Source: an uncultured Spartobacteria bacterium | GTDB lineage: Bacteria > Verrucomicrobiota > Verrucomicrobiia > Chthoniobacterales > UBA6821 | Assembly (NCBI GenBank): GCA_903913785.1 | Contig: CAIWMF010000009.1 | Coordinates: 2,878-66,877, forward strand | DNA length: 64,000 nucleotides | Reading direction: 5' to 3' | Shown here: piece after piece, positions 1 to 64,000 of the stretch | How the letters are laid out: each line of letters starts with the position of its first letter | How positions within the stretch are numbered: the first letter of the stretch is position 1 | Made by a program: the position numbers and the translations under genes | Notes under the pieces: generated by a model | Told to the model about the DNA's origin: nothing | What the model saw: only the letters and a program-made list of their open reading frames with translations | The model's database searches: none

Positions 1-77
1 TTGTTTTGCAAGGTATGACCAAGCAGAAGGGTCTTCTTGATGGCGCTCTTTATTCTTTGAGGATTTTTTTTAAATAA
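1..77 (+). CDS. 3' end of an upstream CDS truncated by the window start (product unknown)
   Basis: Frame 3 is open from position 3 to a TAA at 75-77 (...GLLDGALYSLRIFFK*). It is too short to identify. A mur gene is plausible only from its position upstream of ddl. Confidence 0.3.
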   Translation, partial: VLQGMTKQKGLLDGALYSLRIFFK

Positions 78-116
78 TGAGCTTGAGACTTGGCTGAAAT
101 AAGGAAAAATCACCTG

Positions 117-1070
117 ATGGATATTTCCTTTTTACAAGATCATAAGATTACTGTTCTCATGGGTGGGCCTGGTGTGGAGCGGGAGGTTTCGCTCTCCTCG
201 GGAGCTGCGGTAACGAAGGCTCTCCTTACAGCCGGTCTTTCGGTTGTTCCCTGTGAGGTGAAGGGTCGTGATTTAATGCTCCCAAGAGGAACTACTTTTG
301 TCATGAATATGATTCATGGGACCTTTGGCGAGGATGGTGAGCTCCAAGGCCTCTTAGAAGAGCAAGGGATTGCCTACAGTGGGGCAGGGGTGGAGGCGAG
401 CCGTCTTGCGATTAATAAAATCGAGTCTAAAAAACGATTTCTAAAAGATGGTATTCCTACAGCCCCTTTTGAAATATTACGCCCAGGGGAGTTTCCTTCG
501 CTTGTCGTTCCTTTTGTGGTCAAGGCGCCCAAGGAGGGTTCGGCTCTTGGTATTTACATCGTCAAAGAAAATGATCCGGCCGTGATTAAGGCCGCGCTTG
601 AGGGGGCCTTTGAGTATGGGAGTGAAATTTTAGTGGAGGAATTTTTTCTAGGAAAGGAACTCACGGTCGGTATTCTTGGCGATCAAGTCCTTCCTATTAT
701 TGAAATTCAAGCCAAGGATGGCATTTATAATTATCAAAATAAATATAGTCCTCATGGAAGTCGGCATCTCATTCCTGCTCCCCTAGATCCTCTCATGACC
801 GAAAAGGTGAAAGAGATTGCACTGGCTGCACATCGCTCGTTGGGCGTTGAGGTTTACTCTCGGGTTGATATCATTTTGGGGCAGGATGGGAGGATTGCTG
901 TTTTGGAAGTCAATACGATTCCTGGAATGACAGAAACAAGCTTACTACCTGATGCGGCACGGGTATTTGGACTCGATTTTACAGCGCTTTGTGTTAGAGT
1001 GATGGAGTTATCTTTAATTACCCGAAAAAAGTATAAAGACTCCACTCATCATGATTGTTCGTCGCTCTAA
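117..1070 (+). CDS. ddl: D-alanine--D-alanine ligase
   Basis: Track ORF 90..1070. ATP-grasp Ddl-like sequence (KITVLMGGPGVEREVSLSSG, LEVNTIPGMTETSLLP). ATG at 117 is preferred over TTG at 90. It heads the order ddl-ftsQ-ftsA-ftsZ. Confidence 0.9.
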   Translation: MDISFLQDHKITVLMGGPGVEREVSLSSGAAVTKALLTAGLSVVPCEVKGRDLMLPRGTTFVMNMIHGTFGEDGELQGLLEEQGIAYSGAGVEASRLAINKIESKKRFLKDGIPTAPFEILRPGEFPSLVVPFVVKAPKEGSALGIYIVKENDPAVIKAALEGAFEYGSEILVEEFFLGKELTVGILGDQVLPIIEIQAKDGIYNYQNKYSPHGSRHLIPAPLDPLMTEKVKEIALAAHRSLGVEVYSRVDIILGQDGRIAVLEVNTIPGMTETSLLPDAARVFGLDFTALCVRVMELSLITRKKYKDSTHHDCSSL

Positions 1071-2004
1071 TTCTTATAATCGTCGGATACGTACCAAGGT
1101 AGGTGTGCAGGGCAGTCATCTTTTGGAGCTTAGAGCACGCCGCGACTCCTTCACAGAGGAGCGTACGCACAAGATTAACGCGCTGCTCATCAAGGTGATT
1201 GTTTTAGGGCTTTTTCTTCTTTTGCTCTTTGTTGGAGGAAGAATTCTTTTAGACAAGTTTTTTTTTACAAATCCCAATTATAATATCGAGCATCTTGAGG
1301 TCTCACTGGACGAGGTTATGACTCTTGAGGAACTCAAAACACTCACAGGCTTGCATGAGGGGACCAATATCTTTCAAGTAGATTTAAGTGCTGCCGAAAA
1401 AATCTTATCAGATGTGCCGGAGGTCAAAAAAGCGCATATTGAGCGCCTCTTACCTAATACCATTCAAGTTTCCTTAGAGCGGCGTGTTCCTGTTTTTCGT
1501 TTAGCCTCCTCTCCTGAGGAAGCATTGATTCCTGGTAAAAGCTTTGTGGTTGATCAAAGTGGCGTCCTTATGATTCCCAAAAAAATAGAACCCTCGCTTA
1601 TAGAGCTGCCTTTACTTCTAGGGATCGATCAAGCTTCACTCATCTTGGGGAAGCCCGTGAAAGATGAAAAATTTTTCTTTGCGATCGGACTCAGAGATCT
1701 TCTTGTTAATGATCAACACCCGGCACCGATCATGATTCGTTCTTTTGATCTCTCTCGTGAGTACTGTGCTAGAGTGACTGATGACGGACAGGCTCAGTTT
1801 GTGTTTAGCGAAGAAAATTTACCAGCACAAGTAGAGCGTTTGCACAAGCTACTCACTCACTGCCAAGAAACCGGACGGCAAATTGAAACAGCCAATCTCA
1901 TTCTAGAGCACAATACTCCGGTGACTTTTCGATTCAATCGTCATGAGGGTTCCCCTAGGAGTATTCAAGGTAGTGCTTCGAACAAAAAAGAGCTCGCTCG
2001 TTAA
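1051..2004 (+). CDS. ftsQ: cell division protein FtsQ (POTRA domain)
   Basis: 317 aa with a basic N-terminus and a single TM helix (LIKVIVLGLFLLLLFVGG), followed by a POTRA-like region. It lies between ddl and ftsA and overlaps the ddl end by 20 nt. Confidence 0.8.
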   Translation: MIVRRSNSYNRRIRTKVGVQGSHLLELRARRDSFTEERTHKINALLIKVIVLGLFLLLLFVGGRILLDKFFFTNPNYNIEHLEVSLDEVMTLEELKTLTGLHEGTNIFQVDLSAAEKILSDVPEVKKAHIERLLPNTIQVSLERRVPVFRLASSPEEALIPGKSFVVDQSGVLMIPKKIEPSLIELPLLLGIDQASLILGKPVKDEKFFFAIGLRDLLVNDQHPAPIMIRSFDLSREYCARVTDDGQAQFVFSEENLPAQVERLHKLLTHCQETGRQIETANLILEHNTPVTFRFNRHEGSPRSIQGSASNKKELAR

Positions 2005-2027
2005 TCACCACTTTTTAGCCTTTTCTT

Positions 2028-3245
2028 ATGCGCCGTGAACAGCTCTTTGTCGGTCTTGAAATTGGAACCACAAAAATTTGTGTGATTGTTGCAGAAGGAT
2101 TGCCAGATGGCTCTATTCATATTTTAGGCGTCGGAGACACTCCTTCACGAGGGATCCGCAAGGGAGAGATCATTGACTTTGCAAGTGTGACGGAATGTGT
2201 GCGCGAAGCCATCATTGATGCTGAGGAGAAAAGCAATGTCGAAATTCGTAGTGTGTGGGTAGCCTTATCAGGCGGGCATTTGCAAAGCTTTAATAATCGT
2301 GGGATATGGATTCTTCCTGATGATCATGATGCGATCACTCAAGAGGATCTTCGTATGGTTGAAATAAATGCCAAAGAGGTCACCCTTCCCTCAGCTAATG
2401 CCTTTCTGCACACAATTATTCAAAACTATCATGTCGATGGAAATCGTAATGTTATTGACCCAGAGGGGATGATTGCATCCCGTTTGGAAGCCGATTTTCA
2501 TATTGTTCATGGGGTGAAAAATCGAATTCAAAACACACTTCGGTGTCTTGAATCTTTAAAATTAGATGTTGAGGATATTGTGATGAATTCTTTAGCCTCC
2601 GCACAAGTAGTGCTCACTCAGCAGCAAAAAGATCTTGGAGCCTTGGTGATTGATATTGGCGGAGGAACAACAGATTTCTTGATTTACATTGATGGAGCAG
2701 TAAGACATAGCGGTGTCCTGGCTTTGGGAGGCGACCATATTACTAATGATATTTCTATTGGCCTAAGGCTTCCAATCGCACGCTCGGAGCTTCTCAAAAT
2801 TGAAGAGGGTTCTGCATTGCTGACTGCATCTATGAACGAGCAAAAAATTCATCTTAAAAATGACACTCTATTTTCAGGATGTGAAATCGATCGCAAGGCG
2901 CTTAACTTAATTATCCATGCTCGTGTGAACGAGCTCATGCAGCTTCTGCGTCGCGAGGTAGAACGCGGTTGTCATTTAGATCTCCTGGGAGCAGGTATTA
3001 TGTTAACAGGAGGCTGTTCTAAATTACGTGGGATCAAAAAACTCACCGAAGAAGTATTTCAACTGCCGGTTTCCGTGCCGCTTTTAAGCAATATCTCAGG
3101 CCCAACATCTACTTTTGAGAATCCTGAGTTTTCTACGGCCATTGGTCTTACTAAATATGCTAACGCTGTTTATACTGCAATCCCTCACGAGAACTTTTTT
3201 TCTAAAATCACAGATGTTCTTGGGGGCTTTTTTGGACGTCGATAA
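2028..3245 (+). CDS. ftsA: cell division protein FtsA
   Basis: 405-aa actin-fold protein (FVGLEIGTTKICV, VIDIGGGTTDF), directly upstream of the ftsZ-like gene. Confidence 0.9.
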   Translation: MRREQLFVGLEIGTTKICVIVAEGLPDGSIHILGVGDTPSRGIRKGEIIDFASVTECVREAIIDAEEKSNVEIRSVWVALSGGHLQSFNNRGIWILPDDHDAITQEDLRMVEINAKEVTLPSANAFLHTIIQNYHVDGNRNVIDPEGMIASRLEADFHIVHGVKNRIQNTLRCLESLKLDVEDIVMNSLASAQVVLTQQQKDLGALVIDIGGGTTDFLIYIDGAVRHSGVLALGGDHITNDISIGLRLPIARSELLKIEEGSALLTASMNEQKIHLKNDTLFSGCEIDRKALNLIIHARVNELMQLLRREVERGCHLDLLGAGIMLTGGCSKLRGIKKLTEEVFQLPVSVPLLSNISGPTSTFENPEFSTAIGLTKYANAVYTAIPHENFFSKITDVLGGFFGRR

Positions 3246-3260
3246 TATAGATTGATCATC

Positions 3261-4715
3261 ATGCCTTCCTCTGCTCTCAACTCAGGTTCTCGATCCATAC
3301 ACTTTTCCTACCGTATTATTGGTCTGGGTAATGCTGGGGTGAATTTTTTAGATCGCTTGTTACTTAAGGATCCTGCGTTCTCTGGACTCATTGCTCTTAA
3401 TAATGATGCTGAGGCACTCGCTGCCTCGGTTGTGACCACAAAGCTCCTTCTGCCCTCGGAGCTCGATGATTCTTCCTCATTGTCTTCTGAAGACTTAGCA
3501 AAAGCTCTTCCTCAACTTGTCAAGGAGATGGAGCAAGCATCAGTGGTAATTCTTGTGGGAGGTCTTGGTGGCGGATGCGCCTCAACACTCCTTCCTCATG
3601 TGGCAAGGATGAGTAAAGCCGCTCACAAAACGACTCTTGCCTGCGTGAGTCTTCCTTTTTCCTTTGAGGGTAAACGAACGCAATTAATAGCCGCTCAGTC
3701 GATGGCAGCATTAGAAAAAGAATGTGATGGATTGATTTTCCTAGATAATGATCGTCTTTGTGCAAAGCGTGCTTCGATTTCTGCCTTAGGGGAAACATTT
3801 ACTGCTTCTGATGAGGCTATGGAAGCGATTTTGCCCGCACTCTTAGCTATTTTATTTAACAAAGGTCCTGTTCGTATTACGCGTGCTGATTTTTTAAAAG
3901 CATTGCAAGAGCGTGGTTCCAAGCACTCGTTTGGTTACGGTGAGGCCATAGGGGGGAATCGATTACATGAAGCACTTGAGCAAGCTTTAAAAAATCCTCT
4001 ACTCGATCGTGGGCGCTGTTTGCCTAAAGCGAGTCATGTTTTTCTACTCTTGCGAGGTCCTAAGGATATTTCTTTTGCAGAAGTGCAAGCTGCCATGCAG
4101 GAAGTAGAGCGCTTGGCAGGACCTGACCGCGATATCCAATTAAGTGTGTATCCCGAGAAGCCTTCTGGAGAGCCTTTGCAAATTTTTCTTTTCGCTATTA
4201 TTGGAGGAACTCCTGCTGCACTAGAGGTAATGCAGCCCTTGCCAGCAGCTGAATCTAAACTACCCAAGGAAGAAATTATTAAGCCGCAACTAGAGCTTAG
4301 TAGTCATGAAACTCTCCCCTCTATAGATCTTTTAGAGCGCCCGCAAGCTTCTCAAGACGAACATGCCGTATTGGAGAGTATTGTAAGTAATTGTGAGACT
4401 CTTGCCAGTAGCCTAAAGACTAGCACCAAGGGAGTGAAGCCATACAGCCAAGAAGAGGAAGGATCAATAGCACCTAAAAAAGAGAGGGAAGATAAGAGGG
4501 AGCTTTTTCAAGAAGATCTTTTTAAGAAATCTGCTGAAATTCCAGATGCTATTGCTACAAAGTCCTTGCTACCTCCAAAACTCAAACAAACTCAAGGAGC
4601 TTTGAATCTCAAAGCCCTGCAACGAGGGCGCTTCGATAAAAGCGAACCAACTATTTTTGAGGGAGAGGATCTTGATACGCCTACCTATTTGAGATTAGGA
4701 TTAAAACTCGGCTAA
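3261..4715 (+). CDS. ftsZ: divergent FtsZ-like tubulin-fold protein
   Basis: Track ORF 3252..4715 (TTG start); first ATG at 3261. FtsZ-like blocks are present: IIGLGNAGVNFL, LNNDAEAL, VGGLGGGCAS, SLPFSFEGKR, FLDNDRL. It has a long disordered linker and a C-terminal DLDTPTYLRLG peptide resembling the FtsA-binding tail. It occupies the canonical position after ftsA. Confidence 0.8.
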   Translation: MPSSALNSGSRSIHFSYRIIGLGNAGVNFLDRLLLKDPAFSGLIALNNDAEALAASVVTTKLLLPSELDDSSSLSSEDLAKALPQLVKEMEQASVVILVGGLGGGCASTLLPHVARMSKAAHKTTLACVSLPFSFEGKRTQLIAAQSMAALEKECDGLIFLDNDRLCAKRASISALGETFTASDEAMEAILPALLAILFNKGPVRITRADFLKALQERGSKHSFGYGEAIGGNRLHEALEQALKNPLLDRGRCLPKASHVFLLLRGPKDISFAEVQAAMQEVERLAGPDRDIQLSVYPEKPSGEPLQIFLFAIIGGTPAALEVMQPLPAAESKLPKEEIIKPQLELSSHETLPSIDLLERPQASQDEHAVLESIVSNCETLASSLKTSTKGVKPYSQEEEGSIAPKKEREDKRELFQEDLFKKSAEIPDAIATKSLLPPKLKQTQGALNLKALQRGRFDKSEPTIFEGEDLDTPTYLRLGLKLG

Positions 4716-4949
4716 CCCGAATATTTCATACTGATTGTTACGAGGAGGCAGCGAAGCCTTATGGATACTGCGCTCAAGCTCGAAGTCGTTGATTCGCTTG
4801 GCGAAGCTTGACTCACCCCTTCGGGGCTGTTGGAGAGCAGTCTGCCCCACGGCCTCGCAGCCAGTGGTGTTCTCCGGGCATTATGTACAGAGATACAGCC
4901 CTGCTTCCAAATATTCGCATGCCTGACTCTATCAGGCTTCGCGGCTGCC
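4713..4949. mobile_element. MITE-like repeat copy A (one intact terminus, right terminus missing)
   Basis: Starts with (C)TAACCCGAATATTTCATACTGATTGTTACGAGG, sharing its TAA with the ftsZ stop codon. Internal blocks match other copies (GCGCTCAAGCTCGAAGTC, ATGTACAGAGATACAGCCC). Inverted arms GGCAGCGAAGCCT (4747-4759) and AGGCTTCGCGGCTGCC (4934-4949) close the element and are followed by a T7 run, so it could also act as the dcw-operon terminator. Confidence 0.75.
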
Positions 4950-4963
4950 TTTTTTTATTAGGA

Positions 4964-6580
4964 CTAAGAAATAGAACAAGCATTTCTACTTGGCAGCTTC
5001 GACTTATCCTTTATCTCCAAATAACCAGCCAACTGCTCCGTAGCAGCCAACTGCTCCGTAGCATACAAATGATTGCGAGCGTATAGAAGATAAGAAGTAT
5101 CTGGAGCTGATGAGGAACAGTTTGCTCGCGTAAATAAATCGAAGACTTTATTAAAGCCCTTAATGATATCTGCTCTAGGCTTCGGTCTTGCCAACTCAAG
5201 CGTGAGACACAAATGAGCGCGACCTTTATAATATAGATTCTCTGCGCTGTCTTCATCGTCCTCTCTTTCTGCTTTTTGAAAAAACTCGAAGGCTTCATTA
5301 AAGCCCTTAATGATATCTGCTCTAGGCGTCGGTCTTGCCAACTCAAGCGTGGCATCCAAACGAGCACGACCTTGATTTCTTATATAGTAAGTTTGATAAC
5401 CTTCATTAACATGAATTTTTGCTTTTTGAAAAAGATTAAATGCTTGGTTGAAGCCCTCAATGATATCTGCTCTAGGTTGTAGTTGTGCTGACTCCTCCGT
5501 GCTCGACAAAGCAGCAGAAGCTTCGTTCTGTAAATAATAAGCTCGATCATAATGGCCGTTAGCTCGTTCTTCCTCGGCTTTTTCAAGAAGAGTAAAAATT
5601 TCATCCAGAGTGATTACCAGTTTGAAACAAAAAATAAGCTCGGCGTTTTCGGGCACGTTCTTTAATAAAAGACACCCAGATTGTAAGGCTTTTTTGTAGT
5701 TTTCTAAATATTCGGTCCTATTTGCTAAGTGAGCGAAAGATCCTTCTGAGTCTAATTGTAAGCTTCCAAGACCAGCTGTTCTAAGATCAGCTATTTTAAG
5801 ATCAATTATTTTTTTATCTAAGGTGATGATGTTGTCTTGGAGGGCGACAGAAATATTATTTAATATCTTACCGTCTAGATTGACATGTTTTCTTAAAGAG
5901 CGTGAGGTTAAAGGAAACTCTATTTTTCCTTTTGCTACTTGCTCTAACATCACTCTTCCATCGAGCACCTCTTTGATAAGTTTTGGCTCCAGTTCCTCTG
6001 TAAAGTCAAATGAAAGCAACCTGTTTTGCTCAATTTTTTCTAATGCTTCTTCAAATTTATCTTGCACAGAGATAGCTCTTACGTCCCTAAATAGGGAGTT
6101 ATTGACGATATCTGTGACTTGGTCTGCATCCAGTCCTTGAGTATCCAAAAGTCTCTCTAGTGGGCCTCTTTGTTCCTCTGTTTCTGAGAGATCAGGTGGT
6201 GCAGAAGGTTCAATATCTCCACTGATTTTAAGAGATTCAGACTTATTTATTATCTCTGGAACTGGAGGATAAGAACTTATCGTATTAACCTCCTCTGAGG
6301 ACATACTAGTTGATGGAAACTTTAAATTTTCTAAAGATGCTAAATTTTTAGATTTTTCTTTAGCAGGATCTTGAGCAAGACGAGAAGGTCGATTCGAAAA
6401 CGTACTCGTCGACATCTGTTTGCTAACCTTGTGTGTTGGAACCGTAGGCATCTCAACAACTGTAGTCGATCCGGGGAATTTCCCTTTCACTCGCACTGAT
6501 CGAGCTTGGGCAGATGAAGGAGCCTGAGGGTTTGCTGTTGGTACTTGAGAGCTAGTTTGTGGTTTTGATTTTAATAGCAT
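4964..6580 (-). CDS. hypothetical protein with C-terminal 49-50 aa tandem repeats
   Basis: 538-aa ORF. The N-terminal third is S/T/P-rich and I saw no signal peptide. Three repeats of the form PRADII[EK]GFN.AF..F.KA....LELARP. I recognise no family. Confidence 0.6.
   Translation of the reverse strand: MLLKSKPQTSSQVPTANPQAPSSAQARSVRVKGKFPGSTTVVEMPTVPTHKVSKQMSTSTFSNRPSRLAQDPAKEKSKNLASLENLKFPSTSMSSEEVNTISSYPPVPEIINKSESLKISGDIEPSAPPDLSETEEQRGPLERLLDTQGLDADQVTDIVNNSLFRDVRAISVQDKFEEALEKIEQNRLLSFDFTEELEPKLIKEVLDGRVMLEQVAKGKIEFPLTSRSLRKHVNLDGKILNNISVALQDNIITLDKKIIDLKIADLRTAGLGSLQLDSEGSFAHLANRTEYLENYKKALQSGCLLLKNVPENAELIFCFKLVITLDEIFTLLEKAEEERANGHYDRAYYLQNEASAALSSTEESAQLQPRADIIEGFNQAFNLFQKAKIHVNEGYQTYYIRNQGRARLDATLELARPTPRADIIKGFNEAFEFFQKAEREDDEDSAENLYYKGRAHLCLTLELARPKPRADIIKGFNKVFDLFTRANCSSSAPDTSYLLYARNHLYATEQLAATEQLAGYLEIKDKSKLPSRNACSIS
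5026..5061 (-). repeat. perfect 18-bp tandem duplication inside a CDS
   Basis: CAGCCAACTGCTCCGTAG occurs twice (5026-5043 and 5044-5061), encoding ATEQLA ATEQLA near the C-terminus of the 538-aa protein. Confidence 0.9.
5100..5545 (-). repeat. intragenic tandem repeat, period 147-150 bp, 3 copies
   Basis: The motif TT[AG]AAGCCCT[TC]AATGATATCTGCTCTAGG starts at 5151, 5298 and 5448. Copies 1 and 2 continue with near-identical C[TG]TCGGTCTTGCCAACTCAAGCGTG. Confidence 0.85.
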
Positions 6581-6837
6581 GGTTTTCTTGGATTTTGGAT
6601 GACACGAAATACCAACTATATTAATAAAAATTTAGAGAAAACAACTCAATTTGATGGGTGCAGCCATAACCTGAATCTATCGATGATGATTTTTTGAGTA
6701 CGCAGCAAATCTTGAAAAACTGGCTCATTAGTGAGTAGTGGAACTCATCGATATCCTCTTTTTTCAGGGTGTCATTATTGATGAGTTAATTCGTAGCTCT
6801 GGTAGAGGATCATGATTGATTTCATAACAGAGTCCAT

Positions 6838-6879
6838 GTGGAATATTCGGGTTAAAGGTAAACCGCATATTTCATTGTG
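6838..6879. repeat. two abutted MITE-family termini (right end, 3-nt spacer, left end)
   Basis: GTGGAATATTCGGGTTAA AGG TAAACCGCATATTTCATTGTG. The two ends face each other, 61-85 nt upstream of the clpB ATG. Confidence 0.65.
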
Positions 6880-6939
6880 TTTTCCTCTCACTACGGGCAT
6901 GTCAATAGAACATAATAACCAAAAACTAATTTCTACTTT

Positions 6940-9516
6940 ATGAGACCTGATAAATTCACCATTAAAATGCAAGAGGCACTTCAAGGAGCGCTCGATATTG
7001 CTTCTAAATCCGGACAGCAGGAGGTGAGTAACGATCATTTTTTACTCTCATTATTAAGTCAAAATGAGGGGCTCGTTCGGCCATTGTTAGAAAAAATGGG
7101 AACTCAGGTGCAATCGCTCGCAGCGAAAATTGAATCACATCTTCTTTCCCAAGCCCGTGTACATGGGGGGTCACAGCCCTTTATTGGCAATGAACTTCGG
7201 AAAACGATCGATCATGCAGAAGAAGAACAGGAGAAACTCAAAGATGAATTTTTAAGTGCTGAGCATTATCTCTTAGCACTCTGTGATGAGAAGTTATGGG
7301 TTGCTCAATTTTTAAAAGAGCAGGGGATTACTCGTGACAAGCTCATGAAAACATTAGTTGAGGTGAGAGGGAGTCAGCGTGTGAGCGACCAAAATCCTGA
7401 AGGTAAATATCAAACGCTTGAAAAATATGGACGTGATCTCACCGCATTAGCCCGGAAAGGAAAAATTGATCCCGTAATTGGACGTGATGAGGAAATTCGG
7501 CGTACTATGCAAGTGCTCTCGCGTCGTACAAAAAATAACCCCGTCTTAATTGGGGAGCCAGGAGTTGGGAAGACTGCCATTGTCGAAGGGCTTGCCCGTC
7601 GCATTATCAGTGGTGATGTTCCTGAGTCACTGAAAAACAAGCGCCTTATAGCCATGGATATTGGTTCGATGGTTGCGGGAGCGAAATTCCGAGGAGAATT
7701 TGAAGATCGCTTGAAGGCTTTTTTAAAAGAAGTTAGTCGTTCAGAAGGTGAAATTATTCTTTTTATCGATGAACTCCATACCATTGTTGGAGCTGGTGCT
7801 AGTGAGGGATCCATGGATGCTTCTAATCTGCTCAAGCCACAGCTTGCTCGTGGAGAACTGCGCACCATAGGTGCTACAACTCTCAATGAGTATCGTAAAT
7901 ATATTGAAAAAGATGCTGCCCTCGAGCGACGTTTTCAACCTGTCATGGTTCAAGAACCAACTCTGGAGGATACGATTGCCATTTTGCGTGGATTAAAGGA
8001 GCGCTATGAGATCCATCACGGTGTTCGTATTCAAGATGCAGCCTTAGTGGCTGCAGCGCTTCTTTCACATCGCTACATTTCTGATCGTTTTTTGCCCGAT
8101 AAAGCCGTTGATCTCATGGATGAAGCCGCCTCGCGTTTAAAGATTGAACTTGAATCCATGCCAACAGAGATAGATCAAGGGGAGCGAGCCATTATGATGC
8201 TTGAGATGGAACGTCAGGCACTACGTAAAGAAAAAGATGCTGCGAGCAAAGAGCGCCTGGATAAGCTCGAGAAGGAACTCTCTGAAGTGAAAGAAAAAAC
8301 AACAACGCTTAAAACACGATGGCTCCAAGAAAAAGAAGAGATCGGTAAGTCGCAAAAGCTCAATGAAGAATTAGAGCTCTTGAAAAACGAGCTTGTTCAA
8401 GCCCAACGTCGTGGGGATTTCGCAAGAGCCAGTGAAATCCAATATGGTCGGATTCCTGAACTTTCTTCCAAACTTGAAGCTCATAATGAGCGTATGGCTC
8501 ATAAGGCAACTACCCAACACGCGCTCCTTCAAGAAGAGGTGACCGAAGAGGATATTGCCAAGGTCGTTGCAATTTGGACGGGAATTCCCGTTTCTAATCT
8601 GCAAGAAGGAGAACGACAAAAATTAGTGAAAATGGAGGAGCGCCTCATGAACCGTGTTGTAGGACAGGAGCAGGCGATCAAAGCTGTTTCGAGCGCTGTA
8701 CGACGTGCGCGTGCAGGCCTTCAAGAAGAGGATCGTCCTATTGGATCATTTATTTTTTTAGGACCCACAGGAGTTGGTAAAACAGAGTTATCAAAAGCCT
8801 TGGCAGAATTTCTCTTCAATGATGAGCATGCCATGATTCGCCTCGATATGAGTGAGTATATGGAGAAACATACTGTTGCACGATTGATTGGAGCTCCTCC
8901 TGGTTACGTTGGATATGATGAAGGAGGTCAGTTAACCGAGGCTGTGCGCCGCAAACCTTATTCTGTGATTCTTTTTGATGAGGTTGAAAAGGCACATGGA
9001 GATGTCTTTAATGTCCTCCTGCAAGTCCTTGATGATGGTCGTATTACTGATGGACAAGGACGTACAATCGATTTCAAAAATTGCGTTATCATCATGACGA
9101 GTAATATTGGGAGTCAGTTCATCATGGAGGATTTGAAGGCACAAGAGCGTAATAGTCGTGTTATGGAGGCACTCCGAGGACATTTTAGGCCAGAATTTTT
9201 GAATCGTATTGATGAAATTGTGATTTTTGATCGTTTGAGCGATCGTAATATCACGAAAATTATTGATATTCAGTTATCACGATTAATGCATCGATTAGAG
9301 AAACAAAAACTCTCGCTGCAGCTTTCGGAAAAAGCAAAAGCCTATCTTGCCAAAGAAGGATACGATCCCGCCTATGGAGCTCGTCCATTGAAGCGTGTGA
9401 TTCAACAAAAAATCTTAGATCCTTTGAGTATGTCGATCTTAGATGGTCATATTAAAGAGGGAGATGCTCTTGAAGGCGATTTTCTCAAGGATGAACTTGT
9501 TTTTAGGAAAACTTAA
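6940..9516 (+). CDS. clpB: ATP-dependent chaperone/disaggregase ClpB
   Basis: 858 aa. Two AAA+ modules (GEPGVGKT and GPTGVGKT Walker A motifs), a long coiled-coil middle domain and a Clp N-domain. Confidence 0.95.
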
Positions 9517-9566
9517 AAACATGCATGTTACGCATAGTGTATTGAAAATCTATGAGATCTCATATC

Positions 9567-9618
9567 TAGCCTAGCTTCCCAGCTTCTGCAGTAGATCGGT
9601 GTGAAATATTCGGGTTAA
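9567..9618. repeat. MITE-family solo end (left-end type, inverted)
   Basis: CCTAGCTTCCCAGCTTCTGCAGTAGATCGGTGTGAAATATTCGGGTTAA matches the reverse complement of the left end of copy 36009-36197 at 41 of 49 positions by hand alignment. Confidence 0.7.
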
Positions 9619-9667
9619 GGTCCTTATTTGACATCTCTTAACTTTCTCTACTAGAATAGGCGGCCCT

Positions 9668-10564
9668 ATGCAACCAAAGAAGCTTGTTCAATTTGATTGG
9701 GCCATCAAGATACTCCTGCGCCGCAAGGCGAATTTTGGGATTCTTGAGGGATTTCTTTCTGAGCTGCTCAAGACGGATGTGAAAATAACATCATTGCTTG
9801 AAAGCGAATCCAATAAGGAGCACTCGAAGGACAAGTCAAATCGTGTCGATGTGTTGGCGCAACTCAGTCATGGTGAGCGCGTCATTATTGAAGTCCAATG
9901 CGAACGCGAGTGGGATTTTATTTCACGAATGCTCTATGGCGTTTCTAAAGTTGTGGTTGAGCATCTTCAGGAGGGTGATGCCTATGGAATGATTCCACGG
10001 ATCATATCGGTTAATATCGTCTACTTCGACTTGGGCCAAGGAGAAGATTACATCTATCATGGAACGACTCAATTTGAAGGTATTCACAAAAAAGATATTC
10101 TTCAGTTAAAAGAATCAGAGCAAAAAAATTATCCCAGCCGTATTGATCGCATAGGTCAAATCTTGCCAGAATATTACGTTCTTAAAGTCAGTGGCTTTGA
10201 CTTAAAAATAAAAGACACCCTCGATGAGTGGGTGTATACGCTGAAAGAATCGGAAGTCAAACCGGAGTTTAAAGCCAAGGGGATCCACGAAGCAGCCAAT
10301 ACACTCGCAGTGCTGAATCTTTCTGATGAGGAACGCTTCGCCTATGACCGACATATTGGCGATATGAGAATTTCTAAAAGCACAGCACAAACCTATTTTG
10401 GTGATGGTTTGAATGAAGGGATAGCCCAAGGGATGGCCCAAGGGATGGCCCAAGGAAAAGCTGAAATCGTCAACAATATGCATCAACTCGGTTTGTCAAT
10501 CACTGACATTGCAAAGTTTGTCAAACTTTCCGAAGCCTATGTCCAAAAGATTTTACAATCATGA
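9668..10564 (+). CDS. Rpn/YhgA-like PD-(D/E)XK nuclease family protein (putative transposase-like)
   Basis: 298 aa. The N-terminal pattern (FDWAIKILL, RVDVLAQLSHGERVIIEVQ) is typical of the Rpn-type 'putative transposase or invertase' family. The stop overlaps the mrp start (ATGA). Confidence 0.65.
   Translation: MQPKKLVQFDWAIKILLRRKANFGILEGFLSELLKTDVKITSLLESESNKEHSKDKSNRVDVLAQLSHGERVIIEVQCEREWDFISRMLYGVSKVVVEHLQEGDAYGMIPRIISVNIVYFDLGQGEDYIYHGTTQFEGIHKKDILQLKESEQKNYPSRIDRIGQILPEYYVLKVSGFDLKIKDTLDEWVYTLKESEVKPEFKAKGIHEAANTLAVLNLSDEERFAYDRHIGDMRISKSTAQTYFGDGLNEGIAQGMAQGMAQGKAEIVNNMHQLGLSITDIAKFVKLSEAYVQKILQS
10418..10453 (+). repeat. 12-bp tandem repeat x3 inside a CDS
   Basis: GGGATAGCCCAA GGGATGGCCCAA GGGATGGCCCAA, encoding GIAQGMAQGMAQ. 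Confidence 0.9.
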
Positions 10565-11610
10565 GTGTTGCTCCTTTTTCTGAAGATCAACTCCGCAGCG
10601 CACTTGATAAAGTTCTCTATCCTGGATTTCGCCGTAGTATTCTTTCTTTCGGACTTGTGAAGGAAGTTGCCATTGAAGGTGGAAATGTCAACGTGCAACT
10701 TCAACTCTCCACAACAGAGACACACATCCCTAAAATTTTAAAACAAGAGATTGAGGCTTCGCTTGGAACCATTCCTGGAGTAGAAAACGTGACTGTTCTC
10801 ATTGATATCCAGTCGCCCGTGAGTGCTTCGAGCTCTGGTCCCATTCCTATTCCCGGTGTTGCTCACGTGATTGCTGTGGCAAGCGGGAAGGGAGGAGTCG
10901 GCAAATCGACTGTCGCAGTCAATCTAGCTGTTGCACTTTCTCAATTAGGCGCGGCTGTTGGTTTATGTGATTGCGATTTATATGGCCCGAGTGTGGCTTT
11001 TTTATGCGGTGTTAATAAACGCCCGGAAGCAGATGACAAGGATCAAATTATTCCTGTCAAGGCTCATGACATTGCAATCATGTCGATGGGATTGTTGCTT
11101 GAGGGTGATGCGCCTGCTGTTCTCCGTGGGCCGATGGTGAGCCGCTACACTCAGCAGTTTTTACGGCAAGTTGCCTGGGGGAAATTAGATTATTTGATTC
11201 TCGATTTGCCGCCAGGAACCGGTGATATTCAGCTTACTATTGTTCAAACAGTTCCTGTTTCTGGTGTTATCTTGGTCACAACTCCTCAAGAGGTAGCACT
11301 CCTTGATGTGAGAAAAGCAGCCTCCATGTTTCGTAAAACGAATGTGCCATTAATAGGTATTATTGAAAATATGAGCTATTTTACTTCTCCAAGTGATGGA
11401 GTGCGTCATGCAGTTTTTGGAACTGGTGGTGGAGCAAGAGAGGCTGCGCAGCTAGGTATTCCCTTTCTGGGTGAAATCCCTCTTGACAGTGATGTGCGTG
11501 CCTCAGGGGATGCTGGGGTCCCTTTTTTAAGCTACACAACAACAAACAAAACAAGCGAAGTAGCAGACATATTCAGAAAAGTTGCGAATTCTATCAAAAT
11601 AAAATTTTAA
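10561..11610 (+). CDS. apbC: Fe-S cluster carrier ATPase Mrp/ApbC
   Basis: 349 aa. N-terminal DUF59-like segment, then a deviant Walker A (VASGKGGVGKST) and a ParA/MinD-like fold. Confidence 0.9.
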   Translation: MSVAPFSEDQLRSALDKVLYPGFRRSILSFGLVKEVAIEGGNVNVQLQLSTTETHIPKILKQEIEASLGTIPGVENVTVLIDIQSPVSASSSGPIPIPGVAHVIAVASGKGGVGKSTVAVNLAVALSQLGAAVGLCDCDLYGPSVAFLCGVNKRPEADDKDQIIPVKAHDIAIMSMGLLLEGDAPAVLRGPMVSRYTQQFLRQVAWGKLDYLILDLPPGTGDIQLTIVQTVPVSGVILVTTPQEVALLDVRKAASMFRKTNVPLIGIIENMSYFTSPSDGVRHAVFGTGGGAREAAQLGIPFLGEIPLDSDVRASGDAGVPFLSYTTTNKTSEVADIFRKVANSIKIKF

Positions 11611-11864
11611 TGGAATAAATTTCTTTCAACCTATTTTTTATTTTTTTACAGATTCCCTTTCCAGGAACTCTCAGATACAAATCTACGCCTGATATTTCTT
11701 TATCACATATTCATCTAGGTGAATGAAAGATCCAGCTTGTCAACGAGTCGTTTCATTTAACGTCACGTTCATCACCCTTGATGAGCTAGATCATCGAGCA
11801 AGTCTTATGGATATTTGATTTTCTTTTATAGTGTAAAAATTTACGTAATATCTCTCCTTGGTTT

Positions 11865-13463
11865 ATGAAATCTCTTCCAAAAATATTTGTCGCTGATCCT
11901 ATCTCTCCTAAAGGCATTGAAGCATTAGCTTCTCAAGGCTTGTTTGAAGTTATCGTAAAACTTGGCCTCAAAGAAGCAGAGCTCATTGAAGCTATTAAAG
12001 GATGTGAAGCACTCATTGTTCGGAGTCAAACGAAGGTGACGAAGGCAGTCATTCAAGCTGCTGGTACTTTGAAGGTTATTGGACGTGCCGGTGTTGGTAT
12101 CGACAATGTCGATGTTGAAGCTGCTACTGATCATGGTGTTATTGTCATGAATGCTCCTGGTGGGAATACGATTTCAACAGCAGAACATGCATTCAGTCTA
12201 CTTTTAAGCACCGCACGTACTATTCCCCAAGCTCATGCGAGTATGAAAGCAGGAAAATGGGATCGGAAGAAATTCGAAGGCGTTGAGCTCTATGGAAAGA
12301 CGCTAGCTGTTCTTGGGATGGGGCGTATAGGGACTGAAGTAGCACGCCGTGCCATTGCCTTTGGGATGCATGTGCTTGTTTATGATCCGTATCTTTCTTC
12401 GAGTAAGGCGCGTTCTTTACAAATAGAGGTTGTGGAAAATTTACACGACCTTTTGCCACAAGCCGATTTTATTACAGTCCATATGCCACTCACACAGGAA
12501 ACAGAGTATATGATAGGGGAAAGGGAACTTCCCCTTTTAAAAAAAGGAGTGCGGATCATTAATTGCGCACGTGGAGGGCTTATTAATGAAGCTGTTTTAG
12601 CCCAAGGCATCTCTAGTGGTCAGATTGCAGGAGCAGCCTTAGATGTTTTTGAAGAGGAGCCTTTGCCTCAAGATTCTTCATTACGTCATCTCGATCCCCT
12701 CATTTTAACGCCACATCTTGGAGCATCGACTGCAGAAGCTCAAGAAATGGTCGGCATTGAGATTGCTGACTCTGTTCGTCTTGCTCTTTTAAAGGGAGAA
12801 ATCAGAAATTCAGTAAATATGCCTAATATTGATGCACAGACATTAGCACTGATTAAACCGTGGATGATATTGGCAAATTGCTTGGGGCAATTTGCAGCTC
12901 AAATCGGACCCAAGCGTGCAGAAAAGATTACTATTCGTTATAGCGGACGCATGACAGATCAGGATTTAACAGCAGTTTCAAGGGCATTGCTTACAGGATT
13001 TTTACGCCATATTCATGGTCCTGAAGTCAACTCGGTGAATGTTTCTAGCTTCCTAAAAAATTCAGGTCTTGAAGTTATTGAGTTGCGCCAAAGTGGAGCT
13101 GGAGAGTTTACAGATCTGCTGGAAGTGCAGGTGGATTCTGGAGTAGAACGTGCAAGTGTGGGGGGGACGTTATATGGTTCAAAACCACGTATCGTAAAGG
13201 TTAATGATCGTTTTGTGGAGGGACATCCTACCGGCATTGTCCTTTTGCTAGAAAACAAAGATCAGCCTGGCATGATTGGGCATCTAGGGTCACTTTTTGG
13301 GGATGATAATATCAATATTGCCAATATGTCTTTGAGTCGCCATGAAGCTCTGGGAACAGCCTTGGTTTTGATGAATCTTGATTCTGCTCCTCAACAAGCA
13401 TTACTAGAAACATTACGTTCAGATCTTAATATATTTTCAGTTCACATTCTTCATTTTTGTTAA
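11865..13463 (+). CDS. serA: D-3-phosphoglycerate dehydrogenase (long form with C-terminal regulatory domains)
   Basis: 532 aa. 2-hydroxyacid dehydrogenase NAD-binding motif (GMGRIGTEVARR) and a long C-terminal ASB/ACT-like extension. Confidence 0.9.
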   Translation: MKSLPKIFVADPISPKGIEALASQGLFEVIVKLGLKEAELIEAIKGCEALIVRSQTKVTKAVIQAAGTLKVIGRAGVGIDNVDVEAATDHGVIVMNAPGGNTISTAEHAFSLLLSTARTIPQAHASMKAGKWDRKKFEGVELYGKTLAVLGMGRIGTEVARRAIAFGMHVLVYDPYLSSSKARSLQIEVVENLHDLLPQADFITVHMPLTQETEYMIGERELPLLKKGVRIINCARGGLINEAVLAQGISSGQIAGAALDVFEEEPLPQDSSLRHLDPLILTPHLGASTAEAQEMVGIEIADSVRLALLKGEIRNSVNMPNIDAQTLALIKPWMILANCLGQFAAQIGPKRAEKITIRYSGRMTDQDLTAVSRALLTGFLRHIHGPEVNSVNVSSFLKNSGLEVIELRQSGAGEFTDLLEVQVDSGVERASVGGTLYGSKPRIVKVNDRFVEGHPTGIVLLLENKDQPGMIGHLGSLFGDDNINIANMSLSRHEALGTALVLMNLDSAPQQALLETLRSDLNIFSVHILHFC

Positions 13464-13484
13464 TTCTTTTAAATTTTAATACTT

Positions 13485-14531
13485 ATGCCTAAAAATCATA
13501 AATTTATTCTTGCAGGAGATCTAGGGGGAACGAATTTCCGTATTGCACTTTTTCGTGTTGTCAATGGTCCTAATGGAACACTTAAAAAGCTTCGTTCTGA
13601 GCGCCTGGCTAGCACGCGATTTAATTCCTTTGCAGAGGCTGTGCGCAGCTTCCTAGAAAAAGAAGAGGTTCCTGGAAATATTATGACAGCCTGTTTTGGT
13701 GTTCCAGGACCCAATATTGCCGGCGTCGTGCATGCAACAAATTTAAACTGGCTTATAGATGTAAGCACGCTTCCTCATGTTCTTGGTATTCCCCGTGTAC
13801 AGATTCTAAATGATTTGGAAGCCATGGCATTTGGAGTTGGAGAATTACGCCATAGTGATTTTCTTTTGTTACAAGCCGGTGCTGGCTCTCGTGCTGGGAA
13901 TCAATGTGTGATTGCGCCTGGTACAGGTTTAGGTGAAGCGGGTCTTTTTTGGGATGGTCATCGACATCATCCTTGGGCCAGTGAAGGTGGACATGCTGAT
14001 TTTGCTCCTACTGATGATGTTCAAGCAGCCTTATTAGAGTTCCTACATAAAGAATATGGACGTGTTAGCTGCGAACGTGTTATTGCAGGAATAGGACTGA
14101 ATAATATTTACCGTTTTTTAAGAGATACAGGTCGAGGTAAGGAGAAGCCAATCATTGCCGAGAAGATGCTTGCAGGAGATGTTAATGCCATTATTGATGA
14201 ACACTCGCGCAATGGATCTTGTGGGCTCTGCCGTGATACAATGGATATTTTTATTCGTATTTTAGGAGCCGAAGCTGGTAACTTAGCACTCAAAACAATG
14301 GCTACTGGTGGGGTTTTCCTAGGAGGCGGTATACCTCCTAGAATTTTAGAGCATTTGCGTCGCCCTCTATTTTTAGAATCCTTTCTCAATAAAGGTCGCA
14401 TGCGTCTTCTTCTAGAATCTATGCCGTTGAGTGTGATTCTTAACGATGATGCAGCACTGTTAGGTTCAGCACGCTATGCTGCACGCATGCTGAGCTCATT
14501 GAGGAAATCAATACCACCAAAAATGTATTAA
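13485..14531 (+). CDS. glk: glucokinase
   Basis: 348 aa. The N-terminal ILAGDLGGTNFRIALF motif and overall pattern match Glk-family glucokinases. Confidence 0.85.
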   Translation: MPKNHKFILAGDLGGTNFRIALFRVVNGPNGTLKKLRSERLASTRFNSFAEAVRSFLEKEEVPGNIMTACFGVPGPNIAGVVHATNLNWLIDVSTLPHVLGIPRVQILNDLEAMAFGVGELRHSDFLLLQAGAGSRAGNQCVIAPGTGLGEAGLFWDGHRHHPWASEGGHADFAPTDDVQAALLEFLHKEYGRVSCERVIAGIGLNNIYRFLRDTGRGKEKPIIAEKMLAGDVNAIIDEHSRNGSCGLCRDTMDIFIRILGAEAGNLALKTMATGGVFLGGGIPPRILEHLRRPLFLESFLNKGRMRLLLESMPLSVILNDDAALLGSARYAARMLSSLRKSIPPKMY

Positions 14532-14615
14532 TAGAGCTCTTTTGAGTGAGCTCTGTTGAAAGAAAAAACTCATCTAGTGGACCTTATGATCATATTTCAG
14601 GGCAGCGAGGTGTAA

Positions 14616-15314
14616 CTATGCTAGGCCTGCGACAATATTCACAATAAGCGCTAAAATAGATGTGTTGAATATAAAGGAAATCAGCCCGTGGAGGAGGACT
14701 AGATGTCGTAATCCACGATCGACAACTTGCACGTCTGATACCTGGAAAGTCATTCCAATGACAAAAGAAAAATAGGCAAAATCAAGGTAGTTGGGCATTT
14801 TTTTGCCTGGGAAAATTAATCCCTGAATAATTTCTGAACGCTCTTTCTTACGGGCCTCGGCGTAGAAGAGATAAGCGTATTGAGCTGCAAAGCGAGTATG
14901 CACTAAAAACCAAGACAGTGTTACTGTGATAATTGCTAAGAAAATATTATATCTCTCCTGTGTGGGAGAGGCTCCCCTCGTCTGGGTGAGCAAGAGTAAT
15001 GTTGCCGAGAAGCTCGCAATAGCAGCAAAAAGAACAATGCCAAAAAGAAATTTTCTTGTTCGTTGATTGAGAAATAAAGAACGTCTTACTTCATAAGGAT
15101 CATGAAGTAAGATTGTCAGCCAGGTGAGAATAATGCCCAAAAGAGCAAAACAGTCCCAAGAAACAATGATTTGAATCAGCCAAGAGGTGTGACCTTCTAA
15201 GAGAAAAAAGATGACAGTGGCACTCAATGACTCGATAAGAAAAGAGTGATGTGCATCTAGGAAATAGCTGCGATGGCTGAAAGTTTTTTTTGAAATTGCT
15301 AATGGAGAATGCAT
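14616..15314 (-). CDS. DUF1345-like integral membrane protein
   Basis: 232 aa with about 6 predicted TM helices. The resemblance to the DUF1345 family is from memory only. Confidence 0.5.
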   Translation of the reverse strand: MHSPLAISKKTFSHRSYFLDAHHSFLIESLSATVIFFLLEGHTSWLIQIIVSWDCFALLGIILTWLTILLHDPYEVRRSLFLNQRTRKFLFGIVLFAAIASFSATLLLLTQTRGASPTQERYNIFLAIITVTLSWFLVHTRFAAQYAYLFYAEARKKERSEIIQGLIFPGKKMPNYLDFAYFSFVIGMTFQVSDVQVVDRGLRHLVLLHGLISFIFNTSILALIVNIVAGLA

Positions 15315-15467
15315 GTACTGAAAGAGAATCTATCCTTGCCTAAGATTCATTTAGGGAAAGGTATAGTCCAACGACTTGGAAATAAGATGAGAGAAGGCAA
15401 GGGTTTTTAGAAAGAGCAGAGCCGAAGAGCGAGGGCTATCTATATCTGAGGATATGCATAAAAAAAA

Positions 15468-17600
15468 TTAATATACCAAAAAACGCATGGCATTAAGGTC
15501 TTCGGTAGCTCTTTTAAGCGATTTCTGAGCACGTTCAATGGCTTCTTTCTGATTTTTAATGCTGTTAATATTAGAACCTCCAACGATATAGGGTGAAGTA
15601 ATGAGCGTGTAATAGTCTTCCATAGAGCCCTTTCTTTCAAAAGAAAATTGAGAAAGATTATGCTTTGTCTTTATTTTCTCTTGGCCTGGACGCATATAGA
15701 GCAAGAGTGGTCCTGTTTGAGCATCAGGCTGTGCTAATTGAGTCACTTTCTTAAATTCAGAGGCAGCATGATCATATGATTGAGCTATTTTTTGATAAAG
15801 ATTTGCTCTTTCATAAAAATTATTTTCATGTGAGTGTACATATTCCTCGGCACTATTCCTGTAGTTGTTATACGCATGTAAGCAGCACATTTTTTCATCA
15901 GCTCTTTTGTTGCTCATCGCATTTTTGAGATCACTTTGGCTCTTAAGGGCTCTTTCTAATAAAAAATTTATTATCGCAGAATGATCGTGAGAGGTGACCT
16001 TTTGATGTGTGATCGCCATGTTTGATGAGCTTTTAAAAGTGCCATAGTTCTTTTTACTTTCATCAGGGAGTAAACATTCCAATTCTTCCTGAGTCGGTTC
16101 TACTTCCTTAGGTTCTGGCTCATGGAGAGCCTTCTTGGGTATGATGGGTCCATTGATATAATGAATGGAGGTATTCTCTGTTTTATTAATTTCAGTAAGA
16201 GTCGCATTTAATAAGGAGACTAGTGCTGTTGCTGGTCTTGAGTTGCGCTTGTTTGGAGGGTTCCCACAGACTGAGATCTTTGGGAAGGAGGAAAGTTCTT
16301 TAGTGATCAGTTCAGATCCTTCATCATCTGAATGTTTTAAACCTAGGAATAGAGGAGATTGTTTTTCTGATTTGACGGGCGAGGTCACCTGCGTGATAGG
16401 AAGAATATTTGATTTTGTATTTAGAAGAGGAGTTTTTTCGCTGTCTTGGATCCCAGAGTTAGCAAGATGAGTATTATTGTTGTTACGCTGAATAGAAGTA
16501 TTCATAAAATTGAAAAAATCTGTTTCTGACAATTCCTCGTTGTTACTTGCTCGTCTTATTTTTCCCAAGTCTAAATTATTTTGAGAAGACGTTCTCTCAT
16601 CTATGTATTGAGGTAGAGATCGAAATTCGTGCTCATAGGATGGCCGTGTATGGAGATTGGATTCTGCACAAAGACATGTGTCACATATTCTATTATGTAC
16701 TGGTTGTCGTTCTCTGTGCTGAAGGGGTCGTCGAACGCCTGAATAGACACTTATGCCAGATATAATGAGTCCCAAGGCATCTCTTATGAAGGGCTCTGCT
16801 ACGCCACCCATTGTTGGTATCATCATCATGGTCACATTTTTTTGATTCTCTTCTTGCCTCTCTAGCACAAAGAAGGAGTGATTACTTTTTAGATCGGGGT
16901 CGACGTTATGAAGACATGCTTCTTCATGATGATTTAACCCGGATATTTCATGCTGATCGTGACGAGAAGGCTGCCAAGTCTGATGGGGCAAGGCGAGTGA
17001 TGAAGCCTGACAACGGCTGTATGAGTACATATTGACTCGCTCGCACCTGCTCGGCTCGCCCTTACGGGCTGCCCCTAACCTAACACGGTTACGGCAGTCT
17101 ACCCCAGGCTCTCCCGCGCACTGGTGTTGCCCGAGGAAGACTTCGAGCTTGGGCGCAGCATCACTCTCTTGGGTTACCTCATCAAGTATTTCTTGCATGA
17201 CTTCCTCACTTATCTTAGAAGGGATATCCTTGCCTTCCTTCTCTTGAAGAATGAGGGCATAGCATTCTGCATCGAGTAAACTGAGAAATGTGATGAGAGC
17301 ATCTTGTGTCGTCTTGAAACTCTCTATCTCATCATTAAAGATAGGAGCTTCATAGACGTAGGACCCAGGAATACCCATGCGAAGGATTCCTCCTTTGGCT
17401 TGAGGAATATCTGCCATCTTTTCATTGTAGAGATGATGTAGGTCGCTTGTGGCTGCACCATTTAACAACTCGGTATATTTGCTAATGGATATTCTACTAT
17501 TGCGAGACTCTTGAGCAGCCAGCTTTGATAGGTGTGCAAAAAAAAGAAATGTTATTAGAGGTACGAAAAGAAAGATGAATGCAATGGGGGAATGGCGCAT
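15468..17600 (-). CDS. hypothetical secreted protein carrying an in-frame repeat-element insertion
   Basis: 710-aa ORF with an N-terminal signal-like segment (IAFIFLFVPLITFLFFAHLSKLAAQE). I recognise no family. Roughly aa 146-223 are encoded by MITE copy C. Confidence 0.55.
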   Translation of the reverse strand: MRHSPIAFIFLFVPLITFLFFAHLSKLAAQESRNSRISISKYTELLNGAATSDLHHLYNEKMADIPQAKGGILRMGIPGSYVYEAPIFNDEIESFKTTQDALITFLSLLDAECYALILQEKEGKDIPSKISEEVMQEILDEVTQESDAAPKLEVFLGQHQCAGEPGVDCRNRVRLGAARKGEPSRCERVNMYSYSRCQASSLALPHQTWQPSRHDQHEISGLNHHEEACLHNVDPDLKSNHSFFVLERQEENQKNVTMMMIPTMGGVAEPFIRDALGLIISGISVYSGVRRPLQHRERQPVHNRICDTCLCAESNLHTRPSYEHEFRSLPQYIDERTSSQNNLDLGKIRRASNNEELSETDFFNFMNTSIQRNNNNTHLANSGIQDSEKTPLLNTKSNILPITQVTSPVKSEKQSPLFLGLKHSDDEGSELITKELSSFPKISVCGNPPNKRNSRPATALVSLLNATLTEINKTENTSIHYINGPIIPKKALHEPEPKEVEPTQEELECLLPDESKKNYGTFKSSSNMAITHQKVTSHDHSAIINFLLERALKSQSDLKNAMSNKRADEKMCCLHAYNNYRNSAEEYVHSHENNFYERANLYQKIAQSYDHAASEFKKVTQLAQPDAQTGPLLLYMRPGQEKIKTKHNLSQFSFERKGSMEDYYTLITSPYIVGGSNINSIKNQKEAIERAQKSLKRATEDLNAMRFLVY
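16934..17164. mobile_element. MITE-like repeat copy C, located inside a CDS
   Basis: Starts TTAACCCGGATATTTCATGCTGATCGTGACGAGAAGGCTGCCAAG. It ends in CCCGAGGAAGACTTCGAGCTTGGGCGCAGCATC, which is the reverse complement of the GATGCTGCGCTCAAGCTCGAAGTCTTCCTCGGG block of copy D. The second terminus is missing. Confidence 0.75.
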
Positions 17601-17691
17601 AGGTAGGGGAAGGAATCGTTAGTTTGCAAGAACATTTTTTATAACGTTATAGTCAAAGTCATGGGAGTATACATGACGCGCATGGCTCGGC

Positions 17692-18738
17692 TCAGCGAGG
17701 CAATGGAGGTTTAAAAAGATAGTGGGAGACGAGCCACTCTCTTCCATGATTGGTGCCCCAGAGTTCCTCACAAGACATGAAAAAGACTCTCCAGTAGACC
17801 CACCAACGTTTTTGTTCTTCTTTCCCGTAGGTCTTTTCCATGAGCGGCATAATCTTACTTTTTGCCTGATCCATGTTGCGGAGCCAGGCTCGCGCTGTCT
17901 TTTGATAATGGATGCCACTTACCTGCCAATGGTCTTGGATCTTAAGATTCTCTTGAAAATAGAGTAAGAGATCATCCGAGGGCATCTGACCACCAGTAAA
18001 AAAATAACGAGCCATCCAATCCTCCTCCTCGCCTACTTCAAAGTGATAAGCAACTTCTCGATGTGTAAAAATATGAACAAAAAAAGCACCATCTGCCTTG
18101 AGCCAGCTGGCAATACGTTTGAAGAGCGACTGATAATTTTTCATATGTTCCAACATTTCTACAGAAACAATACGATCAAAGGTTGCTTCGCCTTCTCCCT
18201 CGTAGTCGGTCATGTTGACCGTGCGAACAGTAACATTGGTGAGTTTTCGCTTCGCAAGCTCGGAATCGATATAGGCTTTTTGCGTTTGAGAGTTAGAAAT
18301 AGCAATGATCGAGGCATTCGGGTAATGCGAGGCCATCCAGAGGGTAAGGGAACCCCAGCCACATCCTAGCTCTAGAATGGACTGGCCATCTTGAAGCTCT
18401 GCGCGCTTGCAAGTAAGTGCTAGCATGCACTCTTCGGCTTCATGGAGACTAGTCACGCCATCATCCCAATATCCGGAGCTATATTTTTTATGCTTTCCTA
18501 AAACGGACTCAAAAAATGCGGTAGGAAGTTCATAGTGCTGCTCATTAGCCTCGGCTGTTGCAACGGCAATGGGACTTGTTTTAAGGCTAGCAATATGCTC
18601 CATGAGTAGGGCTTGAGACGCTTCTGGATTTAATTTGTTAAAACGAGCCAAATGGGCAGCTAGGCGCCTGCGAATCCCAAAGCGAATCAAGAAATCAGGA
18701 AGGAGATTTTTCGCAAGAAGAGTATTCAGAGTGCTCAT
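17692..18738 (-). CDS. cyclopropane-fatty-acyl-phospholipid synthase-like SAM-dependent methyltransferase
   Basis: 348 aa. SAM-binding motif ILELGCGWGSL and CMAS-family architecture. It is the last gene of the 5-gene cluster. Confidence 0.8.
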   Translation of the reverse strand: MSTLNTLLAKNLLPDFLIRFGIRRRLAAHLARFNKLNPEASQALLMEHIASLKTSPIAVATAEANEQHYELPTAFFESVLGKHKKYSSGYWDDGVTSLHEAEECMLALTCKRAELQDGQSILELGCGWGSLTLWMASHYPNASIIAISNSQTQKAYIDSELAKRKLTNVTVRTVNMTDYEGEGEATFDRIVSVEMLEHMKNYQSLFKRIASWLKADGAFFVHIFTHREVAYHFEVGEEEDWMARYFFTGGQMPSDDLLLYFQENLKIQDHWQVSGIHYQKTARAWLRNMDQAKSKIMPLMEKTYGKEEQKRWWVYWRVFFMSCEELWGTNHGREWLVSHYLFKPPLPR

Positions 18739-19523
18739 GATTTTTTAGGGAACCAAGGAATGATAACAGAGGTTGTTTGTTGATAATGGCGATATGCTGC
18801 CCCTTTGCTTTGCAGTGAAGAGGCTTCTGCCGGGGGGATGCCGGTGATTTTAAGAAGTAAAACAATCATTGTAGCAGGAGCGTAAAGGGTTATCCACCCA
18901 CCAGGAGTGGTAGAGGCAATCAAGTAAAAACTGATCCAAATGACTATTTCAAAAAAATAGTTAGGATGGCGTGAATACTTCCAAAGCCCCAGCTGACAAA
19001 CACCCGATGGGTCATGATTTTTTTGTTTGTAGGAGGCTAGCTGTGCATCAGCTAACGCCTCTCCTAAAATGCCAATACCAAGCAAAAGAGTTCCCGAGAT
19101 TTGTAAAAAATTCCAACGAGTATTCTCATCCATGCCAATCAATAAAAAAGGAAGGGTCAAAAGAACCACAGAAAGAGCCTGTGCCTGGAAAAAAAGAAAA
19201 GATAAGAGACCTTCATGATCTTTCCACGCCTCACGGAGTGCTTGGTAACGTCGGTCTTCATGAGGGTGCTCTTTAGCAATGCGGTATCCTAAGTGCCAAG
19301 AGAGTCGTATGCTCCAGCAGCCAAAGAGGAGGGCCGCGATGCACTTTTTTTGGTTCCAGGCTCCTGCGAGTAGTAAAAAATTGAGTCCTGTGATTGCAAG
19401 CCCTGCTGCCCAAAAAGCATCGACAAGAGAGTAGTTATGACAAGCGCGAGCCCATACCCAGGCCAGAGTAAAGACGATGATAAGTGTCGTGGTAGCGGAA
19501 AATAAGAGTATGTAGGGATGCAT
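18735..19523 (-). CDS. DUF1295 (steroid 5-alpha-reductase-like) membrane protein
   Basis: 262 aa, polytopic. Contains the C-terminal KYSRHPNYFFEIVIW motif characteristic of DUF1295. Overlaps the downstream gene by 4 nt. Confidence 0.75.
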   Translation of the reverse strand: MHPYILLFSATTTLIIVFTLAWVWARACHNYSLVDAFWAAGLAITGLNFLLLAGAWNQKKCIAALLFGCWSIRLSWHLGYRIAKEHPHEDRRYQALREAWKDHEGLLSFLFFQAQALSVVLLTLPFLLIGMDENTRWNFLQISGTLLLGIGILGEALADAQLASYKQKNHDPSGVCQLGLWKYSRHPNYFFEIVIWISFYLIASTTPGGWITLYAPATMIVLLLKITGIPPAEASSLQSKGAAYRHYQQTTSVIIPWFPKKS

Positions 19524-19555
19524 GTGTGACGTAAAATTTTAATAAATGAGTTTAC

Positions 19556-20836
19556 TTACCAAGGGCGGAGTAAACTTTTGTTATTAGGTCGCGTGTAAAT
19601 GGCCTGTACTACGGAAATATTACGTGTTGCAAATGCTGCTTCACAATATTTGAGATAGTAATTCCAACTGCGTATAAAGTTTTCGTCAAAGCCTAATGCC
19701 CGCACCTGATCTCTCTGGGCGTTGAAATTGTGATGCCACGTTGCAAGAGTCCGAGCGTAATCATTGCCCAAATCTTCTAAATCGTGCAAAAACAAATTGC
19801 TCGTTTCAAACAAGACTTGATTGATTCTTCCAACACTCAGTAATAAAGATCCTGGAAAAATATGACGTTGGATCCAATCAACACTTCTCTTAAGGCTTGG
19901 ATAGCGATAGTCCGGAACAGTAATCATCTGAATGCCTAAGAGTCCCTGAGGGGAGAGGACTTCGTGGCATTTAGAAAAGAAGGCACGATGATACTCGTCT
20001 CCGACGGCTTCGAGCATTTCAATGGAAACGATTTTATCATAGCTTCCAGAAAGATGTCGGTAGTCTTCAATACGAATCGTGATCTGATGCTCAAGGCCTG
20101 CTTGAGCGATCTTTTCTTGGGCATAGGTTGCTTGAGCCTTTGAGAGAGTGATGCCAGTGATACGGCATCCATATTTTTTTGCAGCAAACAGCGCAAATCC
20201 TCCCCAGCCGCAGCCAATCTCAAGGACATGGTCGCTTTCTTTAAGATCAAGTTTTTGACAAAGTGCTTCGTATTTTGCTTCTTGAGCCTCTTGAAGAGAC
20301 TGATGAGGGTTCTCAAATTTAGCACTCGAGTACGTCATGGTTGGGTCTAGCCAGAGGGCATAGAAATCATTTCCTAAATCATAATGCTCGGCAATATTGC
20401 GCTTGCTCATCGTGAGATTATTCCGGCGGCGCACATGTCCCATCCAGTTAATGATCGTTAAAAAATTGACACTCGGAATATTGGTTGCCTTTGTGTTGCT
20501 TCCTTGAAGCTTGTTGAGATTTTCAATAAACCAGCTAATGACTGCTTTGAGATCTGGTGTGTCCCAGAGACCTTCGCTATAGGCTTGGCCTAGTCCTATA
20601 TCTCCATAGAAAGCGCAGTAGTTAAAAAACGCCCTAGGATCATGAATCCTTAGAGAGGCGGTGATCGCTGCACCAGGCTTACCGAAGTAACGAGTTGCTC
20701 GACCCTCAATATCAACACGGAGTCCTCCCTGTGTCATTTTTTTTAATGCTAAGAGGACACAATATTCACAGAGGCTATGACTCCGGTAAGGAGCTTGTGA
20801 GAGAGGGAGAGTTTCTTGAGTAGGAATATCAGTCAT
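19556..20836 (-). CDS. cfa: cyclopropane-fatty-acyl-phospholipid synthase family methyltransferase
   Basis: The track ORF runs to 21037, but that N-terminal extension overlaps the DUF1365 gene. The ATG at 20836 (MTDIPTQ...) overlaps the DUF1365 stop as ATGACTGA. SAM motif VLEIGCGWGGFA. Confidence 0.85.
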   Translation of the reverse strand: MTDIPTQETLPLSQAPYRSHSLCEYCVLLALKKMTQGGLRVDIEGRATRYFGKPGAAITASLRIHDPRAFFNYCAFYGDIGLGQAYSEGLWDTPDLKAVISWFIENLNKLQGSNTKATNIPSVNFLTIINWMGHVRRRNNLTMSKRNIAEHYDLGNDFYALWLDPTMTYSSAKFENPHQSLQEAQEAKYEALCQKLDLKESDHVLEIGCGWGGFALFAAKKYGCRITGITLSKAQATYAQEKIAQAGLEHQITIRIEDYRHLSGSYDKIVSIEMLEAVGDEYHRAFFSKCHEVLSPQGLLGIQMITVPDYRYPSLKRSVDWIQRHIFPGSLLLSVGRINQVLFETSNLFLHDLEDLGNDYARTLATWHHNFNAQRDQVRALGFDENFIRSWNYYLKYCEAAFATRNISVVQAIYTRPNNKSLLRPW

Positions 20837-21635
20837 GAATCTTTGTTTTTGTTGGATAAGGTCGGAGGATATCAGATTGTGCTTCTTGACGATCTGTTTT
20901 TTGAAAAAAAGGAATTCCTTTTTTCCATAAGAGAAAGGCATGCCAATGAATCCGTCCAATAATCTGCAGGGATAAAAATGGATATTTGAAAAAATAAGAG
21001 AGCATGCGTGAAGAGGAAAGTGAATGCTCTTCGCCACGAATAGAGCTTAGAAGGAGGCGTTCTCCGCCTTCGTAGTCATCGATATTCACGCGCCATGTTT
21101 TTTTGGGAACGCCTATTTTAAAATCAAATTCTACTCCTGGATCAGAAAAGGGAGAGACATAGAAATTCTTAGCAACCCGCCGGTGCCATAATTGATGGGC
21201 ATCAGAGGTATCAATGAGAAAGAGTTTCATTTCACGAAAGGTATTCACAACCTCTGCCACCACAGCAAGGGTTTCACCTTCTAGAGAAAAAAGAAAATAA
21301 AAGGAAACAGGGTTAAATCCATAGCCGAGCACACGCGGAAATGTCATCAAAGAAATGGAAATATCGGGCGGAAATTTTTTTCCTTGGCCGTCAAGCCATG
21401 CTAAAAGATTGGGAGCAATGCCACCTGGAAGCCCAAGATTGATATGATCGGCATCATCTATAGAAAAAAGATTCCAGGCATTATGACTGAGCCCCCAGGT
21501 TTTTTTTGCAGTGATTGGTAGGGATTGGAGATCCACATAGAGCATGAAAAGCGAGTAGGCAAACTGATGTCGCTTCGGTTTTAAGCGGCAATGGGTGACG
21601 TGGCAGGAATAGAGTTTATTCATGAATGCATCCAC
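20829..21635 (-). CDS. DUF1365 family protein
   Basis: 268 aa. The N-terminus LYSCHVTHCRLKPKRHQFAYSLFMLYVDL is typical of DUF1365. It lies between the FAD oxidoreductase and cfa. Confidence 0.8.
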   Translation of the reverse strand: MDAFMNKLYSCHVTHCRLKPKRHQFAYSLFMLYVDLQSLPITAKKTWGLSHNAWNLFSIDDADHINLGLPGGIAPNLLAWLDGQGKKFPPDISISLMTFPRVLGYGFNPVSFYFLFSLEGETLAVVAEVVNTFREMKLFLIDTSDAHQLWHRRVAKNFYVSPFSDPGVEFDFKIGVPKKTWRVNIDDYEGGERLLLSSIRGEEHSLSSSRMLSYFFKYPFLSLQIIGRIHWHAFLLWKKGIPFFQKTDRQEAQSDILRPYPTKTKIHD

Positions 21636-22945
21636 GGATCTTTTCCTAAAATCTTCTCACACACATGCACTGCCGAGAGTAGACCATCTTCATGAAAACC
21701 ATAGCGCTGCCATGCACCAGCAAAGTAGCGTTTTGTTTCCTCTCCCTCGCTGTGGAGCTTGCTAAGACGCTTTTGAGCTCCAATCGCCTTCACATCAAAA
21801 AGAGGATGCTCATAGGGGAGATGATATTTAAGAAATTTTTCTTTAGGAATCACGGGTGGATTAACAGAGACAAAATAGTTTTCTTTTTCCGAGACCCCTT
21901 GCAGTTCGTTCATCCAGTAGTGTGTTGAGTAGTGTTTTTTTTGATCCTTATCACAATCAATGCGATAGTTCCAAGAAGCCCATGCACGAGTGTGCTGTGG
22001 CATAAACTGAGGATCTGTATGTAGGTAGACCTCGTTCTTTTGATAGTGAAAGCAGGAAAGGATTTCTTTTTCAAGGACGCTGGGGCGATCGATTAACCCA
22101 AGAGCTTGGTCTCCATGCACCGCAAGAATAACCCGATCAAACAACCGGCAAGCACCATCCTTGAATGTCATCTCAACGCCGTGGGCAAGTGTGGTGATTT
22201 TTTCAATACTCGCCGCTTGATGAATATTCTGTGCAAAAGGAGCGCTTAATTTTTCTACATAAGAACGTGAACCACCCACTACCGTGCGCCAGGGATGATG
22301 TGTGTGACGTCCCATAAAACCATGATTATGCCAGAAGCGCAGGAGTGTTCTGGCTGGGAATTCCTCGATCCGTTCTGGAGAGCTTGACCAAACAGCTGCT
22401 GCCATGGGGGAGAGATACCATTGTAAAAAATCCTCTCCATAGCCCCGTGCATTCACATAGTCACGTAGTGGCATTTCTCCAAAGCAGGGATTCTTAAGCT
22501 CTTCAATACTTTCGCGATGGAAACGCGCAATGCTCGCTAACATTTTCCAGTAACGTGGACGCAATAGGTTTCGGCGCTGCACAAATAAAAGATCCAAGCT
22601 CGCACCATTATACTCAATGTGATCCCCTCGATGCTGCACACTAAAAGACATCGTAGTGGGTTTGGTGGTCACTCCAAGTTCGGCAAATAATCTGGTTAAG
22701 AGCGGATAGGTCACTTCATTATAAACCATAAAACCGCTATCAATAGGAATCATCTGATCCTCTTCCTCAACCATCAGCGTATGGGAGTGTCCTCCAAGAC
22801 GCTTCTCTTTTTCAAAGAGAGTGACCTGATAGCCGCTATTGCGAGAGAGAAAATAGGCGCAAGCAAGACCGGAAATACCACTTCCAATAATGGCAATAGA
22901 GTGTTTTTGAGAAATCATCGTTGTGCTTGTTTGTGGAGATATCAA
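21620..22945 (-). CDS. FAD/NAD(P)-binding amine-oxidase-like oxidoreductase
   Basis: 441 aa with a dinucleotide-binding motif (IAIIGSGISGLACAY). First gene of the cluster. An alternative ATG lies at 22918. Confidence 0.85.
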   Translation of the reverse strand: MISPQTSTTMISQKHSIAIIGSGISGLACAYFLSRNSGYQVTLFEKEKRLGGHSHTLMVEEEDQMIPIDSGFMVYNEVTYPLLTRLFAELGVTTKPTTMSFSVQHRGDHIEYNGASLDLLFVQRRNLLRPRYWKMLASIARFHRESIEELKNPCFGEMPLRDYVNARGYGEDFLQWYLSPMAAAVWSSSPERIEEFPARTLLRFWHNHGFMGRHTHHPWRTVVGGSRSYVEKLSAPFAQNIHQAASIEKITTLAHGVEMTFKDGACRLFDRVILAVHGDQALGLIDRPSVLEKEILSCFHYQKNEVYLHTDPQFMPQHTRAWASWNYRIDCDKDQKKHYSTHYWMNELQGVSEKENYFVSVNPPVIPKEKFLKYHLPYEHPLFDVKAIGAQKRLSKLHSEGEETKRYFAGAWQRYGFHEDGLLSAVHVCEKILGKDPWMHS

Positions 22946-22970
22946 GAGTCAGGATTTTTTTAAAAAAAGT

Positions 22971-23435
22971 CTATGACCATGTGGAAAAAGGATGAACTGA
23001 TAAATTAGAATTAAAGTAACGCGGATCATGAGAAATCTCTTTGCCTACCCAGGGAGGTAAGGCAAAGGTGGCTTCGGGATCATCCAGCTCAATTTCCGCA
23101 ATGATGAGGCCTGCATTTTCACCATGAAATTCATCGACCTCCCACGTCATACCATCATGAAGGAGGTGATAACGTGTTTTTTTGACCAGAGGTTTTCTAC
23201 AGAGAGATTGCAATTCTTGAGCCTCCTTGAAGGGGATGGGGTACTCAAATTCCGGGCGACTGATCCCTTGCTTGCGACCTTTAATGGTGAGAAAGGCATT
23301 GCTTCCTTCCGTGCGAACACGCACCGTAGTCTCTGAATTTCCAGAAAGATAACCTTGGCAATAGCTTGTTCCAATCGCGTTATGGCGCCAGGCATTTGTG
23401 ACAACTAAGTATTTACGTTCAATTTCAATAGCCAT
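22971..23435 (-). CDS. CYTH-domain protein (triphosphate tunnel metalloenzyme)
   Basis: 154 aa. The N-terminal MAIEIERKYLV carries the ExExK signature of CYTH domains. Confidence 0.8.
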   Translation of the reverse strand: MAIEIERKYLVVTNAWRHNAIGTSYCQGYLSGNSETTVRVRTEGSNAFLTIKGRKQGISRPEFEYPIPFKEAQELQSLCRKPLVKKTRYHLLHDGMTWEVDEFHGENAGLIIAEIELDDPEATFALPPWVGKEISHDPRYFNSNLSVHPFSTWS

Positions 23436-23562
23436 GGAGAGAGATCATAGACACATGAAATCAAAATAACATGAAAGAAGAGCAGGATTGTAAAAAAAAA
23501 TGAGATCTTGGTTTTTTCTATTTCTCTTTTTCTGAGGATTATTTGACCTATGCTCTCTTCCT

Positions 23563-24012
23563 ATGTCTCAACAATGGATCTTCTATGCCTTCGGTGCTGC
23601 TATTCTCTGGGGATCAAGCTATGCGGCAAGTGGGCCCATTCTACGCTCTAAGATGACACCACTAGTATTCTATTTTTGCTACTCGTGTGTTGGCGTGCTG
23701 GTGGCTGCACTTCTTCTAATTCTATCAGGAAAAAGGAGATTGCTTATGAGTGAGCTCTTGGAGCTTAATACCCGAGAGATTTGCTGGTTTCTTTTTTCAC
23801 TTGTATCGGCATCACTGGGCGCTTGGATGACGTACTTAGCTGTGGAGGCTAAGAATGCCTCCCTTGCCTCGATGATCGAGATTTCCTACCCCTTGTTTGT
23901 GGTCCTCTTTACGTGGATTTTTTTTAGAGAGATTCAACTCAGTGAGATGACGTTTTTAGGAGGTATCCTCGTGATTGTCGGAGTGTGTCTGATTATTAAA
24001 AACAGTCTCTAA
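23563..24012 (+). CDS. small EamA/DMT-like membrane transporter
   Basis: 149 aa with 4-5 TM helices and a single EamA-like domain pattern. The family call is tentative. Confidence 0.5.
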   Translation: MSQQWIFYAFGAAILWGSSYAASGPILRSKMTPLVFYFCYSCVGVLVAALLLILSGKRRLLMSELLELNTREICWFLFSLVSASLGAWMTYLAVEAKNASLASMIEISYPLFVVLFTWIFFREIQLSEMTFLGGILVIVGVCLIIKNSL

Positions 24013-25440
24013 TTGCCAGCGACAAGAGAGGCCCAAGCCTTGTGAGGAGAGTGATGCCGCTTGCAATGTTTCTAAAATACCAGAAGAGGATAGATAATGC
24101 TCTTGGACCCATGCGATGGCTTCCTGAGGGTTTTGCAATTTGTTTTCTAGTTGTGCCTCTTTTACGCTTTGTAAAATCTCTCCAAATATTTTCCCTGGTT
24201 GCAATCCAAGCTCTAGTAGATCCCTTCCTGTCACGAGGGGAGGTGGGATGAGTTCTAAAGAGGCAAGTTCTTTTTGTTTGTCTCTTAGGAGATAATAATT
24301 ATCAAGCATCCCATGGCTAGAGGCACAATCAACCCGGTGCAATTCTAATTCATCCTCAAAGGTAGGTCTCGCCATCATCTTGCGTAAGGTAGAGAGACGC
24401 ATGTGAGGAACATCTTTAAAGCTCATATGCAGCCGGACTGCAGGAATCACAGCATCAAGGATTTTATTAGAAAAACGAAAGCGTTGTAATATTTTCTCTG
24501 TCATCTTTGCCCCCACTTGATCATGAGCGTAGAAGCGGACTTTTCCTGAGGGGTCCAGAGTCCGTGTGCGCGGTTTTCCAATATCATGAAAGAGTACCGA
24601 GAGCACGAGCGGGAGAGAGGCTTCCTCTTGGAGCATTGAGAGCATCAGTCGTGTGTGAATAAAAACATCGCCTTCAGGATGGAATTCCGGAGGCTGTTCA
24701 CACCCTTTGAGATTTTCTATTTCCGGAAAAATCTCTTTTAAAAGACCGCATTGATTCAGCAAATCAAAACCGCGAAGACGATGAGCAGAGAGGAAAATCT
24801 TTTCGACTTCATCACGAATACGCTCGGCACTCACTTGGAGAATCTTGGGTGATAGCTCTATGATGGCCTTCCATGTTTCTGGTTCTATTTGAAAATTCAA
24901 TGTTGTTGCAAAACGAATCGCACGCAGTAGCCGCAGCTTGTCCTCTTCAAAACGTTGATAGGGATTACCAATAGCCCGGATGACTTTAACTGAGAGATCT
25001 TTTTGCCCTTCGACAAAATCAAGAACCTCCCTGGTGATCGGATCATAAAAAAGACCATTGATGGTAAAATCACGCCTCTTCGCATCTTCTTGCGGATTGG
25101 TAAAGGTCACTCGGGTAGGATGCCGTCCATCGCGGTAACTCCCATCATGTCGGAAAGTCGCTACTTGAACCTCAGCTTCTTTTTCTAAGACAAGGATCAC
25201 CCCAAACTGCGCACCGATGGGAACCGTGCGTGGAAAGATTGTTGTTATATCAGAGGGCAGCGCGCTTGTCGCAATATCAATATCATGGGGCTCCATCCCT
25301 AAGAACATATCGCGCACACATCCCCCGGCAAAATAGGCCACATGACCATGATGACGGAGTTCTTGGAGGATATGGAGAGCAGACTCCAGGAGTTTGGAGT
25401 CTGGATTGCGAAGATGGGTGAAGAGATTGGGTGGAGTCAC
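23956..25440 (-). CDS. cca: CCA-adding tRNA nucleotidyltransferase with HD domain
   Basis: 494 aa. Pol-beta-type head (FAGGCVRDMFLG, HDIDIAT) and an HD motif (LFHDIGKP). The 3' end overlaps the convergent 23563..24012 ORF by 57 nt. Confidence 0.85.
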   Translation of the reverse strand: MTPPNLFTHLRNPDSKLLESALHILQELRHHGHVAYFAGGCVRDMFLGMEPHDIDIATSALPSDITTIFPRTVPIGAQFGVILVLEKEAEVQVATFRHDGSYRDGRHPTRVTFTNPQEDAKRRDFTINGLFYDPITREVLDFVEGQKDLSVKVIRAIGNPYQRFEEDKLRLLRAIRFATTLNFQIEPETWKAIIELSPKILQVSAERIRDEVEKIFLSAHRLRGFDLLNQCGLLKEIFPEIENLKGCEQPPEFHPEGDVFIHTRLMLSMLQEEASLPLVLSVLFHDIGKPRTRTLDPSGKVRFYAHDQVGAKMTEKILQRFRFSNKILDAVIPAVRLHMSFKDVPHMRLSTLRKMMARPTFEDELELHRVDCASSHGMLDNYYLLRDKQKELASLELIPPPLVTGRDLLELGLQPGKIFGEILQSVKEAQLENKLQNPQEAIAWVQEHYLSSSGILETLQAASLSSQGLGLSCRWQLETVFNNQTHSDNHEDTS

Positions 25441-25497
25441 AAAATGAGAAAAAAAGATAACAGCAGCAAAGCTAAGTTGAGCAGAGAGGAGAGTTCT

Positions 25498-26391
25498 TTA
25501 CAGAGGTCGTTTGAAATCCTCTACATGATCAAATCCAGGAGGTATCGGAGTTGCAGGGGTCTTTAGAGATGTCATGGTTCCAATGGGTGTGAGCTCTAAG
25601 GCTGGGAAATGATTTTTCCAATCAGCATGGAGTTTTAGCCATGCTTTGGGATCAATGGTCACGAGCAGTTCGTAATCCTCACCATGAGTGATCGCCTCTT
25701 GTGTGGACGAGTCTTGATGGCATGGTATGTTATTTTCCTCGATCAAAAAATTGCATTGGCTCGCTCTTGCAAGCCTCGGAAGATCGCTACCCAGACCATC
25801 ACTGAGATCCATCATGGCGTGGACACCTGATTGTGCCGCTAACCATTGACCTTCTAGGAGCCGAGGCAGGAAGGTAAGATGACGTCCGCTTTGAAATGAT
25901 CCACCGAGCTTACCGGTGACACAGATCAGATCATTAGGTTGTGCCGCGCTGCGCAGTAGTGTGCGAGGTCCTGTGATCCCAGACAAGGTGACCGAGATAA
26001 AGAGCGTTGTCGGAGACCGTGTGATTTCTCCTCCAATAATGGTGATCTTAAAGGTTCTTGCGGCTTTTCCTATGCCACGAGACAGATCGCGCCATTCATT
26101 TTCACTCCGAGCTAGAGGCGCAGCGACCGTGACTAACGCATGCTGGGGAATAGCACCCATCGCTGCAAAATCACTGATAGGACGACAGAGAGCTTTCCAG
26201 CCGACGGCGCTCAGATCTGTTTCTTGGGTAAAATGAATACCCTCGAGGGTTGCATCTGTTTTAAGAACCAGTGAGTGACCTTCGGGCGGTGGTCTCACTA
26301 CGGCACAGTCATCACCACTTCCCACAATAAGAGAGGGATGGCTTATTGGTAACTCTTGTCGAATGATTTCAAGCAGCGATTCTTCTGTCAT
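25498..26391 (-). CDS. thiL: thiamine-monophosphate kinase
   Basis: 297 aa, AIR-synthase-related fold, with an N-terminal GDDCAVV motif. Confidence 0.85.
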   Translation of the reverse strand: MTEESLLEIIRQELPISHPSLIVGSGDDCAVVRPPPEGHSLVLKTDATLEGIHFTQETDLSAVGWKALCRPISDFAAMGAIPQHALVTVAAPLARSENEWRDLSRGIGKAARTFKITIIGGEITRSPTTLFISVTLSGITGPRTLLRSAAQPNDLICVTGKLGGSFQSGRHLTFLPRLLEGQWLAAQSGVHAMMDLSDGLGSDLPRLARASQCNFLIEENNIPCHQDSSTQEAITHGEDYELLVTIDPKAWLKLHADWKNHFPALELTPIGTMTSLKTPATPIPPGFDHVEDFKRPL

Positions 26392-27230
26392 AATAAATCT
26401 TTTTGAAAAAGAAGGAGCATGACAATAGAGATGCTATTGAACATCGCATGAACGCAAATATTCGACCAGAGCGACCCGGTGCGCTCATAGAGCAAGCAGA
26501 GCATCACGGCCAACAAGCTAAGACTGAGCATCGAGGGGAGATTTAAATGAACGGCTGCAAACAAAAGGGAAGTTCCTATGATTGCGGGAATCCTTCCTAA
26601 AAAACGTCTTGAAACACTGTAGAGGTAGCCACGAAAGAGAAACTCCTCTGCACACGGAGCCACAATAACGGCCATAATGATAATGGCAAGACGGTCTTGA
26701 AAAGCGTGATGATGGAGAAAATAAGTCACCACCGCTTGTGTGTCATCGCCTGTGCCAAAGAGGACTTCGATGGCTCCTTGGCTCGCCATAATGAGCGGGT
26801 AGGTGACGAGCAGCCAGAGAGAGGCTTGTTTAATGATTTTGAGTGGATGCGTCGGTCGGAGGCCAAAAAGTATTGTAGGCGAGAGATGTCGTAGTGAGAG
26901 AAAGGCGCAAATCCCTCCCACGATGAAAAAATAGATGACGACATTAAAAACAATGAGAGACAGGGAAATGTTTTCTTCTTTGCCTAGTGAGCTCACGATC
27001 ACACCCAGAAACCATCCGCTAAGAAGGAGTGCAATGAGTGCATCCCAGCTAGTGAAGGGTCCAATGGTTAAAATAGCTTTGCGCGAGACGCGACAGGCAA
27101 TCCATCCATAAAGCGTATAGAGTACTAACAAGAAAAAAATGATTTCAAGCGCTAAAATCAGTGGGCAATCAAGAAAATTGGTAAAATACGTGATCATGAG
27201 TAGTAGGGAAAAATGAGAGAAAAATGACAA
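26388..27230 (-). CDS. CPBP family intramembrane glutamic endopeptidase (CAAX protease-like)
   Basis: 280 aa, polytopic, with EEFLFRGYLY and FAAVHL motifs. Overlaps thiL by 4 nt. Confidence 0.8.
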   Translation of the reverse strand: MSFFSHFSLLLMITYFTNFLDCPLILALEIIFFLLVLYTLYGWIACRVSRKAILTIGPFTSWDALIALLLSGWFLGVIVSSLGKEENISLSLIVFNVVIYFFIVGGICAFLSLRHLSPTILFGLRPTHPLKIIKQASLWLLVTYPLIMASQGAIEVLFGTGDDTQAVVTYFLHHHAFQDRLAIIIMAVIVAPCAEEFLFRGYLYSVSRRFLGRIPAIIGTSLLFAAVHLNLPSMLSLSLLAVMLCLLYERTGSLWSNICVHAMFNSISIVMLLLFQKDLL

Positions 27231-27369
27231 AATAGAAAGCAGGAAGTCTGTTTTTAAAAATGTTTTTTAGAATGTGAGTAACTTGTGAATAAATGGGAAT
27301 AGATGAGGTAACATCTTCTTTTGCTTCTAAGCTGGCTTCTCCTGCTTGCTCCTTTTACAAGTAGAGTCT

Positions 27370-28728
27370 ATGTCAAAAATAGCACTACGCAACAGGCTCG
27401 AAGAGCTCGGAGTTCGTCCTAGCAAAATGTTAGGACAAAATTTTCTTTTGGATTCGAATTTGGCGCGCGCTATTGTCGATGATATTGCGCCTGAGCTTGG
27501 TGATCATCTAGTCGAAGTAGGGCCCGGCATGGGAGCCTTGACAGAGCATATTAATCACTCTCCTGCATCTCGTATGACGCTCATTGAACGAGATCATCGT
27601 TTGGTCATGGAGCTCCAATCGCGCTATCAGGGATCCCAAGTCCGGATTATCCAGGGAGATGCTGCCAAGATTGATTTGAGGGAACTCTATGGATATGGGC
27701 CCATTAAAGTGATTGGAAATCTTCCCTACAGTGCCTCTACTGCTATTATTTCGCATTTCACAGCAGCTCTCTCACCCGCGTGCAGCCTCGTTCTGATGCT
27801 TCAACGCGAAGTAGCAGAAAGATTGACTGCCCTGCCCTCTCATCCTGCTTATGGGGCGCTTACTATTTTGTTAGGGCGCCGGTGGTGTGTGAAAAAAATA
27901 CGCATCGTACCTCCTGATGTTTTTTGGCCGCGGCCTGCTGTGCAATCAGCCGTTGTAAAAATAACCCCGCGTCCTATAGCCGAGATCTCTCCTTGTGATG
28001 AAGATGTTTTTTCTCAAATGGTTCGTCTTGGGTTCTCTTCCAGGCGTAAGCAACTAGGTTCTTTATTAAAAATTGACCCTCTTAAATGGCGTTCTCTCAT
28101 GGAGGATTTAGGCCGTCCTCTCACCATTCGCGGCGAAGATTTATCGATCGCAGAGTGGTCCTTGTTAGTCAATCGCATTGCTCCGCTCTCCTGTGGGTCT
28201 CGGAAAGAATTTTTTGATGTTGTTGATCAAAACGATAAGGTTATTGGTCAAGAAGAGAGAGGTTTGGTCCATGTGAATAAGTTCATGCATCGAGCTATTC
28301 ACATTTGGATCTTCAATGCTAAGGGGGAGCTCTTTCTGCAAAAGCGTTCGTGGCGTAAGGAGACTCATCCTGGTCTTTGGTGCTCGAGTGTCGCGGGGCA
28401 TGTGGCTACTCAAGAAAATTATTTAGAGGCCGCGCGCCGCGAATTGCACGAAGAGTTACAAGCACGTGTCGACTTAAAGCCGTTGTGTCGCTTTGCTGCC
28501 AGTGAGCAGACTGAACAAGAATTTGTGGAATGTTTTTTCGCTATAGCAGAAGGCCCTTTTATCTTAGATCCAGAGGAGATTGAAACCGGTGCTTTTTTTT
28601 CAACCTCCATCCTTGAGCAATGGCTCGCCTCTCATCCTCACGAATTCACCCCGCTCTTTAAAATGATCGCTAAGAAATTTCTAAATGAGACAAAAGAACT
28701 CATTGCCAAGCATGAAAATGTGTCATAA
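27370..28728 (+). CDS. rsmA: fusion protein: 16S rRNA dimethyladenosine transferase RsmA/KsgA + IDI-like Nudix domain
   Basis: Track ORF 27346 (TTG); ATG at 27370. Roughly the first 275 aa are KsgA-like (LGQNFLLD, VEVGPGMGALT, GNLPY). Roughly the last 175 aa carry a Nudix box (GHVATQENYLEAARRELHEEL) and an IDI-like pattern (HRAIHIWIFNAKGELFLQKR). Confidence 0.85.
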   Translation: MSKIALRNRLEELGVRPSKMLGQNFLLDSNLARAIVDDIAPELGDHLVEVGPGMGALTEHINHSPASRMTLIERDHRLVMELQSRYQGSQVRIIQGDAAKIDLRELYGYGPIKVIGNLPYSASTAIISHFTAALSPACSLVLMLQREVAERLTALPSHPAYGALTILLGRRWCVKKIRIVPPDVFWPRPAVQSAVVKITPRPIAEISPCDEDVFSQMVRLGFSSRRKQLGSLLKIDPLKWRSLMEDLGRPLTIRGEDLSIAEWSLLVNRIAPLSCGSRKEFFDVVDQNDKVIGQEERGLVHVNKFMHRAIHIWIFNAKGELFLQKRSWRKETHPGLWCSSVAGHVATQENYLEAARRELHEELQARVDLKPLCRFAASEQTEQEFVECFFAIAEGPFILDPEEIETGAFFSTSILEQWLASHPHEFTPLFKMIAKKFLNETKELIAKHENVS

Positions 28729-28847
28729 TAACCCATCTTGAAGAAGGGGGGTGTCTTTCTTGTTAGGACTAATATAATTTATTCTACTTTTAGAGAGCAT
28801 CTTACAAAAGTATAAAAAACTGGCATGAGATCTGCTACACAAGGGGT

Positions 28848-30806
28848 ATGTCTACAAACTCACGCAAAATACTAGGAATTGACTTAGGAACAACGAACTC
28901 CTGCATGTCTGTTATGGAGGGTTCTGAACCTGTAGTCCTTGAAAACTCAGAAGGCGCCCGCACCACTCCCTCTGTAGTTGCTTTTACTAAGAGTGGTGAA
29001 CGTCTCGTCGGGCAAGCAGCGAAACGTCAAGCTATCACGAATGCACAAAACACCATTGCCTCGGTCAAGCGCTTCATGGGAATGAAGTTTGATGAAGTTC
29101 GCGATGAACAAAATCGAGTTCCCTATAAGCTCGTGAAGGCCGCCAATGGCGATGTTCATATTCAAGTCGAAGTAGAAGGTAAACCTAAAACCTTCTCGCC
29201 GCCTGAAATTTCAGCAATGATTCTTGCCAAGCTTAAGGCAGATGCCGAAGCCAAATTAGGTGAGAAAATCACCCAGGCTGTCATCACAGTGCCAGCATAC
29301 TTTAATGACTCGCAACGTCATGCCACCAAGGATGCTGGTAAGATTGCAGGCCTCGAAGTCTTGCGTATCATTAACGAACCAACAGCAGCTTCTTTAGCTT
29401 ACGGTCTAGAAAAAGAAAAGGATGAAAAAATTGCCGTCTACGATCTGGGCGGCGGAACCTTTGACATCTCCACACTCGAACTGGGTGAAGGTGTGTTTGA
29501 AGTGCGTGGGACCAATGGTGACACTCACTTAGGTGGGGATGATTGGGATTACCGAATCATGGATTGGATTATTAAAGAGTTTCAAAATGAAACTTCTATC
29601 GATCTTACCAAGCAACCCGATGCCGTTCAGAGGATCAAAGAAGAATCAGAGAAGGCTAAAATTGCACTTTCCTCCACGCAAGAGTACGAAGTCAATTTGC
29701 CCTTCGTGACGGCAGATGCAACAGGTCCGAAACATATTCAGAAAAAATTAACTCGTTCTAAGTTAGAGCAGCTCACTGATGATTTGTTCCAACGCACCAT
29801 CAAGCCAGTCAAAGATTGTTTAAAAGACGCAGGATGGAACACCGGTGATATTAGCGAGCTGGTCTTAGTAGGAGGAATGACAAGAATGCCAAAAGTCGTT
29901 GACACAGCGCGCTCGCTCATTGGCAAAGAGCCCAATAAAGGGGTTAATCCCGATGAGGTCGTGGCCATAGGTGCTGCGATTCAAGGTGGTGTTCTCCGGG
30001 GAGATGTGAAGGACGTCTTGTTGCTCGACGTCACGCCACTAACCCTCTCTATTGAGACGGCAGGAGGTGTCGCCACAGCGATGATTCCTCGTAACACAAC
30101 CATCCCAACGAAAAAGTCACAAACATTTTCCACCTACAGTGACAACCAACCTGGTGTAGAAATTAAGGTACTGCAAGGGGAGCGACCCCTAGCTCGTGAT
30201 AACAAGCAGCTCGGCGTCTTCCATCTCGATGGTATCCCACCAGCTCCGCGTGGTGTTCCTCAGATTGAAGTCTCCTTTGATATTGACGCCAACGGTATTC
30301 TTCACGTGACGGCCAAGGATATTGGCAGTGGCAAGGAACAGAAGATTTCTATTACTGGTTCCAGTGGCTTAAGCAAAGAAGAAGTAGAACGCATGCAGCG
30401 CGAAGCTGAAACACACGCCGAAGAGGATAAAAAATCCAAAGAAGGTATCGAAATTCGTAACAATGCCGACACCCTTGCCTACCAATGCGAGAAGCAGCTT
30501 GTCGAATTAGGTGACAAGATCGATGGAGCTTCCAAAAAAGAAGTCGAAGAGGATATTGCTGCTGTTCGCGAAGCCCTCAAAGGCTCTGATATTGAGACCA
30601 TCAAATCAGCCTACGATAAGCTACAAACAAAGTTCCAAGAAATTAGCACCGAACTTTATAAAAAAGCTTCCGCTACCCCAGGTGCAGGCGCCTCAACTTC
30701 TGAGACCTCATCTAGTAACACAGACTCTCATGCTCAAGATAAAAAAGAGGGAGATATTGTGGATGCAGAATTTGAAATCATGGATGAGGACAAAAAGAAA
30801 AATTAA
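28848..30806 (+). CDS. dnaK: molecular chaperone DnaK (Hsp70)
   Basis: 652 aa with canonical Hsp70 signatures ([27 protein letters not shown]). Confidence 0.97.
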
Positions 30807-30889
30807 CAATTCATCATCTCTAAAAAATTTAATCAGCCGTAGTACGGCGATCATCAACCAACCAAAATAAACACGGAGGAAATAAACAC

Positions 30890-31183
30890 ATGGCAGTAAA
30901 TATACAACCCCTCGGCGATCGCGTTTTAGTACAACCGATCGATGAGAAAGAAGTAAAAAAAGGCGGTATCATTATCCCTGATACGGCTAAGGAAAAGCCA
31001 CAGGAAGCAAAAGTTATCGCTTTAGGAACAGGCAAGCATGATGACGAAGGTAAAATCATTCCCTTCACCGTAAAAAAAGGAGATGTCGTCCTCATTTCCA
31101 AATATGGTGGGACCGAAGTCAAACTTGACGGAGAATCCTATTTGATCATGCGTGAAGATGATATCTTAGGTATCATTGGTTAA
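30890..31183 (+). CDS. groES: co-chaperonin GroES
   Basis: 97 aa ([12 protein letters not shown]...), with a GGAGG ribosome-binding site upstream, immediately before groEL. Confidence 0.95.
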
Positions 31184-31208
31184 TCCTGCTCAAACAACGA
31201 AACAATAA

Positions 31209-32885
<1,677 letters not shown>

Positions 32886-32916
32886 AAATCCTAACACATC
32901 ACATCCCTTATTTAAC

Positions 32917-32953
32917 AAAGAGCCACGTCGAAAGGCGTGGCTCTTTTTATTTT
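32917..32953 (+). terminator. rho-independent terminator after groEL
   Basis: AAAGAGCCACG (stem), TCGAAAGG (loop), CGTGGCTCTTT (stem), running into a T-rich tract (TTTTTATTTT). Confidence 0.7.
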
Positions 32954-32984
32954 CTGACGAACTCAATTTTCTGTTTCAATTGTC

Positions 32985-33431
32985 ATGAACGTTTTGAGCC
33001 CGGATATCAATATGCTCCCTGTTATGAACGATACAACCCAAGATCCTTTAGAAAAAATCCCCCTTCAGCTCTTATCCAAACCCCTTGGGCCTTATTCTCC
33101 CGCCGTGCGATCAGGGAATCTGCTCTATCTTTCTGGTCAGATTGGCATCAATCCAGAGACCATGATACTTGAGGAGGGGATGAGTGCACAGGCGCATCGT
33201 GCTTTTCAAAACATGGCAGCCGTTATGAAGGCTTATGGAGGCACCGCCACAAATATTCGGCTTATTAAGCTCATACTCTACCTCACAGACATGGAGTCTT
33301 TTTCTCTCATCAATGAAATCATGGCGCACTACATTGGAGAGCCCTATCCCGCTCGGAGTACTATTGGGGTACAGGCACTGCCTCAACGGGCACTCGTAGA
33401 GATTGAGGCTATTGCTGAACTTACTCCTTAA
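32985..33431 (+). CDS. ridA: RidA/YjgF family reactive-intermediate deaminase
   Basis: 148-aa ORF (YSPAVRSGNLLYLSGQIG, ARSTIGVQALP). The true start may be an internal ATG, for example near 33024. Confidence 0.85.
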   Translation: MNVLSPDINMLPVMNDTTQDPLEKIPLQLLSKPLGPYSPAVRSGNLLYLSGQIGINPETMILEEGMSAQAHRAFQNMAAVMKAYGGTATNIRLIKLILYLTDMESFSLINEIMAHYIGEPYPARSTIGVQALPQRALVEIEAIAELTP

Positions 33432-33459
33432 CGAACGTCTCCTTAACGAACATCTCCCT

Positions 33460-34620
<1,161 letters not shown>

Positions 34621-35913
34621 TTAGAGAGAAGTAGTAGTGTCCTCTGAGAGCTTCCACTGGGTCTCTCCAGCAACAATGGTGTGGACGGCACGTCCCTGGA
34701 ACTCGTGACCATGAAAGGGGGTGTTACGGGAAAGTGAGGCAGAGGCTTCTCGGTCGTATGTCCAGAGGTGATTGGGATCTATCAAGGTGATATCGGCAAC
34801 AGCTCCTAAGGAGAGGGTTCCTCGGTCTAGCTTTAGTAACCTTGCTGGGTTGATCGTGAGCATAGCGATGAGTTGAGAGAGCGAAAGAATCTTTTTTTTG
34901 TGAATGAGTGTTGTCAAAAAAACCGCTACTTCTGTCTCCAGACCCAACATGCCAAAAGGCGCCCGCTCGATGGGAAGCGCTTTTTCTTGGGGTGCATGAG
35001 GAGCATGGTCGCTTGCTAGGATCGTGATGGTCCCATCAGCAATACCGGCGATGATCGCCTCAATATCCTCTTGCGTGCGCAGTGGGGGATTGACCTTAAA
35101 ATTGGTATCCCTGGTGTTAAGATGCTCATCAGTAAGAGTGATATGATGTGGTGAGACCTCTCCGCTAATAGGGATACCACGAGCACGTGCTTCTCGCAGC
35201 AGATGGATGCTTTTCATGGAGCTAATATGCTGGCAGTGAATCGGGTGATTCATTTCCTCAGCGAGTAAGGTATTACGCGCAACAATCATCTCTTCGGCAA
35301 TCCGCGGCCATCCAGGAAGATCAAGATAACGACTCCATGCCCCTTCGTGCATGATGCTTCGAGTCGTCAGCGTCGCTTCCTGACAATGATCCATAATGGG
35401 AATACCCAGATCGCGCGCATGGAGCACCGCCTCACGCATAAGGCTTAAGTCTTGAACACAGTGACCATCATCGCTAAAGGCCACCGCTCCGCCAGCCGCC
35501 AGTTCGCTGAGAGGAGCAAGTGCTTTGCCCTCCAAACCCAGAGTTAATGCTCCTGCACAAAAGACATTAATGAGGGCTGTTGAGGCGATTTTGTCTTGAA
35601 CCCATGCAAGCGTTTCAGGGCTATCGATGGGAGGCGTGGTATTGGGCATGCAGACCACCGTTGTAAAACCACCTGCGGCGGCTGCCTGGGTGCCTGTAGC
35701 AATGGTTTCTTTGTGCGACTGACCTGGCTCGCGTAGATGGACATGAAGATCAATGAGCCCAGGCGAGACAATCAAACCCGTCGCATCAATCACCGTGGCA
35801 TCCCGACCGGGTGTGGCCACGATCACGCCATCACTCACAAAGAGATCACGAATTTCATGAATGTCATTGGCAGGATCGATCACGCGACCTCCCTTGATAT
35901 GTAGGTGCTTCAT
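34621..35913 (-). CDS. pyrC: dihydroorotase
   Basis: 430-aa amidohydrolase with a DLHVHLREPG metal motif; long-form dihydroorotase. Confidence 0.88.
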   Translation of the reverse strand: MKHLHIKGGRVIDPANDIHEIRDLFVSDGVIVATPGRDATVIDATGLIVSPGLIDLHVHLREPGQSHKETIATGTQAAAAGGFTTVVCMPNTTPPIDSPETLAWVQDKIASTALINVFCAGALTLGLEGKALAPLSELAAGGAVAFSDDGHCVQDLSLMREAVLHARDLGIPIMDHCQEATLTTRSIMHEGAWSRYLDLPGWPRIAEEMIVARNTLLAEEMNHPIHCQHISSMKSIHLLREARARGIPISGEVSPHHITLTDEHLNTRDTNFKVNPPLRTQEDIEAIIAGIADGTITILASDHAPHAPQEKALPIERAPFGMLGLETEVAVFLTTLIHKKKILSLSQLIAMLTINPARLLKLDRGTLSLGAVADITLIDPNHLWTYDREASASLSRNTPFHGHEFQGRAVHTIVAGETQWKLSEDTTTSL

Positions 35914-36008
35914 TTTAAAAAATTATTTGGTTAATATATTGCTCTGCTTGTTGCTTTTGATGGCTACCTGTAGAGGTCAAAAAGCTCTATGCCCGAGATT
36001 CCTGCGTT

Positions 36009-36197
36009 TTAACCCGGATATTTCATACTCATCTACTGCGGAGACCGGGAAGCTAGGGTGGATGCTGCGCTCAAGCTCGAAGTCTTCCTCGGGCGGTATG
36101 TACACATACAGCCCGGCATCACAATCCTTCGCCCGCCTTGTACTAACAAGCTTTGCACAGCGTCTCATTACGATTCAGTATGAAATATCCGGGTTAA
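36009..36197. mobile_element. MITE-like repeat copy D (full length, both termini)
   Basis: 189 bp. TTAACCCGGATATTTCATAC at 36009 and GTATGAAATATCCGGGTTAA ending at 36197 are exact reverse complements, with TTAA on both sides. The interior shares blocks with copies A, C and G. Confidence 0.85.
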
Positions 36198-36440
36198 TGA
36201 CCATGAGAATAGCATATGATGAAAAATCCATGCGACTCCTGACATCATATTTCTTGCATCATGCTACTTCTAGTGGACATTGCTCGATTGCTCGGGGAGA
36301 GAGAGTTGTTCCCCTTCCCTCGCTTTGTTGTGTTGCGCCATACGCACGACAAGCGAGAACCGAGCATATTGACGCTGTCTCCTGGATCCTGGCCTTCACC
36401 AGGAGGAATCGGCTGCATAGCATATCAAAGCATCCATGAA

Positions 36441-36483
36441 AGGAACCCCATGGTCTTGGGCCAATGAGGTCTCCTGTTTTTTT
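36441..36483 (+). terminator. candidate rho-independent terminator (plus strand) in the pyrC-nrdB spacer
   Basis: AGGAACC pairs with GGTCTCCT (one bulge) around a 20-nt loop and is followed by seven Ts at 36477-36483. No annotated plus-strand gene ends here. Confidence 0.35.
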
Positions 36484-36509
36484 GTTACACGGACTTTCCC
36501 TTGTTGCTC

Positions 36510-37571
36510 TTACCATTCGAGAGATGCTGCTTTTTGATACTCGGTGACTTTACGTTCAAAGAAATTTTGTTCTTTAGAAAGGTCTGTCACCTCACTCATC
36601 CAGGGGAAGGGATTTTTGCTTCCATACTCTAGAGGCATATTCAGACGGTCGAAGCGACGATCTGCGATATATTGGACATAGTCACGGAAGAGTGTGGCAT
36701 TGAGACCGAGGATACCACGTGGCATGCAATCCTCTGCGTAGGCGACTTCGAGTTCGACGGCTTTCTTGATCATCTCACGCACTTCTTGTTCTAGCTGAGG
36801 GGTCCATGCCTCAGGATTCTCACTACGGATGCCATTGATAAGATCAATGCCAAAGTTCAGATGAATCGATTCATCACGCATGATGTATTCAAACTGCTGG
36901 CCTACGCCGATCATCTTGTTCTGACGCTTGAAGCTTAGTAGCATCACAAAACCACTATAGAAAAAGACCCCCTCCATGATGACATAAAATCCAACGAGAT
37001 TTTTTAAGAACGTCTGCAATCCCTCCGTGGTCTCGGTAGAGAACCCTTCTTCCATGATCGCTGAGGTGAGGGTCATTTCAAAAGCATCCTTATCATGGAT
37101 GGAATTGACCTCATGATACATATTGAAAACCTCGCGTTGGTCGAGCGAGAGGCTTTCTACGATGTACTGGAAGGTATGCGTGTGGATTGCCTCTTCAAAA
37201 GCCTGGCGCAGGAGGTACTGCCTGGCCTCTGGATTGGTAATGTGCTTGAAGATGGCCAAGACAATATTATTGCCCACGAGACTCTCTGCCGTGCTAAAAA
37301 ACCCGAGATTACGCATGATCACATGACGCTCTTGCGTGGTGAGGCGATTGGATTTCCAAAGCTCAATATCACTCTGCATCGGGACCTCATTAGGCATCCA
37401 ATGATTGGCACATCCTTTGATATAATATTCCCAAGCCCATTGGTACTTGAGCGGCATGAGTTGATTCACATCAACTTGTTTGCAATTGACAAGACGCTTT
37501 TCCTCCGGGTTAATTCTTTTAGAAAGATCATGGAGGTCGGGGCGGGTGGTAGAGGCGTTACAACAAGACAT
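36510..37571 (-). CDS. nrdB: ribonucleotide reductase small subunit, class Ic (R2c-type, Phe at the radical-Tyr position)
   Basis: The track ORF extends to 37688; ATG at 37571 (MSCCNAST...) is the likelier start. Ferritin-like R2 with [12 protein letters not shown] and [13 protein letters not shown]. By recollection it strongly resembles the Chlamydia trachomatis R2. Confidence 0.9.
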
Positions 37572-37700
37572 AGTAGTAAAGTGGGTTGTTTTTGTGATGG
37601 AAAACACACTATATAGTAAACTCAACGCATCTGCAAATTTTTTTTGCATTCTTTTTTTGGGGGGCACCCCCAATGCATGTCGTCCCATGAGAAGGGAGTC

Positions 37701-37767
37701 TAGCCCGCATATTTCATATTGGTTCGTCGCAAGCCGCAGCAGAATCGGTATGAAATATTCGGGTTAA
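37701..37767. mobile_element. mini MITE-family copy E (67 bp, both termini)
   Basis: TAGCCCGCATATTTCATAT ... GGTATGAAATATTCGGGTTAA. The termini are inverted at about 16 of 19 positions, with only about 28 nt between them. Confidence 0.75.
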
Positions 37768-37921
37768 GCTTGACAGAGAAAATAGGAGCGGAGAGTATTT
37801 TTTTGGTCTGTTTCTTAAACCACAGAACGCAAACAAAACCAACTTTAAACCAACTTGGAGCAGCCCCAAAACCATGATGTCTCCTCATCATTTGCCAGCT
37901 ATAGAAGCGATCCTAGTCTTG

Positions 37922-38060
37922 TTAACCAGGATATTTCATACGGATCGTGACGAGGCGGCCGCGAATACTAATAGGGTAGCACCAGTGCTCCCTCTACTCG
38001 AGTACCTCAGGTACACTCCATTGCTGCGAGCTCTTAATTTCTTGTTTTTCATCAGCTTTA
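37922..38060. repeat. MITE-family copy F (one terminus plus interior shared with 41721-41824)
   Basis: TTAACCAGGATATTTCATACGGATCGTGACGAGGCGGCC..., ending ...TTCTTGTTTTTCATCAGCTTTA just before the giant ORF. The 3' 69 nt align to 41756-41824 at 50 of 69 positions. Confidence 0.7.
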
Positions 38061-38085
38061 AGCGACTTTGCAAACAGGTTCTAAG

Positions 38086-41000
38086 ATGACAAAGACACTT
38101 CTGCTCTTTCTCTTTTTCTTGGTGGTGTCTGCCTTTGAGCTGATGGGGCAGTATAGTAACAACGGAAATATCTATGTAGGATACTATGTTTCTGGTTCGA
38201 ATGCATCTGTTTCGCCTCCCGGTTATAGTGATCCTTACTGTACTAATTTTTTCGTTGGATATGGCGGTAGTTATTCAAATAACTCTGTAACCTTTCTCTG
38301 CAATCAGTACTCAGATTTTTATATAACCAATTTGTATGTTAATTATCAAGGGTCAAGCAACAGTGCGTTTTTTACTGTCTCAAATTATTGGGATAGTTTC
38401 TACATCTTGTCCAATTGTTATCTTGGGTATCAACCTGGTACATCTAATGGTTATATTCAAAACAATACAGCGTTTATTTCTGGAAATCCTAACTCTGCTA
38501 GCTATTGTACTAATTTTATTGGTTATCAGGGTTCTAGTAATACTTTTGAAATAACTGCTGACGGAATTACTACTTTTACATACACAATTATTGGCGGAAC
38601 AAATACAAATGATTTTAGTAATGTAGCATCTAATAATACATTTTATATAAATAATAATAATAGTGTAGGTTATAATTCTTCAAATAAAGATTGTGGTATG
38701 TTCATACTTTCCTCAGGCAATCAATTCTTAATGGACGGCGCTGGTACCAGCTACCCCGTATATAATTTTGATACAGGTAATGATGTTCCTTCAGGGTATC
38801 CAGGTGATTTTCATATATATGGGTATAGTAATAGGGTGATACTCTCTAATTCCAGTGTACAATGGGACAGTACCATGTATATAGGTGGTTCAAACTATGG
38901 AACAAATTACCCATCTTTTTCAAATAATATTATTACTATTACTAGTAATTCTGCATGGATCAATTATGGTAATGCTGCGAATGGCGATAATATCGTCGCT
39001 TCCTCAGGAAATCAAATTATTATATCGAATGGTAGTTATATGAGTAACTATAATAATTTTTATCTAGGTCTTTATGGCTCTAGTAATAGCATGACCTTGG
39101 CTAGTAATTCTAGCTTTGTACTTCAAGGTACTGAGTATTCATATACTGTTTCTATGTATGTTGGTAACAGTGCTGGGACCATAAGTAATAATATCTATAT
39201 ATATGATACTTCTTACTTATATCTGCCGGGTGGAAATATCTATTTATTTGTGGGGAATACTAATGGTGCTAGTGGAAATATTTATATTTCTAATAATAGT
39301 GGTACTGGTTCTAATCTTAATATCGATGGCAATACTTACATCTATAATGGAACGCTCTCTCTTCATGGTACTAATGCTTGCTTAACTTATAATTCTAATT
39401 ATCAGAATGTAGGAAATATTTATCTTTATAATGGCACTCTCTATTGTGGTGAAAATCCCTCTGCATTTACTCAGGTGGAAAATATTGGTTTAGGAAATAA
39501 TAATGGTACTAATGCTACCAATACAAATACTAATGCCAGTCTTTATCTTTCGACGAATGGAGTGACCTCCATGTATTTTACGTTTCTCCAATTTTGGAAC
39601 AATGTGAATATTTATAATATTAATCCCAACAATTCGCAGCAAATTATTAATGTATCTGTCACTTTATTTGACAGCAGCACAGTTGCGACCATAGGTAATA
39701 TTAGTTTTATTTCTAATGTATCTTTGGATAATAATATCGATCCTATTATTAATTTTGGAAGTTCTTCGGGATTTAGTAATGATTTTACCTCTAACTTTAC
39801 TTTTTCTGTGACAGGGGCCACAGTCGGTCAGTCCAGTAATGCTTCCACGGGAAGTAACTATCTCTACTTTTGGATTCAGACCAATGCAAATATCACGGTG
39901 GCTCAAAGCATTAATGAAACAAATGCTTTCAATGTCAATTCTTTAACCTATACAGCAGGAACATTTACAGTCTCTACTCCTTACGTTGGTATCAATATGC
40001 TCAATATGATTTCTAATAGTTCCTTGGTATTAACCGATGAGTCTTTGACTGTTTCTAAATCTTTGAGTTGTCTCATGTCCACTCTTAATACAAATACTAA
40101 TTTATTGATTGGACCAGGCATAACACTCTCAACTCCTAATACATCTATCGGTGCTGTTACGGATGCTGATTGCAAGCTTCTGAATGAAGGCATCTGGGAT
40201 AATAGTTCTAATTTTTTTCTTGGATATGGATCCGGTGGTAATACCGTGCTAGATTTGCAGAATGGTGGCGTCTTGAGCAATGCTGGTATGACAGTCATTG
40301 GCAGCAACGGTAATAATGCACTGAATATTGTCGATAATAATAGTATCTGTTATGCTAGTAATTTGATCATGGAATCTGCTTATATAGGTAATAGTAATAT
40401 TGTGAATGTCAATGGAGGCCGTCTCTATGTGACAAATAATAGTGTCGTTAATACTAATCCTGCCTTAAACTATTCATTGATTGTGGGGTATGTCGGCTCT
40501 CATGATTACCTCAATATTTCGAATGGAGGTTATGTCACCAATTCGTTAGGGGTTATTGGTTACTCAACGAACTCTTCCAATAATTACGCTTGTGTTACAG
40601 GGGCTGGTTCCCAATGGATCAATACGAATGGATTCTATGTAGGCTTTATGGGAGGAAAAAATAATCTCCTTATTAGCAATGGAGGTTCTGTGTATGTCAA
40701 TGGATTTCAATCCTTCGTAGGGCTTGCTTCTTCGAGTAATACGGTTACGATTACAGGGAGAAATTCCCTCTTCTCTAATTATGGGTTACTCAATATTGGC
40801 TATCATGGTAGTTATAATAAAATCATGATATCTAATGCAGGAACGCTCATCGATAATAATATGCAATCATCCCCAGATGATAGTTATGCTGCGATGATAG
40901 GAGCTTATTCTAATAATAATTCAGTAACTATTGGAACTAATGGCTTGTGGACGAATAATGGTAATCTTTTTATTGGTTGCTATGGATCCTCCAACAGTGT

Positions 41001-41673
41001 TACTAATAATGGAGGGACGCTTGATGCCAGTGGTGTTTATATTGGTTTTAATAGTGGCAATCATAATAGTCTTGTCATCAATAGTGGCACCGTTAATACG
41101 GATGTTTTACAGGTTGGGAATGGTGGTAGCAATTATTCTTCTTTGATGCTTGCCTCTTCAAACGCATATTTCAATCTTGCTAATAGTTCATCTTTATATC
41201 TGTACGGTACGATTTCTAATGCTGGAACGATCACAATAAGTAATACAGCAAGCGGTGCCGTAACTAATCAGACTATTGGCTCTATATATAATACTGGTAC
41301 GATGACTATTAATGCTAATTTGATCAATTATGGGTATATTTCTAATGGCGGGACCATTACAGCTTCTGCTTTTTCTAACTATGGTACTCTTGTAGGAAAT
41401 CCAGTCAATGCCTCTGTTACCTATAATGATACTCCCACGTTACAGAGTTCTGGTATGATGATGGGTGATCATCTTGTCGAGATGCCTCATATGATTCCTC
41501 TGGAGCAGAATGATGAAATATCCATCAATGAAGAGAATGCTGCGTATTTTGTAAAAGAGGCATTACAATTGGCCTCCAGCTTAGTGTATGCTCAAAAACC
41601 TCCACCTCCAAGCAAACCCTCTCATAAAAAGGCTTTTCATCACAAGAAAGTAGGCAAGAAAGTCTATTCTTAA
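38086..41673 (+). CDS. giant Asn/Ser/Gly/Tyr-rich secreted repeat protein (T5SS/PEP-CTERM-associated-repeat-like beta-helix)
   Basis: Track ORF from TTG 38068; ATG at 38086 gives the signal peptide MTKTLLLFLFFLVVSAFELMGQ. It has many degenerate modules such as LIVGYVGSHDYLNISNGGYV ... ACVTGAGSQWINTNGFYVGFMGGKNNLLISNGGSV. I saw no C-terminal beta-barrel, PEP-CTERM or LPXTG motif. Confidence 0.75.
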   Translation: MTKTLLLFLFFLVVSAFELMGQYSNNGNIYVGYYVSGSNASVSPPGYSDPYCTNFFVGYGGSYSNNSVTFLCNQYSDFYITNLYVNYQGSSNSAFFTVSNYWDSFYILSNCYLGYQPGTSNGYIQNNTAFISGNPNSASYCTNFIGYQGSSNTFEITADGITTFTYTIIGGTNTNDFSNVASNNTFYINNNNSVGYNSSNKDCGMFILSSGNQFLMDGAGTSYPVYNFDTGNDVPSGYPGDFHIYGYSNRVILSNSSVQWDSTMYIGGSNYGTNYPSFSNNIITITSNSAWINYGNAANGDNIVASSGNQIIISNGSYMSNYNNFYLGLYGSSNSMTLASNSSFVLQGTEYSYTVSMYVGNSAGTISNNIYIYDTSYLYLPGGNIYLFVGNTNGASGNIYISNNSGTGSNLNIDGNTYIYNGTLSLHGTNACLTYNSNYQNVGNIYLYNGTLYCGENPSAFTQVENIGLGNNNGTNATNTNTNASLYLSTNGVTSMYFTFLQFWNNVNIYNINPNNSQQIINVSVTLFDSSTVATIGNISFISNVSLDNNIDPIINFGSSSGFSNDFTSNFTFSVTGATVGQSSNASTGSNYLYFWIQTNANITVAQSINETNAFNVNSLTYTAGTFTVSTPYVGINMLNMISNSSLVLTDESLTVSKSLSCLMSTLNTNTNLLIGPGITLSTPNTSIGAVTDADCKLLNEGIWDNSSNFFLGYGSGGNTVLDLQNGGVLSNAGMTVIGSNGNNALNIVDNNSICYASNLIMESAYIGNSNIVNVNGGRLYVTNNSVVNTNPALNYSLIVGYVGSHDYLNISNGGYVTNSLGVIGYSTNSSNNYACVTGAGSQWINTNGFYVGFMGGKNNLLISNGGSVYVNGFQSFVGLASSSNTVTITGRNSLFSNYGLLNIGYHGSYNKIMISNAGTLIDNNMQSSPDDSYAAMIGAYSNNNSVTIGTNGLWTNNGNLFIGCYGSSNSVTNNGGTLDASGVYIGFNSGNHNSLVINSGTVNTDVLQVGNGGSNYSSLMLASSNAYFNLANSSSLYLYGTISNAGTITISNTASGAVTNQTIGSIYNTGTMTINANLINYGYISNGGTITASAFSNYGTLVGNPVNASVTYNDTPTLQSSGMMMGDHLVEMPHMIPLEQNDEISINEENAAYFVKEALQLASSLVYAQKPPPPSKPSHKKAFHHKKVGKKVYS

Positions 41674-41720
41674 CTCCTGTGACTCCCTCGAGTCATCTCT
41701 GAGAACCTGTTTTCAGAGTC

Positions 41721-41824
41721 TACGGACGAAATAACTACCTTGGCGCCGACCTTCGCTCTACCCGAGTATTTAAGGTATGCTTGATCAGTGTGTGCTGTCG
41801 ACTTCTTGTTTTTTATCAGCCTTA
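41721..41824. repeat. direct-repeat partner of 37939-38060, downstream of the giant gene
   Basis: TACGGACGAAATAACTACC...CTCTACCCGAGTATTTAAGG...TTCTTGTTTTTTATCAGCCTTA, in the same orientation as the upstream copy, running directly into copy G. Confidence 0.65.
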
Positions 41825-42035
41825 AACCCGGATATTTCCTACTGATCACCTGCGGAGACCGGGAAGCAAGGGTGGATGCTTCGCTCAAACTCACATTGTG
41901 ACTTGGGGAGGGCTGTACACATACAGCCCGGCGTCACAATGCTCGTCTGCCTTACCCCATCAGCCTTCGCAGTCTCTTCGTCACGACTAGCATGATTAGC
42001 ATGAAGTATCCGGTAGCATGAAGTATCCGGGCTAG
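41822..42035. mobile_element. MITE-like repeat copy G (full length, duplicated right terminus)
   Basis: TTAAACCCGGATATTTCCTACTGATCACCTGCGGAGACCGGGAAGCAAGGGTGGATGC... The right end is TAGCATGAAGTATCCGG twice (41997-42013 and 42014-42030), followed by GCTAG. Confidence 0.8.
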
Positions 42036-42089
42036 CTTTTGGTGATTTTGCCTAGATCCCCGCTTTCGCAGGGATAACATGGAGGAAGC

Positions 42090-43640
42090 CTAAAAGATCA
42101 CTCCTATCTGAGCTCCCAAGACGAGTGCATTGGGAATGCTTCCCAGTCCATTAGGATTAATAATCCACTGCATGTCAGGTTGTACGTAGAAAAAACGCGA
42201 GAAGTTAATGCGGTAACCTAATTCACTGACGATTTCATAGGAGGGATCCCGATTTTGATTGGCCTCGACATAGGAAATGTAAGAGGAACTAAAGCCACCA
42301 TAGCCAATACCTAAAATGGTGAAGTCATTTTTACGGCCTGGAATTAAACCTGTATAAATGGCGCCTCCTTTGGCTTGCAAGGTAATCACTGTGTTTTCAA
42401 CCTCAGGAGTGTAGCCAAATTCCGTCCAGAGTAAGAGTCCCGCTTCTGTCATGGGGTTAGGACGATACACAACCTGGTCTCCATGCCAGTAGAAAGCATA
42501 CGAGTTGGCAAGGGAAGTGGTGGTTAGGTACTGAGCCGTACCCTCGGCACTGTAGTAGGCTCCCGTAAAATAATGGCCAGGGAATCTTTTGAGCTTGGAA
42601 ACGTCCACAGGTGCTTGGAATGATTTGCTCGAGGATGCGTCCTGTTGCACAATACGAGAATCTTTTTTTGCGCTGTCACCAAAAATCCAAGTATCACCAG
42701 CCTTGCCGAATTCCGGATTCCAATCAAATTGAGTGAAAAAGGAAGCTGAATCATTCGGATAGAAATTCCAATTGAGTCCATTAACAGAAGTATCGGTGAT
42801 TTGAAAAATACCAAAACGTGCTTCCGTATCATGCGTGGTATTGATTTTCAAACGGCTCGCCCAGCTTGTATTGGGATTCCATGTGGTTCTTAGATTCGTC
42901 GGATTGGCTTGCAAGGACCCTATGTAGTTGGAGAGGACGGGTGAGTTGTCAAATTCGTCCATAGCAGCAAAACGTCCAATATTCAGATTAATGCGGTCGT
43001 GATAAAAGAGCTGTTGATAATAGAGGTTGACCCATTTGATGGTCGTTCCGCCAACAGCTCCATTGACCAAAAAGAAGTTACCCACATTTTTGGAAGAAAG
43101 ATTGTTTTTATCCCCTCCATCCTGTTGTTCAACACTCATGATAAAGTGTCCACCATGCCAGCCAAATAATTTCTCCGTATCAATCATGCTGGTAAGAGCA
43201 ATGTTGTCGATGTAGGTAGAGCCTTGAGGACTGATTCCTCCAACAGGATTTCCAGCGATAATGGAGGTGTAGGTAGCAGAAAAATCGATCCCTTTCTCAC
43301 TTAATTGATCACGAGGTCCTCCAATAAAGAGGATGCTGCTGGAGGCAAATTCTAATTCCTTCACCGTATGAGGCATGGCAGGCATGGTGTTTTGAGGGGT
43401 GATCGGGCGCTGAGCCGGAGAATTAGGATCGAAGAGTTCTTTTATGAGATCTTCTTCTTCTTCATCAACTTTTAATCTTAGCATTTGTATAGCAGCATTT
43501 ACTATTTTGCGATCATCCTGGTAAGCAGACGGAGTGCTCTTTGCCGTCGCAGCTGCACTGGCTGCACTGGGCTGACCACTTTGATTGGATGAATCAGGTA
43601 TGAGTGCGGCAGCGATGAGAACGCAAAATGGCAAAATCAT
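42090..43640 (-). CDS. outer-membrane beta-barrel porin, OprB (carbohydrate-selective porin)-like
   Basis: 516 aa. N-terminal signal-like segment and a C-terminus of ...ALVLGAQIGVIF (terminal Phe, typical of OM barrels). The amphipathic strand pattern and OprB-family resemblance are from memory. Confidence 0.6.
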   Translation of the reverse strand: MILPFCVLIAAALIPDSSNQSGQPSAASAAATAKSTPSAYQDDRKIVNAAIQMLRLKVDEEEEDLIKELFDPNSPAQRPITPQNTMPAMPHTVKELEFASSSILFIGGPRDQLSEKGIDFSATYTSIIAGNPVGGISPQGSTYIDNIALTSMIDTEKLFGWHGGHFIMSVEQQDGGDKNNLSSKNVGNFFLVNGAVGGTTIKWVNLYYQQLFYHDRINLNIGRFAAMDEFDNSPVLSNYIGSLQANPTNLRTTWNPNTSWASRLKINTTHDTEARFGIFQITDTSVNGLNWNFYPNDSASFFTQFDWNPEFGKAGDTWIFGDSAKKDSRIVQQDASSSKSFQAPVDVSKLKRFPGHYFTGAYYSAEGTAQYLTTTSLANSYAFYWHGDQVVYRPNPMTEAGLLLWTEFGYTPEVENTVITLQAKGGAIYTGLIPGRKNDFTILGIGYGGFSSSYISYVEANQNRDPSYEIVSELGYRINFSRFFYVQPDMQWIINPNGLGSIPNALVLGAQIGVIF

Positions 43641-43916
43641 ATAATTTAGAGAAATAGAGTAGAGAAGGATGGATGATTAAAAATGAAGCCTATCTGGCTA
43701 GCAGTCTTCATTTTTATTTGCAAGGTAAAAATAAAATTTATCGATTTTTTTTGCTCAGCGATTCCATGCCAAGCATATCAATGGTGATCACCTTTACCCG
43801 AGATCTCTTTCTTAACAAATGGGATCAGGTTCTTAGAAATGAACTAGTTCATTGACTTGAGTGATGGCTTTAGAATAGAAATCTCCTTTGCTTTAAAACC
43901 TAGATTTACCATCCTT

Positions 43917-44810
43917 ATGATTCCTCGTCTTCGCTTGGCTCTTCAGAAAAAAGGGCGTCTAGCTCAAGATTCTATCTCGCTTTTAGAACGTTGTGGCCTT
44001 CAGTTCTACGTGAAAGGAAATGCCTTGTTAACACATGTGCAAAATTTCCCCATCGATCTGCTTTTTGTGCGTGATGACGATATTCCTACGTTGGTTTTTG
44101 ATGGTTTGTGTGATGGGGGTATCATAGGTAGCAATGTGCTCCTAGAGGCAGAATTAGAGGCAGCACTACGCTTTCCTCAAAAAAAATATCAAAGTATTTT
44201 ACCTCTGGATAATTGTCATTGTCGCTTGATGATTGCTGTGCCAGAGGGGATGAGCTATGCGGGTCCAGCAAGCTTGGAAGGAAAGCGGATTGCCACAAGT
44301 TACCCCTTGCTCTTAGCCGATTATTTAACAAAGCAACATGTCTCTGCCCAAACCCTCTTCCTACATGGTTCTGTTGAGGTAGCTCCTCGTATGGGAATGG
44401 CAGATGCGATCTGTGATTTAGTTTCCAGTGGACAGACGTTAGAGGAAAACAAGCTGGTTGCTGTAGAAACTATTTTAGAGAGTCAGGCGATTTTGATTCG
44501 AGGCGTGCATTCCATTTCGGAACAACAGCAGGAATTATTGGACATGCTAGCACGTCGCATTCAGGCCGTTCAGCATGCCCTCAAGCGTAAGTACATTGCC
44601 TTCCATGCTCCTAAAAATGCCTTGGAGAGTATCTGTCAAGAGCTCCCTGGTGTGGAATCACCCACGATTCTCCCACTGCCAGGAGATCCGGATAAGGTCG
44701 TCGTGCATGTTGTGTCGGCGGAGGGTGTTTTTTGGAATACTCTAGAGACGATTCAATCCTTAGGGGCGAGCTCTATTTTGATTTTGCCAATAGAAAAAAT
44801 ATTAGAGTAA
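43917..44810 (+). CDS. hisG: ATP phosphoribosyltransferase, long form
   Basis: Track ORF from TTG 43857; ATG at 43917 gives MIPRLRLALQKKGRL..., which aligns with the N-termini of long-form HisG. About 297 aa including a C-terminal regulatory domain. Confidence 0.9.
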   Translation: MIPRLRLALQKKGRLAQDSISLLERCGLQFYVKGNALLTHVQNFPIDLLFVRDDDIPTLVFDGLCDGGIIGSNVLLEAELEAALRFPQKKYQSILPLDNCHCRLMIAVPEGMSYAGPASLEGKRIATSYPLLLADYLTKQHVSAQTLFLHGSVEVAPRMGMADAICDLVSSGQTLEENKLVAVETILESQAILIRGVHSISEQQQELLDMLARRIQAVQHALKRKYIAFHAPKNALESICQELPGVESPTILPLPGDPDKVVVHVVSAEGVFWNTLETIQSLGASSILILPIEKILE

Positions 44811-44829
44811 CCCTTTTACCTATTGTCCC

Positions 44830-46140
44830 ATGTTGCGTATTAAAAACTGGCAGGAGTTATCTGCTTGTCAAAAAAAAGAGGTTCTCTCCAGGCCTCCCCA
44901 AAGTCATGCCCTTGGGGCGCAGGTGCGAGAGATTATCAACACGGTCAAGAAAGAAGGAGATGTGGCGCTAGGTAAGTGGACACGAGAGTTCGATCGCGTT
45001 GATTTAAAAACCTTCGCTATCTCTCAAGAGGAAATGGAAGAGGCTTCTCTTCCAGCCCATTCTCTTGCTGCGATTCAAGTAGCAGTAGAAAATATCACCC
45101 GTTTTCATCGCTCTATGCTACCGCAGAATCAATCTGTGAGGATTGTGCATGGAGTGACCCTTGAGCGCATCCATCGTCCGATGAGTCGTGTTGGTTTTTA
45201 TGTTCCAGGTGGTCGCAATGCTCCTTTGATTTCCTCTCTTCTCATGCAGGCTATTCCAGCTCAGGTGGCAGGATGTCCGTTACGTATTCTCTGTACTCCG
45301 CCAAAGTCCGACGGAACGATTGATCCGGCTCTCCTCGTTGCTGCACGTCTCTGCAACATCGAGAAGATTTATAAAATTGGAGGCGCCCAAGCTATCGCCG
45401 CAATGGCCTATGGAAGTGAAACCGTCCCCAAGGTGGATAAAATATTTGGCCCCGGTAATGCATACGTCACAGAAGCTAAAGTGCAAGTTTCCATCGATCC
45501 TGCTGGTGCTGCTATCGACATGCCCGCTGGCCCTTCTGAGGTTCTTATTATTGCTGATAGAGAGGCTAATCCCAATTTCGTCGCTGCCGATTTACTAGCG
45601 CAGGGGGAACATGGTCCGGATTCTCAGGTGTTTCTTTTATGTCAAGATCGCGTCTTTGCAGAAGCTGTTAATAAGGCGTTAGGCGAGCAGTATGAGCGTT
45701 TAAAGAGAAAAGAATTGCTTCAACAATCTCTGCAAAAGAGTGCTATTCTCCTGTGTGCAGATCGATCTATGATGATTGAAATTACTAATGAGTATGCTCC
45801 TGAGCATCTCATGATCCAGTGCTCTGATGCGGCAAGTTGGGTGGAGGAGATTACGGCGGCAGGAACGATTTTTTTGGGGTCATGGGCAGCAGAAACGCTC
45901 GGTGATTATGTGACCGGGAGCAATCATATCTTGCCCACTTATGGTCATGCACGCTGCCAGAGTGGTCTCTCAACGGGAGATTTTCTTAAATTTATCTGCG
46001 TCCAATCTATTTCTGAGGATGGCTTGAAAACCTTAGGAGGAGCAGCCCATACCCTCGCCATGATGGAGGGGTTAGATGGACATGCCAATGCGATTACTCA
46101 GCGATTAGCACTAGCCCGAATATTTCATGAGTGCTCTTGA
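44830..46140 (+). CDS. hisD: histidinol dehydrogenase
   Basis: 436-aa typical HisD. The last codons (ARIFHECS*) overlap a MITE-family terminus. Confidence 0.93.
   Translation: MLRIKNWQELSACQKKEVLSRPPQSHALGAQVREIINTVKKEGDVALGKWTREFDRVDLKTFAISQEEMEEASLPAHSLAAIQVAVENITRFHRSMLPQNQSVRIVHGVTLERIHRPMSRVGFYVPGGRNAPLISSLLMQAIPAQVAGCPLRILCTPPKSDGTIDPALLVAARLCNIEKIYKIGGAQAIAAMAYGSETVPKVDKIFGPGNAYVTEAKVQVSIDPAGAAIDMPAGPSEVLIIADREANPNFVAADLLAQGEHGPDSQVFLLCQDRVFAEAVNKALGEQYERLKRKELLQQSLQKSAILLCADRSMMIEITNEYAPEHLMIQCSDAASWVEEITAAGTIFLGSWAAETLGDYVTGSNHILPTYGHARCQSGLSTGDFLKFICVQSISEDGLKTLGGAAHTLAMMEGLDGHANAITQRLALARIFHECS
46111..46130. repeat. MITE-family solo terminus at the hisD/hisC junction
   Basis: CTAGCCCGAATATTTCATGA. 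It matches the family terminus (CTAG + CCCGAATATTTCAT), and the hisC ATG (46127-46129) lies inside it. Confidence 0.6.
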
Positions 46141-47191
46141 TTTAGTACGCCCTGATTTAGCAGGTATTCCAAATTATCTGGCTTGCTCGACGAAAGAAAA
46201 AATTCGTTTGCACATTAATGAATCACCGTGGAAGCCATTGGAGGCCTATGAGCTTCCTCTCAATCGCTATCCTGACATAGAACCGCAACTCAGCTTAGAA
46301 AAAGAACTATCGAAATTCTATCAAGTCGCCCCCTGCGAACTACTCCTAACCAGAGGAGCGGATGAGGGAATCGACTTCTTAATGCGTCTGTTTTTATCTC
46401 CTGGGAGGAGTAGCATGATGCAATTTCCTCCGACGTTTTTGATGTATGCGTTTTATGCGCGGCTGCAACAGGCTTCGATTATTTCTTGTCCGCTTGAGGG
46501 GCCTGATTTTCATTTCAATAGGGAGCGACTGCTAGAGCTCTGGGAACCTCACTGTAAAATGATCCTGCTCTGTAGGCCGAATAATCCTACTGGAAATCTT
46601 CTCTCGCTAGAAACTATTGCGAGCTTGTGTGAAGAGTTTGCGGATCGTTCGATTATCGTCGTTGATGAGGCTTACATTGAATTTGCAAACACACAGAGTG
46701 CGACAACGCTCATTCATCGCTTTGAGAATCTCTTTGTCCTAAGAACTCTGTCCAAGGCTCATGGCCTGGCAGGATTAAGGCTAGGGTGCGTGATAGGCTC
46801 CCAAGCTATGATCGAGGTCTTGCGAACCATTGCACCTCCCTTTGCCTTTTCGAGTCTGGTTTTAGAAGCTGCCTTATCCGCCATGAAGCATCCAGAGTGG
46901 GTTGAGGGAACGGTAAAAAATATTATTCATTATCGCGAGGAGTTGATCCTATGTCTGAGAAATTTTTCTTGGGTGGAGCACGTTTTCCCAAGCAAGGCCA
47001 ATTTTATTTTAATCAAAACATCCTTTGCCAAGCCTCTCTACGCATGGCTAGAGGATCATCATATTTTAGTGCGTCATTTTGCAGGCAATCCAGTCTTGCA
47101 GGATATGTTACGAATCACTGTTGGTACTGCCGCTGAAAATGAGCTCTTGCTAGCGGTCTTACATTCTTTTCACACCCCAGATCACAATTAA
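46127..47191 (+). CDS. hisC: histidinol-phosphate aminotransferase
   Basis: 354-aa class-II aminotransferase pattern ([21 protein letters not shown]). Overlaps hisD by 14 nt. Confidence 0.9.
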
Positions 47192-47202
47192 AAAATCATT
47201 TC

Positions 47203-48261
47203 ATGGAAAAAATACTCTTTATTGATAGGGATGGGACTCTGGTGTGTGAACCAGAGGATTATCAGGTTGATGCATTATCGAAAATTCGTCTCGCGCCTTT
47301 TGTGATTCCCTCATTGATCTCGATGATACAAGAGGGATTTCAGTTGGTCATGGTGAGTAATCAAGATGGCTTAGGGACTGCTCGTTTTCCGCAAGATGCC
47401 TTTCAAGAATGTCATGATTTTATTTTGGAGCTTTTTACTTCTCAAGGAATTCACTTTGAGGAGATCTTCATCTGTCCGCACCTTCCCGAAGACGCTTGTT
47501 CTTGTCGTAAACCAAAAACAGGTTTGCTCGATGCTTTTTTAGAAAAGAGAAAAATCGATTCGAGTTATTCCTATGTGATTGGGGATCGTGATAGTGACCG
47601 GATCTTAGCAGAAAATTTAGGCTTACCTTTCTTGCTTGTTTCCAGGACTCAGGACTGGAGAGCAATTACAAAAACAATCCTAACATCCAAGCGTTCTGCC
47701 TCACTAAGACGTAAAACCAATGAAACAGATATTGCCATTACGCTCCTTTTAGATTCTCAGGAACCTAGTCATATCGAGACGCCGATTGGGTTTTTTACCC
47801 ATATGCTCGAACAGGTCGCCAAACATGGGGCTTTCCAATTAGACCTCCATGCAGAAGGTGATGTGGTTGTCGATGAACATCACCTCATTGAAGATACGGC
47901 CATTACCTTAGGAGAAGCGTTAAAAAAAGCCTTAGGTGACAAAGCTGGGATCGAACGTTATGGATGTACGCTTCCTATGGATGAGGCTTTGGCAACCGTT
48001 GTGATCGATCTTAGTGGGCGTGGTTTATCTCAGTTTGAAGGGACTTTTACACGTGATTTTGTGGGTGGATTAGCAACGGAAATGATCCCACATTTTTTTC
48101 ACTCTTTTGCCACAAGTTTAGGAGCGACTATTCATGTTCAGGTAAAAGGGACCAATAATCATCATATGATTGAAGCTTGTTTCAAGGCATTGGGTCGCGC
48201 ACTACGTCAAGCCATGAGGAAACAGGGAAACGTTTTGCCATCTACCAAGGGTGTTCTATGA
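47203..48261 (+). CDS. hisB: bifunctional histidinol-phosphatase / imidazoleglycerol-phosphate dehydratase
   Basis: 352 aa. N-terminal HAD phosphatase (FIDRDGTL) fused to a C-terminal IGPD domain, as in the enterobacterial HisB. Confidence 0.92.
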
Positions 48262-48854
48262 TCGCTGTCATTGATGTGACGGGTAATAATCTTACCTCTA
48301 TTGGTAATGCGATTGAGCGCTTGGGTTTTGAGTATTCTTTGACACATGACTTGAAGACCATTGAGGAGGCGAGTCACGTGATATTACCTGGGGTTGGGAC
48401 TGTTGGTTCTGCAATGGATGCTTTAGAAAAACATCACCTCATGAAAACATTGAGTCACCTACAACAACCTTTGCTCGGCATTTGTGTTGGGATGCAACTC
48501 CTCTTTGAGCAAAGCGAGGAAGCCAACAAGCCAGGGCTAGGATTGCTTCCAGGTTGTGTAAAGCGTTTGCCCGCTACTCCGCAATACTCCATTCCCCACA
48601 TGGGCTGGAATAGTCTGAGGTGGACTAGCCAATGTGGACTTAATAGGGGATTGAATCATGATGATTACTTCTACTTTGTTCATAGCTACGCTTATTTATC
48701 TAAGGAGCATGCGCTCGCTCGCTCTTCTTACAGCAGTGAATTCACCGCCGTGGTTCAAAAAGATCATATTTATGGGGTGCAATTTCATCCTGAAAAATCG
48801 GCCCGTGCCGGGATGGTTTTATTAAATAATTTTTTAACACTAAGAACCTCATGA
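48258..48854 (+). CDS. hisH: imidazole glycerol phosphate synthase, glutaminase subunit
   Basis: The track ORF from 48177 overlaps hisB. The ATG at 48258 ([12 protein letters not shown]) overlaps the hisB stop as ATGA. Contains the GICVGMQ nucleophile elbow. Confidence 0.92.
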
Positions 48855-49582
48855 CTATTATTCCTGCCATTGATTTGAAGGAGGGTTGCTGTGTCCGCTT
48901 GGAGCAGGGTCAGTTTGATCGTGTTTCACAATACGATCATGATCCTAAGACTCTCGTTTCAAAATACGCCGACCAAGGAGCAACACATCTCCACTTGGTC
49001 GATTTAGATGGCGCAAAACAAGGCCACATGCAGCAATGGGAGCTTCTAAAAACATTACGCAAAGAGGGTCTCTTTATTCAAGTGGGTGGGGGTATTCGTA
49101 ATATTGAGATCGCACGCAAGGCTCTCCATGCAGGTATGGACCGGATTGTGCTTGGTAGTCTTGCTATTAGCAATCAAGAGGAAACATTAAAAATCATTCA
49201 AGAAGTAGGACCTCACCGTGTTGTCTTAGCCTTAGATGTAAAAATCGAGAACGCAGTACCCAAGATAGCAATTCATGGTTGGCAAAAAGAAACCAACCAT
49301 TCTCTCTGGGATATCGTCTTGTTTTATCAAGGTGCTGGCATTGATACGATCTTATGCACGGACATTCATCGTGATGGAATGCTCTGTGGTCCTAGCATTG
49401 GCTTGTATGAGGAGGCAGTGAAATTCTTTCCAATGATCCAATGGCAGGCATCAGGAGGTATTCGTGATGCACATGATATTAACAAACTCTCTGCCATGGG
49501 ACTCTCTGCGGTGATTTTAGGGCGTGTGCTCTACGATCCTCACTTTGATCTTAAGGCTGTGATTAAAGAACACGCGTGCTAA
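48851..49582 (+). CDS. hisA: ProFAR isomerase
   Basis: 243-aa TIM barrel (IIPAIDLKEG...) that overlaps hisH by 4 nt. Confidence 0.92.
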   Translation: MTIIPAIDLKEGCCVRLEQGQFDRVSQYDHDPKTLVSKYADQGATHLHLVDLDGAKQGHMQQWELLKTLRKEGLFIQVGGGIRNIEIARKALHAGMDRIVLGSLAISNQEETLKIIQEVGPHRVVLALDVKIENAVPKIAIHGWQKETNHSLWDIVLFYQGAGIDTILCTDIHRDGMLCGPSIGLYEEAVKFFPMIQWQASGGIRDAHDINKLSAMGLSAVILGRVLYDPHFDLKAVIKEHAC

Positions 49583-49597
49583 AGACAACACACAATC

Positions 49598-50371
49598 ATG
49601 CTCACAAAACGGATCATTCCTTGCCTTGATGTTCGTGATCACCAAGTCGTCAAAGGTGTTCAATTTCGTAATCATCGCGTTGTTGGAGATATTCTCGCAC
49701 TGGCCGAGTTTTATAGCAGGGAGGGTGCGGATGAATTAGTTTTTTATGATATTATGGCAAGCAGTGATGAGCGTCCTGTTAGCGCAGATTGGGTGAGTAA
49801 GGTCGCTCGTACGATTAATATTCCCTTTACCGTGGCTGGTGGCATTGGTTCTCTTGAAAAAGCCCAAGCGCTTTTAAATGCAGGTGCCGATAAAATCTCC
49901 ATCAATACCCCTGCGCTTAAAAATCCTTCCTTGATTAATGAGCTGAGTACTATTTTTGGGTCTCAATGTGTGGTTGTCGGGATCGATAGTCAGTGGGTCG
50001 AGGATGATTATTACGTCTATCAATACACTGGGGATGAGAGAAAATCTTGCAACTCACGGCGTCGAACCATGGAATGGGTGAGAGAAGTGCAAGACCGTGG
50101 AGCAGGTGAGATTGTGCTCAATTGTATGCAATCAGATGGAGTGCGCCAAGGTTATGATCTCGTGCAATTACAACAAGTAAGAAGCATCACCACTCTTCCG
50201 CTCATTGCCTCTGGTGGAGCAGGAAAGGCAAGCGATTTTTTAGAAGTCTTTGAGAAGGCGAAGGTAGATGGTGCCTTAGCAGCGACTGTTTTTCATGATC
50301 GTATTTTGAGTATTGGTGACCTAAAACAGATGCTCTACAACAATCATCTTCCCATACGACTCTCTTACTAA
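49598..50371 (+). CDS. hisF: imidazole glycerol phosphate synthase, cyclase subunit
   Basis: 257 aa (RIIPCLDV...) with a typical HisF pattern. Confidence 0.93.
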
Positions 50372-50374
50372 TTT

Positions 50375-51049
50375 ATGAACACAATACCTGACCTTACTGC
50401 CGACTCATTAGCCTGGGAAAAAATGAATGGACTCATCCCTGTAATTGTCCAACATGCGGAGCACGGTGATGTCTTGATGTTGGGTTATATGAATGAAGAG
50501 GCTTTTACCGAATCGATAAAAACACGTCAGCTGACTTTTTATAGCCGTAGTAAGCAACGCCTCTGGCGCAAAGGCGAGATTTCAGGTCATGTGATGGAAA
50601 TACAAGGAGTCCGAACTGATTGTGATCGTGATACCTTGCTCGTCCATGTCCTGCCAAAAGGACCTGCCTGTCATTTAGGTACTCCAACTTGTTTTGAGCC
50701 AGCAATGCCAACTCAATGGAGTTTTTTACATCAACTCACCATGCTCATTAGCGAACGTGCGCGCTCACAATCTCATGCCGCTAGTTATACGAATCAACTC
50801 CTGAGCAGTGGCATCGAGCGGTGTGCTCAGAAAGTCGGAGAAGAAGCAGTGGAAACGGTGATTGCAGCTGTGGCTCAAAAATCAACTCAACTCGTGAGTG
50901 AAACTGCAGACTTGCTCTTTCATTTGCTCGTGCTCTTGCAAGCATCTGGTACTAGCTTTTTAGAGATCATCAAATGTTTACAAGAGCGTCATTCCTCAAG
51001 ATCCAAGAATGCGCAGAATGAGAGGATTAATCCGCATATTTCACACTAA
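50375..51049 (+). CDS. hisI: bifunctional phosphoribosyl-AMP cyclohydrolase / phosphoribosyl-ATP pyrophosphatase
   Basis: 224-aa fused HisI-HisE. The last codons (RINPHISH*) are encoded by a MITE-family terminus. Confidence 0.9.
   Translation: MNTIPDLTADSLAWEKMNGLIPVIVQHAEHGDVLMLGYMNEEAFTESIKTRQLTFYSRSKQRLWRKGEISGHVMEIQGVRTDCDRDTLLVHVLPKGPACHLGTPTCFEPAMPTQWSFLHQLTMLISERARSQSHAASYTNQLLSSGIERCAQKVGEEAVETVIAAVAQKSTQLVSETADLLFHLLVLLQASGTSFLEIIKCLQERHSSRSKNAQNERINPHISH
51027..51046. repeat. MITE-family solo terminus inside the hisIE 3' end
   Basis: TTAATCCGCATATTTCACAC matches TTAACCCG[CG]ATATTTCATAC at about 18 of 20 positions. Confidence 0.55.
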
Positions 51050-51073
51050 AGAGCCTGGAGTCTGCTTTGGCGA

Positions 51074-52387
51074 TCAAAAGAGTTCACTCACTATCCACGC
51101 CTCAAGGCTTTTGCATAATGCTTCCACGGCTTGATCAATCTCTTCTTCGCTAGTACACAGTGGAGGCATCAGCACAATGGTGTCTAAAACCGGGCGTGTT
51201 AAAAGGCCATGTGCTCGTGCGGCCATGCAAACTTTGGCGCCCATGTATGCTTGCTTAGGATAGGGAATGTTCGCTCGTGCATCCTCCATGATCTCAATGC
51301 CAGCAATCAGGCCACATTGTCTGACTTCGCCGACATGAGGGAGCTCTTGGAGTCTTTTAAGAGAACGGGAGAAGTGTGCTATTTTTGAGGCAAGTGTTTC
51401 TAAAACCAATTCGGTTTCAAAAATTTCGAGGCTTGCAAGCGCTGCAGCGCAGGCGATCGGATTGGCCGTGTAGCTATGACCGTAGTAAAAGGTTTTCTCT
51501 TCATGCATCTTTCCTAAAAAAGCTTCGTAAATTTTCTCTTGTGTCATGGTGGCCGCCAGTGGGAGGACTCCGCCGGTAAGGCCTTTGGCTAAGACAAGAA
51601 AATCAGGAATGACTCCCTCTTGTTCACAGGCGAACATCGTACCAGTGCGTCCAAAGCCAGTCATGACCTCATCAAGGATGAGTAAAATACCCTGTTCATC
51701 ACAAAAACCTCTAAGCTCACGTAACATGCCTGGTGGCCACAGCCTCATCCCAGCGACTCCCTGAATAAGGGGTTCGATGATAATACCAGCGATGGTGCTT
51801 GGATTGGGAAGTTTTTCAAGCATGCTGATATGACTGATTTGCTCAACAGGAAAATGAATCATTTCAAATCGTTCTGAAAAAAGATTCTTTCCACTCAGGC
51901 TTGCTGCACCTGCCGTATCTCCGTGATAAGCGTTTCTAAAGCTTACCAAGCGCTGGCGTTCGGGATGACCGGTAAGCTGCCAATACTGAAGTGTCATTTT
52001 AAGAGCTACTTCAATGGCTGTAGAACCATTGTCTGAGAAAAAAACTCTTTCAAGTTGTTTTCCAGGGAAAAGCCCCACCAGCCTTTCTGCAAGCATGATG
52101 GCCTTGGGATGGGTAGTTCCTAAAAATGAAGTATGGTCAAGAGTGGCTACTTGTTTGGCAATAGCCTCGATCATTCTGGGGTGAGCATGGCCGTGAATGT
52201 TGGTCCAGATCGAGCTGTTCCCATCGAAATATTTTCCCCCATGAATATCGTATAAAAAAGCTCCCTTGCCCGAGGTGATGATGAGTGGTTCCTGCTTCAC
52301 CCATTCTTGTTGCTGGGTAAAGGGATGCCAGAGGTGCTTGTGATCAAGGGCTGCAAGGCAGGAGGATTCTTGGAGTGAGGTGATCAT
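51074..52387 (-). CDS. bioA: adenosylmethionine-8-amino-7-oxononanoate aminotransferase
   Basis: 437-aa class-III aminotransferase with an N-terminal HLWHPFTQ motif typical of BioA. Confidence 0.88.
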   Translation of the reverse strand: MITSLQESSCLAALDHKHLWHPFTQQQEWVKQEPLIITSGKGAFLYDIHGGKYFDGNSSIWTNIHGHAHPRMIEAIAKQVATLDHTSFLGTTHPKAIMLAERLVGLFPGKQLERVFFSDNGSTAIEVALKMTLQYWQLTGHPERQRLVSFRNAYHGDTAGAASLSGKNLFSERFEMIHFPVEQISHISMLEKLPNPSTIAGIIIEPLIQGVAGMRLWPPGMLRELRGFCDEQGILLILDEVMTGFGRTGTMFACEQEGVIPDFLVLAKGLTGGVLPLAATMTQEKIYEAFLGKMHEEKTFYYGHSYTANPIACAAALASLEIFETELVLETLASKIAHFSRSLKRLQELPHVGEVRQCGLIAGIEIMEDARANIPYPKQAYMGAKVCMAARAHGLLTRPVLDTIVLMPPLCTSEEEIDQAVEALCKSLEAWIVSELF

Positions 52388-52408
52388 TTTAAAAAAAAGC
52401 TACACTCC

Positions 52409-52717
52409 TCAAGCAGGTTCTGCCCTGAGTTCTGCAAGCATCTCTTTTGCTAAGGTAATGTCACCATAGGAAGCACGTCTTCTACTATACTTACGCTCTA
52501 AGACATCTAAAAAATCGATAAGATCTCCTTCGGGGGGCTTTTTATGATAGGTCCATTTTTCCTCGTCAGTACGTTTGGACTGGAAGCGCCAGCGAGCAGC
52601 TTCTTTGGTCACACGAATTTCTCGTTTAATATGATCTTCATCTTTTACTGTCCATGCGTGGGAATTTCTCATCGTAATGCTCGTGAAAGTAGCATATTTT
52701 CTTCCCCCGTGAAACAT
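52409..52717 (-). CDS. small hypothetical protein upstream of bioA
   Basis: 102-aa ORF (the start could be the internal ATG at 52672), ending 22 nt upstream of bioA on the same strand. It is charged and I recognise no family. Confidence 0.4.
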   Translation of the reverse strand: MFHGGRKYATFTSITMRNSHAWTVKDEDHIKREIRVTKEAARWRFQSKRTDEEKWTYHKKPPEGDLIDFLDVLERKYSRRRASYGDITLAKEMLAELRAEPA

Positions 52718-53632
52718 TTAGCAAAAATCTTTTTTTATCTTTTATTTTCAGTCCTCCTAGGAGCGATAGTCGCTCCCTGGATTTATAGGGGAATCCAGAG
52801 AGTACCTGCTGTTGATTTTGGAAATGTTGCGTCCTTTATTCTTGAGGTTCAAAAGATGCCTTTTCATCGCTATTTTTCACGCTCTATCCAGGTCGCCGCT
52901 CTGCTTCTTCTCTGGCCTACATTCAGATGGCTCGGTATCTATGACCTTGCCGGTTGTTCCATTTATCCAAACAAATATGCACGCGCTGATCTTTTGTTTG
53001 GAATTCTTAGTGCGCTTCTCCCTCTTGCTTTACTAGAGATATTGTTTCTTTGGAAAGGATGGTATGTTTTTACACCCATGGTGCATCTTCTCTTGTTGAT
53101 GAAGTTTCTCATGACAGCCGTAGTCGTAGCCATGCTCGAGGAATATTTCTTTCGAGGTCTTTTGTTAGGCATCTGCCGTCGGGCTTTTGGAGATCAAGGA
53201 GCACTTTGGTTGACATCCCTTTTTTTTGCAGCACTTCATTTTCTTAATATGCCTCATGGAGGAGAGATCTCTGTTGATTGGTTCAGTGGCCTGCGACTCT
53301 TGGGAGAGGTAGGTGAGGGCTTACCGAAGATACCGCTCTTATTGGGAGCCTTTACTACACTGACACTGTTAGGAATCATCTTAGCTTGGGTGACACTGCG
53401 CACCCATTCCCTTTGGCTGGCCATTGGCTTACATGCGGCCTGGATTTTTGGTCAGCAATCCTTCAATCAGATAGCCCTCTATGCTATTTCAACAGCTGAT
53501 CGTATGTTCCCTTGGCTTGGAAGACCACAAGTCCATGGTATGGTTCCAGTCGGCGTTCTCCCATTGCTTTCACTTGTGTTAACACTCGTCTTTTTAAAAA
53601 TGTGGTGTGATCTCAAGCATTCGAATTCCTAA
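52709..53632 (+). CDS. CPBP family intramembrane glutamic endopeptidase (second paralogue)
   Basis: The track ORF from 52544 overlaps the divergent small ORF. An in-frame GTG at 52709 gives VKHLAKIFFYLLF... Contains EEYFFRGLLLG and FAALHFLN motifs. The start is uncertain. Confidence 0.75.
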   Translation: MKHLAKIFFYLLFSVLLGAIVAPWIYRGIQRVPAVDFGNVASFILEVQKMPFHRYFSRSIQVAALLLLWPTFRWLGIYDLAGCSIYPNKYARADLLFGILSALLPLALLEILFLWKGWYVFTPMVHLLLLMKFLMTAVVVAMLEEYFFRGLLLGICRRAFGDQGALWLTSLFFAALHFLNMPHGGEISVDWFSGLRLLGEVGEGLPKIPLLLGAFTTLTLLGIILAWVTLRTHSLWLAIGLHAAWIFGQQSFNQIALYAISTADRMFPWLGRPQVHGMVPVGVLPLLSLVLTLVFLKMWCDLKHSNS

Positions 53633-53761
53633 TGAGACTCCGTGGTTGCAAGGGAATTAGAAAATAAGAAAGCTTGGTCTTTGGCCTTGTACTTAAAAAA
53701 ATTACTGTGCTTCTAACGCGCCCTTCTCCATTTAATAGACTATAGTTTCTCTTTTTCTTGC

Positions 53762-54595
53762 ATGTCTTCACAACATTCTCTTCTCTTTAAACAGGCTCTT
53801 GAAGCCGTAGAGCCCTTACTTAGCAGTATGAATCACAATTTTTCCAAGGCACCCAAAGCCTCTCAAACAAGTCTCCAACAATTGATGAAGGCCACACTTC
53901 CTCCTTCTTTTTCTCAAGATTTTATTCCGCCCAAAAGCGCTCCTCTCATCCTGCCTCACAATCAGGATGGTCGCGTGGAGAAACTGGCGCTTCTCCGTGC
54001 TGAGGCGCTTGCTTGCACGCGCTGTGCGCATCTTGTGGAGGGGCGAACGCAGGTGGTCTTTGGCGTAGGAAATCCGTATGCCGAGCTCTTCTTTGTGGGT
54101 GAGGCTCCTGGGGAGGAAGAAGATCTCCGAGGTGAGCCCTTTGTGGGACGATCAGGAGCCTTGCTAACCAAAATCCTGCAAGCCATGGGGTATGCGCGTG
54201 AGGAGATTTATATTGCCAATATTCTTAAGTGCCGTCCTAACATGCCTCCCCAAGTCTCGGGCAACCGCAAGCCTAAGCCCGAGGAGATGAATACATGTAT
54301 CCCCTGGTTACAACAACAGATCGAGCTCATCAAGCCACGTGTCCTTGTTGCCTGGGGGGCAACCGCCATGGAGGGGCTCTTAGGATCCTCGATGTTGCTG
54401 CGTGAGGCACGAGGTAGATGGTTTGATTTTTTAAATATCCCTCTGATGGTGACCTATCATCCGGCTTATCTTTTGAGAAATCAAACGCTCGCCGAGAAGC
54501 GCAAGGTCTGGGAGGATATGCTCCAGGTGCTTAAAAAGCTAGAGCGTCCCATTAGTGCCAAGCAGCGTGCTTTTTTCTTAGAGAAGTCGGTCTGA
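53762..54595 (+). CDS. uracil-DNA glycosylase, family 4
   Basis: 277 aa. GEAPGEEEDLRGEPFVGRSGALL motif and an upstream Cys pair (CTRC) for the Fe-S cluster, with an N-terminal extension of about 90 aa. Confidence 0.85.
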   Translation: MSSQHSLLFKQALEAVEPLLSSMNHNFSKAPKASQTSLQQLMKATLPPSFSQDFIPPKSAPLILPHNQDGRVEKLALLRAEALACTRCAHLVEGRTQVVFGVGNPYAELFFVGEAPGEEEDLRGEPFVGRSGALLTKILQAMGYAREEIYIANILKCRPNMPPQVSGNRKPKPEEMNTCIPWLQQQIELIKPRVLVAWGATAMEGLLGSSMLLREARGRWFDFLNIPLMVTYHPAYLLRNQTLAEKRKVWEDMLQVLKKLERPISAKQRAFFLEKSV

Positions 54596-54605
54596 TTTTT
54601 TTGTT

Positions 54606-55328
54606 ATGACACATCTCTCAGTCAATATTAATAAAATAGCCACCTTGCGTAATGCCCGGGGAGGCAATATCCCTGATGTCCTCCAAGTTGCGGTGGATAG
54701 CGAGCGTTTTGGGGGAGATGGGATCACAGTACACCCACGACCTGATGAACGTCATATTCGCTATGATGATGTGCGCGCGCTCAAGAAAATCGTACGAGGA
54801 GAATTTAATATTGAAGGCAACCCAACCCATCAACCCTTTGTTGATCTTGTCCTAGAGGTCTGTCCCGATCAGGTCACCCTTGTTCCTGATACCGATGGGC
54901 AAATGACTTCTGATCATGGATGGGACACACTCAAGCACGCAGTCTATTTAAGAAAGATCGTTTCTCTTTTTCAACAAGCAGGTATTCGGGTGTCTCTCTT
55001 TGTCGATCCTCTGCTCTCGATGGTCGAGGGGAGCAAGGCGCTAGGGGCAGATCGTATCGAGCTCTACACGGAGAGTTATGCGCGTCTCTACCAGAGAGGT
55101 CTGCGCGAAGAGGCTATTCAACCCTACCTTGAGGCGGCCAGGCTCGCCCGAGAGCTTGAGCTCGGAGTCAATGCAGGACATGACTTGGATTTAAAAAATA
55201 TCACCTTTTTAACGCAGACCATTCCCTGGATTGCCGAAGTGAGTATCGGGCATGCACTCATTGCGGAGTCACTTTACTTGGGGCTTGAAAAGACCATTGC
55301 CTGCTACAAAAAAGAATTACTCAGATGA
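54606..55328 (+). CDS. pdxJ: pyridoxine 5'-phosphate synthase
   Basis: 240 aa. The LSVNINKIATLRNARGG N-terminus is typical of PdxJ. Confidence 0.92.
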   Translation: MTHLSVNINKIATLRNARGGNIPDVLQVAVDSERFGGDGITVHPRPDERHIRYDDVRALKKIVRGEFNIEGNPTHQPFVDLVLEVCPDQVTLVPDTDGQMTSDHGWDTLKHAVYLRKIVSLFQQAGIRVSLFVDPLLSMVEGSKALGADRIELYTESYARLYQRGLREEAIQPYLEAARLARELELGVNAGHDLDLKNITFLTQTIPWIAEVSIGHALIAESLYLGLEKTIACYKKELLR

Positions 55329-55942
55329 CTTCCCTTGACGAGATCACCTCGCAGGTGGGCGAACGATTGGAGCAGCAGATCGCCTTCATCCTAGAAATCG
55401 ATAGGCTCAAGACGGTCCTGCGCAAGACGAAATTGCTCCATGAGGAGCGTTTTGAAAATTCTGCCGAGCATAGTTGGCAGTTAGCACTCGCTGCCGTGAT
55501 TCTTGCCGAGTATGCCAATGAGAGTCTTGAGATCACCCGTGTTCTAAAAATGCTCCTCATTCACGATCTCATAGAAATCTATTCAGGTGATACATTTCAT
55601 TATGATAAGGAGGCTGATCCAACCCTCAGCATCAGGGAGCGGGAAGGGGCAAGGAAAATTTTTGCTCTCTTGCCACCCGACCAGGAGAAAGAACTCTTGA
55701 CGCTCTGGATGGAATTTGAAGAGCAGGCCACTGCCGAGGCGCAATTTTCCACAAGCATTGATCGCCTGATGCCGCTCCTCCTCCACGCCTCCAGACAAGA
55801 CAAAGGAGCTCCTCGTGTGAGCACCACGCAGATGCTAGAAAAAAATAGACAGATTCAACAGGGATCACAACAACTCTGGGCCCTTGCACAAGCAGTGATC
55901 GCAGGCCCGCTCACGCACAGGACCCCAGACATCTCTTTGTGA
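55325..55942 (+). CDS. HD-domain phosphohydrolase (YfbR-like)
   Basis: 205 aa with an NSAEHSW ... LLIHDLIEIYSGD pattern. Overlaps pdxJ by 4 nt. Confidence 0.75.
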   Translation: MTSLDEITSQVGERLEQQIAFILEIDRLKTVLRKTKLLHEERFENSAEHSWQLALAAVILAEYANESLEITRVLKMLLIHDLIEIYSGDTFHYDKEADPTLSIREREGARKIFALLPPDQEKELLTLWMEFEEQATAEAQFSTSIDRLMPLLLHASRQDKGAPRVSTTQMLEKNRQIQQGSQQLWALAQAVIAGPLTHRTPDISL

Positions 55943-56175
55943 TCATCATCACGAGAGACCCCGCGGATCACTACAAGAACGTTTTGATCAAACGTCATCA
56001 CCATGAATGTAGCCATGAATTCTTAAAAAAACACTTCCCTTCGCATGAAAATCTATTCTATGATTTCTGAACCTGCGTGAATTCAAGTAACGTGAGAAAA
56101 TCAAAACCAATGTCTTGAGTCCCTTGAATCTTGAGCCTGTAGATTCCATACTAAGAAAAAAAAATAACAAAATTT

Positions 56176-56943
56176 ATGCGTACTTATTTTAATGGTGTCG
56201 ATACTCGCGGAGCGTTTGGAAAGTTACATGAGGGAGAGGTACCAAAGCATGCATTCACCGGAAGACTCGGTGGTCATAAAGTCACAGTAGCTGATTTTGG
56301 TCCAACCGTCAATAAAGGCTTGAGAACCGCGATGCGGCTTCCTGGATATGCTCTAGTGGCTGCAGGTGCGCAAAAAACGGCTGAAGAGTTCTATCCAAAA
56401 TTATCAGTTAAAAAGTACCTCGCTGCAGAGTGTGTTCACACACTGGAACACCTAACCGCTGCGTCTCGAAAAGTGCGCGAAAATCGTGAGTTCGATGCAA
56501 AACAAGCAAAGAAAAACAAGACTGCAGATGAGCAATATACTCCGAGAAACCCTGTCAGGACTCACGGTAATAGTGGTCGTTTACCAATCTCCACAAGCAC
56601 TTCAGGTAGCACTGACCCTCAGCCTTCTAGCCCGGTACCCAATTTTTTTGATCATAACCCTATTAGTCAGGTTAATGAGGATACGCTGCGCAGTCGCTCT
56701 CCTAGTGTGGCTAGTGATGATAGTTATGATAGTGATGATAGTGATGATAGTGATGATAGTGTGGGTAGTGATGCTAGTAGTAACTTTGATTTTTATGAAA
56801 CACAAGAGCCCCCAGAAGAGCCCCTAAATACAGCAGCAGAAGTAGCAGACATAACACAAGGGTTAGAGAAGTATGCTACAGAAACAAATATCCCCGCTAA
56901 AATAGGAGCAGACATAGCACAAGCGTTACAGAAAAAAGCATAA
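56176..56943 (+). CDS. hypothetical protein with an acidic Ser/Asp repeat tract
   Basis: 255-aa ORF. I recognise no family. Its C-terminal half contains DDSYDSDDSDDSDDSVGSD. Confidence 0.5.
   Translation: MRTYFNGVDTRGAFGKLHEGEVPKHAFTGRLGGHKVTVADFGPTVNKGLRTAMRLPGYALVAAGAQKTAEEFYPKLSVKKYLAAECVHTLEHLTAASRKVRENREFDAKQAKKNKTADEQYTPRNPVRTHGNSGRLPISTSTSGSTDPQPSSPVPNFFDHNPISQVNEDTLRSRSPSVASDDSYDSDDSDDSDDSVGSDASSNFDFYETQEPPEEPLNTAAEVADITQGLEKYATETNIPAKIGADIAQALQKKA
56713..56781 (+). repeat. 9-bp coding microsatellite (AGTGATGAT and variants, about 7.5 units)
   Basis: AGTGATGAT AGTTATGAT AGTGATGAT AGTGATGAT AGTGATGAT AGTGTGGGT AGTGATGCT AGTAGT. Confidence 0.9.
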
Positions 56944-57079
56944 TATCATCGTGAACTAGAGTCATGGGACGCCTCATCTACAATCATGATGCTTTCTCTA
57001 TAAGTCTGATCCTGCTACGATCACGTCTCTGCTACTCACGCGTGACTCTCTTGCTGAGAACCTTATTTGCGGTCCTGGC

Positions 57080-57137
57080 CCGCACGCATCATCTTCGCGG
57101 TCTCCTCGTCACGATCAGTATGAAATATTCGGGCTAG
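57080..57137. repeat. MITE-family solo end upstream of dnaG
   Basis: ...CATCATCTTCGCGGTCTCCTCGTCACGATCAGTATGAAATATTCGGGCTAG matches the right-end type of copies C and G. No partner terminus is found within about 200 nt upstream. Confidence 0.7.
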
Positions 57138-57209
57138 ATTGCGGATGCTAAGGGCATGCGAGTCTTTGTACTTGCCGAGTATCTATGCCTTGTGCAAGTA
57201 GTCTATTGC

Positions 57210-58991
57210 ATGAAAATTTCCCAAGAGAGTATTGAGCGAGTTGCTTCGGCCTGTAATATCGTCGATGTCGTGTCTTCGTATTTTCCGCTCAAGCGAGCTG
57301 GGGTGAATTTTCGAGCGCTCTGCCCGTTTCATCATGAGAAGAGCCCATCGTTTTATGTGAATGAGGTTCGGCAGACATTTCATTGTTTTGGTTGTGGTGT
57401 GGGTGGGGGAGTGTTTCGATTCGTGATGGATTACGAACATCTTGATTTTCCCACGGCTGTGCGTCGTTTGGCAGAACGTTCGGGCATCACGCTTGTTGAG
57501 GAATCCAGTGCCCAGGATATCAGCGCGCGTAGTGAGCGTGCTCGGCTTCTTGACCTCCATCATAAAGCGGCCCTTTGGTATCACCATCAGCTCCTTCGCT
57601 CTCCTGCTGCTCTAGAAGCACGCAGTTATTTAAAACAACGTGGGTTTTCTAAAGAAATCGCTGTCGCCTGGCAGCTTGGCTATGCTCCTCGGAGCTGGGA
57701 CGCCTTGAAAAAATGGGGGATTTTGGAGGGGTTTCGTGCTTCAGAGCTTGTGGCGGCGGGACTCCTCTTAAAACGTGATTCCAACGAGACCTATGATCGT
57801 TTTCGCGATCGCTTGATGTTTCCTATTCGTAATGACTATGGGGAGGTGATTGCTTTTAGTGGGCGAATATTGTCTGCTGCTTCTCCAGAAGGCAAATATG
57901 TGAACTCGCCGGAAACATCGCTTTTTAAAAAAGGAAACATTCTCTTTGGCATGGATAAAAGCAAGCGGGCCTTAGTTCAAAAAGGCGAGGCCATTGTTCT
58001 AGAAGGACAAATGGATCTCATTGCTGCTTTTGAACATGGTTGTGAGAATGTGGTTGCCCCGCAAGGAACCGCCTTTACCTTGGAGCAAGCTCGGTTGTTG
58101 CGACGTTTTGTCGAGCGCGTGATTCTTTGTTTTGATTCTGATAATGCTGGCATGACGGCTGTGGAGCGTTCTTTGCCGGCCTTGTTTGCCAATGGTTTTC
58201 AAGTGCGTGTTGCGCAATTGCCATCTGGAGAGGATCCCGATTCCATGATTCAAAAGCAGGGCATCGACTCTTTTCAAAAACTTCTTTCCGGTGCTGAAGA
58301 TTTTTTTGATTACTCTATTCATAGAGCACAAGGTGACGCTGGGCTTGCGTTATCTCCGCATCGTGTTGCCCTCTTGGCAAAACAACTAGCTGGATATTTA
58401 ACGCTTTTGCCTGATGCTGTTTTACGAGAAAGAACAAGCGAGCAGGTTGCGCTCAGGTTGGGGATTTCTCGTGCGGCGTTGCTGTCAGCGACTTCTCCTG
58501 TTGTGCTATCTTCACGAGAAAACGTGGAACAAGAAACACGTATCCTTCGAAAAAAAATCTCTGCTGGTACAGAATTGTTATGTCGTTTAGCACTTGTGCA
58601 TCGTGAGGTAAGGGAGTGGTTGTCTCAGCAGAAATCACCGATGCCCCACGAACTCGATCCTGAGCTCGTACTCCTTGAGGAGTTGCTGGTCAGTAATGTT
58701 GTGTCTTCATCGCAACCCATTGGAGCGCTCCTGCCATCTCTCTCTCTCTGTTTACAGCACTTGATTCCTTCTTGGGATCTAGAGAAGACGGTGCCAGATC
58801 CTTTGTGTGCGGCACAAGAGGTCTGGTCCGGGTTTTACGTTGCTTATTTGAAGCGCCAACAAAGTGAGGCAACTCAACAATTACGACAACCAGGCATCTC
58901 TCCAGAGCAGATTCTTAGTATCCAGCAAGAAATTCTTGATCTTCAAGATTCGATACGTAACTCTTCCCGTCGTTTGGCACCTGTGGCTTAG
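57210..58991 (+). CDS. dnaG: DNA primase
   Basis: Track ORF from ATG 57156; ATG at 57210 (MKISQESIERV...) fits DnaG N-termini better. Contains a zinc ribbon (CPFHHEKSPSF...CFGCG) and a TOPRIM domain. Confidence 0.92.
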   Translation: MKISQESIERVASACNIVDVVSSYFPLKRAGVNFRALCPFHHEKSPSFYVNEVRQTFHCFGCGVGGGVFRFVMDYEHLDFPTAVRRLAERSGITLVEESSAQDISARSERARLLDLHHKAALWYHHQLLRSPAALEARSYLKQRGFSKEIAVAWQLGYAPRSWDALKKWGILEGFRASELVAAGLLLKRDSNETYDRFRDRLMFPIRNDYGEVIAFSGRILSAASPEGKYVNSPETSLFKKGNILFGMDKSKRALVQKGEAIVLEGQMDLIAAFEHGCENVVAPQGTAFTLEQARLLRRFVERVILCFDSDNAGMTAVERSLPALFANGFQVRVAQLPSGEDPDSMIQKQGIDSFQKLLSGAEDFFDYSIHRAQGDAGLALSPHRVALLAKQLAGYLTLLPDAVLRERTSEQVALRLGISRAALLSATSPVVLSSRENVEQETRILRKKISAGTELLCRLALVHREVREWLSQQKSPMPHELDPELVLLEELLVSNVVSSSQPIGALLPSLSLCLQHLIPSWDLEKTVPDPLCAAQEVWSGFYVAYLKRQQSEATQQLRQPGISPEQILSIQQEILDLQDSIRNSSRRLAPVA

Positions 58992-59095
58992 AAAATGCAG
59001 GGCACGTTTTTCCCATCAAGAAGGAGGAAGCCTGGCGCCAAAAAGAACAAAGTTATTTGTTGCGCAAGGTAGGCAACTTGCTCCGCGCGCACAAA

Positions 59096-59116
59096 GTATA
59101 AAATATTTGGGACTAG
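59096..59116. repeat. degenerate MITE-family terminus upstream of rpoD
   Basis: GTATAAAATATTTGGGACTAG differs from GTATGAAATATTCGGGCTAG by two substitutions and one indel. Confidence 0.4.
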
Positions 59117-59139
59117 TATTTCTTTAAAAAGCGAGTATA

Positions 59140-61365
59140 TTGACTTGTTGCCCGTTTATTCTTGCCTTCGTATTATTTTTAACAGCTTTAAAATCAGTGA
59201 CTAAAAAGAAATTTTCCTTATCTGCTAAGACAAAGAACCATGCTTCTCCCGCAAAGAAAAGTTCATTGCCAAAAAATACGATTGTTAAAAAAAACAGGAC
59301 ATCGATTCCTCTGAAGCCTGTCACAAAAAAAGCAATCCCTAAAAAGGCTCAGCCCGTTGTGGATAAGCAACGAAAGTCAACAAAAGTGACATCTTCTACA
59401 CACAAGGAAAAAGCACCTTTTAAGAAAAAGTCTCCACCCCCATCTCCTAAGGCTCAAAAGAAACTGACTCCCGAAGTTCTTAAAAAAAACTCTAAAAAGC
59501 CCTTGCCTTCATCGAAACCTTCTTCTCCAAAGGTTCTCAAAAAATCATTGACAATACGCCGCGAAGAAGCGAAGGAGGATTTCTCCTCCAAGCAGGCTTC
59601 TTTGCCTGCGCGCAAAGAAAAAAAGCAGCAAGAGAAAAAGCATTTAGATAGAGCTATCCCTGATGTTTCCTCAACAACAAGTGCTCTTTTCATTAAGAGC
59701 GATGTTATCCCAAAAAATCCTTTAGAAGCACAAAAGCTTTTACAGGAAAAGGTGAGGGAACTTTTAAAATTAGCCAAGGAGCAAGGATACATTACCTTTG
59801 AGGATCTAGAAGAGCATCTTCCTATAGGGATGAATAATCCCGAAACCGTAGAGTCTATCTTAACACAGCTCCGTATTGTAGAAATTGATATTATTGACTC
59901 CTCGGATGTTGATCGTGTGAAAGAGATCAAGAAATCCGATGATGACGATGATAAGGATGAAAAAGATGAAAAGTCAGATGGACGTCTAGATATTCTAGAT
60001 GACCCAGTACGTATGTATTTAAAGCAGATGGGGCAGGTCCCTTTGCTGACACGCGAGCAGGAAGTAGAAATTTCCAAACGCATTGAGCAGGCACAAACAG
60101 AAATGCAAAATGTGCTTTACCGTTTTGGCTTTGTTGCTCACGCACATATTGATCTAGCACAACGATTGATAGATGCTCGCGAGCGTTTTGACCGTGTGAT
60201 CTTAGATAAAAAAATCGAAAGTCGCGAACGGTATCTAAAAACACTTCCTCGTCTCTGCCAGCAGCTTCAAAGGCTTGCTTTAGAAACAGGTCTCGTGTAT
60301 AGCAAAAAAATTCTTTCAAAAAAAGAGCCCGCCTCTAAGGACGTGAAAGAAATGGAAAAACAAATTGAGGAAATTATTAAACTCTACCCTAGATTTTACT
60401 TTAAACAAAAAATTACTGAAGATTTTGTTACCTTAGCAGATGAACATCTTCGTCTCTTACAAGAATTGCGTTCTGAACATGAGACTCATGTTCAGAATCC
60501 GACGCCTACCTCACGTCGTCTCATCCAGGGGATTATTGTTCAACGCGATGAGCACCATCATCGCAATTGGATGTCTACAGAACTTTTTGAAATACGCTAT
60601 CGTGATCTCAAAAAGCATTTTCGTTCAGCCTTAAGAGCTAAAACAGAAATGGTGGAAGCAAATTTACGTCTTGTGATTTCCATCGCTAAAAAATATACCA
60701 ATCGGGGGCTCTCATTCTTGGACTTAATTCAAGAGGGCAACATGGGGCTTATGAAAGCGGTTGAGAAATTTGAATATCGTCGTGGATATAAATTTTCTAC
60801 TTATGCAACATGGTGGATTCGGCAGGCTATTACACGCTCTATCGCTGATCAGGCGCGTACGATCCGCATTCCGGTTCACATGATTGAAACGATCAATAAA
60901 TTGATCCGTGTCCAGAAACAGCTTGTTCAAGAGTATGGTCGTGAACCAACCCCTGAGGAAATTGCAGATGAAATTCAACTTCCTGTAGAGCGTGTACGAG
61001 CTGTGCTCAAGATGGCTCAGCAGCCTATTTCACTGCAGGCCCCTGTAGGAGATAGTGATGATACGAGTTTTGGTGATTTTATTGAGGACAAATCAGCCGA
61101 AAATCCAGCAGATATGGCTGCAATTGTTTTGCTAAAAGACAAAATTAAAGATGTTTTAGAATCATTGACAGAGCGTGAGCGCCAAGTCCTAGAACAACGA
61201 TTTGGTTTAGTAGATGGCTATTCTCGGACCCTTGAGGAGGTCGGGAAACAATTTAAAGTTACTCGAGAACGCATTCGACAGATCGAGGCGAAGGCTCTTC
61301 GTAAAATGAGGCATCCCACACGTCTGCGTCAACTAGAAGGGTTTCTTGAGCCAAAAGATCTATAA
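59140..61365 (+). CDS. rpoD: RNA polymerase primary sigma factor RpoD with a Lys/Pro/Ser-rich N-terminal extension
   Basis: 741-codon ORF. Regions 1.1-4 are clearly present ([48 protein letters not shown]). There is no ATG before codon 231, so the start must be non-ATG (TTG 59140, GTG 59197 or later). The exact start is unknown. Confidence 0.9.
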
Positions 61366-61618
61366 ATTTTTTGTCTCTCCACGGTCGCCTTCGATCTTAC
61401 TCTTTCTAAAAGCTCTTGTGTTCCTTCATGTAATTGCAAAGTCATTTGATGATACCTTTGCCTGAGATTTATTCGAGCAAGGTATATCTTCAAAAATCAA
61501 AAACTCTCGGACAGCCTCTTTTACATGGACGTGGCATTAGAGAATTGCGTGCAAAAAGATACTCGGGTAATGTTAACAAATGTTTTTGCTAGCCAAGACA
61601 ACTGATTATTTTTTTCGA

Positions 61619-64000
61619 ATGAAGAATCATAAATACAGCTACTCTAGCTTGTGCGCTGCTTTGCTCTTCACCTTCCTATTTGTACAGCCAGCAAGAGCAA
61701 TAGATCCCAACGATCCTGCGCAAGAATTTCTGATAGCTTATCAAAATTTTCAACAAGCAGAGAGGCTTGAGCGAGCAGGCAAGCAAAACGAAGCCATTAC
61801 TAAATATAAGTATGCAGAGGGTATTTTAAAAGCCCTTAATAGCAAACATCCAGATTGGCAGCAGCCTGTTGTCGATTATCGCTTGCATAAAGTCAGAGAT
61901 AGTCTTGCCAGGCTCAATGGGACGATGCCTGTGAGCGTTGTAGAAAATGAAGAATCTGTAGAAAACAGTGAGGCTCCTCCATCACCTACTCTTAGTAACA
62001 AAGCTCAGAAAGATGGCTATTCTAATAAGGATGGAGAGCATGAATTAGAGAGTGCTCCAAGTATCTCAATTACTCCACCTGCAATTCCTAAAAATCTTTC
62101 TGATAAACAAATCGCAGATCTTCAAACAGCGTTAAAAAAAACAGAATTAGAATTACAAAAAGCGCGCCAAGAGCTCACTGATAAAACAAAAGAACTCGAT
62201 CAGTCCAAAGTCGTCATTGTTGATATTAAGTCTCAACTTGAAAAAACAGAGCGTCAGGTTACTGATTTAAAAACAGACCTTTCAAAAGCACACGTTCTAG
62301 GCGCTCAACGTGAAGATTTATTACAAAAATCGGTACAAATTTTAGAAAACAAAGTAGATGATCTCCTAGCAGATCAAGAAGTTGTTTTAGAAGAAAACAA
62401 GCACTTGCAAGATCATTTAAATCAAGCATCCTCATCACTTGCAGCAGGAATAGGCATAAAAAAACGACTCGAAGAGTTGCAGCTTGAAGTCAATAAAGAA
62501 AAAAATAACACAGCTCTGCTTGAGCAACAATTAACCACTCTTCAGAACGAACATAATAGTACCAAGGCCCTGAACAGCTCACTGAAAAAACAACTCTTAG
62601 AAGCAGCGGCATCACTCAGTGAAGCTGAAAAACAAGCAAAAGAAGCCAGTGCCCTGCATCTACAAATAGATAAATTACGTACTGCTGATACAGCCTTAGC
62701 CAAAGAGATAAGTTCCATGAAGCATGAGCAGCAGCAGAGCACTGATCTTTTGAAGGAAGCTACAGAAGCCCGTAGTGTATTAGAACAATCTCATCAGCAC
62801 CTGCTCGCAGAAGCTCAAAATAAATCTCAAACAGCCCAGCGTGAATATGAGTCTTTGAAAAAAAGAAAGTTAGAAGTCGAGGGGCAATTGACGGAAGCTA
62901 ACAAAAAAATTAAATCTTTTGAGGATCTTTTGTCTCATAAAGCTTCGCTTGAAGCAGAAATGATTGGATGTAAAAAACAACTTCAGCAGACTTCTTTGCA
63001 ATTAATCGATCAAGAAAAGAAAATTGCTGAATTACAGAAAACCGAGCCTGAAAAAGATCGTTGTCTCATTGAAAAAGAAAAGGAACTCTCAGAGGCACGT
63101 CTTCATTCTGAAAAACTTCAAAAAGAACTTGTGGCTGCCACACAAAAATTGTCTGCCGTACAAGCGGAAGTTCAACTTCGTGATGATCGTTATAGCGAAC
63201 TTAAAATTCAACTAGATCAAAAAAATAAAGAACTCTTCATCTTAAAGAATAAATCAGAGCCCAATGAGCAAGAACAAAGCGCTGTCGCTGAAAATCAATT
63301 ACTCAGAGGAATTGTGATTCGTGAACTCAAAACAGAGGCTAAACGCGAGCAAATCAAAAAACTTATTCTCGATGATTTAGAAAAACTGAAAGTAAATTCT
63401 GTAAACCTTTCAAATCAGCTTCAAAAATTAACAAAACCTACAAAATTGACCCAAGAGGAAAAAGCCTTATTTAAAAACACCCCTCTCTTAAGTCCTCTTG
63501 CTAGTACTACTCAAGAAGAGAATGATGATTTTTTGATGCTTTCATCTGCTGCTTCTAAAAAAGATGATAGCTCTCAAGGTAAGTTAGGAAGCGGTGATGT
63601 GAGTCCTTCTGAGGTAAGCAAGCCTCAAGAAAATCCAAAAAGCAAAAGTACTAAGCAGCCTTTTCCATCTATCTCTTCTGATCCGGAAAAAAATGAAACT
63701 CAGATTTCACAAAAACATCATGAATTAATCACAACGGCGAAAGAACAATTTGAACATCATAATTATTTTGAAGCAGAAAAAAAATTTCAAGATGCAGTGG
63801 CCGTTTCGCCTAATGACTATTTGACACTTTCTAATTTAGGCGTTGTGGAGTTTCAACTCAGCAAAATGTCGGAAGCGGAATCCGTTTTAAAAAAAGCTGT
63901 ATCTATCGATGGCAAAAAGTCCTTTGCACTCACAACGCTTGGTATTGTTGAATATCGTCAAGAAAAAACAGGTGAAGCAGAGCGGGATTTAAGAAAAGCC
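61619..64000 (+). CDS. secreted coiled-coil / TPR protein, 3'-truncated by the window end (absent from the ORF track)
   Basis: I translated by hand from the ATG at 61619. The frame stays open for 794 codons to position 64000. It has a signal peptide (MKNHKYSYSSLCAALLFTFLFVQPARA|IDP), a heptad-rich central region of about 400 aa, and TPR-like helices at the end (SPNDYLTLSNLGVVEFQLSKMSEAESVLKKAV). Confidence 0.75.
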   Translation, partial: MKNHKYSYSSLCAALLFTFLFVQPARAIDPNDPAQEFLIAYQNFQQAERLERAGKQNEAITKYKYAEGILKALNSKHPDWQQPVVDYRLHKVRDSLARLNGTMPVSVVENEESVENSEAPPSPTLSNKAQKDGYSNKDGEHELESAPSISITPPAIPKNLSDKQIADLQTALKKTELELQKARQELTDKTKELDQSKVVIVDIKSQLEKTERQVTDLKTDLSKAHVLGAQREDLLQKSVQILENKVDDLLADQEVVLEENKHLQDHLNQASSSLAAGIGIKKRLEELQLEVNKEKNNTALLEQQLTTLQNEHNSTKALNSSLKKQLLEAAASLSEAEKQAKEASALHLQIDKLRTADTALAKEISSMKHEQQQSTDLLKEATEARSVLEQSHQHLLAEAQNKSQTAQREYESLKKRKLEVEGQLTEANKKIKSFEDLLSHKASLEAEMIGCKKQLQQTSLQLIDQEKKIAELQKTEPEKDRCLIEKEKELSEARLHSEKLQKELVAATQKLSAVQAEVQLRDDRYSELKIQLDQKNKELFILKNKSEPNEQEQSAVAENQLLRGIVIRELKTEAKREQIKKLILDDLEKLKVNSVNLSNQLQKLTKPTKLTQEEKALFKNTPLLSPLASTTQEENDDFLMLSSAASKKDDSSQGKLGSGDVSPSEVSKPQENPKSKSTKQPFPSISSDPEKNETQISQKHHELITTAKEQFEHHNYFEAEKKFQDAVAVSPNDYLTLSNLGVVEFQLSKMSEAESVLKKAVSIDGKKSFALTTLGIVEYRQEKTGEAERDLRKA

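Follow-up and report, generated by a model that had tools for sequence, protein, structure and literature searches.

Palindromic MITEs with IS1380-family ends, some of them read in frame within genes, in a freshwater Chthoniobacterales genome

Rickettsia palindromic elements (RPEs), reportedly described by Ogata et al. in 2000, are to our knowledge linked to no transposase. According to PMC10969869, they are palindromes of ~100-200 bp that lie in frame in unrelated housekeeping genes and are translated, and that also occur between genes. The repeats described here, found in a stretch of 64,000 nucleotides (the window) from an uncultured bacterium of the Chthoniobacterales (Verrucomicrobiota) that lives in freshwater, are bacterial MITEs of a known sort that behave like RPEs: they too are palindromes of ~100-200 bp with both in-frame read-through and intergenic copies. 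The phylum is another one and the likeness claimed is of behavior, not family membership. Unlike RPEs, the window family has ends and a target duplication that point to a known transposase family, its frame is open on both strands, and filled and empty alleles are found at the level of strains.

In Coxiella burnetii, QMITE1 and QMITE2 overlap the 3' ends of genes, give stop codons or C-terminal residues and are sometimes in frame, and the termini of most bacterial MITEs bear a TA dinucleotide, as stated in PMC5896051. The ends of ftsZ, hisD and hisIE in the window are comparable, although sequences and host differ and a term search of PMC5896051 showed no IS1380 partner. Like Correia/NEMIS, ERIC, RUP and BOX, the window elements are short and non-autonomous, form hairpins and lie mostly between genes, with terminal inverted repeats, target duplications and decay via deletion; unlike classical MITEs, they duplicate 4 bp (TTAA, CTAG, CTAA), and their length and frame are such that translation is tolerated.

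IS1380 insertion sequences are prokaryotic relatives of the eukaryotic piggyBac elements, and ISfinder describes the family as making 4-5-bp target duplications and having ends that start with CC; the resemblance to piggyBac in TTAA and CCC... is a lead. IS1380 serves as the outgroup to piggyBac (PMC10813416). We are confident that the repeats in the window are real MITEs with IS1380-family ends, mobile, mostly open in one frame and in some cases lodged inside working genes.

Termini and loci of the family

With TTAACCCGGATATTTCATAC as the terminus query and up to 3 mismatches allowed, 10 matches were found in the window, against 0.00 expected from 100 shuffles of it. A scan with the 13-mer core added ends at 6838-6855 (minus), 6858-6875 (plus), 37700 (plus), 46111 (plus) and 42018/42035 (minus), and BLAST of the window with 27 copies as queries recovered eight longer loci (4712-4953, 9564-9618, 16934-17191, 36009-36197, 37689-37773, 37922-38064, 41753-42035 and 57086-57137). 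Solo ends of 20 nt (6838-6879, 46111-46130 and 51027-51046) came up in the motif search only, where they are significant. An earlier note on this DNA had listed at least 12 loci sharing a terminus of ~20 nt, at coordinates that proved right to ~1 nt; 11 of the 12 are borne out, whereas 59096-59116 lacks statistical support, because its match costs ~3 mismatches and an indel, at which level chance 13-mer matches are common. What it had taken for a dispersed, non-autonomous inverted-repeat family is indeed one, covering ~1.3 kb (2%) of the window.

The elements measure 60-283 bp, with a modal, canonical length of 176 bp and variants of 60-130 and 240-280 bp; like MITEs in general they are small (below ~600 bp) and carry no transposase gene. 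Every element is a long imperfect palindrome, and all copies have in common terminal inverted repeats of 16-21 nt (CCCGGATATTTCATAC; consensus CCCG[G/A/C]ATATTTCATRC). The interior blocks reported to be shared are real and common to several copies, and the ends are bounded by TTAA, CTAA or CTAG as claimed, the 4-bp sequences that the elements duplicate. The same ends occur as inverted pairs at a spacing of 110-190 bp in many Verrucomicrobia MAGs. Identical 4-nt flanks were seen in ~15 of 33 complete MITEs, among them CTAA/CTAA and ATAA/ATAA, direct pairs that are not palindromic. In about half of the complete copies the two flanks differ, as at 37700-37767 (CTAG/TTAA), which calls for secondary causes such as mutation or an exchange between copies by recombination; on L116 and L117 the flanks are reciprocal (CTAG/TTAG and TTAG/CTAG), which is compatible with recombination.

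Three copies have both termini, as first reported. The complete copy at 36009..36197 (plus strand), 181 bp with TTAA on either side, has perfect 21-nt inverted repeats, complementary at 21/21 positions, and is young. The complete copy at 41822..42035 (plus) lies between convergent genes, and on its right the terminus is duplicated in tandem over 17 nt (42001-42014 and 42018-42031); in strain L136 (98.7% identical) the allele is longer by 83 nt, inside the element. The mini copy at 37700..37767 (plus), 60 bp between CTAG and TTAA and located upstream of nrdB, was detected by motif and BLAST and is found in every strain examined.

Other long copies have lost one end. The copy of ~240 nt at 4712..4953 (plus), whose left terminus is intact and right terminus absent, takes up the spacer that separates ftsZ from the convergent ORF 4964..6580, and the ftsZ stop TAA (4713-4715) is part of the CTAA flank on its left; it is unchanged in the 99% strain L125. 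A second long copy without one terminus lies at 16934..17191 (plus; BLAST and ORF read-through), and a one-ended copy at 37922..38060 (plus) has its left terminus directly after TTAA, joined to a 73-nt block that is repeated at 41753-41825.

Solo termini make up the remainder. Two abutting, outward-facing ends at 6832..6879 (6832-6855 a right end, 6858-6879 a left end; motif matches alone) sit upstream of clpB in a divergent spacer, their interiors lost. A left terminus at 46111..46130 (plus; motif search), at the hisD/hisC junction, codes for the hisD C-terminus (...LARIFHECS, stop), holds the hisC start ATG (46127) and is fixed in every strain examined, and another at 51027..51046 (plus) forms the last hisIE codons (...INPHISH, with the stop at 51047-51049). 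A right terminus of ~50 nt followed by CTAG (57086..57137, minus) lies upstream of dnaG, 72 nt before its start codon. The 55-nt right-end remnant at 9564..9618 (minus; motif and BLAST), followed by TTAA, marks a site that in the 99%-identical strain L125 holds a 272-nt element (13248-13519), and is therefore a deletion derivative. The termini that the earlier note had called solo ends are at least partly remnants of deletion.

Filled and empty alleles in related strains

The presence/absence comparison that the earlier note had suggested revealed that the copy at 36009-36197 is missing, with a single TTAA left, from six contigs of strains 95-99% identical to the window (L127, L129 and L133 at 98-99%; L130, L134 and L135 at 95%), and present in L131 (99.99%). 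Two further target sites are empty in the window and filled in relatives: CTAG in thiL (26112..26115, minus), which holds an in-frame copy of 176 or 92 bp in sister strains, and TTAA in hisD (45004..45007, plus, codon phase 0), which holds an in-frame 176-bp copy in the MAG Xiphi-554. Filled and empty alleles agree on the 4-bp duplication of YTAR/TTAA that had been proposed (TTAA at 36009-36197, CTAG at thiL). With insertion polymorphism at three sites, the mobility of the elements is observed directly, and the movement is recent.

These alleles weigh heavily against conserved structured RNAs, or protein-binding or operator motifs, sitting at fixed, non-mobile loci, an explanation that we consider very improbable. 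Single copies do fold as long hairpins far more stable than shuffles (z ~-7.3), the two ends covary at position 5 of the terminus, and the end upstream of dnaG is identical at 44/45 nt in Xiphi-554 (L067, 75% identical), where it lies 74 nt from dnaG and the adjoining spacer is unalignable. However, conservation across copies is confined to the terminal stem, with a covariation term of -0.41, and the covariance-model search of Rfam gave no match at the gathering threshold nor at E<=1. Moreover, near-identical strains differ by presence or absence with target duplication, copies lie within coding sequence in either orientation and in unrelated contexts, and the same ends flank transposase genes elsewhere.

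Transposases between the same ends

All of the transposase genes found between such ends (6/6) are of the IS1380 family. In L105 an element of 1801 bp begins with CTAG and CCCGGATATTTCATAC and ends at a second CTAG, and its ORF matches NF033539 (E=1.6e-72) and PF13701 (E=2.7e-97); L004/L041 carry an intact IS of 1568 bp with direct flanks CTAA/CTAA, and further IS1380-type copies are present on L115 and L116/L117/L118. The named elements ISPa33 and ISMaq4 have CTAG followed by CCCGGATTTCTCATGA at both ends, which are also given as CTAG followed by CCCGGATTTCTCAT; compared with CCCGGATATTTCAT of the MITEs, the inverted repeats CCCGGATTTCTCAT of this clade are identical at 12/14 positions, and the 4-bp direct-repeat flanks CTAG/CTAA are alike. 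In IS copies of Verrucomicrobia and Pseudomonadales MAGs the termini equal those of the MITEs over 16 nt. The flanks CTAG, CTAA and TTAA and the start CCCG are seen in IS copies and MITEs alike, and both the duplication and the CC start are as in IS1380. The ends of the family are thus linked to IS1380.

Unlike the insertion sequences of this clade, the window elements are 60-280 bp long, have no transposase gene and share only the termini: agreement is limited to the duplication and to 16-17 nt at the terminus, and the MITE interiors have no similarity to subterminal parts of the IS. A tblastn search with IS1380 transposases found no match in the window, in agreement with the earlier statement that no matching transposase lies there; none of matching kind was found in ~100 kb of contigs from close strains or in the fetched Chthoniobacterales MAG loci, and neither the window nor these ~100 kb of sister-strain sequence yielded a master copy. 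Because the ends match, we infer that the copies are mobilized in trans in the host genome.

The earlier note had guessed at an IS5-like master copy. IS5-group elements duplicate YTAR too, the flanks are indeed YTAR/TTAA with a genuine duplication of 4 bp, and the L105 transposase has a weak secondary match to PF01609. Nevertheless, every transposase found between CCCGGATATTTCAT-type ends is of the IS1380 type (NF033539/PF13701; ISPa33, ISMaq4), the termini begin with CCCGG as in ISPa33 and ISMaq4, and no IS5-type gene was found beside such an end, which leaves mobilization by an IS5-group insertion sequence with hardly any probability.

The dense, mostly intergenic short palindromic units in inverted pairs, and a 60-bp mini copy that looks like a REPIN doublet, could also recall REP/REPIN elements moved by a RAYT, an IS200/IS605-like tyrosine transposase. 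The window elements make a 4-bp target duplication, whereas we know of none made by RAYT/IS200-type elements; their ends start with CCCGG and match IS1380 inverted repeats, and on reading, none of the genes in the window stood out as RAYT-like. REP superfamilies carry a GTAG or CGTC tag, according to PMC3733652, and on inspection of the sequence the ends carry neither. We give this origin next to no credence.

An open frame and its host genes

Where an element and its duplication together span a whole number of codons, the frame LARIFH...YEISGL is almost free of stops on both strands, a feature absent from the earlier note, as are the copies that are in frame or supply the 3' ends of genes. 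In the 18 copies whose (length+4) is divisible by 3, the stops in frame 0 number 8 (plus strand) and 12 (minus strand), and those in the other frames 55-71 each. The canonical 176 nt plus 4 make 180 nt, or 60 codons, and in frame 0 the duplicated site is translated as Leu (CTA G / TTA A). In relatives, copies are read through in frame in hisD (L050), thiL (L127, L130), a permease (L006) and a glycosyltransferase (L084), and Pfam confirms hisD, the AA_permease_2 gene and the PMT-like glycosyltransferase as hosts. In the window, as in RPEs, a 710-aa ORF (15468..17600, minus strand) runs in frame through the copy at 16934..17191; its translation includes ...ALPHQTWQPSRHDQHEISGL..., in the same frame as the hisD and thiL copies of relatives, and it matches no Pfam family. 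Gene callers placed 58 short 'hypothetical proteins' over copies, and a peptide search returned short hypothetical ORFs only, without any long host protein. The open frame suggests selection on the source elements, and it could in part stem from shared ancestry and palindromic symmetry.

The open frame, the annotated short proteins and the real genes reading through copies might suggest a protein-coding module spread by duplication, its intergenic copies being decayed gene fragments, but this is hardly probable once it is considered that most copies are intergenic, that the DNA is used in both orientations to give unrelated peptides, that 4-bp duplications and clean empty sites indicate insertion of a discrete unit, that the read-through ORF in the window belongs to no Pfam family and that the terminus varies at a first codon position (CCG/TCG/GCG), which is not a synonymous-type change.

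For MITEs with IS1380-family ends we propose the following course. An IS1380-family DDE transposase, provided in trans, would bind the element ends and insert the element at TTAA, CTAG or CTAA (YTAR), duplicating 4 bp. As the unit of 176 + 4 nt is 60 codons with frame 0 nearly stop-free on both strands, the outcome is set by codon phase. A phase-0 insertion adds ~60 residues and leaves the gene readable; where the gene already stops at the TAA or TAG within the target, the protein is unaltered; and in the third phase it terminates after 6-7 element codons, for example (N/S)PDISY and a stop, which is tolerable near the C-terminus only. Internal deletions later reduce copies to one-ended forms and to solo ends of 20-55 nt.

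More speculatively, and in our judgment with low probability, the family may be adapted to life inside coding sequence, as a 60-codon unit whose Leu-phase frame is kept stop-free in both orientations, and its piggyBac-related IS1380 transposase may also excise seamlessly. In this reading, the 60-codon, stop-free design would permit colonization even of essential genes (thiL, hisD) in a gene-dense, streamlined genome, and seamless removal, if true, would make intragenic insertions reversible. At thiL the window is empty with a single CTAG and the sister strains at 98% and 95% are both filled; this pattern fits precise loss, and allele replacement by recombination fits as well.

Our literature search found no paper on IS1380-derived MITEs or on MITEs in Verrucomicrobia. 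The repeat family can now be tied to one particular family of transposases, the piggyBac-related bacterial IS1380, and provides a second clear case, on the non-Rickettsia side, of palindromic mobile DNA translated inside housekeeping enzymes. For annotation, these elements mislead gene callers in Chthoniobacterales MAGs into listing false 'hypothetical proteins' by the dozen and misplacing the ends of genes. Near-identical environmental strains differ in whether they carry the filled, the shortened or the empty allele, so that natural populations allow one to measure what such insertions cost and what becomes of them.

Loci in the window and in related genomes

The window repeats are a real, recently active family of miniature inverted-repeat elements (MITEs) with ends of the IS1380 type, and in every testable respect they have the properties of MITEs. 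The 20-nt terminus TTAACCCGGATATTTCATAC is matched ten times in the window at up to three mismatches and never in shuffles of it, a search with its 13-nt core adds further ends, and BLAST of the window with 27 copies retrieved eight longer loci. On reading the loci, the coordinates given in an earlier note were borne out nearly to the base. Two copies are complete, 41822-42035 and 36009-36197, the latter with TTAA on either side and perfect arms of 21 nt. The copy at 37700-37767 is a mini copy of 60 bp; those at 4712-4953, 16934-17191 and 37922-38060 are long and one-ended, and short solo ends lie at 6832-6879, 9564-9618, 46111-46130, 51027-51046 and 57086-57137. A further listed locus, 59096-59116, is too degenerate to tell from chance. 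There is roughly one locus for every 5-6 kb, and the elements account for 2% of the window.

The window comes from metagenome contig k141_530868 (ENA ERZ27313292). In its coding regions the DNA shares 75-77% identity with the MAG 'Verrucomicrobia bacterium Xiphi-554', and the protein encoded by nrdB shares 86% with one labelled Chthoniobacterales. Another contig from that sample, k141_263563, matches positions 1-13245 of the window (13.2 kb) at 100% identity, so the assembly holds redundant or strain-split contigs of the population, whose samples are ERZ27313292, ERZ19398593 and ERZ1426577. In a terminus scan with CCCGVATATTTCATRC, which took one genome per species, single chance matches occur in unrelated phyla and only multi-hit and paired loci are informative; among the matches listed, to which all figures refer, multi-hit loci are concentrated in Verrucomicrobia MAGs, with a few paired ones in other phyla. 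The ends in those genomes are arranged as inverted pairs separated by 110-190 bp, with TTAA, CTAG or CTAA as flanks, and the modal length of such paired-end elements is 176 bp. More distant relatives of 53-60% G+C contained no copies in 13 kb each.

As a tRNA scan of the window found no tRNA genes, a tRNA-linked element is ruled out, and Rfam gave no match, either over the full window with gathering thresholds or in 35900-38200 at E<=1. Individually, the copies form long, imperfect hairpins (about -75 kcal/mol, z about -7.3). A consensus structured RNA was rejected since ten copies have the terminal 20-bp stem alone in common, and apparent covariation is confined to the palindromic duplicated site and one terminus position that marks a subfamily; nothing supports a structured RNA beyond that of any MITE transcript. 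A promoter and terminator consensus scan of 4600-10000 found nothing inside the elements above shuffled expectation. Directly adjoining a MITE remnant, in flanking DNA outside the element, is a near-consensus sigma-70 promoter at 9628-9657 (TTGACA-18-TAGAAT, 11/12), upstream of gene 9668..10564.

Several other features lie among these loci. Two facing 13-mers at 11688-11735, 48 nt apart, each two mismatches from the terminus core and without YTAR (TTAA, CTAA or CTAG) flanks, could be a strongly degenerate mini copy or a chance match. The longest ORF of nrdB (36510-37688) has 392 aa and all homologues 353 aa; translation probably starts 39 codons further downstream, enlarging the spacer with the mini copy. 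ORF 4964..6580 (538 aa, no Pfam family) contains a unit of about 150 nt repeated three times in tandem at 5132-5526 (66-88% identical), ORF 56176..56943 contains tandem 9-nt repeats at 56694-56792 (GATAGTGAT-like, Asp/Ser-rich) and encodes 255 aa in the window versus 240 aa in a 99% strain, and a 102-aa ORF lies at 52409..52717.

Filled and empty alleles, decay and layout

Sister contigs 95-99.99% identical to the window were retrieved by GroES, HisF and FtsA look-ups. Among the contigs compared, copy 36009-36197 is present in the window and one 99.99% strain only, and six contigs at 95-99% identity have a single TTAA at this site (GCG(T/G)(T/G)TTAA followed by TGACC), which is the presence/absence polymorphism that the earlier note had predicted. 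This copy inserted recently and duplicated 4 bp. The window allele of thiL (25498..26391, 297 aa) is empty, with CTAG unduplicated at 26112-26115; thiL of a 95% strain carries a 176-bp copy at this CTAG, in frame (357 aa), and the 98% strains carry a 92-bp internally deleted derivative, also in frame (329 aa), each filled allele being called as one gene. In Xiphi-554, hisD contains a 176-bp copy between CTAG repeats, and TTAA stands at that codon in the window.

Next to the CTAG of the empty window thiL (26100-26125), two nucleotides within 6 nt differ from both filled alleles, giving R instead of W, at a background identity of 97-99%. The difference is consistent with an old empty allele gained through recombination, or with a footprint of excision and repair.

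Where the window has the 55-nt solo end at 9564-9618, a 99% strain has an element of 272 nt, indicating that solo ends arise by deletion; copy 41822-42035 and its allele in a sister strain differ by an internal indel of 83 nt.

One MITE end, at 57086-57137 and upstream of dnaG, has been conserved between genera: it is identical at 44 of 45 positions to its Xiphi-554 counterpart (L067 6517-6562), at a coding identity of about 75%; it lies 72 nt from the ATG in the window and 74 nt in Xiphi-554, and the intervening spacer is unalignable. It could be an old constrained insertion, a product of gene conversion or one site used repeatedly. Gene 38068..41673 (1201 aa, no known family, 34-40% G+C; 1179-1195 aa among strains) is flanked by 73-nt direct repeats at 37989-38061 and 41753-41825 (73% identical), beyond which stand two inversely oriented MITE termini, a left end at 37922 and a right end at 42035. 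This layout resembles a composite or captured cargo.

The transposase family of the ends

No transposase was found in the window, in sister-strain contigs or in the fetched MITE-rich MAG loci. At several other loci family ends lie about 1.6-1.8 kb apart with a gene between them. In a Pedosphaerales MAG (L105) the element runs from CTAG and CCCGGATATTTCATAC to GTATGAAATATCCGGG and CTAG, and its ORF, a transposase copy with an internal deletion of 67 residues, matches NF033539 (IS1380 family transposase, E=1.6e-72) and PF13701 (E=2.7e-97). An intact element of 1568 bp, which spans L004/L041 of a Pseudomonadales MAG, carries CCCGAATATTTCATACC at either end and lies between CTAA/CTAA direct repeats, a non-palindromic duplication. 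A profile built from these two transposases found more than 7,900 relatives, and in three contigs fetched for two of them family-type ends were present again. The closest named elements on plasmids are ISPa33 and ISMaq4, both of the IS1380 family and both with CTAG and CCCGGATTTCTCATGA at one end and TCATGAGAAATCCGGG and CTAG at the other. The ends and duplication of the window elements match the ISPa33/ISMaq4 clade of IS1380.

The description of the family in the earlier note stands; its proposed master, an IS5-like element, does not, because no IS5-type gene was seen between such ends (CCCGGATATTTCAT being the terminal sequence that would bound a master gene) and the transposases found there belong to the IS1380 family. 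A duplication of 2 bp (TA) or 3 bp was rejected, as a length of 4 bp agrees with the empty sites and with the direct flanks CTAA/CTAA and ATAA/ATAA. A 1087-bp 'element' in L060 was rejected as an IS, consisting of two ends around a flavin reductase gene. Two same-sample copies of one IS1380 element (L116 1429-3180 and L117 1429-3180) have reciprocal flanks, CTAG...TTAG and TTAG...CTAG, which fit recombination between copies.

A full-text literature search, whose coverage was incomplete and whose evidence is weak, found no link between IS1380 and MITEs and no MITEs in Verrucomicrobia, and a 2024 review of prokaryotic MITEs mentions neither IS1380 nor Verrucomicrobia.

The open frame and its host genes

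In copies whose length plus 4 is divisible by 3, the frame read from base 1 of the duplicated site is nearly free of stops on both strands; it starts CTA GCC CGG ATA TTT CAT (LARIFH) and ends TAT GAA ATA TCC GGG CTA (YEISGL). Across 18 copies of this kind, the frame contains 8 plus-strand and 12 minus-strand stops versus 55-71 in every other frame, counts whose independence is lessened by shared ancestry and palindromic symmetry. The low-stop frame is also seen in subfamilies that have diverged and in lineages of high G+C (L020, L092, L101). Stop depletion through avoidance of internal target sites was rejected, given the many stops in the other frames. We infer that the stop-poor frame reflects selection on the source elements.

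Pfam confirms three further read-through host genes in relatives: hisD, an AA_permease_2 gene and a PMT-like glycosyltransferase. The window shows all three codon phases of insertion. Read-through is seen in a 710-aa ORF (15468..17600) that crosses a truncated copy and in the hisD C-terminus (LARIFHECS-stop), which falls in a copy whose remnant also contains the hisC ATG, the ftsZ stop TAA at 4713-4715 falls within the duplicated CTAA, and hisIE terminates early, ending in INPHISH-stop. A search of a database of 5.8 billion proteins with the peptide that the MITE encodes gave only 58 short 'hypothetical proteins' of Chthoniobacterales and Verrucomicrobiae MAGs, which are gene-calling artefacts.

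The 710-aa ORF has a weak N-terminal match (E=3e-4) to a 695-aa ORF of Xiphi-554 (L067 4351-6435), and each of the two contains one MITE copy, at different positions. They may belong to a fast-evolving secreted protein family tolerant of inserts.

The family has parallels elsewhere, with no sequence relation claimed for either. Rickettsia palindromic elements show in-frame read-through (PMC10969869), as in the window family, and PMC5896051 describes Coxiella QMITEs that provide stop codons and C-termini, as the window copies do. Of greater interest are the in-frame design of the elements and their strain-level alleles.

What the first reader, a model, noticed from the sequence alone, without database searches (positions are those of the whole stretch)
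3261..4715. FtsZ homologue in the canonical dcw position with degenerate GTP-binding motifs
The fold-level blocks are unmistakably FtsZ: LNNDAEAL, SLPFSFEGKR, FLDNDRL, and a C-terminal DLDTPTYLRLG peptide like the conserved FtsA/ZipA-binding tail. The nucleotide-contact motifs, compared with E. coli FtsZ as I remember it, are altered:
- The T1 motif GVGGGGGN reads GLGNAGVN.
- The T3 region GLGAGANPEVG is replaced by an acidic/Ser-rich stretch (PSELDDSSSLSSED).
- The tubulin signature GGGTGTG reads GGGCAST.
- The T7 motif NVDFAD reads RITRAD.

This suggests weakened or altered GTP binding and hydrolysis, or a non-canonical polymerisation mechanism, in a lineage related to groups that have lost FtsZ altogether.
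Basis: partly seen in the sequence, partly recalled or inferred. Interest (0 to 1): 0.65.

Follow-up and report, generated by a model that had tools for sequence, protein, structure and literature searches.

The report
FtsZ lacking its GTP-sensing loop
The cell-division gene ftsZ of this uncultured verrucomicrobial bacterium, and of its whole clade, has lost the loop that senses GTP and most residues that hydrolyse it, yet it is kept under purifying selection, so these bacteria probably use FtsZ without the usual GTP-driven dynamics.

Summary
Window 3261-4715 (+) encodes a 484-aa FtsZ directly after ddl-ftsQ-ftsA.

I add four points:
- T1 (GNAGVN) is a tubulin-like variant, not a wreck.
- Two further key residues are changed: E. 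coli Q47 to E and R142 to T.
- The guanine and ribose contacts (F180, D184, N163, E136, PFxFEG) are invariant.
- The trait is not private to this genome. About 140 distinct sequences form one monophyletic Chthoniobacterales ("Spartobacteria") clade that lacks the T3 loop and carries T4 GGETGSF and T7 GPV(K/R)ITRxD.

Related verrucomicrobial FtsZs show a stepwise gradient towards this state. The gene co-evolves with ftsA. dN/dS is about 0.07-0.16 in the globular core, and the FtsA-binding tail is conserved.

Best reading: an orthologous, functional FtsZ that probably still binds a guanine nucleotide. It has lost gamma-phosphate sensing and canonical hydrolysis, and its subunit interface is charge-swapped.

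Two things are untested: the biochemistry, and whether a second ftsZ lies elsewhere in the genome.

The papers I could search call verrucomicrobial FtsZ "divergent" but do not describe this state. I rate it a new variant of a known kind.

The parts
3261..4715 (+). ftsZ orthologue, 484 aa plus stop codon
   Evidence: ORF and translation. Pfam Tubulin and FtsZ_C both pass their cut-offs. PDB FtsZ hits at 1.7e-28. AlphaFold and Foldseek give the FtsZ fold.
3309..3860 (+). N-terminal nucleotide-binding (tubulin/FtsZ GTPase) domain, residues 17-200
   Evidence: The model shows the S1-H7 secondary structure at pLDDT above 90. It aligns with FtsZ structures. dN/dS is 0.15 against L081.
3321..3344 (+). 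T1 loop GLGNAGVN (res 21-28), tubulin-like variant; E. coli G20 becomes N24
   Evidence: Alignments. G21, G23, N24, A25 and G26 are at least 91% conserved in the clade. Alpha-tubulin has GQAGVQ.
3399..3413 (+). T2/H2 NNDAE (res 47-51): N43 and D45 equivalents kept, Q47 becomes E51
   Evidence: Position 47 is E or D in 29 of 30 T3-less loci and Q in most T3-containing relatives.
3453..3494 (+). Acidic, Ser-rich segment PSELDDSSSLSSED (res 65-78) in place of the T3 loop (GxGxGxxPE motif absent)
   Evidence: Alignments. The region from S3 to S4 is about 11-12 residues shorter than canonical across the clade. pLDDT is lower here, 82-85.
3561..3587 (+). T4 / tubulin-signature position GLGGGCAST (res 101-109); first half conserved, second half variable
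   Evidence: G101, L102, G103, G104 and S108 are conserved. Positions 105-107 and 109 have 1.4-2.2 bits of entropy.
3654..3683 (+). T5/H5 PFSFEGKRTQ (res 132-141): ribose-contact Glu kept, R142 equivalent becomes T140
   Evidence: P132, F133, F135, E136 and G137 are invariant. Position 142 is K or R in clade D and A, T or V in the query's narrow clade.
3747..3812 (+). T6 (N163) to H7 (F180, D184): guanine-contact residues
   Evidence: N163 and F180 are invariant and D184 is 99% conserved among 140 T3-less sequences.
3864..3890 (+). T7 loop GPVRITRAD (res 202-210): N207 becomes R205, D209 becomes T207, F210 becomes R208, D212 kept as D210
   Evidence: G-P-V-x-I-T-R is strongly conserved in the clade. 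The net charge of T7 is inverted from -2 to between +1 and +1.6.
3891..4205 (+). C-terminal globular (FtsZ_C) domain, residues 211-315
   Evidence: Pfam FtsZ_C 28.7 bits. Model pLDDT above 90. dN/dS 0.15.
4206..4583 (+). Disordered linker, residues 316-441
   Evidence: pLDDT below 50. Length and sequence vary among relatives. dN/dS is about 1.3 against L081.
4584..4712 (+). Conserved C-terminal block KQTQGxLxL..QRGRFDKSEPTIxEGEDLDTPTYLRLGLKLG, including the FtsA-binding-type peptide
   Evidence: Columns 443-482 are invariant or nearly so. The pattern GRFDKSEP recovers relatives in 363 GTDB species genomes. pLDDT is about 75.
2028..3245 (+). ftsA, the presumed membrane tether, directly upstream
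   Evidence: Pfam FtsA and SHS2_FTSA. ftsA sits immediately upstream in every locus where an ftsA was found, 79 of 82 loci besides the window. The FtsA and FtsZ trees are congruent.
1051..2004 (+). ftsQ
   Evidence: Pfam POTRA_1, FtsQ-type.
90..1070 (+). ddl (D-Ala-D-Ala ligase), start of the visible part of the dcw cluster
   Evidence: Pfam Dala_Dala_lig_N and Dala_Dala_lig_C.

Best explanation
This is the vertically inherited FtsZ orthologue of an uncultured Chthoniobacterales (Verrucomicrobiota) bacterium. It belongs to a monophyletic clade whose FtsZ has been remodelled, not degraded.

**Shown by computation here.**
- It keeps the two-domain FtsZ fold.
- It keeps the dcw position next to ftsA and a conserved FtsA-binding-type C-terminal peptide.
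- It keeps invariant guanine and ribose contact residues.
- It lacks the T3 loop, which in canonical FtsZ binds and senses the gamma-phosphate.
- The second half of the phosphate-binding T4 signature is unconstrained.
- The equivalents of E. coli Q47, R142, N207 and D209 are replaced.

**Inferred.**
- The protein still binds a guanine nucleotide, more as a structural cofactor, like the non-exchangeable site of alpha-tubulin.
- It has little or no canonical GTPase activity and cannot tell GTP from GDP through T3.
- It still assembles head-to-tail, but through a rebuilt interface. A now basic T7 loop (K/R at 207, R at 210) meets a now acidic upper face (E/D at 47 and an acidic segment in place of T3). 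This replaces the water-, Mg2+- and K+-mediated contacts around the gamma-phosphate.
- It acts as an FtsA-tethered scaffold for the divisome. Its turnover is not driven by GTP-hydrolysis-coupled treadmilling in the usual way.
For: **Identity and fold.**

**Synteny.** ddl-ftsQ-ftsA-ftsZ in the window. ftsA lies directly upstream in every locus where an ftsA was found (79 of 82 loci besides the window). A clade member shows murG, a murC-murB fusion, ddl, ftsQ, ftsA and ftsZ.

**Orthology.**
- FtsA and FtsZ neighbour-joining trees both recover the T3-less group (29 tips) and the query's subgroup (11 tips) as monophyletic.
- The two distance matrices correlate with Pearson r = 0.89.

**Clade-wide, stepwise change.**
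- All 120 best database relatives share the altered motifs.
- 80 GTDB loci show a gradient from canonical, to T7 altered, to T1 GNAG, to T3 deleted with T4 GGETGSF and T7 KITR, to further drift in the query's subgroup.
- Among the 150 best of 1.84 billion representatives, only 4 full-length members of this clade and 6 fragments lack T3.

**Selection.**
- dN/dS of the globular core is 0.15 against the closest relative.
- Across other pairs the median is about 0.07 in the wide clade and about 0.11 in the narrow clade, against about 0.05 in T3-containing relatives (medians read by eye from the table).

**Pocket.** Pocket-lining positions are the most conserved in the protein: median entropy 0.23 against 1.51 bits, Mann-Whitney p = 1.6e-7. 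F180, D184, N163, E136, P132 and G137 are invariant.

**Loss of catalytic network.**
- PMC8936486 shows that S. aureus D46A, R143Q, N208L, D210N and D213N abolish assembly.
- The same paper shows that Q48A and R143K cut GTPase about 6-fold and stabilise polymers, and that G72 of T3 holds the catalytic water.
- The query has E, T, R and T at the Q48, R143, N208 and D210 equivalents, and has no T3.

**Charge swap.** The T3 segment goes from +2 to -2.5, T7 goes from -2 to between +1 and +1.6, and Q47 becomes E/D.

**C-terminal peptide.** It is conserved. FtsZ, including its C-terminal extension, is essential in V. spinosum (PMC12283558).
Against: - No biochemical data exist. Nucleotide binding, hydrolysis and assembly are all inferred from sequence.
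- The altered T7 (GPV[KR]ITR) is itself very conserved, and D212 is invariant in the wider clade. This could equally mean a different but working active site.
- Most verrucomicrobial FtsZs already carry a non-canonical T7 (RIGxDD). The V. spinosum gene is essential, so deviation from NxDxxD does not by itself prove inactivity.
- At short evolutionary distances FtsZ evolves 2-4 times faster than FtsA in T3-containing verrucomicrobial clades too. The acceleration is therefore not specific to the T3-less clade.
- The charge-swap interface idea rests on alignment to S. aureus contacts.
- A second ftsZ elsewhere in the genome could not be excluded.
Confidence: 0.55

Rival explanations
1. Fully competent but rewired GTPase. 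The protein binds and hydrolyses GTP and treadmills like other FtsZs. It uses substitute residues: the T1 Asn acts like tubulin Gln11, the retained D210 is the catalytic base, and K/R205 or R208 act as a tethered cation or arginine finger.
For: - The altered T1 and T7 motifs are among the most conserved positions in the clade.
- The D212 equivalent is invariant in the wider T3-less clade, and position 142 is K or R there.
- T1 resembles alpha-tubulin GQAGVQ.
- Verrucomicrobial FtsZs with the non-canonical T7 RIGxDD include an essential one.
Against: - The whole T3 loop, which positions the gamma-phosphate and the catalytic water, is missing.
- The second half of T4 is hypervariable in the query's subgroup (GGGCAST, GGSFASR, GGVFGSE and others).
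- In that subgroup the D212 equivalent is H or N in 7 of 11 loci, and the R142 equivalent is A, T or V.
- Single substitutions at four of these positions inactivate S. aureus FtsZ.
Confidence: 0.2
2. Nucleotide-free pseudo-GTPase. The pocket no longer holds a nucleotide. The acidic replacement of T3 and the Glu in T4 (GGETGSF in the wide clade) occupy or mimic the phosphate site, and the protein polymerises constitutively or under the control of partners.
For: - The T3 loop is lost, an acidic residue sits inside the phosphate loop, and the second half of T4 is variable.
- The T3 segment and T7 show a charge inversion.
Against: The residues that contact only the guanine base and the ribose (F180, D184, N163, E136) are invariant across about 140 sequences. 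That is hard to explain without a bound nucleoside.
Confidence: 0.12
3. Specialised extra copy. A canonical ftsZ elsewhere in the genome performs division, and this dcw-linked gene has taken on a regulatory or accessory role.
For: - The rest of the genome could not be searched.
- Some CPR bacteria carry a second, divergent FtsZ that groups with verrucomicrobial FtsZ in trees (PMC9871819).
Against: - It occupies the ancestral ftsA-ftsZ position in every locus and co-diverges with ftsA.
- No second tubulin-family ORF lies in the 64-kb window or within about 10 kb of the gene in 83 loci.
- Each of the 80 GTDB genomes contributed one locus only.
- It keeps the FtsA-binding-type tail.
Confidence: 0.08
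4. Decaying relic on the way to loss, as happened in Planctomycetes and Chlamydiae, with no remaining function.
For: - The lineage is PVC.
- TIGR00065 scores only 100 against a cut-off of 295.
- The FtsZ branch is accelerated: root-to-tip 1.81 against 1.13.
Against: - The reading frame is intact wherever the gene is not cut by a contig end, in all clade loci and about 140 distinct sequences.
- dN/dS of the core is 0.05-0.16.
- Conservation is strongly position-specific.
- The C-terminal peptide and the synteny are conserved.
Confidence: 0.05

Closest known systems
Canonical bacterial FtsZ (E. coli, B. subtilis, S. aureus; TIGR00065, PF00091 + PF12327)
   Same: - Two-domain fold (Foldseek TM about 0.8).
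- ddl-ftsQ-ftsA-ftsZ position.
- Disordered linker followed by a C-terminal LD(I/T)PxFLR-type peptide.
- T5 PFxFEG, T6 N, and H7 F and D nucleoside contacts.
   Different: - No T3 loop.
- T4 is GGGCAST instead of GGGTGTG.
- T7 is RITRAD instead of NxDxxD.
- Q47 becomes E and R142 becomes T.
- It scores 100 bits against the 295-bit equivalog cut-off.
- The T3 and T7 faces are charge-inverted.
Other verrucomicrobial FtsZs (V. spinosum, Prosthecobacter, Chthoniobacter-like, Terrimicrobiaceae)
   Same: - The same orthologous lineage.
- Serine in the tubulin signature.
- A long conserved C-terminal block (QRGRFDKSEP...DLDVPTFLR).
- A T7 that is already non-canonical.
- Accelerated evolution, noted in PMC2474590 and PMC9871819.
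   Different: They keep RGLGAGGDPE (T3), GGGTGSG (T4), Q47 and R142. The query's clade has lost all four.
Non-hydrolysing nucleotide site of the alpha/beta-tubulin dimer (N-site; beta-tubulin Lys in place of the catalytic alpha-tubulin Glu254; from my own knowledge)
   Same: A tubulin-family interface where the nucleotide is structural. The incoming T7 carries a basic instead of an acidic residue. The T1 sequence is similar (GNAGVN against GQAGVQ).
   Different: Tubulin keeps T3 and GGGTGSG and binds GTP tightly. It is a heterodimer with a second, hydrolysing site. Here a homopolymer would have only the altered site.
Laboratory FtsZ interface and catalytic mutants (S. aureus Q48A, R143K, N208L, D210N, D213N; PMC8936486)
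   Same: The same positions are altered. Q48A and R143K give stable, slowly hydrolysing polymers.
   Different: Those are single changes in an otherwise canonical protein, and most abolish assembly. Here many changes co-occur, are fixed by evolution, and are presumably mutually compensating.

Membership tests
FtsZ (tubulin/FtsZ superfamily, bacterial cell-division orthologue) | Tubulin/FtsZ GTPase-domain fold plus FtsZ C-terminal domain | tested here: met
   PF00091 scores 55.1 bits (cut-off 33), but only profile positions 90-186 are matched. PF12327 scores 28.7 bits (cut-off 27). The AlphaFold model has pLDDT above 90 for residues 17-315, and all 50 best Foldseek PDB matches listed are FtsZ.
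FtsZ (tubulin/FtsZ superfamily, bacterial cell-division orthologue) | Passes the curated equivalog model TIGR00065 | tested here: not met
   100 bits against a cut-off of 295.2. NCBI accordingly names clade members 'hypothetical protein'.
FtsZ (tubulin/FtsZ superfamily, bacterial cell-division orthologue) | Tubulin signature motif [SAG]GGTG[SAT]G (T4) | tested here: not met
   The query has GGGCAST and the wider clade GGETGSF. The PROSITE pattern is as quoted in PMC1845146.
FtsZ (tubulin/FtsZ superfamily, bacterial cell-division orthologue) | T3 loop (GxGxGxxPE) contacting the gamma-phosphate | tested here: not met
   Absent in three independent alignments. The segment is about 11-12 residues shorter across the clade.
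FtsZ (tubulin/FtsZ superfamily, bacterial cell-division orthologue) | T7 synergy loop NxDxxD | tested here: not met
   The query has RITRAD, so only the last Asp is kept. In the query's subgroup even that position is often H or N.
FtsZ (tubulin/FtsZ superfamily, bacterial cell-division orthologue) | T1 glycine-rich loop | tested here: inconclusive
   GLGNAGVN keeps three of the glycines. It resembles GGAGNN of a solved FtsZ (9v7v) and GQAGVQ of alpha-tubulin.
FtsZ (tubulin/FtsZ superfamily, bacterial cell-division orthologue) | Guanine and ribose contacts (T5 PFxFEG, T6 Asn, H7 Phe and Asp) | tested here: met
   P132, F133, F135, E136, G137, N163, F180 and D184 are present and invariant or nearly so in 140 clade sequences.
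FtsZ (tubulin/FtsZ superfamily, bacterial cell-division orthologue) | Conserved C-terminal peptide for FtsA binding, after a disordered linker | tested here: met
   EDLDTPTYLRLGLKLG compares with E. coli DYLDIPAFLRKQAD (E. coli sequence from memory). It is conserved in all relatives. The linker has pLDDT below 50. Actual binding was not tested.
FtsZ (tubulin/FtsZ superfamily, bacterial cell-division orthologue) | dcw-cluster position after ftsQ-ftsA, and vertical co-inheritance with ftsA | tested here: met
   The trees are congruent and the distance matrices correlate with r = 0.89.
FtsZ (tubulin/FtsZ superfamily, bacterial cell-division orthologue) | GTP binding, GTP hydrolysis and GTP-dependent polymerisation | not testable with these tools
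   This needs recombinant protein. Only sequence-based inference is available.
FtsZ (tubulin/FtsZ superfamily, bacterial cell-division orthologue) | Sole FtsZ of the genome, located at the division site | not testable with these tools
   Only the 64-kb window and the flanks, up to 10 kb each side, of 83 loci could be scanned. No second copy was found there.

The most novel reading that the evidence does not exclude
A whole clade of free-living bacteria divides with a single FtsZ that has become a hydrolysis-independent cytoskeletal scaffold. An acidic loop stands in for the gamma-phosphate-sensing T3 loop and pairs with a basic T7 loop of the next subunit, so filament formation no longer reads the nucleotide state. 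This would be the first natural FtsZ-based division without GTPase-driven treadmilling. It would also be a living intermediate on the path by which other PVC phyla lost FtsZ.
Probability: 0.25. Interest if true: 0.85.

Novelty: new variant of a known kind. Interest (0 to 1): 0.62.

Why it matters
**Why it would surprise the field.** GTP hydrolysis at the T7/T3 interface, and the treadmilling it drives, are treated as the core of how FtsZ works. T3, T4 and T7 are regarded as near-universal in the tubulin superfamily.

A natural, selected, dcw-encoded FtsZ without T3 gives a ready-made test of which parts of the GTPase cycle are dispensable for division. It carries substitutions at positions where single mutations inactivate model FtsZs.

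**Evolutionary value.** The stepwise series inside one order runs from canonical, to T7 altered, to T1 altered, to T3 lost, to a drifting T4. It can be used for ancestral reconstruction, and it bears on how Planctomycetes and Chlamydiae came to dispense with FtsZ.

**Practical point.** The NCBI equivalog model fails on these proteins, and they are deposited as 'hypothetical protein'. Presence/absence surveys may therefore wrongly score these widespread freshwater and soil bacteria as lacking FtsZ.

Tried and rejected
- **Misalignment by eye.** Rejected. HMMER against PDB sequences, MAFFT auto, MAFFT L-INS-i and the secondary structure of the model all agree.
- **Pseudogene or sequencing error.** Rejected. 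The identical protein occurs on several independent assemblies. The frame is intact wherever the gene is not cut by a contig end, and dN/dS is well below 1.
- **Private oddity of one genome.** Rejected. The trait is clade-wide.
- **Relaxed selection specific to the T3-less clade.** Only weakly supported. Long-range FtsZ/FtsA distance ratios rise from 1.0 to 2.2 along the gradient and the FtsZ branch is longer. However, short-range dN(ftsZ)/dN(ftsA) is 2-4 in T3-containing clades too.
- **Second ftsZ.** None in the window or near the gene in 83 loci.
- **Pilhofer et al. 2008 (J Bacteriol).** This paper characterised ftsZ of Chthoniobacter flavus. It is not held in the library, so I could not check what it says about motif residues.
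- **Literature searches.** Searches for FtsZ with Chthoniobacterales, Spartobacteria or T3/T7 degeneracy found no description of this state.
- **Pocket geometry.** Model coordinates are not exposed to scripts, so pocket geometry and interface contacts could not be measured.
- **Fused-dimer AlphaFold run.** Considered and dropped, because neither coordinates nor PAE would be returned.
- **Rfam.** The scan of the window found nothing.
- **Provenance caveat.** The HMMER alignment to PDB 2VAM independently supports the same residue correspondences.
Full report
**1. What is at the coordinates**

Window 3261-4715 (+) is an intact 484-codon ORF. It follows ddl (90-1070), ftsQ (1051-2004, POTRA_1) and ftsA (2028-3245; FtsA, SHS2_FTSA).

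Evidence that it is an FtsZ:
- It passes Pfam Tubulin (55.1 bits, cut-off 33) and FtsZ_C (28.7 bits, cut-off 27). The Tubulin profile aligns only from position 90 onward, so it skips T1-T3.
- The NCBI equivalog TIGR00065 gives 100 bits against a cut-off of 295.2.
- phmmer against all PDB sequences returns 49 FtsZ sequences at E 1.7e-28 to 2.9e-19, plus two weaker chains also deposited as FtsZ.
- An AlphaFold2 model built on 48 relatives has pLDDT above 90 for residues 17-315, a disordered linker, and a C-terminal element at pLDDT about 75.
- All 50 best Foldseek matches listed in the PDB are FtsZ (E 9e-27, target TM about 0.8).

The identical protein is on record on several contigs from independent samples.

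**2. The motif changes are real**

The HMMER alignment to B. subtilis FtsZ and two MAFFT alignments agree.

| Element (E. coli numbering) | Canonical | Query |
|---|---|---|
| T1 | G19-G-G-G-G-N24 | G23-N-A-G-V-N28 |
| T2/H2 | N43-T-D45-A-Q47 | N47-N-D49-A-E51 |
| T3 | GLGAGANPE | absent; PSELDDSSSLSSED (res 65-78) |
| T4 | G105-G-G-T-G-T-G111 | G103-G-G-C-A-S-T109 |
| H5 | R142 | T140 |
| T7 | N207-V-D209-F-A-D212 | R205-I-T207-R-A-D210 |

Unchanged elements:
- T5 PFSFEG, including E136.
- T6 N163.
- H7 F180 and D184.

- T1 is less odd than a comparison with E. coli suggests. A solved FtsZ has GGAGNN (9v7v) and alpha-tubulin has GQAGVQ.
- The Q47 and R142 equivalents are also replaced.

PMC8936486 explains why these positions matter in S. 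aureus FtsZ.
- D210 swings to position the catalytic water, which is also held by D213 and by G72 of T3.
- R143 acts like an arginine finger.
- N208 binds a K+ ion and hydrogen-bonds D46 and Q48 of the neighbouring subunit.
- D46A, R143Q, N208L, D210N and D213N abolish assembly.
- Q48A and R143K lower GTPase about 6-fold and stabilise polymers.

**3. It is a clade character, reached stepwise**

The 5.8-billion-protein search gave 1651 hits. All 120 best hits (93-34% identity; Chthoniobacterales or Verrucomicrobia MAGs where named) share the altered motifs and the tail.

A scan of 185,579 GTDB species genomes, using two peptide patterns from the family alignment, found relatives in 363 genomes. 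Eighty were kept, and all those that carry a phylum name but one (L020, labelled Proteobacteria) are Verrucomicrobiota.

Their motifs form a gradient.

| Group | Loci | T1 | T3 | T4 | T7 | Other |
|---|---|---|---|---|---|---|
| a | a few (e.g. L073, L075, L078) | GGAG | present | GGGTGTG | NLDFAD | canonical |
| b | Chthoniobacter-like | GGAG | present | GGGTGSG | HLGFDD | |
| c | Terrimicrobiaceae | GNAG | present | GGGTASG | PMPIGLAD | |
| d | 19 mostly freshwater 'Spartobacteria' loci | GNAGV | missing | GGETGSF | GPVKITRxD | T2 NNDxE/D; S3-S4 region 26 residues instead of 38; position 142 = K |
| e | the query's subgroup, 11 loci | GNAGV | missing | drifts (GGGCAST, GGVFGSE, GGETAST...) | D212 equivalent is H or N in 7 of 11 | position 142 = A, T or V |

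In a HMMER search of 1.84 billion cluster representatives, 8836 proteins matched. Among the best 150, only 4 full-length sequences and 6 fragments lack T3. All others keep RGLGxGGDPE. Most verrucomicrobial FtsZs carry RIGxDD rather than NxDxxD in T7.

**4. Orthology**

- ftsA lies immediately upstream in every locus where an ftsA was found, 79 of 82 loci besides the window.
- A subgroup member shows murG, a murC-murB fusion, ddl, ftsQ, ftsA and ftsZ.
- Neighbour-joining trees of FtsA and of the FtsZ core both recover the T3-less group (29 tips) and the query's subgroup (11 tips) as monophyletic.
- The two distance matrices correlate with Pearson r = 0.89.
- No second tubulin-family ORF occurs in the 64-kb window or within about 10 kb of the gene in 83 loci.
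- The rest of the genome could not be examined.

**5. Selection**

Against the closest relative (L081, 93% identical), dN/dS values are as follows.

| Region or gene | dN/dS |
|---|---|
| FtsZ GTPase domain | 0.15 |
| FtsZ C-terminal domain | 0.15 |
| FtsZ linker | 1.3 |
| FtsZ tail | 0.40 |
| ftsA | 0.08 |
| clpB | 0.06 |
| serA | 0.05 |
| glk | 0.016 |

Over 128 closer pairs, approximate medians are as follows. I read them by eye from the table.

| Group | ftsZ core omega | ftsA omega |
|---|---|---|
| d (wide T3-less clade) | about 0.07 | 0.02-0.03 |
| e (query's subgroup) | about 0.11 | 0.02-0.03 |
| T3-containing Terrimicrobiaceae | about 0.05 | 0.02-0.03 |

Many of these dS values exceed 1, so the estimates are rough.

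Evidence for faster FtsZ evolution:
- The FtsZ branch leading to the clade is long: root-to-tip 1.81 against 1.13. For FtsA it is 0.92 against 0.76.
- The FtsZ-core to FtsA distance ratio rises from 1.0 (group b) to 1.2 (c), 1.4 (d) and 2.2 (e).
- At short range, however, FtsZ evolves 2-4 times faster than FtsA in T3-containing clades as well.

The picture is an episode of remodelling followed by firm purifying selection. It is not ongoing decay.

**6. What is conserved within the clade**

In 140 distinct T3-less sequences, positions lining the nucleotide pocket are the most conserved of the whole core. Median entropy is 0.23 against 1.51 bits (Mann-Whitney p = 1.6e-7).

- Invariant or nearly so: G21, G23, N24, G26 (T1); N47, D49 (T2); G101-G104 and S108 (T4); P132, F133, F135, E136, G137 (T5); N163; F180; D184; and G202, P203, V204, I206, R208 (T7).
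- Variable: positions 105-107 and 109 of T4, the R142 equivalent, N28, and the final Asp of T7 (76%).

So the parts that hold the base and sugar are kept. The parts that hold or act on the beta- and gamma-phosphates are lost or free to vary.

**7. A coupled charge inversion**

From canonical proteins to the T3-less clade:

| Element | Canonical | T3-less clade |
|---|---|---|
| Net charge of the T3 segment | +2 | about -2.5 |
| Net charge of T7 (205-212) | -2 | +1 to +1.6 |
| Position 47 | Q | E or D |

In S. aureus filaments these elements face each other across the longitudinal interface around the gamma-phosphate, Mg2+ and K+.

I infer that direct salt bridges may have replaced ion- and water-mediated contacts. 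A Lys or Arg at position 207 may stand in for the K+ ion. This is inference from alignment and was not modelled.

**8. Most likely mechanism**

- *Shown:* an orthologous, selected FtsZ with an intact fold, an FtsA-type tail and an intact nucleoside pocket. It has no T3 loop and has replacements at four catalytic-network positions.
- *Inferred:* it binds a guanine nucleotide mainly as a structural ligand, hydrolyses it poorly or not at all, and cannot read GTP against GDP through T3. It assembles through a charge-swapped interface and serves as an FtsA-anchored scaffold for the divisome.
- *Confidence:* about 0.55 for the whole statement. I hold above 0.9 for the identity, orthology and clade-wide claims.

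Rivals:

| Rival | Confidence |
|---|---|
| A rewired but competent GTPase | 0.2 |
| A nucleotide-free pseudo-GTPase | 0.12 |
| An accessory copy beside a canonical ftsZ elsewhere | 0.08 |
| A functionless relic | 0.05 |

**9. Relation to what is known**

- Verrucomicrobial ftsZ has been called fast-evolving (PMC2474590) and the most divergent bacterial FtsZ group (PMC9871819).
- V. spinosum FtsZ was described as canonical, with GGGTGSG (PMC1845146). It is essential, including its C-terminal extension (PMC12283558).
- None of the papers I could search mentions loss of T3 or of the catalytic residues in Chthoniobacterales.
- Pilhofer et al. 2008, which sequenced ftsZ of Chthoniobacter flavus, is not held. 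The Chthoniobacter-like loci here still have T3.

By the membership test it is an FtsZ by fold, domain models, synteny, tail and co-phylogeny. It fails the equivalog cut-off, the tubulin signature, T3 and T7.

I file it as a new variant of a known kind.

**10. Verdict**

The finding is real and extends well beyond this genome. It is a conserved state rather than decay, and it is not described in the accessible literature. Its functional meaning awaits biochemistry and a whole-genome check for a second copy. Interest: 0.62.

Noticed in passing
window 4716-6939 (ORF 4964-6580, minus strand): A segment of about 1.9 kb between ftsZ and clpB holds a 538-aa ORF with internal repeats: a 147-nt unit x2.3 at 5132-5476, with the peptide motif ...PRADIIKGFN.AF.FFQKA.... 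It has no Pfam hit. The segment is absent from the 93%-identical relative L081, where ftsZ and clpB are 267 nt apart. It is present in L084, which encodes the identical FtsZ.
   Followed up: partly
window 3261-4715 and relatives P0003, P0010, P0013, P0020, P0030: NCBI records name these FtsZs 'hypothetical protein', because TIGR00065 scores 100 against a cut-off of 295. Annotation-based surveys could score these genomes as lacking FtsZ.
   Followed up: partly
window 4584-4712; all of L001-L080: A roughly 45-residue C-terminal block (QGxLxLxxxQRGRFDKSEPTIxEGEDLDxPT[FY]LR) is conserved across Verrucomicrobiota. It is much longer than the usual FtsZ C-terminal peptide. The pattern GRFDKSEP, together with one other pattern, recovered 363 GTDB species genomes.
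   Followed up: partly
P0129-P0267, L049-L080: Most verrucomicrobial FtsZs that still have T3 and GGGTGSG carry T7 as (R/H)IGxDD instead of NxDxxD. Departure from the canonical catalytic loop is therefore phylum-wide and older than the loss of T3.
   Followed up: partly
L083 3249-5591: A murC-murB fusion gene (Mur ligase domains plus FAD_binding_4 and MurB_C) lies in the dcw cluster of a clade member. A murC-murB fusion is also reported for V. spinosum.
   Followed up: no
window 9668-10564 (+): A gene for a PD-(D/E)XK nuclease-family transposase-like protein (PF12784) lies just downstream of clpB. It is also present in L081.
   Followed up: no
window 17692-22945 (minus strand): A cluster of two cyclopropane-fatty-acid-synthase-like methyltransferases (CMAS), a DUF1295 / steroid-reductase-like membrane protein and a flavin amine oxidase. 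This looks like a lipid-modification operon.
   Followed up: no
window 15468-17600 (-) and 38068-41673 (+): Two large ORFs (710 aa and 1201 aa) have no Pfam match at E <= 0.001.
   Followed up: no
window 1-64000: No Rfam family reaches its gathering score anywhere in the 64 kb. No separate tRNA scan was run.
   Followed up: no

Follow-up and report, generated by a model that had tools for sequence, protein, structure and literature searches.

The 710-codon open reading frame (ORF) at 15468..17600 on the minus strand of the DNA analyzed here (a stretch of 64,000 nucleotides, "the window") contains, in frame, part of a long-form member of a MITE family that is abundant in MAGs of freshwater Chthoniobacterales (Verrucomicrobiota). 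Our preferred reading, to which we assign a probability of about 0.68, is that this partial element (copy C, 16934..17164, minus strand) is a translated in-frame MITE relic lying in the linker of a real, fast-evolving gene.

Copy C Lies in the Reading Frame of Its Host Gene

The host ORF is present as originally described and encodes 710 aa, and copy C lies wholly within it in a frame that passes through without a stop, as the ORF list and a frame check both confirm. A profile of the repeat, derived from 15 independent long copies of full length, matches the minus strand from 17164 to 16935 over model positions 51–277 of 278 (E = 7e-39), and alignment with the full-length long copies agrees; the 231-nt boundaries drawn in the original prediction thus correspond to detectable homology, and the peptide quoted there is exactly residues 146–223 of the host product. 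Copy C is 58% G+C, compared with 41% for the host gene and 44% for the window, and its peptide is, as had been noticed, rich in Cys (5.1 vs 1.4%), Arg (10.3 vs 4.4%) and Gly (7.7 vs 3.6%), with Pro raised only slightly (6.4 vs 4.9%). Only one of the six frames is stop-free across the element, namely the host ORF's own, which links both flanks. The statement that other frames are open as well does not hold, since the other five contain 2–5 stops and the plus-strand ORFs 16811..17035 and 17032..17247 each span only about half of the element. Peptides spanning the junctions of the element in the host protein would include ...DEVTQESDAAPK..., ...DQHEISGLNHHEE..., ...EVTQESDAAPK... and ...HEISGLNHHEE..., and copy C is probably read through as about 77 extra amino acids of the host protein.

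The element is not complete. Copy C lacks the first ~50 nt of the family consensus, including one terminal repeat, on its upstream side, so that a length divisible by three (231 nt) is true of the recognizable remnant and not of the complete insertion unit. Because one terminal repeat is missing copy C should be immobile, and it is an old, remodelled relic rather than an intact member of the family. Its intact terminus (16934..16973, minus strand), delimited in DNA alignments, consists of a TTAA flank at 16934–16937 plus the terminal inverted repeat, encodes QPSRHDQHEISGL and matches the terminus pattern at 16935–16957. The 95-nt GC-rich central module that defines the long form was located at 17036..17130 (minus strand) by comparison of alleles and copies; it supplies the Cys/Arg/Gly-rich peptide and shares 97% identity with the corresponding module in a complete element that lies downstream of the gene in the L001 allele's locus. 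A possible, tentative remnant of the lost left end is the coding-strand motif GTAACCC (compare TTAACCC) at 17171..17177 (minus strand), which is suggestive only: by our own estimate the coincidence of the 6-mer and its phase has a chance of roughly 1–3%. A degenerate second terminal repeat at this place was considered and rejected, as the 50 nt upstream of copy C are ~37% identical to the terminal repeat by hand count, which is near random.

The Repeat Family Has the Hallmarks of a MITE

The canonical element is 184 nt long including its flanks (81 copies), and a long form of ~273–275 nt (15 copies) carries the extra GC-rich module in its central hairpin. Both ends are ~25-nt near-perfect terminal inverted repeats (CCCGGATATTTCATAC...), and a 4-bp YTAR target is duplicated: ~90% of the flanks are YTAR, and among the non-palindromic flanks 9 are identical direct repeats and 0 are reverse-complement-symmetric. 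The consensus folds as a long hairpin (dG −47 kcal/mol, z = −9.2). We found 183 family members in 654 kb of sequence examined, 8 members or fragments in the 64-kb window (where the terminus pattern occurs 10 times at ≤3 mismatches versus 0 expected) and at least 76 family loci in Chthoniobacterales MAGs; the family is a MITE that is abundant in these freshwater genomes.

The elements are too short to encode a transposase, and in the 654 kb of loci examined we found no autonomous element that shares their termini and could supply one. The only widely spaced pair of termini that encloses a transposase (L021:2286-3880) was rejected as an autonomous parent, since an unrelated IS that has termini of its own had inserted there into a complete MITE. 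IS5-family ISs and their MITE derivatives also duplicate a 4-bp YTAR target, and the present family shares with them this duplication and the terminal-inverted-repeat architecture; it differs from IS5 in having no transposase gene with matching termini in the loci examined. To our knowledge, its terminal sequence is unlike that of E. coli IS5. An autonomous parent would nevertheless be expected to be IS5-like. A terminus scan of viral contigs gave 0 matches, and searches of the window with Rfam and for tRNAs found no family and no tRNA.

The element's translated peptide matches only short hypothetical proteins. A word-indexed protein search with this peptide returned 133 candidates, nearly all of them short ORFs, and it missed known genic cases and so is not a census. 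Many of the 66–196-aa "hypothetical proteins" in Verrucomicrobiae/Chthoniobacterales MAGs are probably translations of the element.

Family Members Are Found in Frame in Other Genes

In the consensus only frame 0 is open on each strand (LTRIFHTD...DQYEISGL); its palindromic termini give it a single open frame in either orientation. Among the 81 individual canonical copies frame 0 is open in 40 on one strand and in 31 on the other, compared with 3–7% of shuffles, and the net length is a multiple of three in 52 of the 81. Since a full insertion adds a net 180 nt, an element that entered at an in-phase Leu codon (YTA, then R) would add 60 codons without breaking the gene, in either orientation; insertions in other phases would meet stops and are presumably purged. 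Wholly within long ORFs lie 21 of the 183 family members; the sample is biased, most of its loci having been retrieved through the terminus pattern, and the census is subject to survivorship, since out-of-frame insertions would not count as genic. Genic copies of full length occur in both orientations and use frame 0 in each, and the hosts include AroB, AroD, HisD and an AIRS-domain kinase.

Three kinds of allele occur in the kinase gene: comparison of orthologues identifies an empty CTAG target site at 26112..26115 (minus strand) in the thiamine-monophosphate-kinase-like gene of the window (25498..26391, minus strand), where the L002 orthologue has CTAG-element-CTAG, a full 180-nt in-frame insertion, and the L003 orthologue carries this insertion shortened by an internal deletion of 84 nt. 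This insert sits between residues 99 and 100 of PDB 5cc8. In HisD the insert is apparently between residues 59 and 61 of 1k75, with a weak N-terminal match (i-E 39); the AroB ORF holds two copies whose in-frame placement is only apparent, the host match on both sides being unverified; and for the AroD host (L050) no solved structure matched the sequence on the N-terminal side of the insert. Judged from these sequences, family copies are in frame in the gene of the thiamine-monophosphate kinase and, apparently, also in those of HisD and AroB. The idea that copy C represents an RPE-like selfish repeat in a coding region of a lineage unrelated to Rickettsia, in which such elements (Rickettsia palindromic elements, RPEs) are established, thus gains support from a consensus open in both orientations, from the gain of 60 codons and from the kinase-gene copy with its empty site in the window.

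It is possible, though in our judgement doubtful, that the family has been shaped for coding compatibility, with coding sequence as its habitat in compact, gene-dense freshwater Verrucomicrobia genomes, and that copy C welded two adjacent genes into the 710-codon ORF. The argument for coding compatibility is built on the one open frame in both orientations, the net gain of exactly 60 codons and the in-phase Leu-codon target. If true, the family would be another RPE-like system, independent of the first and open to mechanistic study, in which insertions, deletions and empty sites are still polymorphic in natural populations.

Alleles at the Copy C Site

Three structural alleles with a common right junction occur at the copy C site: the long form, a short form (net −96 nt) and a 40-nt remnant (−234 nt). 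The short-form allele, L081, is without the ~95-nt GC-rich core at the same site, and the P0003/L001 allele has kept only the terminal 40 nt of the element (16934–16973). The 234-nt (78-codon) block that it is missing (16974..17207, minus strand) takes most of the element together with 43 nt upstream. Orthologues lacking exactly the 77-codon block had been envisaged; the shorter allele lacks 78 codons and is offset by 40 nt. Because the terminal 40 nt of the element are still there, this difference is, on the alignment, a secondary in-frame deletion and not an empty site. Its polarity rests on the retained 40-nt terminus because no tree was usable; phylogenetic polarity was tried and abandoned, as the pairwise dS values among the window, L002 and L001 are inconsistent between genes. 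Each allele with a continuous host ORF bears the element or a remnant of it exactly at the junction, and since no element-free allele with a clean TTAA site was found among the homologues and relatives examined, we call insertion of copy C into a pre-existing continuous ORF probable.

In the course of events that we propose, the element would have entered the gene of a signal-peptide-bearing protein, in the linker that joins the N-terminal module to the membrane/C-terminal part, and would have lost one terminal repeat, which would have ended its movement. In copy C's frame the consensus terminal repeat would contain a stop codon, and the 95 nt of the long-form module bring the reading back to the canonical end frame. 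The insert has probably since drifted in amino acid sequence with its frame staying open, and sister lineages have probably trimmed it through further in-frame deletions.

The Host Gene Is Real and Evolves Rapidly

The host product has a signal-peptide-like N-terminus, an N-terminal module (aa ~10–120), the element-bearing linker, a hydrophobic segment (aa 257–288) that starts MMMIPTMGG, a variable middle and a conserved C-terminal domain (aa ~532–700). Its intact homologues are 710, 712 and 629 aa long, and the homologues P0001–P0003 come from lake samples ERZ19026240, ERZ3460577 and ERZ28593370. The ORF is open in four distinct alleles (the window, L003, L002/L080 and L001) whose nucleotide divergence reaches ~13%, with 285 differences between the window and L002, and every indel, the 234-nt one included, is in frame. 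The gene-wide dN/dS (NG86) is 0.5–0.8, compared with 0.01–0.2 for neighbouring genes; pN/pS is 0.22–0.37 at aa 51–150 and aa 201–250 and ~0.4 at aa 501–600, and dN/dS in the middle third is 0.8–1.5. The segments aa 10–120 and aa 532–700 each have separate distant homologues, with E values down to 1e-26. Because it is intact in four alleles, has constrained segments and has distant homologues at both ends, the host ORF is a real, fast-evolving gene whose N- and C-terminal parts are constrained. It is dispensable in at least one lineage, the L081 allele having a premature in-frame TAA stop and a frameshift. A Pfam search of the product found no family, and AlphaFold2 run on a four-sequence alignment of the 710-aa protein gave an unusable model (mean pLDDT 28.6).

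Alternative Explanations

Could the 710-codon ORF have arisen by the joining of two genes? A gene for a ~130-aa secreted N-module protein and a gene for a ~540-aa membrane/C-domain protein might have been fused by an element that inserted into the short spacer between them or at its edge, where loss of the left terminal repeat would have removed the upstream stop and the element and spacer frame would have completed the long ORF. The original prediction had named two accidentally joined genes as its alternative, and this gains support in part: in the nearest element-free relative (L083–L087, from four sequencing runs) the syntenic locus consists of a 128-aa ORF, a 115-nt spacer and a 539-aa ORF that starts MMIP and aligns to window aa 259. 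A fusion is further favored by the exact position of the element or its remnant at the junction in every continuous allele, by the loss of the upstream terminal repeat from copy C, by the TAA/TAG contained in YTAR targets (at least one window copy, a degenerate long-form intergenic member found by profile match at 4712..4956, plus strand, adjoins a stop codon, its CTAA flank holding the TAA of ORF 3252..4715) and by the distant-homologue search, in which no protein beyond the clade joins the N and C parts. However, in the 147 nt that precede MMIP the frame of the relative's downstream ORF has no stop and also no ATG, GTG or TTG, and this open stretch runs ~30 nt into the end of the upstream ORF, which is in a different frame; such an arrangement is the mark that a frameshift leaves in an ORF that used to be continuous (all four outgroup contigs have the same sequence at this junction and count as one observation). 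Between the window and this outgroup the 26 linker codons upstream of MMM have pS 0.81 and pN 0.30, whereas control frames of the linker have pS 0.23–0.33 and pN 0.40–0.43 and contain stops; because this coding signature is found only in the ORF frame, the linker between the element and the MMM motif (aa 224–256; 16833..16931, minus strand) has been translated. The distant N-module proteins also speak against a fusion, being 459–517 aa long with the module at the N-terminus. We favor a single ancestral gene, which would have been split by a frameshift in the element-free relative, over two genes, and regard a MITE-associated fusion as unlikely. In the junction DNA alignment of the window clade and the outgroup no reliable homology was found between "...YEMT" and "DVDP", and the point of frameshift or fusion is not locatable there. 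L090, a more distant C-domain relative, was set aside as a two-gene case and is uninformative, since the 193-aa gene that lies upstream there encodes a paralogue of the C-domain rather than the N-module.

Two further readings concern what the ORF and the insert do at present. If the ORF were a decaying pseudogene or a chance read-through, with an element that is merely stop-free and with no full-length protein, then the high gene-wide dN/dS and its still higher values in the middle third, the stop and frameshift of L081, the absence of a Pfam family and the uninformative structure prediction would all be expected, but four distinct intact alleles with 285 differences between two of them and only in-frame indels would not: taking ~4–5% of random substitutions as stop-creating, we estimate that such openness would occur by chance at ~e^-12. 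The pN/pS values of 0.2–0.4 in the N- and C-terminal parts, the distant homologues of both and the single open frame of six that joins both flanks through the element likewise make this reading scarcely credible, and for the window allele we reject it, contrary to the pseudogene alternative raised originally. A very improbable reading is exaptation, by which the insert would now be functional (for example, as a Cys-rich or flexible linker) and kept by selection. It has been kept in 4 of 6 sampled alleles, and the window and L002 have only 10 differences in the 234-nt block, below the gene average of 13%; these are, however, 8 non-synonymous and 2 synonymous changes (dN/dS ~1.1, from small numbers), and the adjoining N-terminal region is similarly conserved in its DNA (26 differences in 393 nt). 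Moreover, L001 has lost the block in frame while its ORF is otherwise intact, and L081 does not have the core. No amino-acid constraint is seen in the insert itself.

Relation to Known Systems

The closest parallel is with the RPEs (Ogata et al. 2000, 2002), which, as far as they are summarized in PMC10969869, share several properties with the present family: both are short palindromic repeats of ~150–180 nt with an open reading frame, both occur in frame within unrelated protein genes that include metabolic enzymes without destroying these hosts, and both inhabit small, AT-leaning genomes. The hosts of RPEs are obligate intracellular Alphaproteobacteria, whereas those of the present family are free-living freshwater Verrucomicrobiota. 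The present family also differs in its MITE hallmarks (the terminal inverted repeats of ~25 nt, the 4-bp YTAR duplication and a documented empty site), in being read in frame in both orientations and in that most of the sampled copies are intergenic (~162/183, in a biased sample). By analogy, the present family appears to work like an RPE, a claim about mode of action and not about membership in RPE-1 to RPE-10.

Other bacterial repeats and MITEs are known in genes: intragenic ERIC, BOX/RUP of pneumococcus, BRE of Bordetella, QMITE1/2 of Coxiella and the Anabaena MITEs (PMC3184786; PMC5896051; PMC10969869). To the extent that they are described there, these too are non-autonomous, have open frames fused in frame to host ORFs, internally or at the 5' or 3' end, and are often annotated as small hypothetical proteins; they differ from the present family in family, host, size and target duplication (QMITE direct repeats are 2–3 or 7–11 nt). 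The parts of these three articles covered by a non-exhaustive search make no mention, for those repeats, of a single open frame in both orientations together with a net insertion of exactly 60 codons.

The present family is a new system of a known kind, RPE-like in-frame colonization in an unrelated phylum. Such colonization of genes by selfish repeats has had one classic example, the Rickettsia RPEs, along with scattered single cases, and the Chthoniobacterales family adds a clear and abundant second system, with classical transposon hallmarks, in a free-living phylum that is unrelated to Rickettsia. Among closely related lake populations, alleles that are empty, full or internally deleted segregate, and the family could therefore serve for studying how insertions arise, get trimmed and get tolerated. 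Enzyme genes with 60 extra codons could be mis-scored as aberrant.

Other Copies in the Window

The remaining family members and fragments in the window are all intergenic. A complete canonical member with TTAA...TTAA flanks lies at 36009..36197 (plus strand; model positions 1–184, E 2.5e-45), and a complete member with a duplicated right terminus was found by profile match at 41825..42035 (plus strand). The terminus pattern identifies a mini-copy at 37700..37767 (plus strand) that is little more than two termini, and profile matches identify solo terminus fragments at 37922..37978 (minus strand), 57083..57139 (plus strand) and 9572..9618 (minus strand).

Structure and distribution of the repeat family

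BLAST and repeat searches found sequence related to copy C (the repeat copy at window positions 16934–17164) near positions 4712, 9595, 36009, 37700, 37922, 41825 and 57090, and a 23-nt terminus pattern with ≤3 mismatches is present 10 times in the window where 0 are expected. When one genome from each prokaryotic species was scanned, at least 76 terminus loci were found and, among the matches listed, nearly all are in lake MAGs labelled Chthoniobacterales or Verrucomicrobia; the window is only ~76% identical to one such MAG locus across 1.2 kb and therefore derives from another, related organism. No copy of the terminus was found in the viral contigs scanned, and Rfam contains no family that matches the repeat. 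Element forms were defined from 118 terminus pairs in 654 kb of DNA: a canonical element, 184 nt with its flanks, is represented by 81 pairs, and a long form (consensus ~273 nt), whose central hairpin has an additional GC-rich module, by 15. The consensus has near-perfect terminal inverted repeats of ~25 nt (CCCGGATATTTCATACTGATC...) and folds into a single long hairpin (ΔG −47 kcal/mol, z = −9.2). About 90% of element flanks are YTAR, and the non-palindromic flanks comprise 9 identical direct repeats and 0 reverse-complement-symmetric cases, which indicates a 4-bp direct target duplication. Judged by its sequence the family is a MITE in every respect save a cognate transposase; no autonomous partner element was found in the 654 kb, and the sole transposase between two termini (locus L021) was rejected as that partner because it is encoded by an unrelated IS that had jumped into a MITE copy. 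This otherwise complete copy (L021:2286–3880) is interrupted by the ~1.4-kb IS, which has sub-terminal repeats of its own (TGACTCATAA.TTTTGACACC / GGTGTCAT..TTTTGAGG) and whose 380-aa ORF shows a DDE-like pattern (D...D...NDNAYVEQKN); other mobile DNA can therefore use the element as a target.

Within the window, the MITE copy at 41825–42035 has a tandemly duplicated right terminus (41995–42035; GCATGAAGTATCCGG twice), and at 4712–4715 the TAA stop of ORF 3252..4715 lies within the CTAA flank of the adjoining copy. The translated element matches more than 100 "hypothetical proteins" of 66–196 aa (public proteins P0004–P0122) annotated in MAGs of Verrucomicrobiae and Chthoniobacterales; these entries probably reflect erroneous annotation of free-standing MITE copies. 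Since each of the four YTAR sequences includes TAA or TAG, insertion may favour stop codons, and the position of many copies against gene ends would then be explained.

Coding compatibility of the element

On each strand of the canonical consensus exactly one frame is open, and because the termini are palindromic it reads alike on both (LTRIFHTD...DQYEISGL either way); the remaining four frames contain stops. This frame 0 is open in 40 of the 81 individual canonical copies forward and in 31 in reverse, versus 3–7% of shuffles, and of the other four frames only one is ever open, in 6/81. Counting the element together with one copy of the duplicated target, 52 of the 81 copies add a multiple of three nucleotides, and the modal gain is 180 nt. 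Insertion in phase at a Leu codon (YTA, then R) would add 60 codons in either orientation, and insertions in other phases would hit stops and be lost. The literature passages on such repeats do not mention this neat pairing of a two-way open frame and a net gain of 60 codons. In the 654 kb, a biased sample in that its loci were mostly fetched by the terminus pattern, 21 of 183 family members lie wholly within ORFs (≥150 codons, with ≥30 codons on each side of the copy). Full-length genic copies are read in frame 0, with both orientations seen, and their hosts include 3-dehydroquinate synthase (two copies), type I dehydroquinase, histidinol dehydrogenase (HisD), an AIR-synthase-related kinase and a multidomain phosphodiesterase/TPR/sulfotransferase protein. 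Matches to solved structures place the kinase insert exactly between residues 99/100 of thiamine-monophosphate kinase 5cc8 and the HisD insert apparently between residues 59 and 61 of 1k75, where the N-terminal match is weak (i-E 39).

The thiamine-monophosphate-kinase-like gene of the window (25498..26391, minus strand) encodes 297 aa and has an unoccupied CTAG at 26112–26115; its allele in locus L002 (L002:1012–2085, 357 aa) has CTAG-element-CTAG, exactly +180 nt, and that in locus L003 (L003:1085–2074, 329 aa) has the L002 insertion minus an in-frame 84-nt internal stretch. These alleles form a clean series. Although L003 and the window are ~98% identical overall, they differ in occupancy of the kinase site, and the empty window allele has two substitutions directly beside the CTAG, a pattern that points to an old insertion polymorphism which recombination has shuffled, and not to recent precise excision.

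Copy C within the 710-codon ORF

The host ORF of copy C has 710 codons (15468..17600, minus strand), as originally predicted, and copy C (16934–17164, minus) encodes residues 146–223, exactly the peptide that the prediction quoted. In a 278-position profile of 15 independent full-length long copies, positions 51–277 align to window 17164→16935 (E = 7e-39), so the 231-nt boundaries drawn from the sequence are the true limits of detectable homology. Copy C is 58% G+C, versus 41% for the host gene and 44% for the window, and its peptide, described earlier as rich in Cys, Arg, Gly and Pro, is enriched in the first three and slightly in Pro. The statement that further frames are open through the element was mistaken; only the frame of the host ORF is stop-free, and the remaining five carry 2–5 stops each. 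The ~50-nt terminal repeat is absent on the upstream side. The front half of copy C is in canonical frame +2, in which the consensus terminal repeat has a stop, and its last part is in canonical frame 0, a shift explained by the 95-nt module. The block has 8 non-synonymous and 2 synonymous changes between the window and L002, and thus no sign of amino-acid constraint.

Three structural alleles share one right junction (...CCGGGTTAA|ATCATCAT): a long form in the window, L002, L003 and L080, a short form in L081 that is without the ~95-nt GC-rich core and net 96 nt shorter, and a 40-nt remnant in L001 (protein P0003), from which 234 nt are absent (window 16974–17207). The original prediction looked to an orthologue lacking exactly the 77-codon block, and L001 is not such an orthologue: its missing block is offset by 40 nt from the predicted boundaries and runs 43 nt past recognisable element; the L001 allele is a secondary deletion. 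No empty element site in the host gene was found among the recovered alleles. The spacer downstream of the L001 host gene contains a complete 283-nt long copy in the opposite orientation (L001:2740–3022, CTAG...CTAG flanks), whose core is ~97% identical to the core of the block that the L001 gene has lost; possible origins are recent mobility, a local hop and gene conversion between the copies. In the L081 host gene (L081:3001–5029) a CAA→TAA change creates a stop a few codons before the element, and a frameshift follows near codon 395; the gene thus appears to be dispensable or decaying in that lineage, a metagenome assembly error being possible.

Only three close homologues of the 710-aa protein were found among 5.8 billion proteins, and metagenome contigs gave two additional alleles. 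All of them have the gene order cyclopropane-fatty-acid-synthase-like gene, host ORF, DUF1345, glucokinase, and the neighbouring housekeeping genes have dS of 0.1–0.26 and dN/dS of 0.01–0.2, so the allele carriers are close relatives. Despite a dN/dS of 0.5–0.8 the host ORF is, on comparative evidence, a real gene, since it is intact in four distinct alleles with all indels in frame (window and L002 have 285 differences), its pN/pS is 0.22–0.37 at aa 51–150 and 201–250 and about 0.4 at aa 501–600, and an exhaustive search of 1.8 billion representatives found separate distant homologues for aa ~10–120 and aa ~532–700 (E down to 1e-26). Short proteins matching only aa ~145–230, i.e. the element, form a third class in that search. 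Structure prediction for the host protein gave a pLDDT of 28.6, too low for a usable model. In a distant relative (L090:2354–4071) a cyclopropane-fatty-acid-synthase-like gene is immediately followed by two tandem C-terminal-domain paralogues (193 and 356 aa), so the C-domain family keeps its genomic neighbourhood across wider distances.

One gene or two

Did the element join two genes, as the original prediction allowed? That alternative is supported by the outgroup, the nearest element-free relative (one contig seen in four sequencing runs, L083–L087), which has at the syntenic position a 128-aa ORF (matching aa 1–119), a 115-nt spacer and a 539-aa ORF whose Met1 (MMIPSLNE) aligns to window aa 259. 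Three points leave some probability with a fusion: the element is present in every continuous allele, the outgroup contigs from the four runs do not differ at the junction and so constitute one observation, and the junction itself is not alignable. However, upstream of MMIP the downstream outgroup frame stays open over 147 nt with no ATG, GTG or TTG, and overlaps the end of the upstream ORF by ~30 nt in a different frame (L083:3854–3885; also L084–L087). The 26 linker codons upstream of the MMMIPTMGG motif (window aa 257 on) have pS 0.81 versus pN 0.30 between window and outgroup, where control frames have pS 0.23–0.33 and pN 0.40–0.43 and contain stops, and more distant proteins with the N-module are 459–517 aa long with the module N-terminal. 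The start-less open frame, the linker values and these long proteins favour a continuous ancestral gene that would have been split by a frameshift in the outgroup, whose locus we read as a split gene with a fixed frameshift or possibly a recoding site. The original observation is confirmed, and the reading of copy C as a selfish repeat carried in frame is supported, with the caveats that copy C is a remodelled relic, that no clean empty site was found for its host gene and that a fusion history of the ORF, unlikely as we consider it, retains a small share of the probability.

Comparison with known in-frame repeats

According to the passages on such repeats in PMC10969869, PMC3184786 (section 15) and PMC5896051, in-frame fusion with host ORFs is established for Rickettsia palindromic elements (RPEs), intragenic ERIC, BOX/RUP and BRE, and likewise for Coxiella QMITEs and Anabaena MITEs; RPEs have 44 copies in R. 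conorii, and nearly half of RPEs are inserted in ORFs (PMC10969869). A full-text literature search found no description of such a repeat family in Verrucomicrobia. The MITE family works like RPEs but is in another host phylum and has classical MITE termini and a YTAR duplication, so it is RPE-like yet not an RPE. The YTAR duplication resembles that of the IS5 family. The MITE family represents a well-documented second RPE-like system with a population-level allelic series, the principle itself being already known.

The window also contains other repeats. About 8 tandem 9-nt units resembling GATAGTGAT are present at 56694–56792 in ORF 56176..56943, with a weaker related stretch at 61051–61087 in ORF 59140..61365, and three tandem units of ~147–150 nt with 66–88% identity at 5132–5526 indicate that ORF 4964..6580 (minus strand) encodes a repeat-domain protein.

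Follow-up and report, generated by a model that had tools for sequence, protein, structure and literature searches.

A probable solo end of an IS1380-derived miniature element at the hisD-hisC junction of an uncultured freshwater verrucomicrobium

The window, that is, the whole stretch of 64,000 nt analysed here, carries a histidine operon with the gene order hisG-D-C-B-H-A-F-IE. The gene hisD (44830..46140, + strand) is an open reading frame for a histidinol dehydrogenase of 436 aa with PF00815 homologues. It is followed by hisC (46127..47191, + strand), which encodes a histidinol-phosphate aminotransferase of 354 aa (PF00155, E 3.5e-49), and both proteins match their families over the full length. 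The hisD stop codon TGA (46138-46140) lies past the hisC start codon ATG at 46127. The two genes therefore overlap by 14 nt (46127..46140, + strand), an arrangement for which coupling itself is only putative. The tail of HisD comprises the residues past the conserved ...HANAITQRL. Within the tail-coding stretch lies CTAG (46111..46114, + strand), a 4-bp YTAR flank of the target-site type, in the same place as before the other ends of a local repeat family. It is followed by the 14-nt string CCCGAATATTTCAT (46115..46128, + strand), which hisD reads as (A)RIFH and which we identify below as a probable solo terminal inverted repeat (TIR) of an IS1380-derived MITE family. In the hisD frame, 46111-46128 reads CTA GCC CGA ATA TTT CAT and encodes L A R I F H, and the last two TIR bases double as the A and T of the hisC ATG. 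Thirteen contigs assembled independently (sources ENA, JGI and Logan) contain the junction, and single-base variants of it were found in related strains. Since independently assembled contigs and variant strains carry it, the junction is no assembly artefact.

The GroEL encoded in the window is 89-93% identical to that of Verrucomicrobiota/Chthoniobacteraceae MAGs. The best named relatives of HisD are from Legionella, at about 60% identity, and a relative at about 70% (P0003) is labelled Chthoniobacterales. A Legionellales host, as the HisD matches would have it, was rejected because GroEL points to Verrucomicrobiota. These comparisons make the host a freshwater verrucomicrobium, one that has a Legionella-like his operon. 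A HisD scan of a genome-contig collection that holds no close relatives returned only Lentisphaeria and Victivallaceae loci at 38% identity.

The initial annotation had proposed that the end of hisD carries the terminus of a repeat family, and the sequence bears this out. The string CTAGCCCGAATATTTCAT at 46111-46128 is an exact copy of the family terminus, consisting of the 4-bp flank and the 14-nt TIR CCCGRATATTTCAT, which is matched exactly at 46115-46128. The degenerate 18-mer YTARCCCGRATATTTCAT has 7 exact sites in the window, compared to 0.00 expected from 100 shuffles, and the remaining 6 of these 7 are true element ends that run on into family interior. When up to 2 mismatches are allowed, the 14-mer is found at 15 sites in the window, against 0.54 expected. 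The 14-mer of the hisD site is identical to the ends at 4716, 37750(-) and 57120(-), and at 57120(-) the identity covers the entire 18-mer. The RIFH peptide that had been reported from translations of other copies was also recovered, as LTRIFHADRDE at 16934 and as a second peptide at 37922.

At the hisD site, the likeness to the family ends after CAT. Neither the family interior (ACTGATCGTGACGAGG...) nor a second, inverted TIR is present within 44800-47300, so the site is a remnant and not a complete element. Further degenerate element remnants were sought in hisD and hisC, and none were found in these genes. Because of the exact 18-nt identity to a local TIR with its target flank, an element is almost certainly the source of the stop-proximal hisD codons for L A R I F H. 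The identification leans on a short string, namely the flank and 14 surviving nt, albeit one that matches exactly.

The family consists of miniature elements (MITEs) of 60-290 bp, with about 10 copies in the 64-kb window. The complete window copies measure 60, 181 and 205 bp and have perfect TIRs of up to 21 nt and TTAA or CTAG flanks. E1 (36009..36197, + strand) is the 181-bp copy, with a perfect 21-nt TIR and TTAA on both sides; E2 (41822..42035, + strand) is 205 bp long and lies downstream of an OprB-like gene; and E3 (37700..37767, + strand) is a mini copy of 60 bp in which about 30 nt of interior separate two TIRs. The remaining five of eight window copies are one-ended. One of them (4712..4787, + strand) has a CTAA flank that holds the stop codon of an FtsZ-like ORF (3252..4715). 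Another (16934..17162, + strand) lies in frame within a 710-aa ORF on the minus strand (15468..17600; ...RHDQHEISGLN...). The others are found upstream of dnaG (57093..57137, - strand), where the end is again CTAGCCCGAATATTTCAT, downstream of clpB (9564..9618, - strand), and at 37922..37976 (+ strand), which begins with TTAA and CCAGGATATTTCAT... Solo TIRs also stand tail-to-tail at 6838/6862; a ClpB search intended to polarise them brought up the same strain alone. Across all copies, the family ends are flanked by TTAA, CTAG or CTAA; the hisD site has CTAG. The flanks are equal on both sides in the complete E1 and in complete copies within hisD and hisC of two related loci (L012 and L139, respectively).

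A metagenome scan with YTARCCCGRATATTTCAT matched at least 120 stretches. Among the matches listed, YTAR+CCCGRATATTTCAT ends stand about 1.6 kb apart in L019 (333-1957) and L063 (4423-6017). Between these ends lies an ORF of 446-471 aa that matches PF13701 (E 2.6e-168) and NF033539, 'IS1380 family transposase' (E 9.6e-128). Because the same ends enclose an IS1380-family transposase ORF there, the window repeats can be classed as MITEs that descend, as non-autonomous elements, from an IS1380-type insertion sequence. The autonomous elements of L019 and L063 sit in high-GC (61-62%) metagenome contigs of other organisms. No transposase was found in the window copies, and the window holds no parent IS. 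The family resembles IS1380-family ISs such as ISEcp1 in that its ends begin with CC(C), its target flanks are 4 bp long and the transposases of L019 and L063 match NF033539 and PF13701; it differs in that the window copies are only 60-290 bp long and lack a transposase. The piggyBac elements insert at TTAA and have CCC...GGG ends. IS1380 transposases serve as the outgroup of piggyBac (PMC10813416). A literature search that combined Verrucomicrobia, MITE and IS1380 returned no account of the present family.

Copies of the family decay via deletion, and strains differ in both the presence (E1) and the size (E2) of copies. E1 is missing in L006, where the site reads CCTGCG directly followed by GGTTAATG, and 2-4 nt that match the right TIR adjoin the TTAA. 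This site is either empty and altered by two substitutions or the product of an imprecise deletion via CG microhomology. The E2 allele is 286 bp long in L006, 205 bp in the window and about 75 bp in L004. A YfbR-like gene in L004 and L005 takes its final codons from the last ~30 nt of a copy, and the window has 1.2 kb extra at this position. For the hisD site, no presence polymorphism was seen in the clade of at least 95% HisD identity.

All strains of this clade carry the scar, with single-base variants. The sequence CTAGCCCGAATATTTCAT is found in the window and in L006-L011, and the linker of the clade between hisD and hisC reads CTAGCCCGAATATTTC. A variant with ACCGAATATTTCAT / CTAGACCGAATATTTCAT and the stop codon TAA occurs in L004 and L005, and P0001 (97%) and P0124 have the variant tail ARISHECS. 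The changes between these close strains are GCC>GAC, TTT>TCT and the stop codon change TGA>TAA, all of which are non-synonymous or lie in the stop codon. The remnant thus appears to drift as unconstrained sequence would.

Alignment of the hisD-hisC junctions of relatives, which the initial annotation had called for, indicates that the linker was replaced in the clade, while the start codon, the overlap and the end of the tail were already ancestral. In the 5.8-billion-protein collection, no HisD relative falls between 95% and 70% identity. At 60-70% HisD identity, relatives with and without the family alike lack the scar and have linkers unrelated to the TIR. The same junction sequence was therefore not encountered in family-free relatives, a finding that would have spoken for mere resemblance. 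All seven outgroup junction linkers are unrelated to the TIR and agree with the 18-mer at about 8 positions at most. In the sister group at about 70% identity (L001, L138, L012 and L139), the linkers measure 20, 20, 20 and 47 nt and the overlaps 4 or 1 nt. In the relatives other than L136 and L137, linker lengths are 10, 20, 20, 20 and 47 nt. The group at about 62% (L136 and L137) reads ...CGATTGCA(C/A)TC(A/G)TTGGGAG(A/G)GTCAA followed by ATGAGTG(T/C)ACTT..., and here the linker that follows the conserved R-L codons is 19 nt long, the overlap is 14 nt and the tail is ...SNECT*, which reproduces the geometry of the window. The HisD, HisC and HisB identities to relatives agree on both sides of the junction. 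This concordance speaks against a larger recombination breakpoint at this position, a reading that was rejected, and indicates that the scar is local.

The N-terminus of HisC, MS(A/V)(L/I)(D/N)L(V/I)RPD, is conserved and collinear in eight lineages, and that of the window aligns with MSVLD, MSALN, MSAIN, MSVD and MSID in L139, L136, L137, L013, L001, L012 and L138. This conservation supports ATG 46127 as the true start of hisC and thereby speaks against another start. The start codon is ancestral. The 14-nt overlap is also found in the P0001 contig, in L004-L011 and in the element-free L013, L136 and L137. The latter three loci, which gave 0 family matches in 22.7 kb and have GGGAG-type linkers, all combine the ATGAGTGC hisC start with the 14-nt overlap and a ...EC[STN]* tail. 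Because these features are shared with element-free relatives, the start codon predates the element, as do the overlap and the ...EC[STN]* ending. The proposal that an element built the end of HisD therefore stands for L-A-R-I-F-H and fails for the final ...EC[STN]*. The novelty of the clade of at least 95% identity is limited to a new sequence at 16-18 bases of the linker. Among HisD homologues, the length of the tail after RL ranges from 2 to more than 20 aa.

Shine-Dalgarno (SD) sequences are hardly used in the window genome. The anti-SD duplex energy of its starts has a median of -0.65 kcal/mol, with values of -4 or below at 11% of starts; for comparison, the value is -6.2 at the Legionellales-type locus L013. 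The loss of the SD as a sign of remodelling was considered and dropped, as the genome and the sister group rarely use it. Most likely, hisC is translated from its ancestral ATG. Initiation may be SD-independent, may occur by re-initiation of ribosomes that end hisD 11 nt downstream, or may involve both.

We regard it as probable that the 18 nt at 46111-46128 are the solo end of an IS1380-derived MITE, left by insertion and subsequent deletion with a neutral outcome. In this history, an element would have inserted at CTAG in the short, variable stretch formed by the HisD tail and the hisC leader. The insertion would fall in the common ancestor of the clade of at least 95% identity, after its split from the sister group at about 70%. 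A deletion would then have taken the interior, the second TIR and the remaining old linker. It would have brought ...TTTCAT directly next to the GAGTGC of the old start and so linked TIR base 14 (or base 12 via AT microhomology) to ...ATGAGTGC. The outcome would be a HisD tail of ordinary length with L-A-R-I-F-H from element DNA, and a hisC gene that retains its ancestral ATG, N-terminus and 14-nt overlap. The two-step history is supported by the repeated strikes of the family on his genes in the sister group (L012 hisD and L139 hisC). We infer the order of events, the microhomology and the neutrality, because neither a complete-element allele nor a pre-insertion allele of the hisD site was found among the relatives, none of which falls between 95% and 70% identity. 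Neutrality of the scar is probable because HisD tails are variable, initiation is largely SD-free and the A/T-rich ...TTTCATG context resembles that of other window starts. Under the two-step model, the agreement of the 19-nt linker with that of the distant, element-free L136 and L137 is a coincidence, which is softened by the variable lengths elsewhere.

A single length-preserving event would account for this agreement in length. It could be a templated patch (template switch or micro-conversion) or an aberrant one-ended transposase reaction. As at the junction, ...TTTCATGAG stands at some metagenome IS ends (for L063, at the right one), and ISEcp1, a member of the IS1380 family, is known for one-ended transposition. 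However, the flanking homology available for conversion does not exceed 5-6 nt, direct evidence is absent, ordinary deletions are documented in the family and linker length varies freely among relatives. A one-step origin is thus decidedly unlikely. The linker length is also what would be seen if nothing had ever inserted, and a short, unconstrained, A/T-rich linker might happen to spell flank and TIR by chance. Such a resemblance is very improbable in view of the 18/18 exact match to YTAR plus TIR (0.00 expected per window, with an estimate of about 1e-3 for a 3-Mb genome) and of the poor agreement of the outgroup linkers.

The initial annotation went further and proposed that the element gave hisC its start codon and rebuilt the coupling junction of an essential operon. 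The first two bases of the ATG are indeed the last two of the TIR; in addition, the four sister-group loci overlap by 4 or 1 nt and not by 14, and the GGAG found upstream of hisC in L001, L012, L013, L136 and L137 is gone in the window. However, only these two bases coincide, and the same start and 14-nt overlap occur in the element-free L013, L136 and L137, with the 19-nt linker in L136 and L137. Furthermore, HisC aligns collinearly with eight relatives at its N-terminus, starts without an SD are the norm in the window genome, and the SD is absent from two of the four sister-group junctions (L138 and L139). The claim of a supplied start codon was therefore given up together with that of a remodelled coupling junction, and we consider a rebuilt junction unlikely. 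The solo TIR could instead have been kept for use, either as an SD-independent hisC leader or as a putative site at which an IS1380 transposase or a host factor tunes his expression. The entire clade of at least 95% identity retains it, the ...TCATG context occurs at 8 of 44 starts among those listed, including hisB (ATCATTTCATG), and a 6-bp inverted repeat around the remnant, AGCACT (46107-46112) / AGTGCT (46130-46135), can enclose the AUG. Retention would also be shown by a neutral scar in a young clade, however, and three different point changes lie in or beside the TIR among very close strains. The fold of the junction RNA is not more stable than that of shuffled sequences (z = -0.34), the junction has no promoter or terminator signal, and an Rfam search of the window returned no match. 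Nothing suggests a new function for the scar, and selection for such a use is improbable. The preferred reading is therefore still a neutral remnant of insertion and deletion, and the scar is real but ordinary.

Overlapping stop/start pairs, as ATGA or longer, are known from biosynthetic operons, and hisD/hisC with 14 nt, like its relatives with 14, 4 or 1 nt, is of this kind. The overlap geometry is nothing unusual and is older than the element. MITE-derived coding ends are also known from Coxiella burnetii, where QMITE1 and QMITE2 overlap C-terminal coding ends by 1-50 bp (ubiB, pntAA, mutT, recN, ruvB and others; Wachter et al. 2018, PMC5896051). A QMITE supplies 33 C-terminal residues of EnhC in the Dugway strain, and the effect of such copies in general is described as unknown or presumed neutral (PMC5896051). 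The window resembles these cases in that the C-terminal coding end of a housekeeping gene derives from a MITE. It differs in its IS1380-type ends, its YTAR flank and its Verrucomicrobiota host. Moreover, the QMITEs lie at free 3' ends, whereas the window has a 14-nt solo TIR within an overlapping stop/start junction.

The hisD-hisC junction provides a clean, dated case in which a mobile-element end turned into coding and leader sequence of an essential operon that was left undisturbed. It illustrates that the scars of elements can be absorbed by SD-independent leaders and by gene tails that are short and variable. It also cautions annotators against reading a repeat terminus at the boundary of two genes as proof of a remodelled start; here, comparison with relatives showed that start and overlap are older than the element.

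Whole elements in frame are found in related lineages. The hisD gene of L012 contains a complete 176-bp copy at CTAG, which adds 60 residues (beginning DL-ARIFHTD...) by read-through and shares the frame of the HisD tail of the window, and the hisC gene of L139 contains a complete copy at TTAA, also in frame. In the frame YTA RCC CGN ATA TTT CAT, the copy in L012 hisD is free of stops in both orientations and that in L139 hisC is read through without a stop, while other copies have stops there. The window itself has an in-frame copy in ORF 15468..17600, and at its hisD site only 14 nt of an element are present. Longer GroEL homologues (P0137 and P0138) were considered as further in-frame insertions and rejected; they are internal duplications or assembly artefacts and contain no RIFH or EISG peptides.

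A parallel is offered by the RPEs of Rickettsia, small palindromic mobile elements that, as outlined in a review, lie in frame in metabolic genes and are read through (Ogata et al. 2000/2002, reviewed in PMC10969869). The present family shares the in-frame position in L012 hisD, L139 hisC and ORF 15468..17600, as known here from sequence. By contrast, the hisD tail of the window is a terminal scrap and not a whole in-frame element. No parent IS is known for the RPEs, whereas the present family shares its ends with IS1380-family ISs. One could extend the parallel and picture freshwater Verrucomicrobiota IS1380-type MITEs as behaving like RPEs, with YTAR targets, one frame open in both orientations and translation within HisD and HisC. 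Their decay would then seed C-terminal tails and SD-independent leaders, and the hisD-hisC solo TIR would have been co-opted as the initiation context of hisC. Taken as a whole, this picture is doubtful. The in-frame IS1380-type MITEs in hisD and hisC of related uncultured Verrucomicrobiota may nevertheless outweigh the scar in interest, as they extend the RPE and QMITE phenomenon to another phylum and to a family with an identifiable parent IS.

A complete copy of the IS1380-derived MITE family was found at L012:6632-6815, within the hisD gene (6458-7936) of a contig from the sister group. This gene encodes P0006, a 492-aa relative with approximately 69% identity. The copy is 176 bp long and has CTAG at both flanks. 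It is read in frame, and HisD has gained 60 residues from it (DL-ARIFHTDLLRKPG...RHDQYEISG-LASL). Because the P0006 protein cluster contains 14 members and the L012 contig was found in 4 samples, the copy is not a one-off assembly error. Another complete copy, located at L139:3445-3628 on the contig of P0005, lies in frame in hisC at a TTAA site and reads ..PVL-LTQIFHADLL...RHNQHEISG-LNRYPD. The hisC gene of L012 carries a distinct insert of ~156 nt (about 8065-8225), bounded by CTAG...TTAA and with its own inverted ends (AACCTGTTTTCAAGG...); it sits at the same codon as the L139 copy. This suggests that a second element family has used the same hisC hot spot.

Family copies also lie in or beside reading frames in the window. 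A one-ended copy (16934-17162) lies in frame within ORF 15468-17600 (-), which encodes 710 aa with a signal-peptide-like N-terminus, reads ...LALPHQTWQPSRHDQHEISGLN... across the copy, and has no Pfam match. TAA or TAG is present in one frame of any YTAR target, and family elements can therefore hit or provide stop codons. The TAA stop of the FtsZ-like ORF 3252..4715 falls in the CTAA flank (4712-4715) of the copy that begins at 4716. The element end at 9601-9618 is 50 nt away from the start of another ORF (9668-10564), whose product has a PD-(D/E)XK nuclease-family transposase domain (PF12784, E 1.8e-23).

In a sister species (L004 and L005), the YfbR-like HD-domain gene ends in ...PDISSSRSV*, and its last codons derive from the right-hand terminus of a family copy (CTCGTCACGATCAGTATGAAATATCCGGKCTAG). 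Comparison of L004:14520-14560 and L005:14100-14140 with window 55900-57140 revealed that the window is longer by 1.2 kb at this place. The difference likely reflects a deletion from a MITE-like palindromic remnant (55935-55965) to the family copy at 57093-57137. The additional DNA includes ORF 56176-56943, which is missing from L004 and L005 and contains a 9-nt tandem repeat (GATAGTGAT; 56694-56792) that codes for an Asp/Ser-rich run. Presence of a copy also varies at E1 (36009-36197), which is carried by the window strain and is missing in strain L006 (L006:1100-1400 vs L007:1100-1450). At this site L006 reads CCTGCG followed by GGTTAATG, and the expected clean empty site is CCTGCGTTTTAATG.

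Solo ends were found at two further places. Two TIR-like 14-mers lie tail-to-tail at 6838-6875 (GTGGAATATTCGGG ttaaaggtaa ACCGCATATTTCAT). The pair is 65 nt upstream of clpB and lacks family interior on both sides; the comparison for it covered L015 only, which is the same strain as the window. In the sister lineage, CTAG + CCCGCCTATTTCAT directly follows the hisIE stop codon (L012:13124-13141), where family interior is absent. At the start of hisC in the window, a perfect 6-bp inverted repeat, AGCACT (46107-46112)...AGTGCT (46130-46135), encloses the TIR remnant and the AUG. Its fold is no more stable than those of shuffled sequences, and the counterpart in the element-free relative L137 is weaker (GCACT...AGTGT).

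A Shine-Dalgarno sequence is almost never present at gene starts in the window, L001, or L012. The median anti-SD duplex energy in these three is approximately -0.65 to +0.6 kcal/mol, versus -6.2 in the Legionellales-type L013. By GroEL the host is verrucomicrobial (89-93%), whereas the proteins closest to HisD, HisC, and HisB are of Legionella type, which hints at a horizontal exchange of the his operon between verrucomicrobial and Legionella-type groups.
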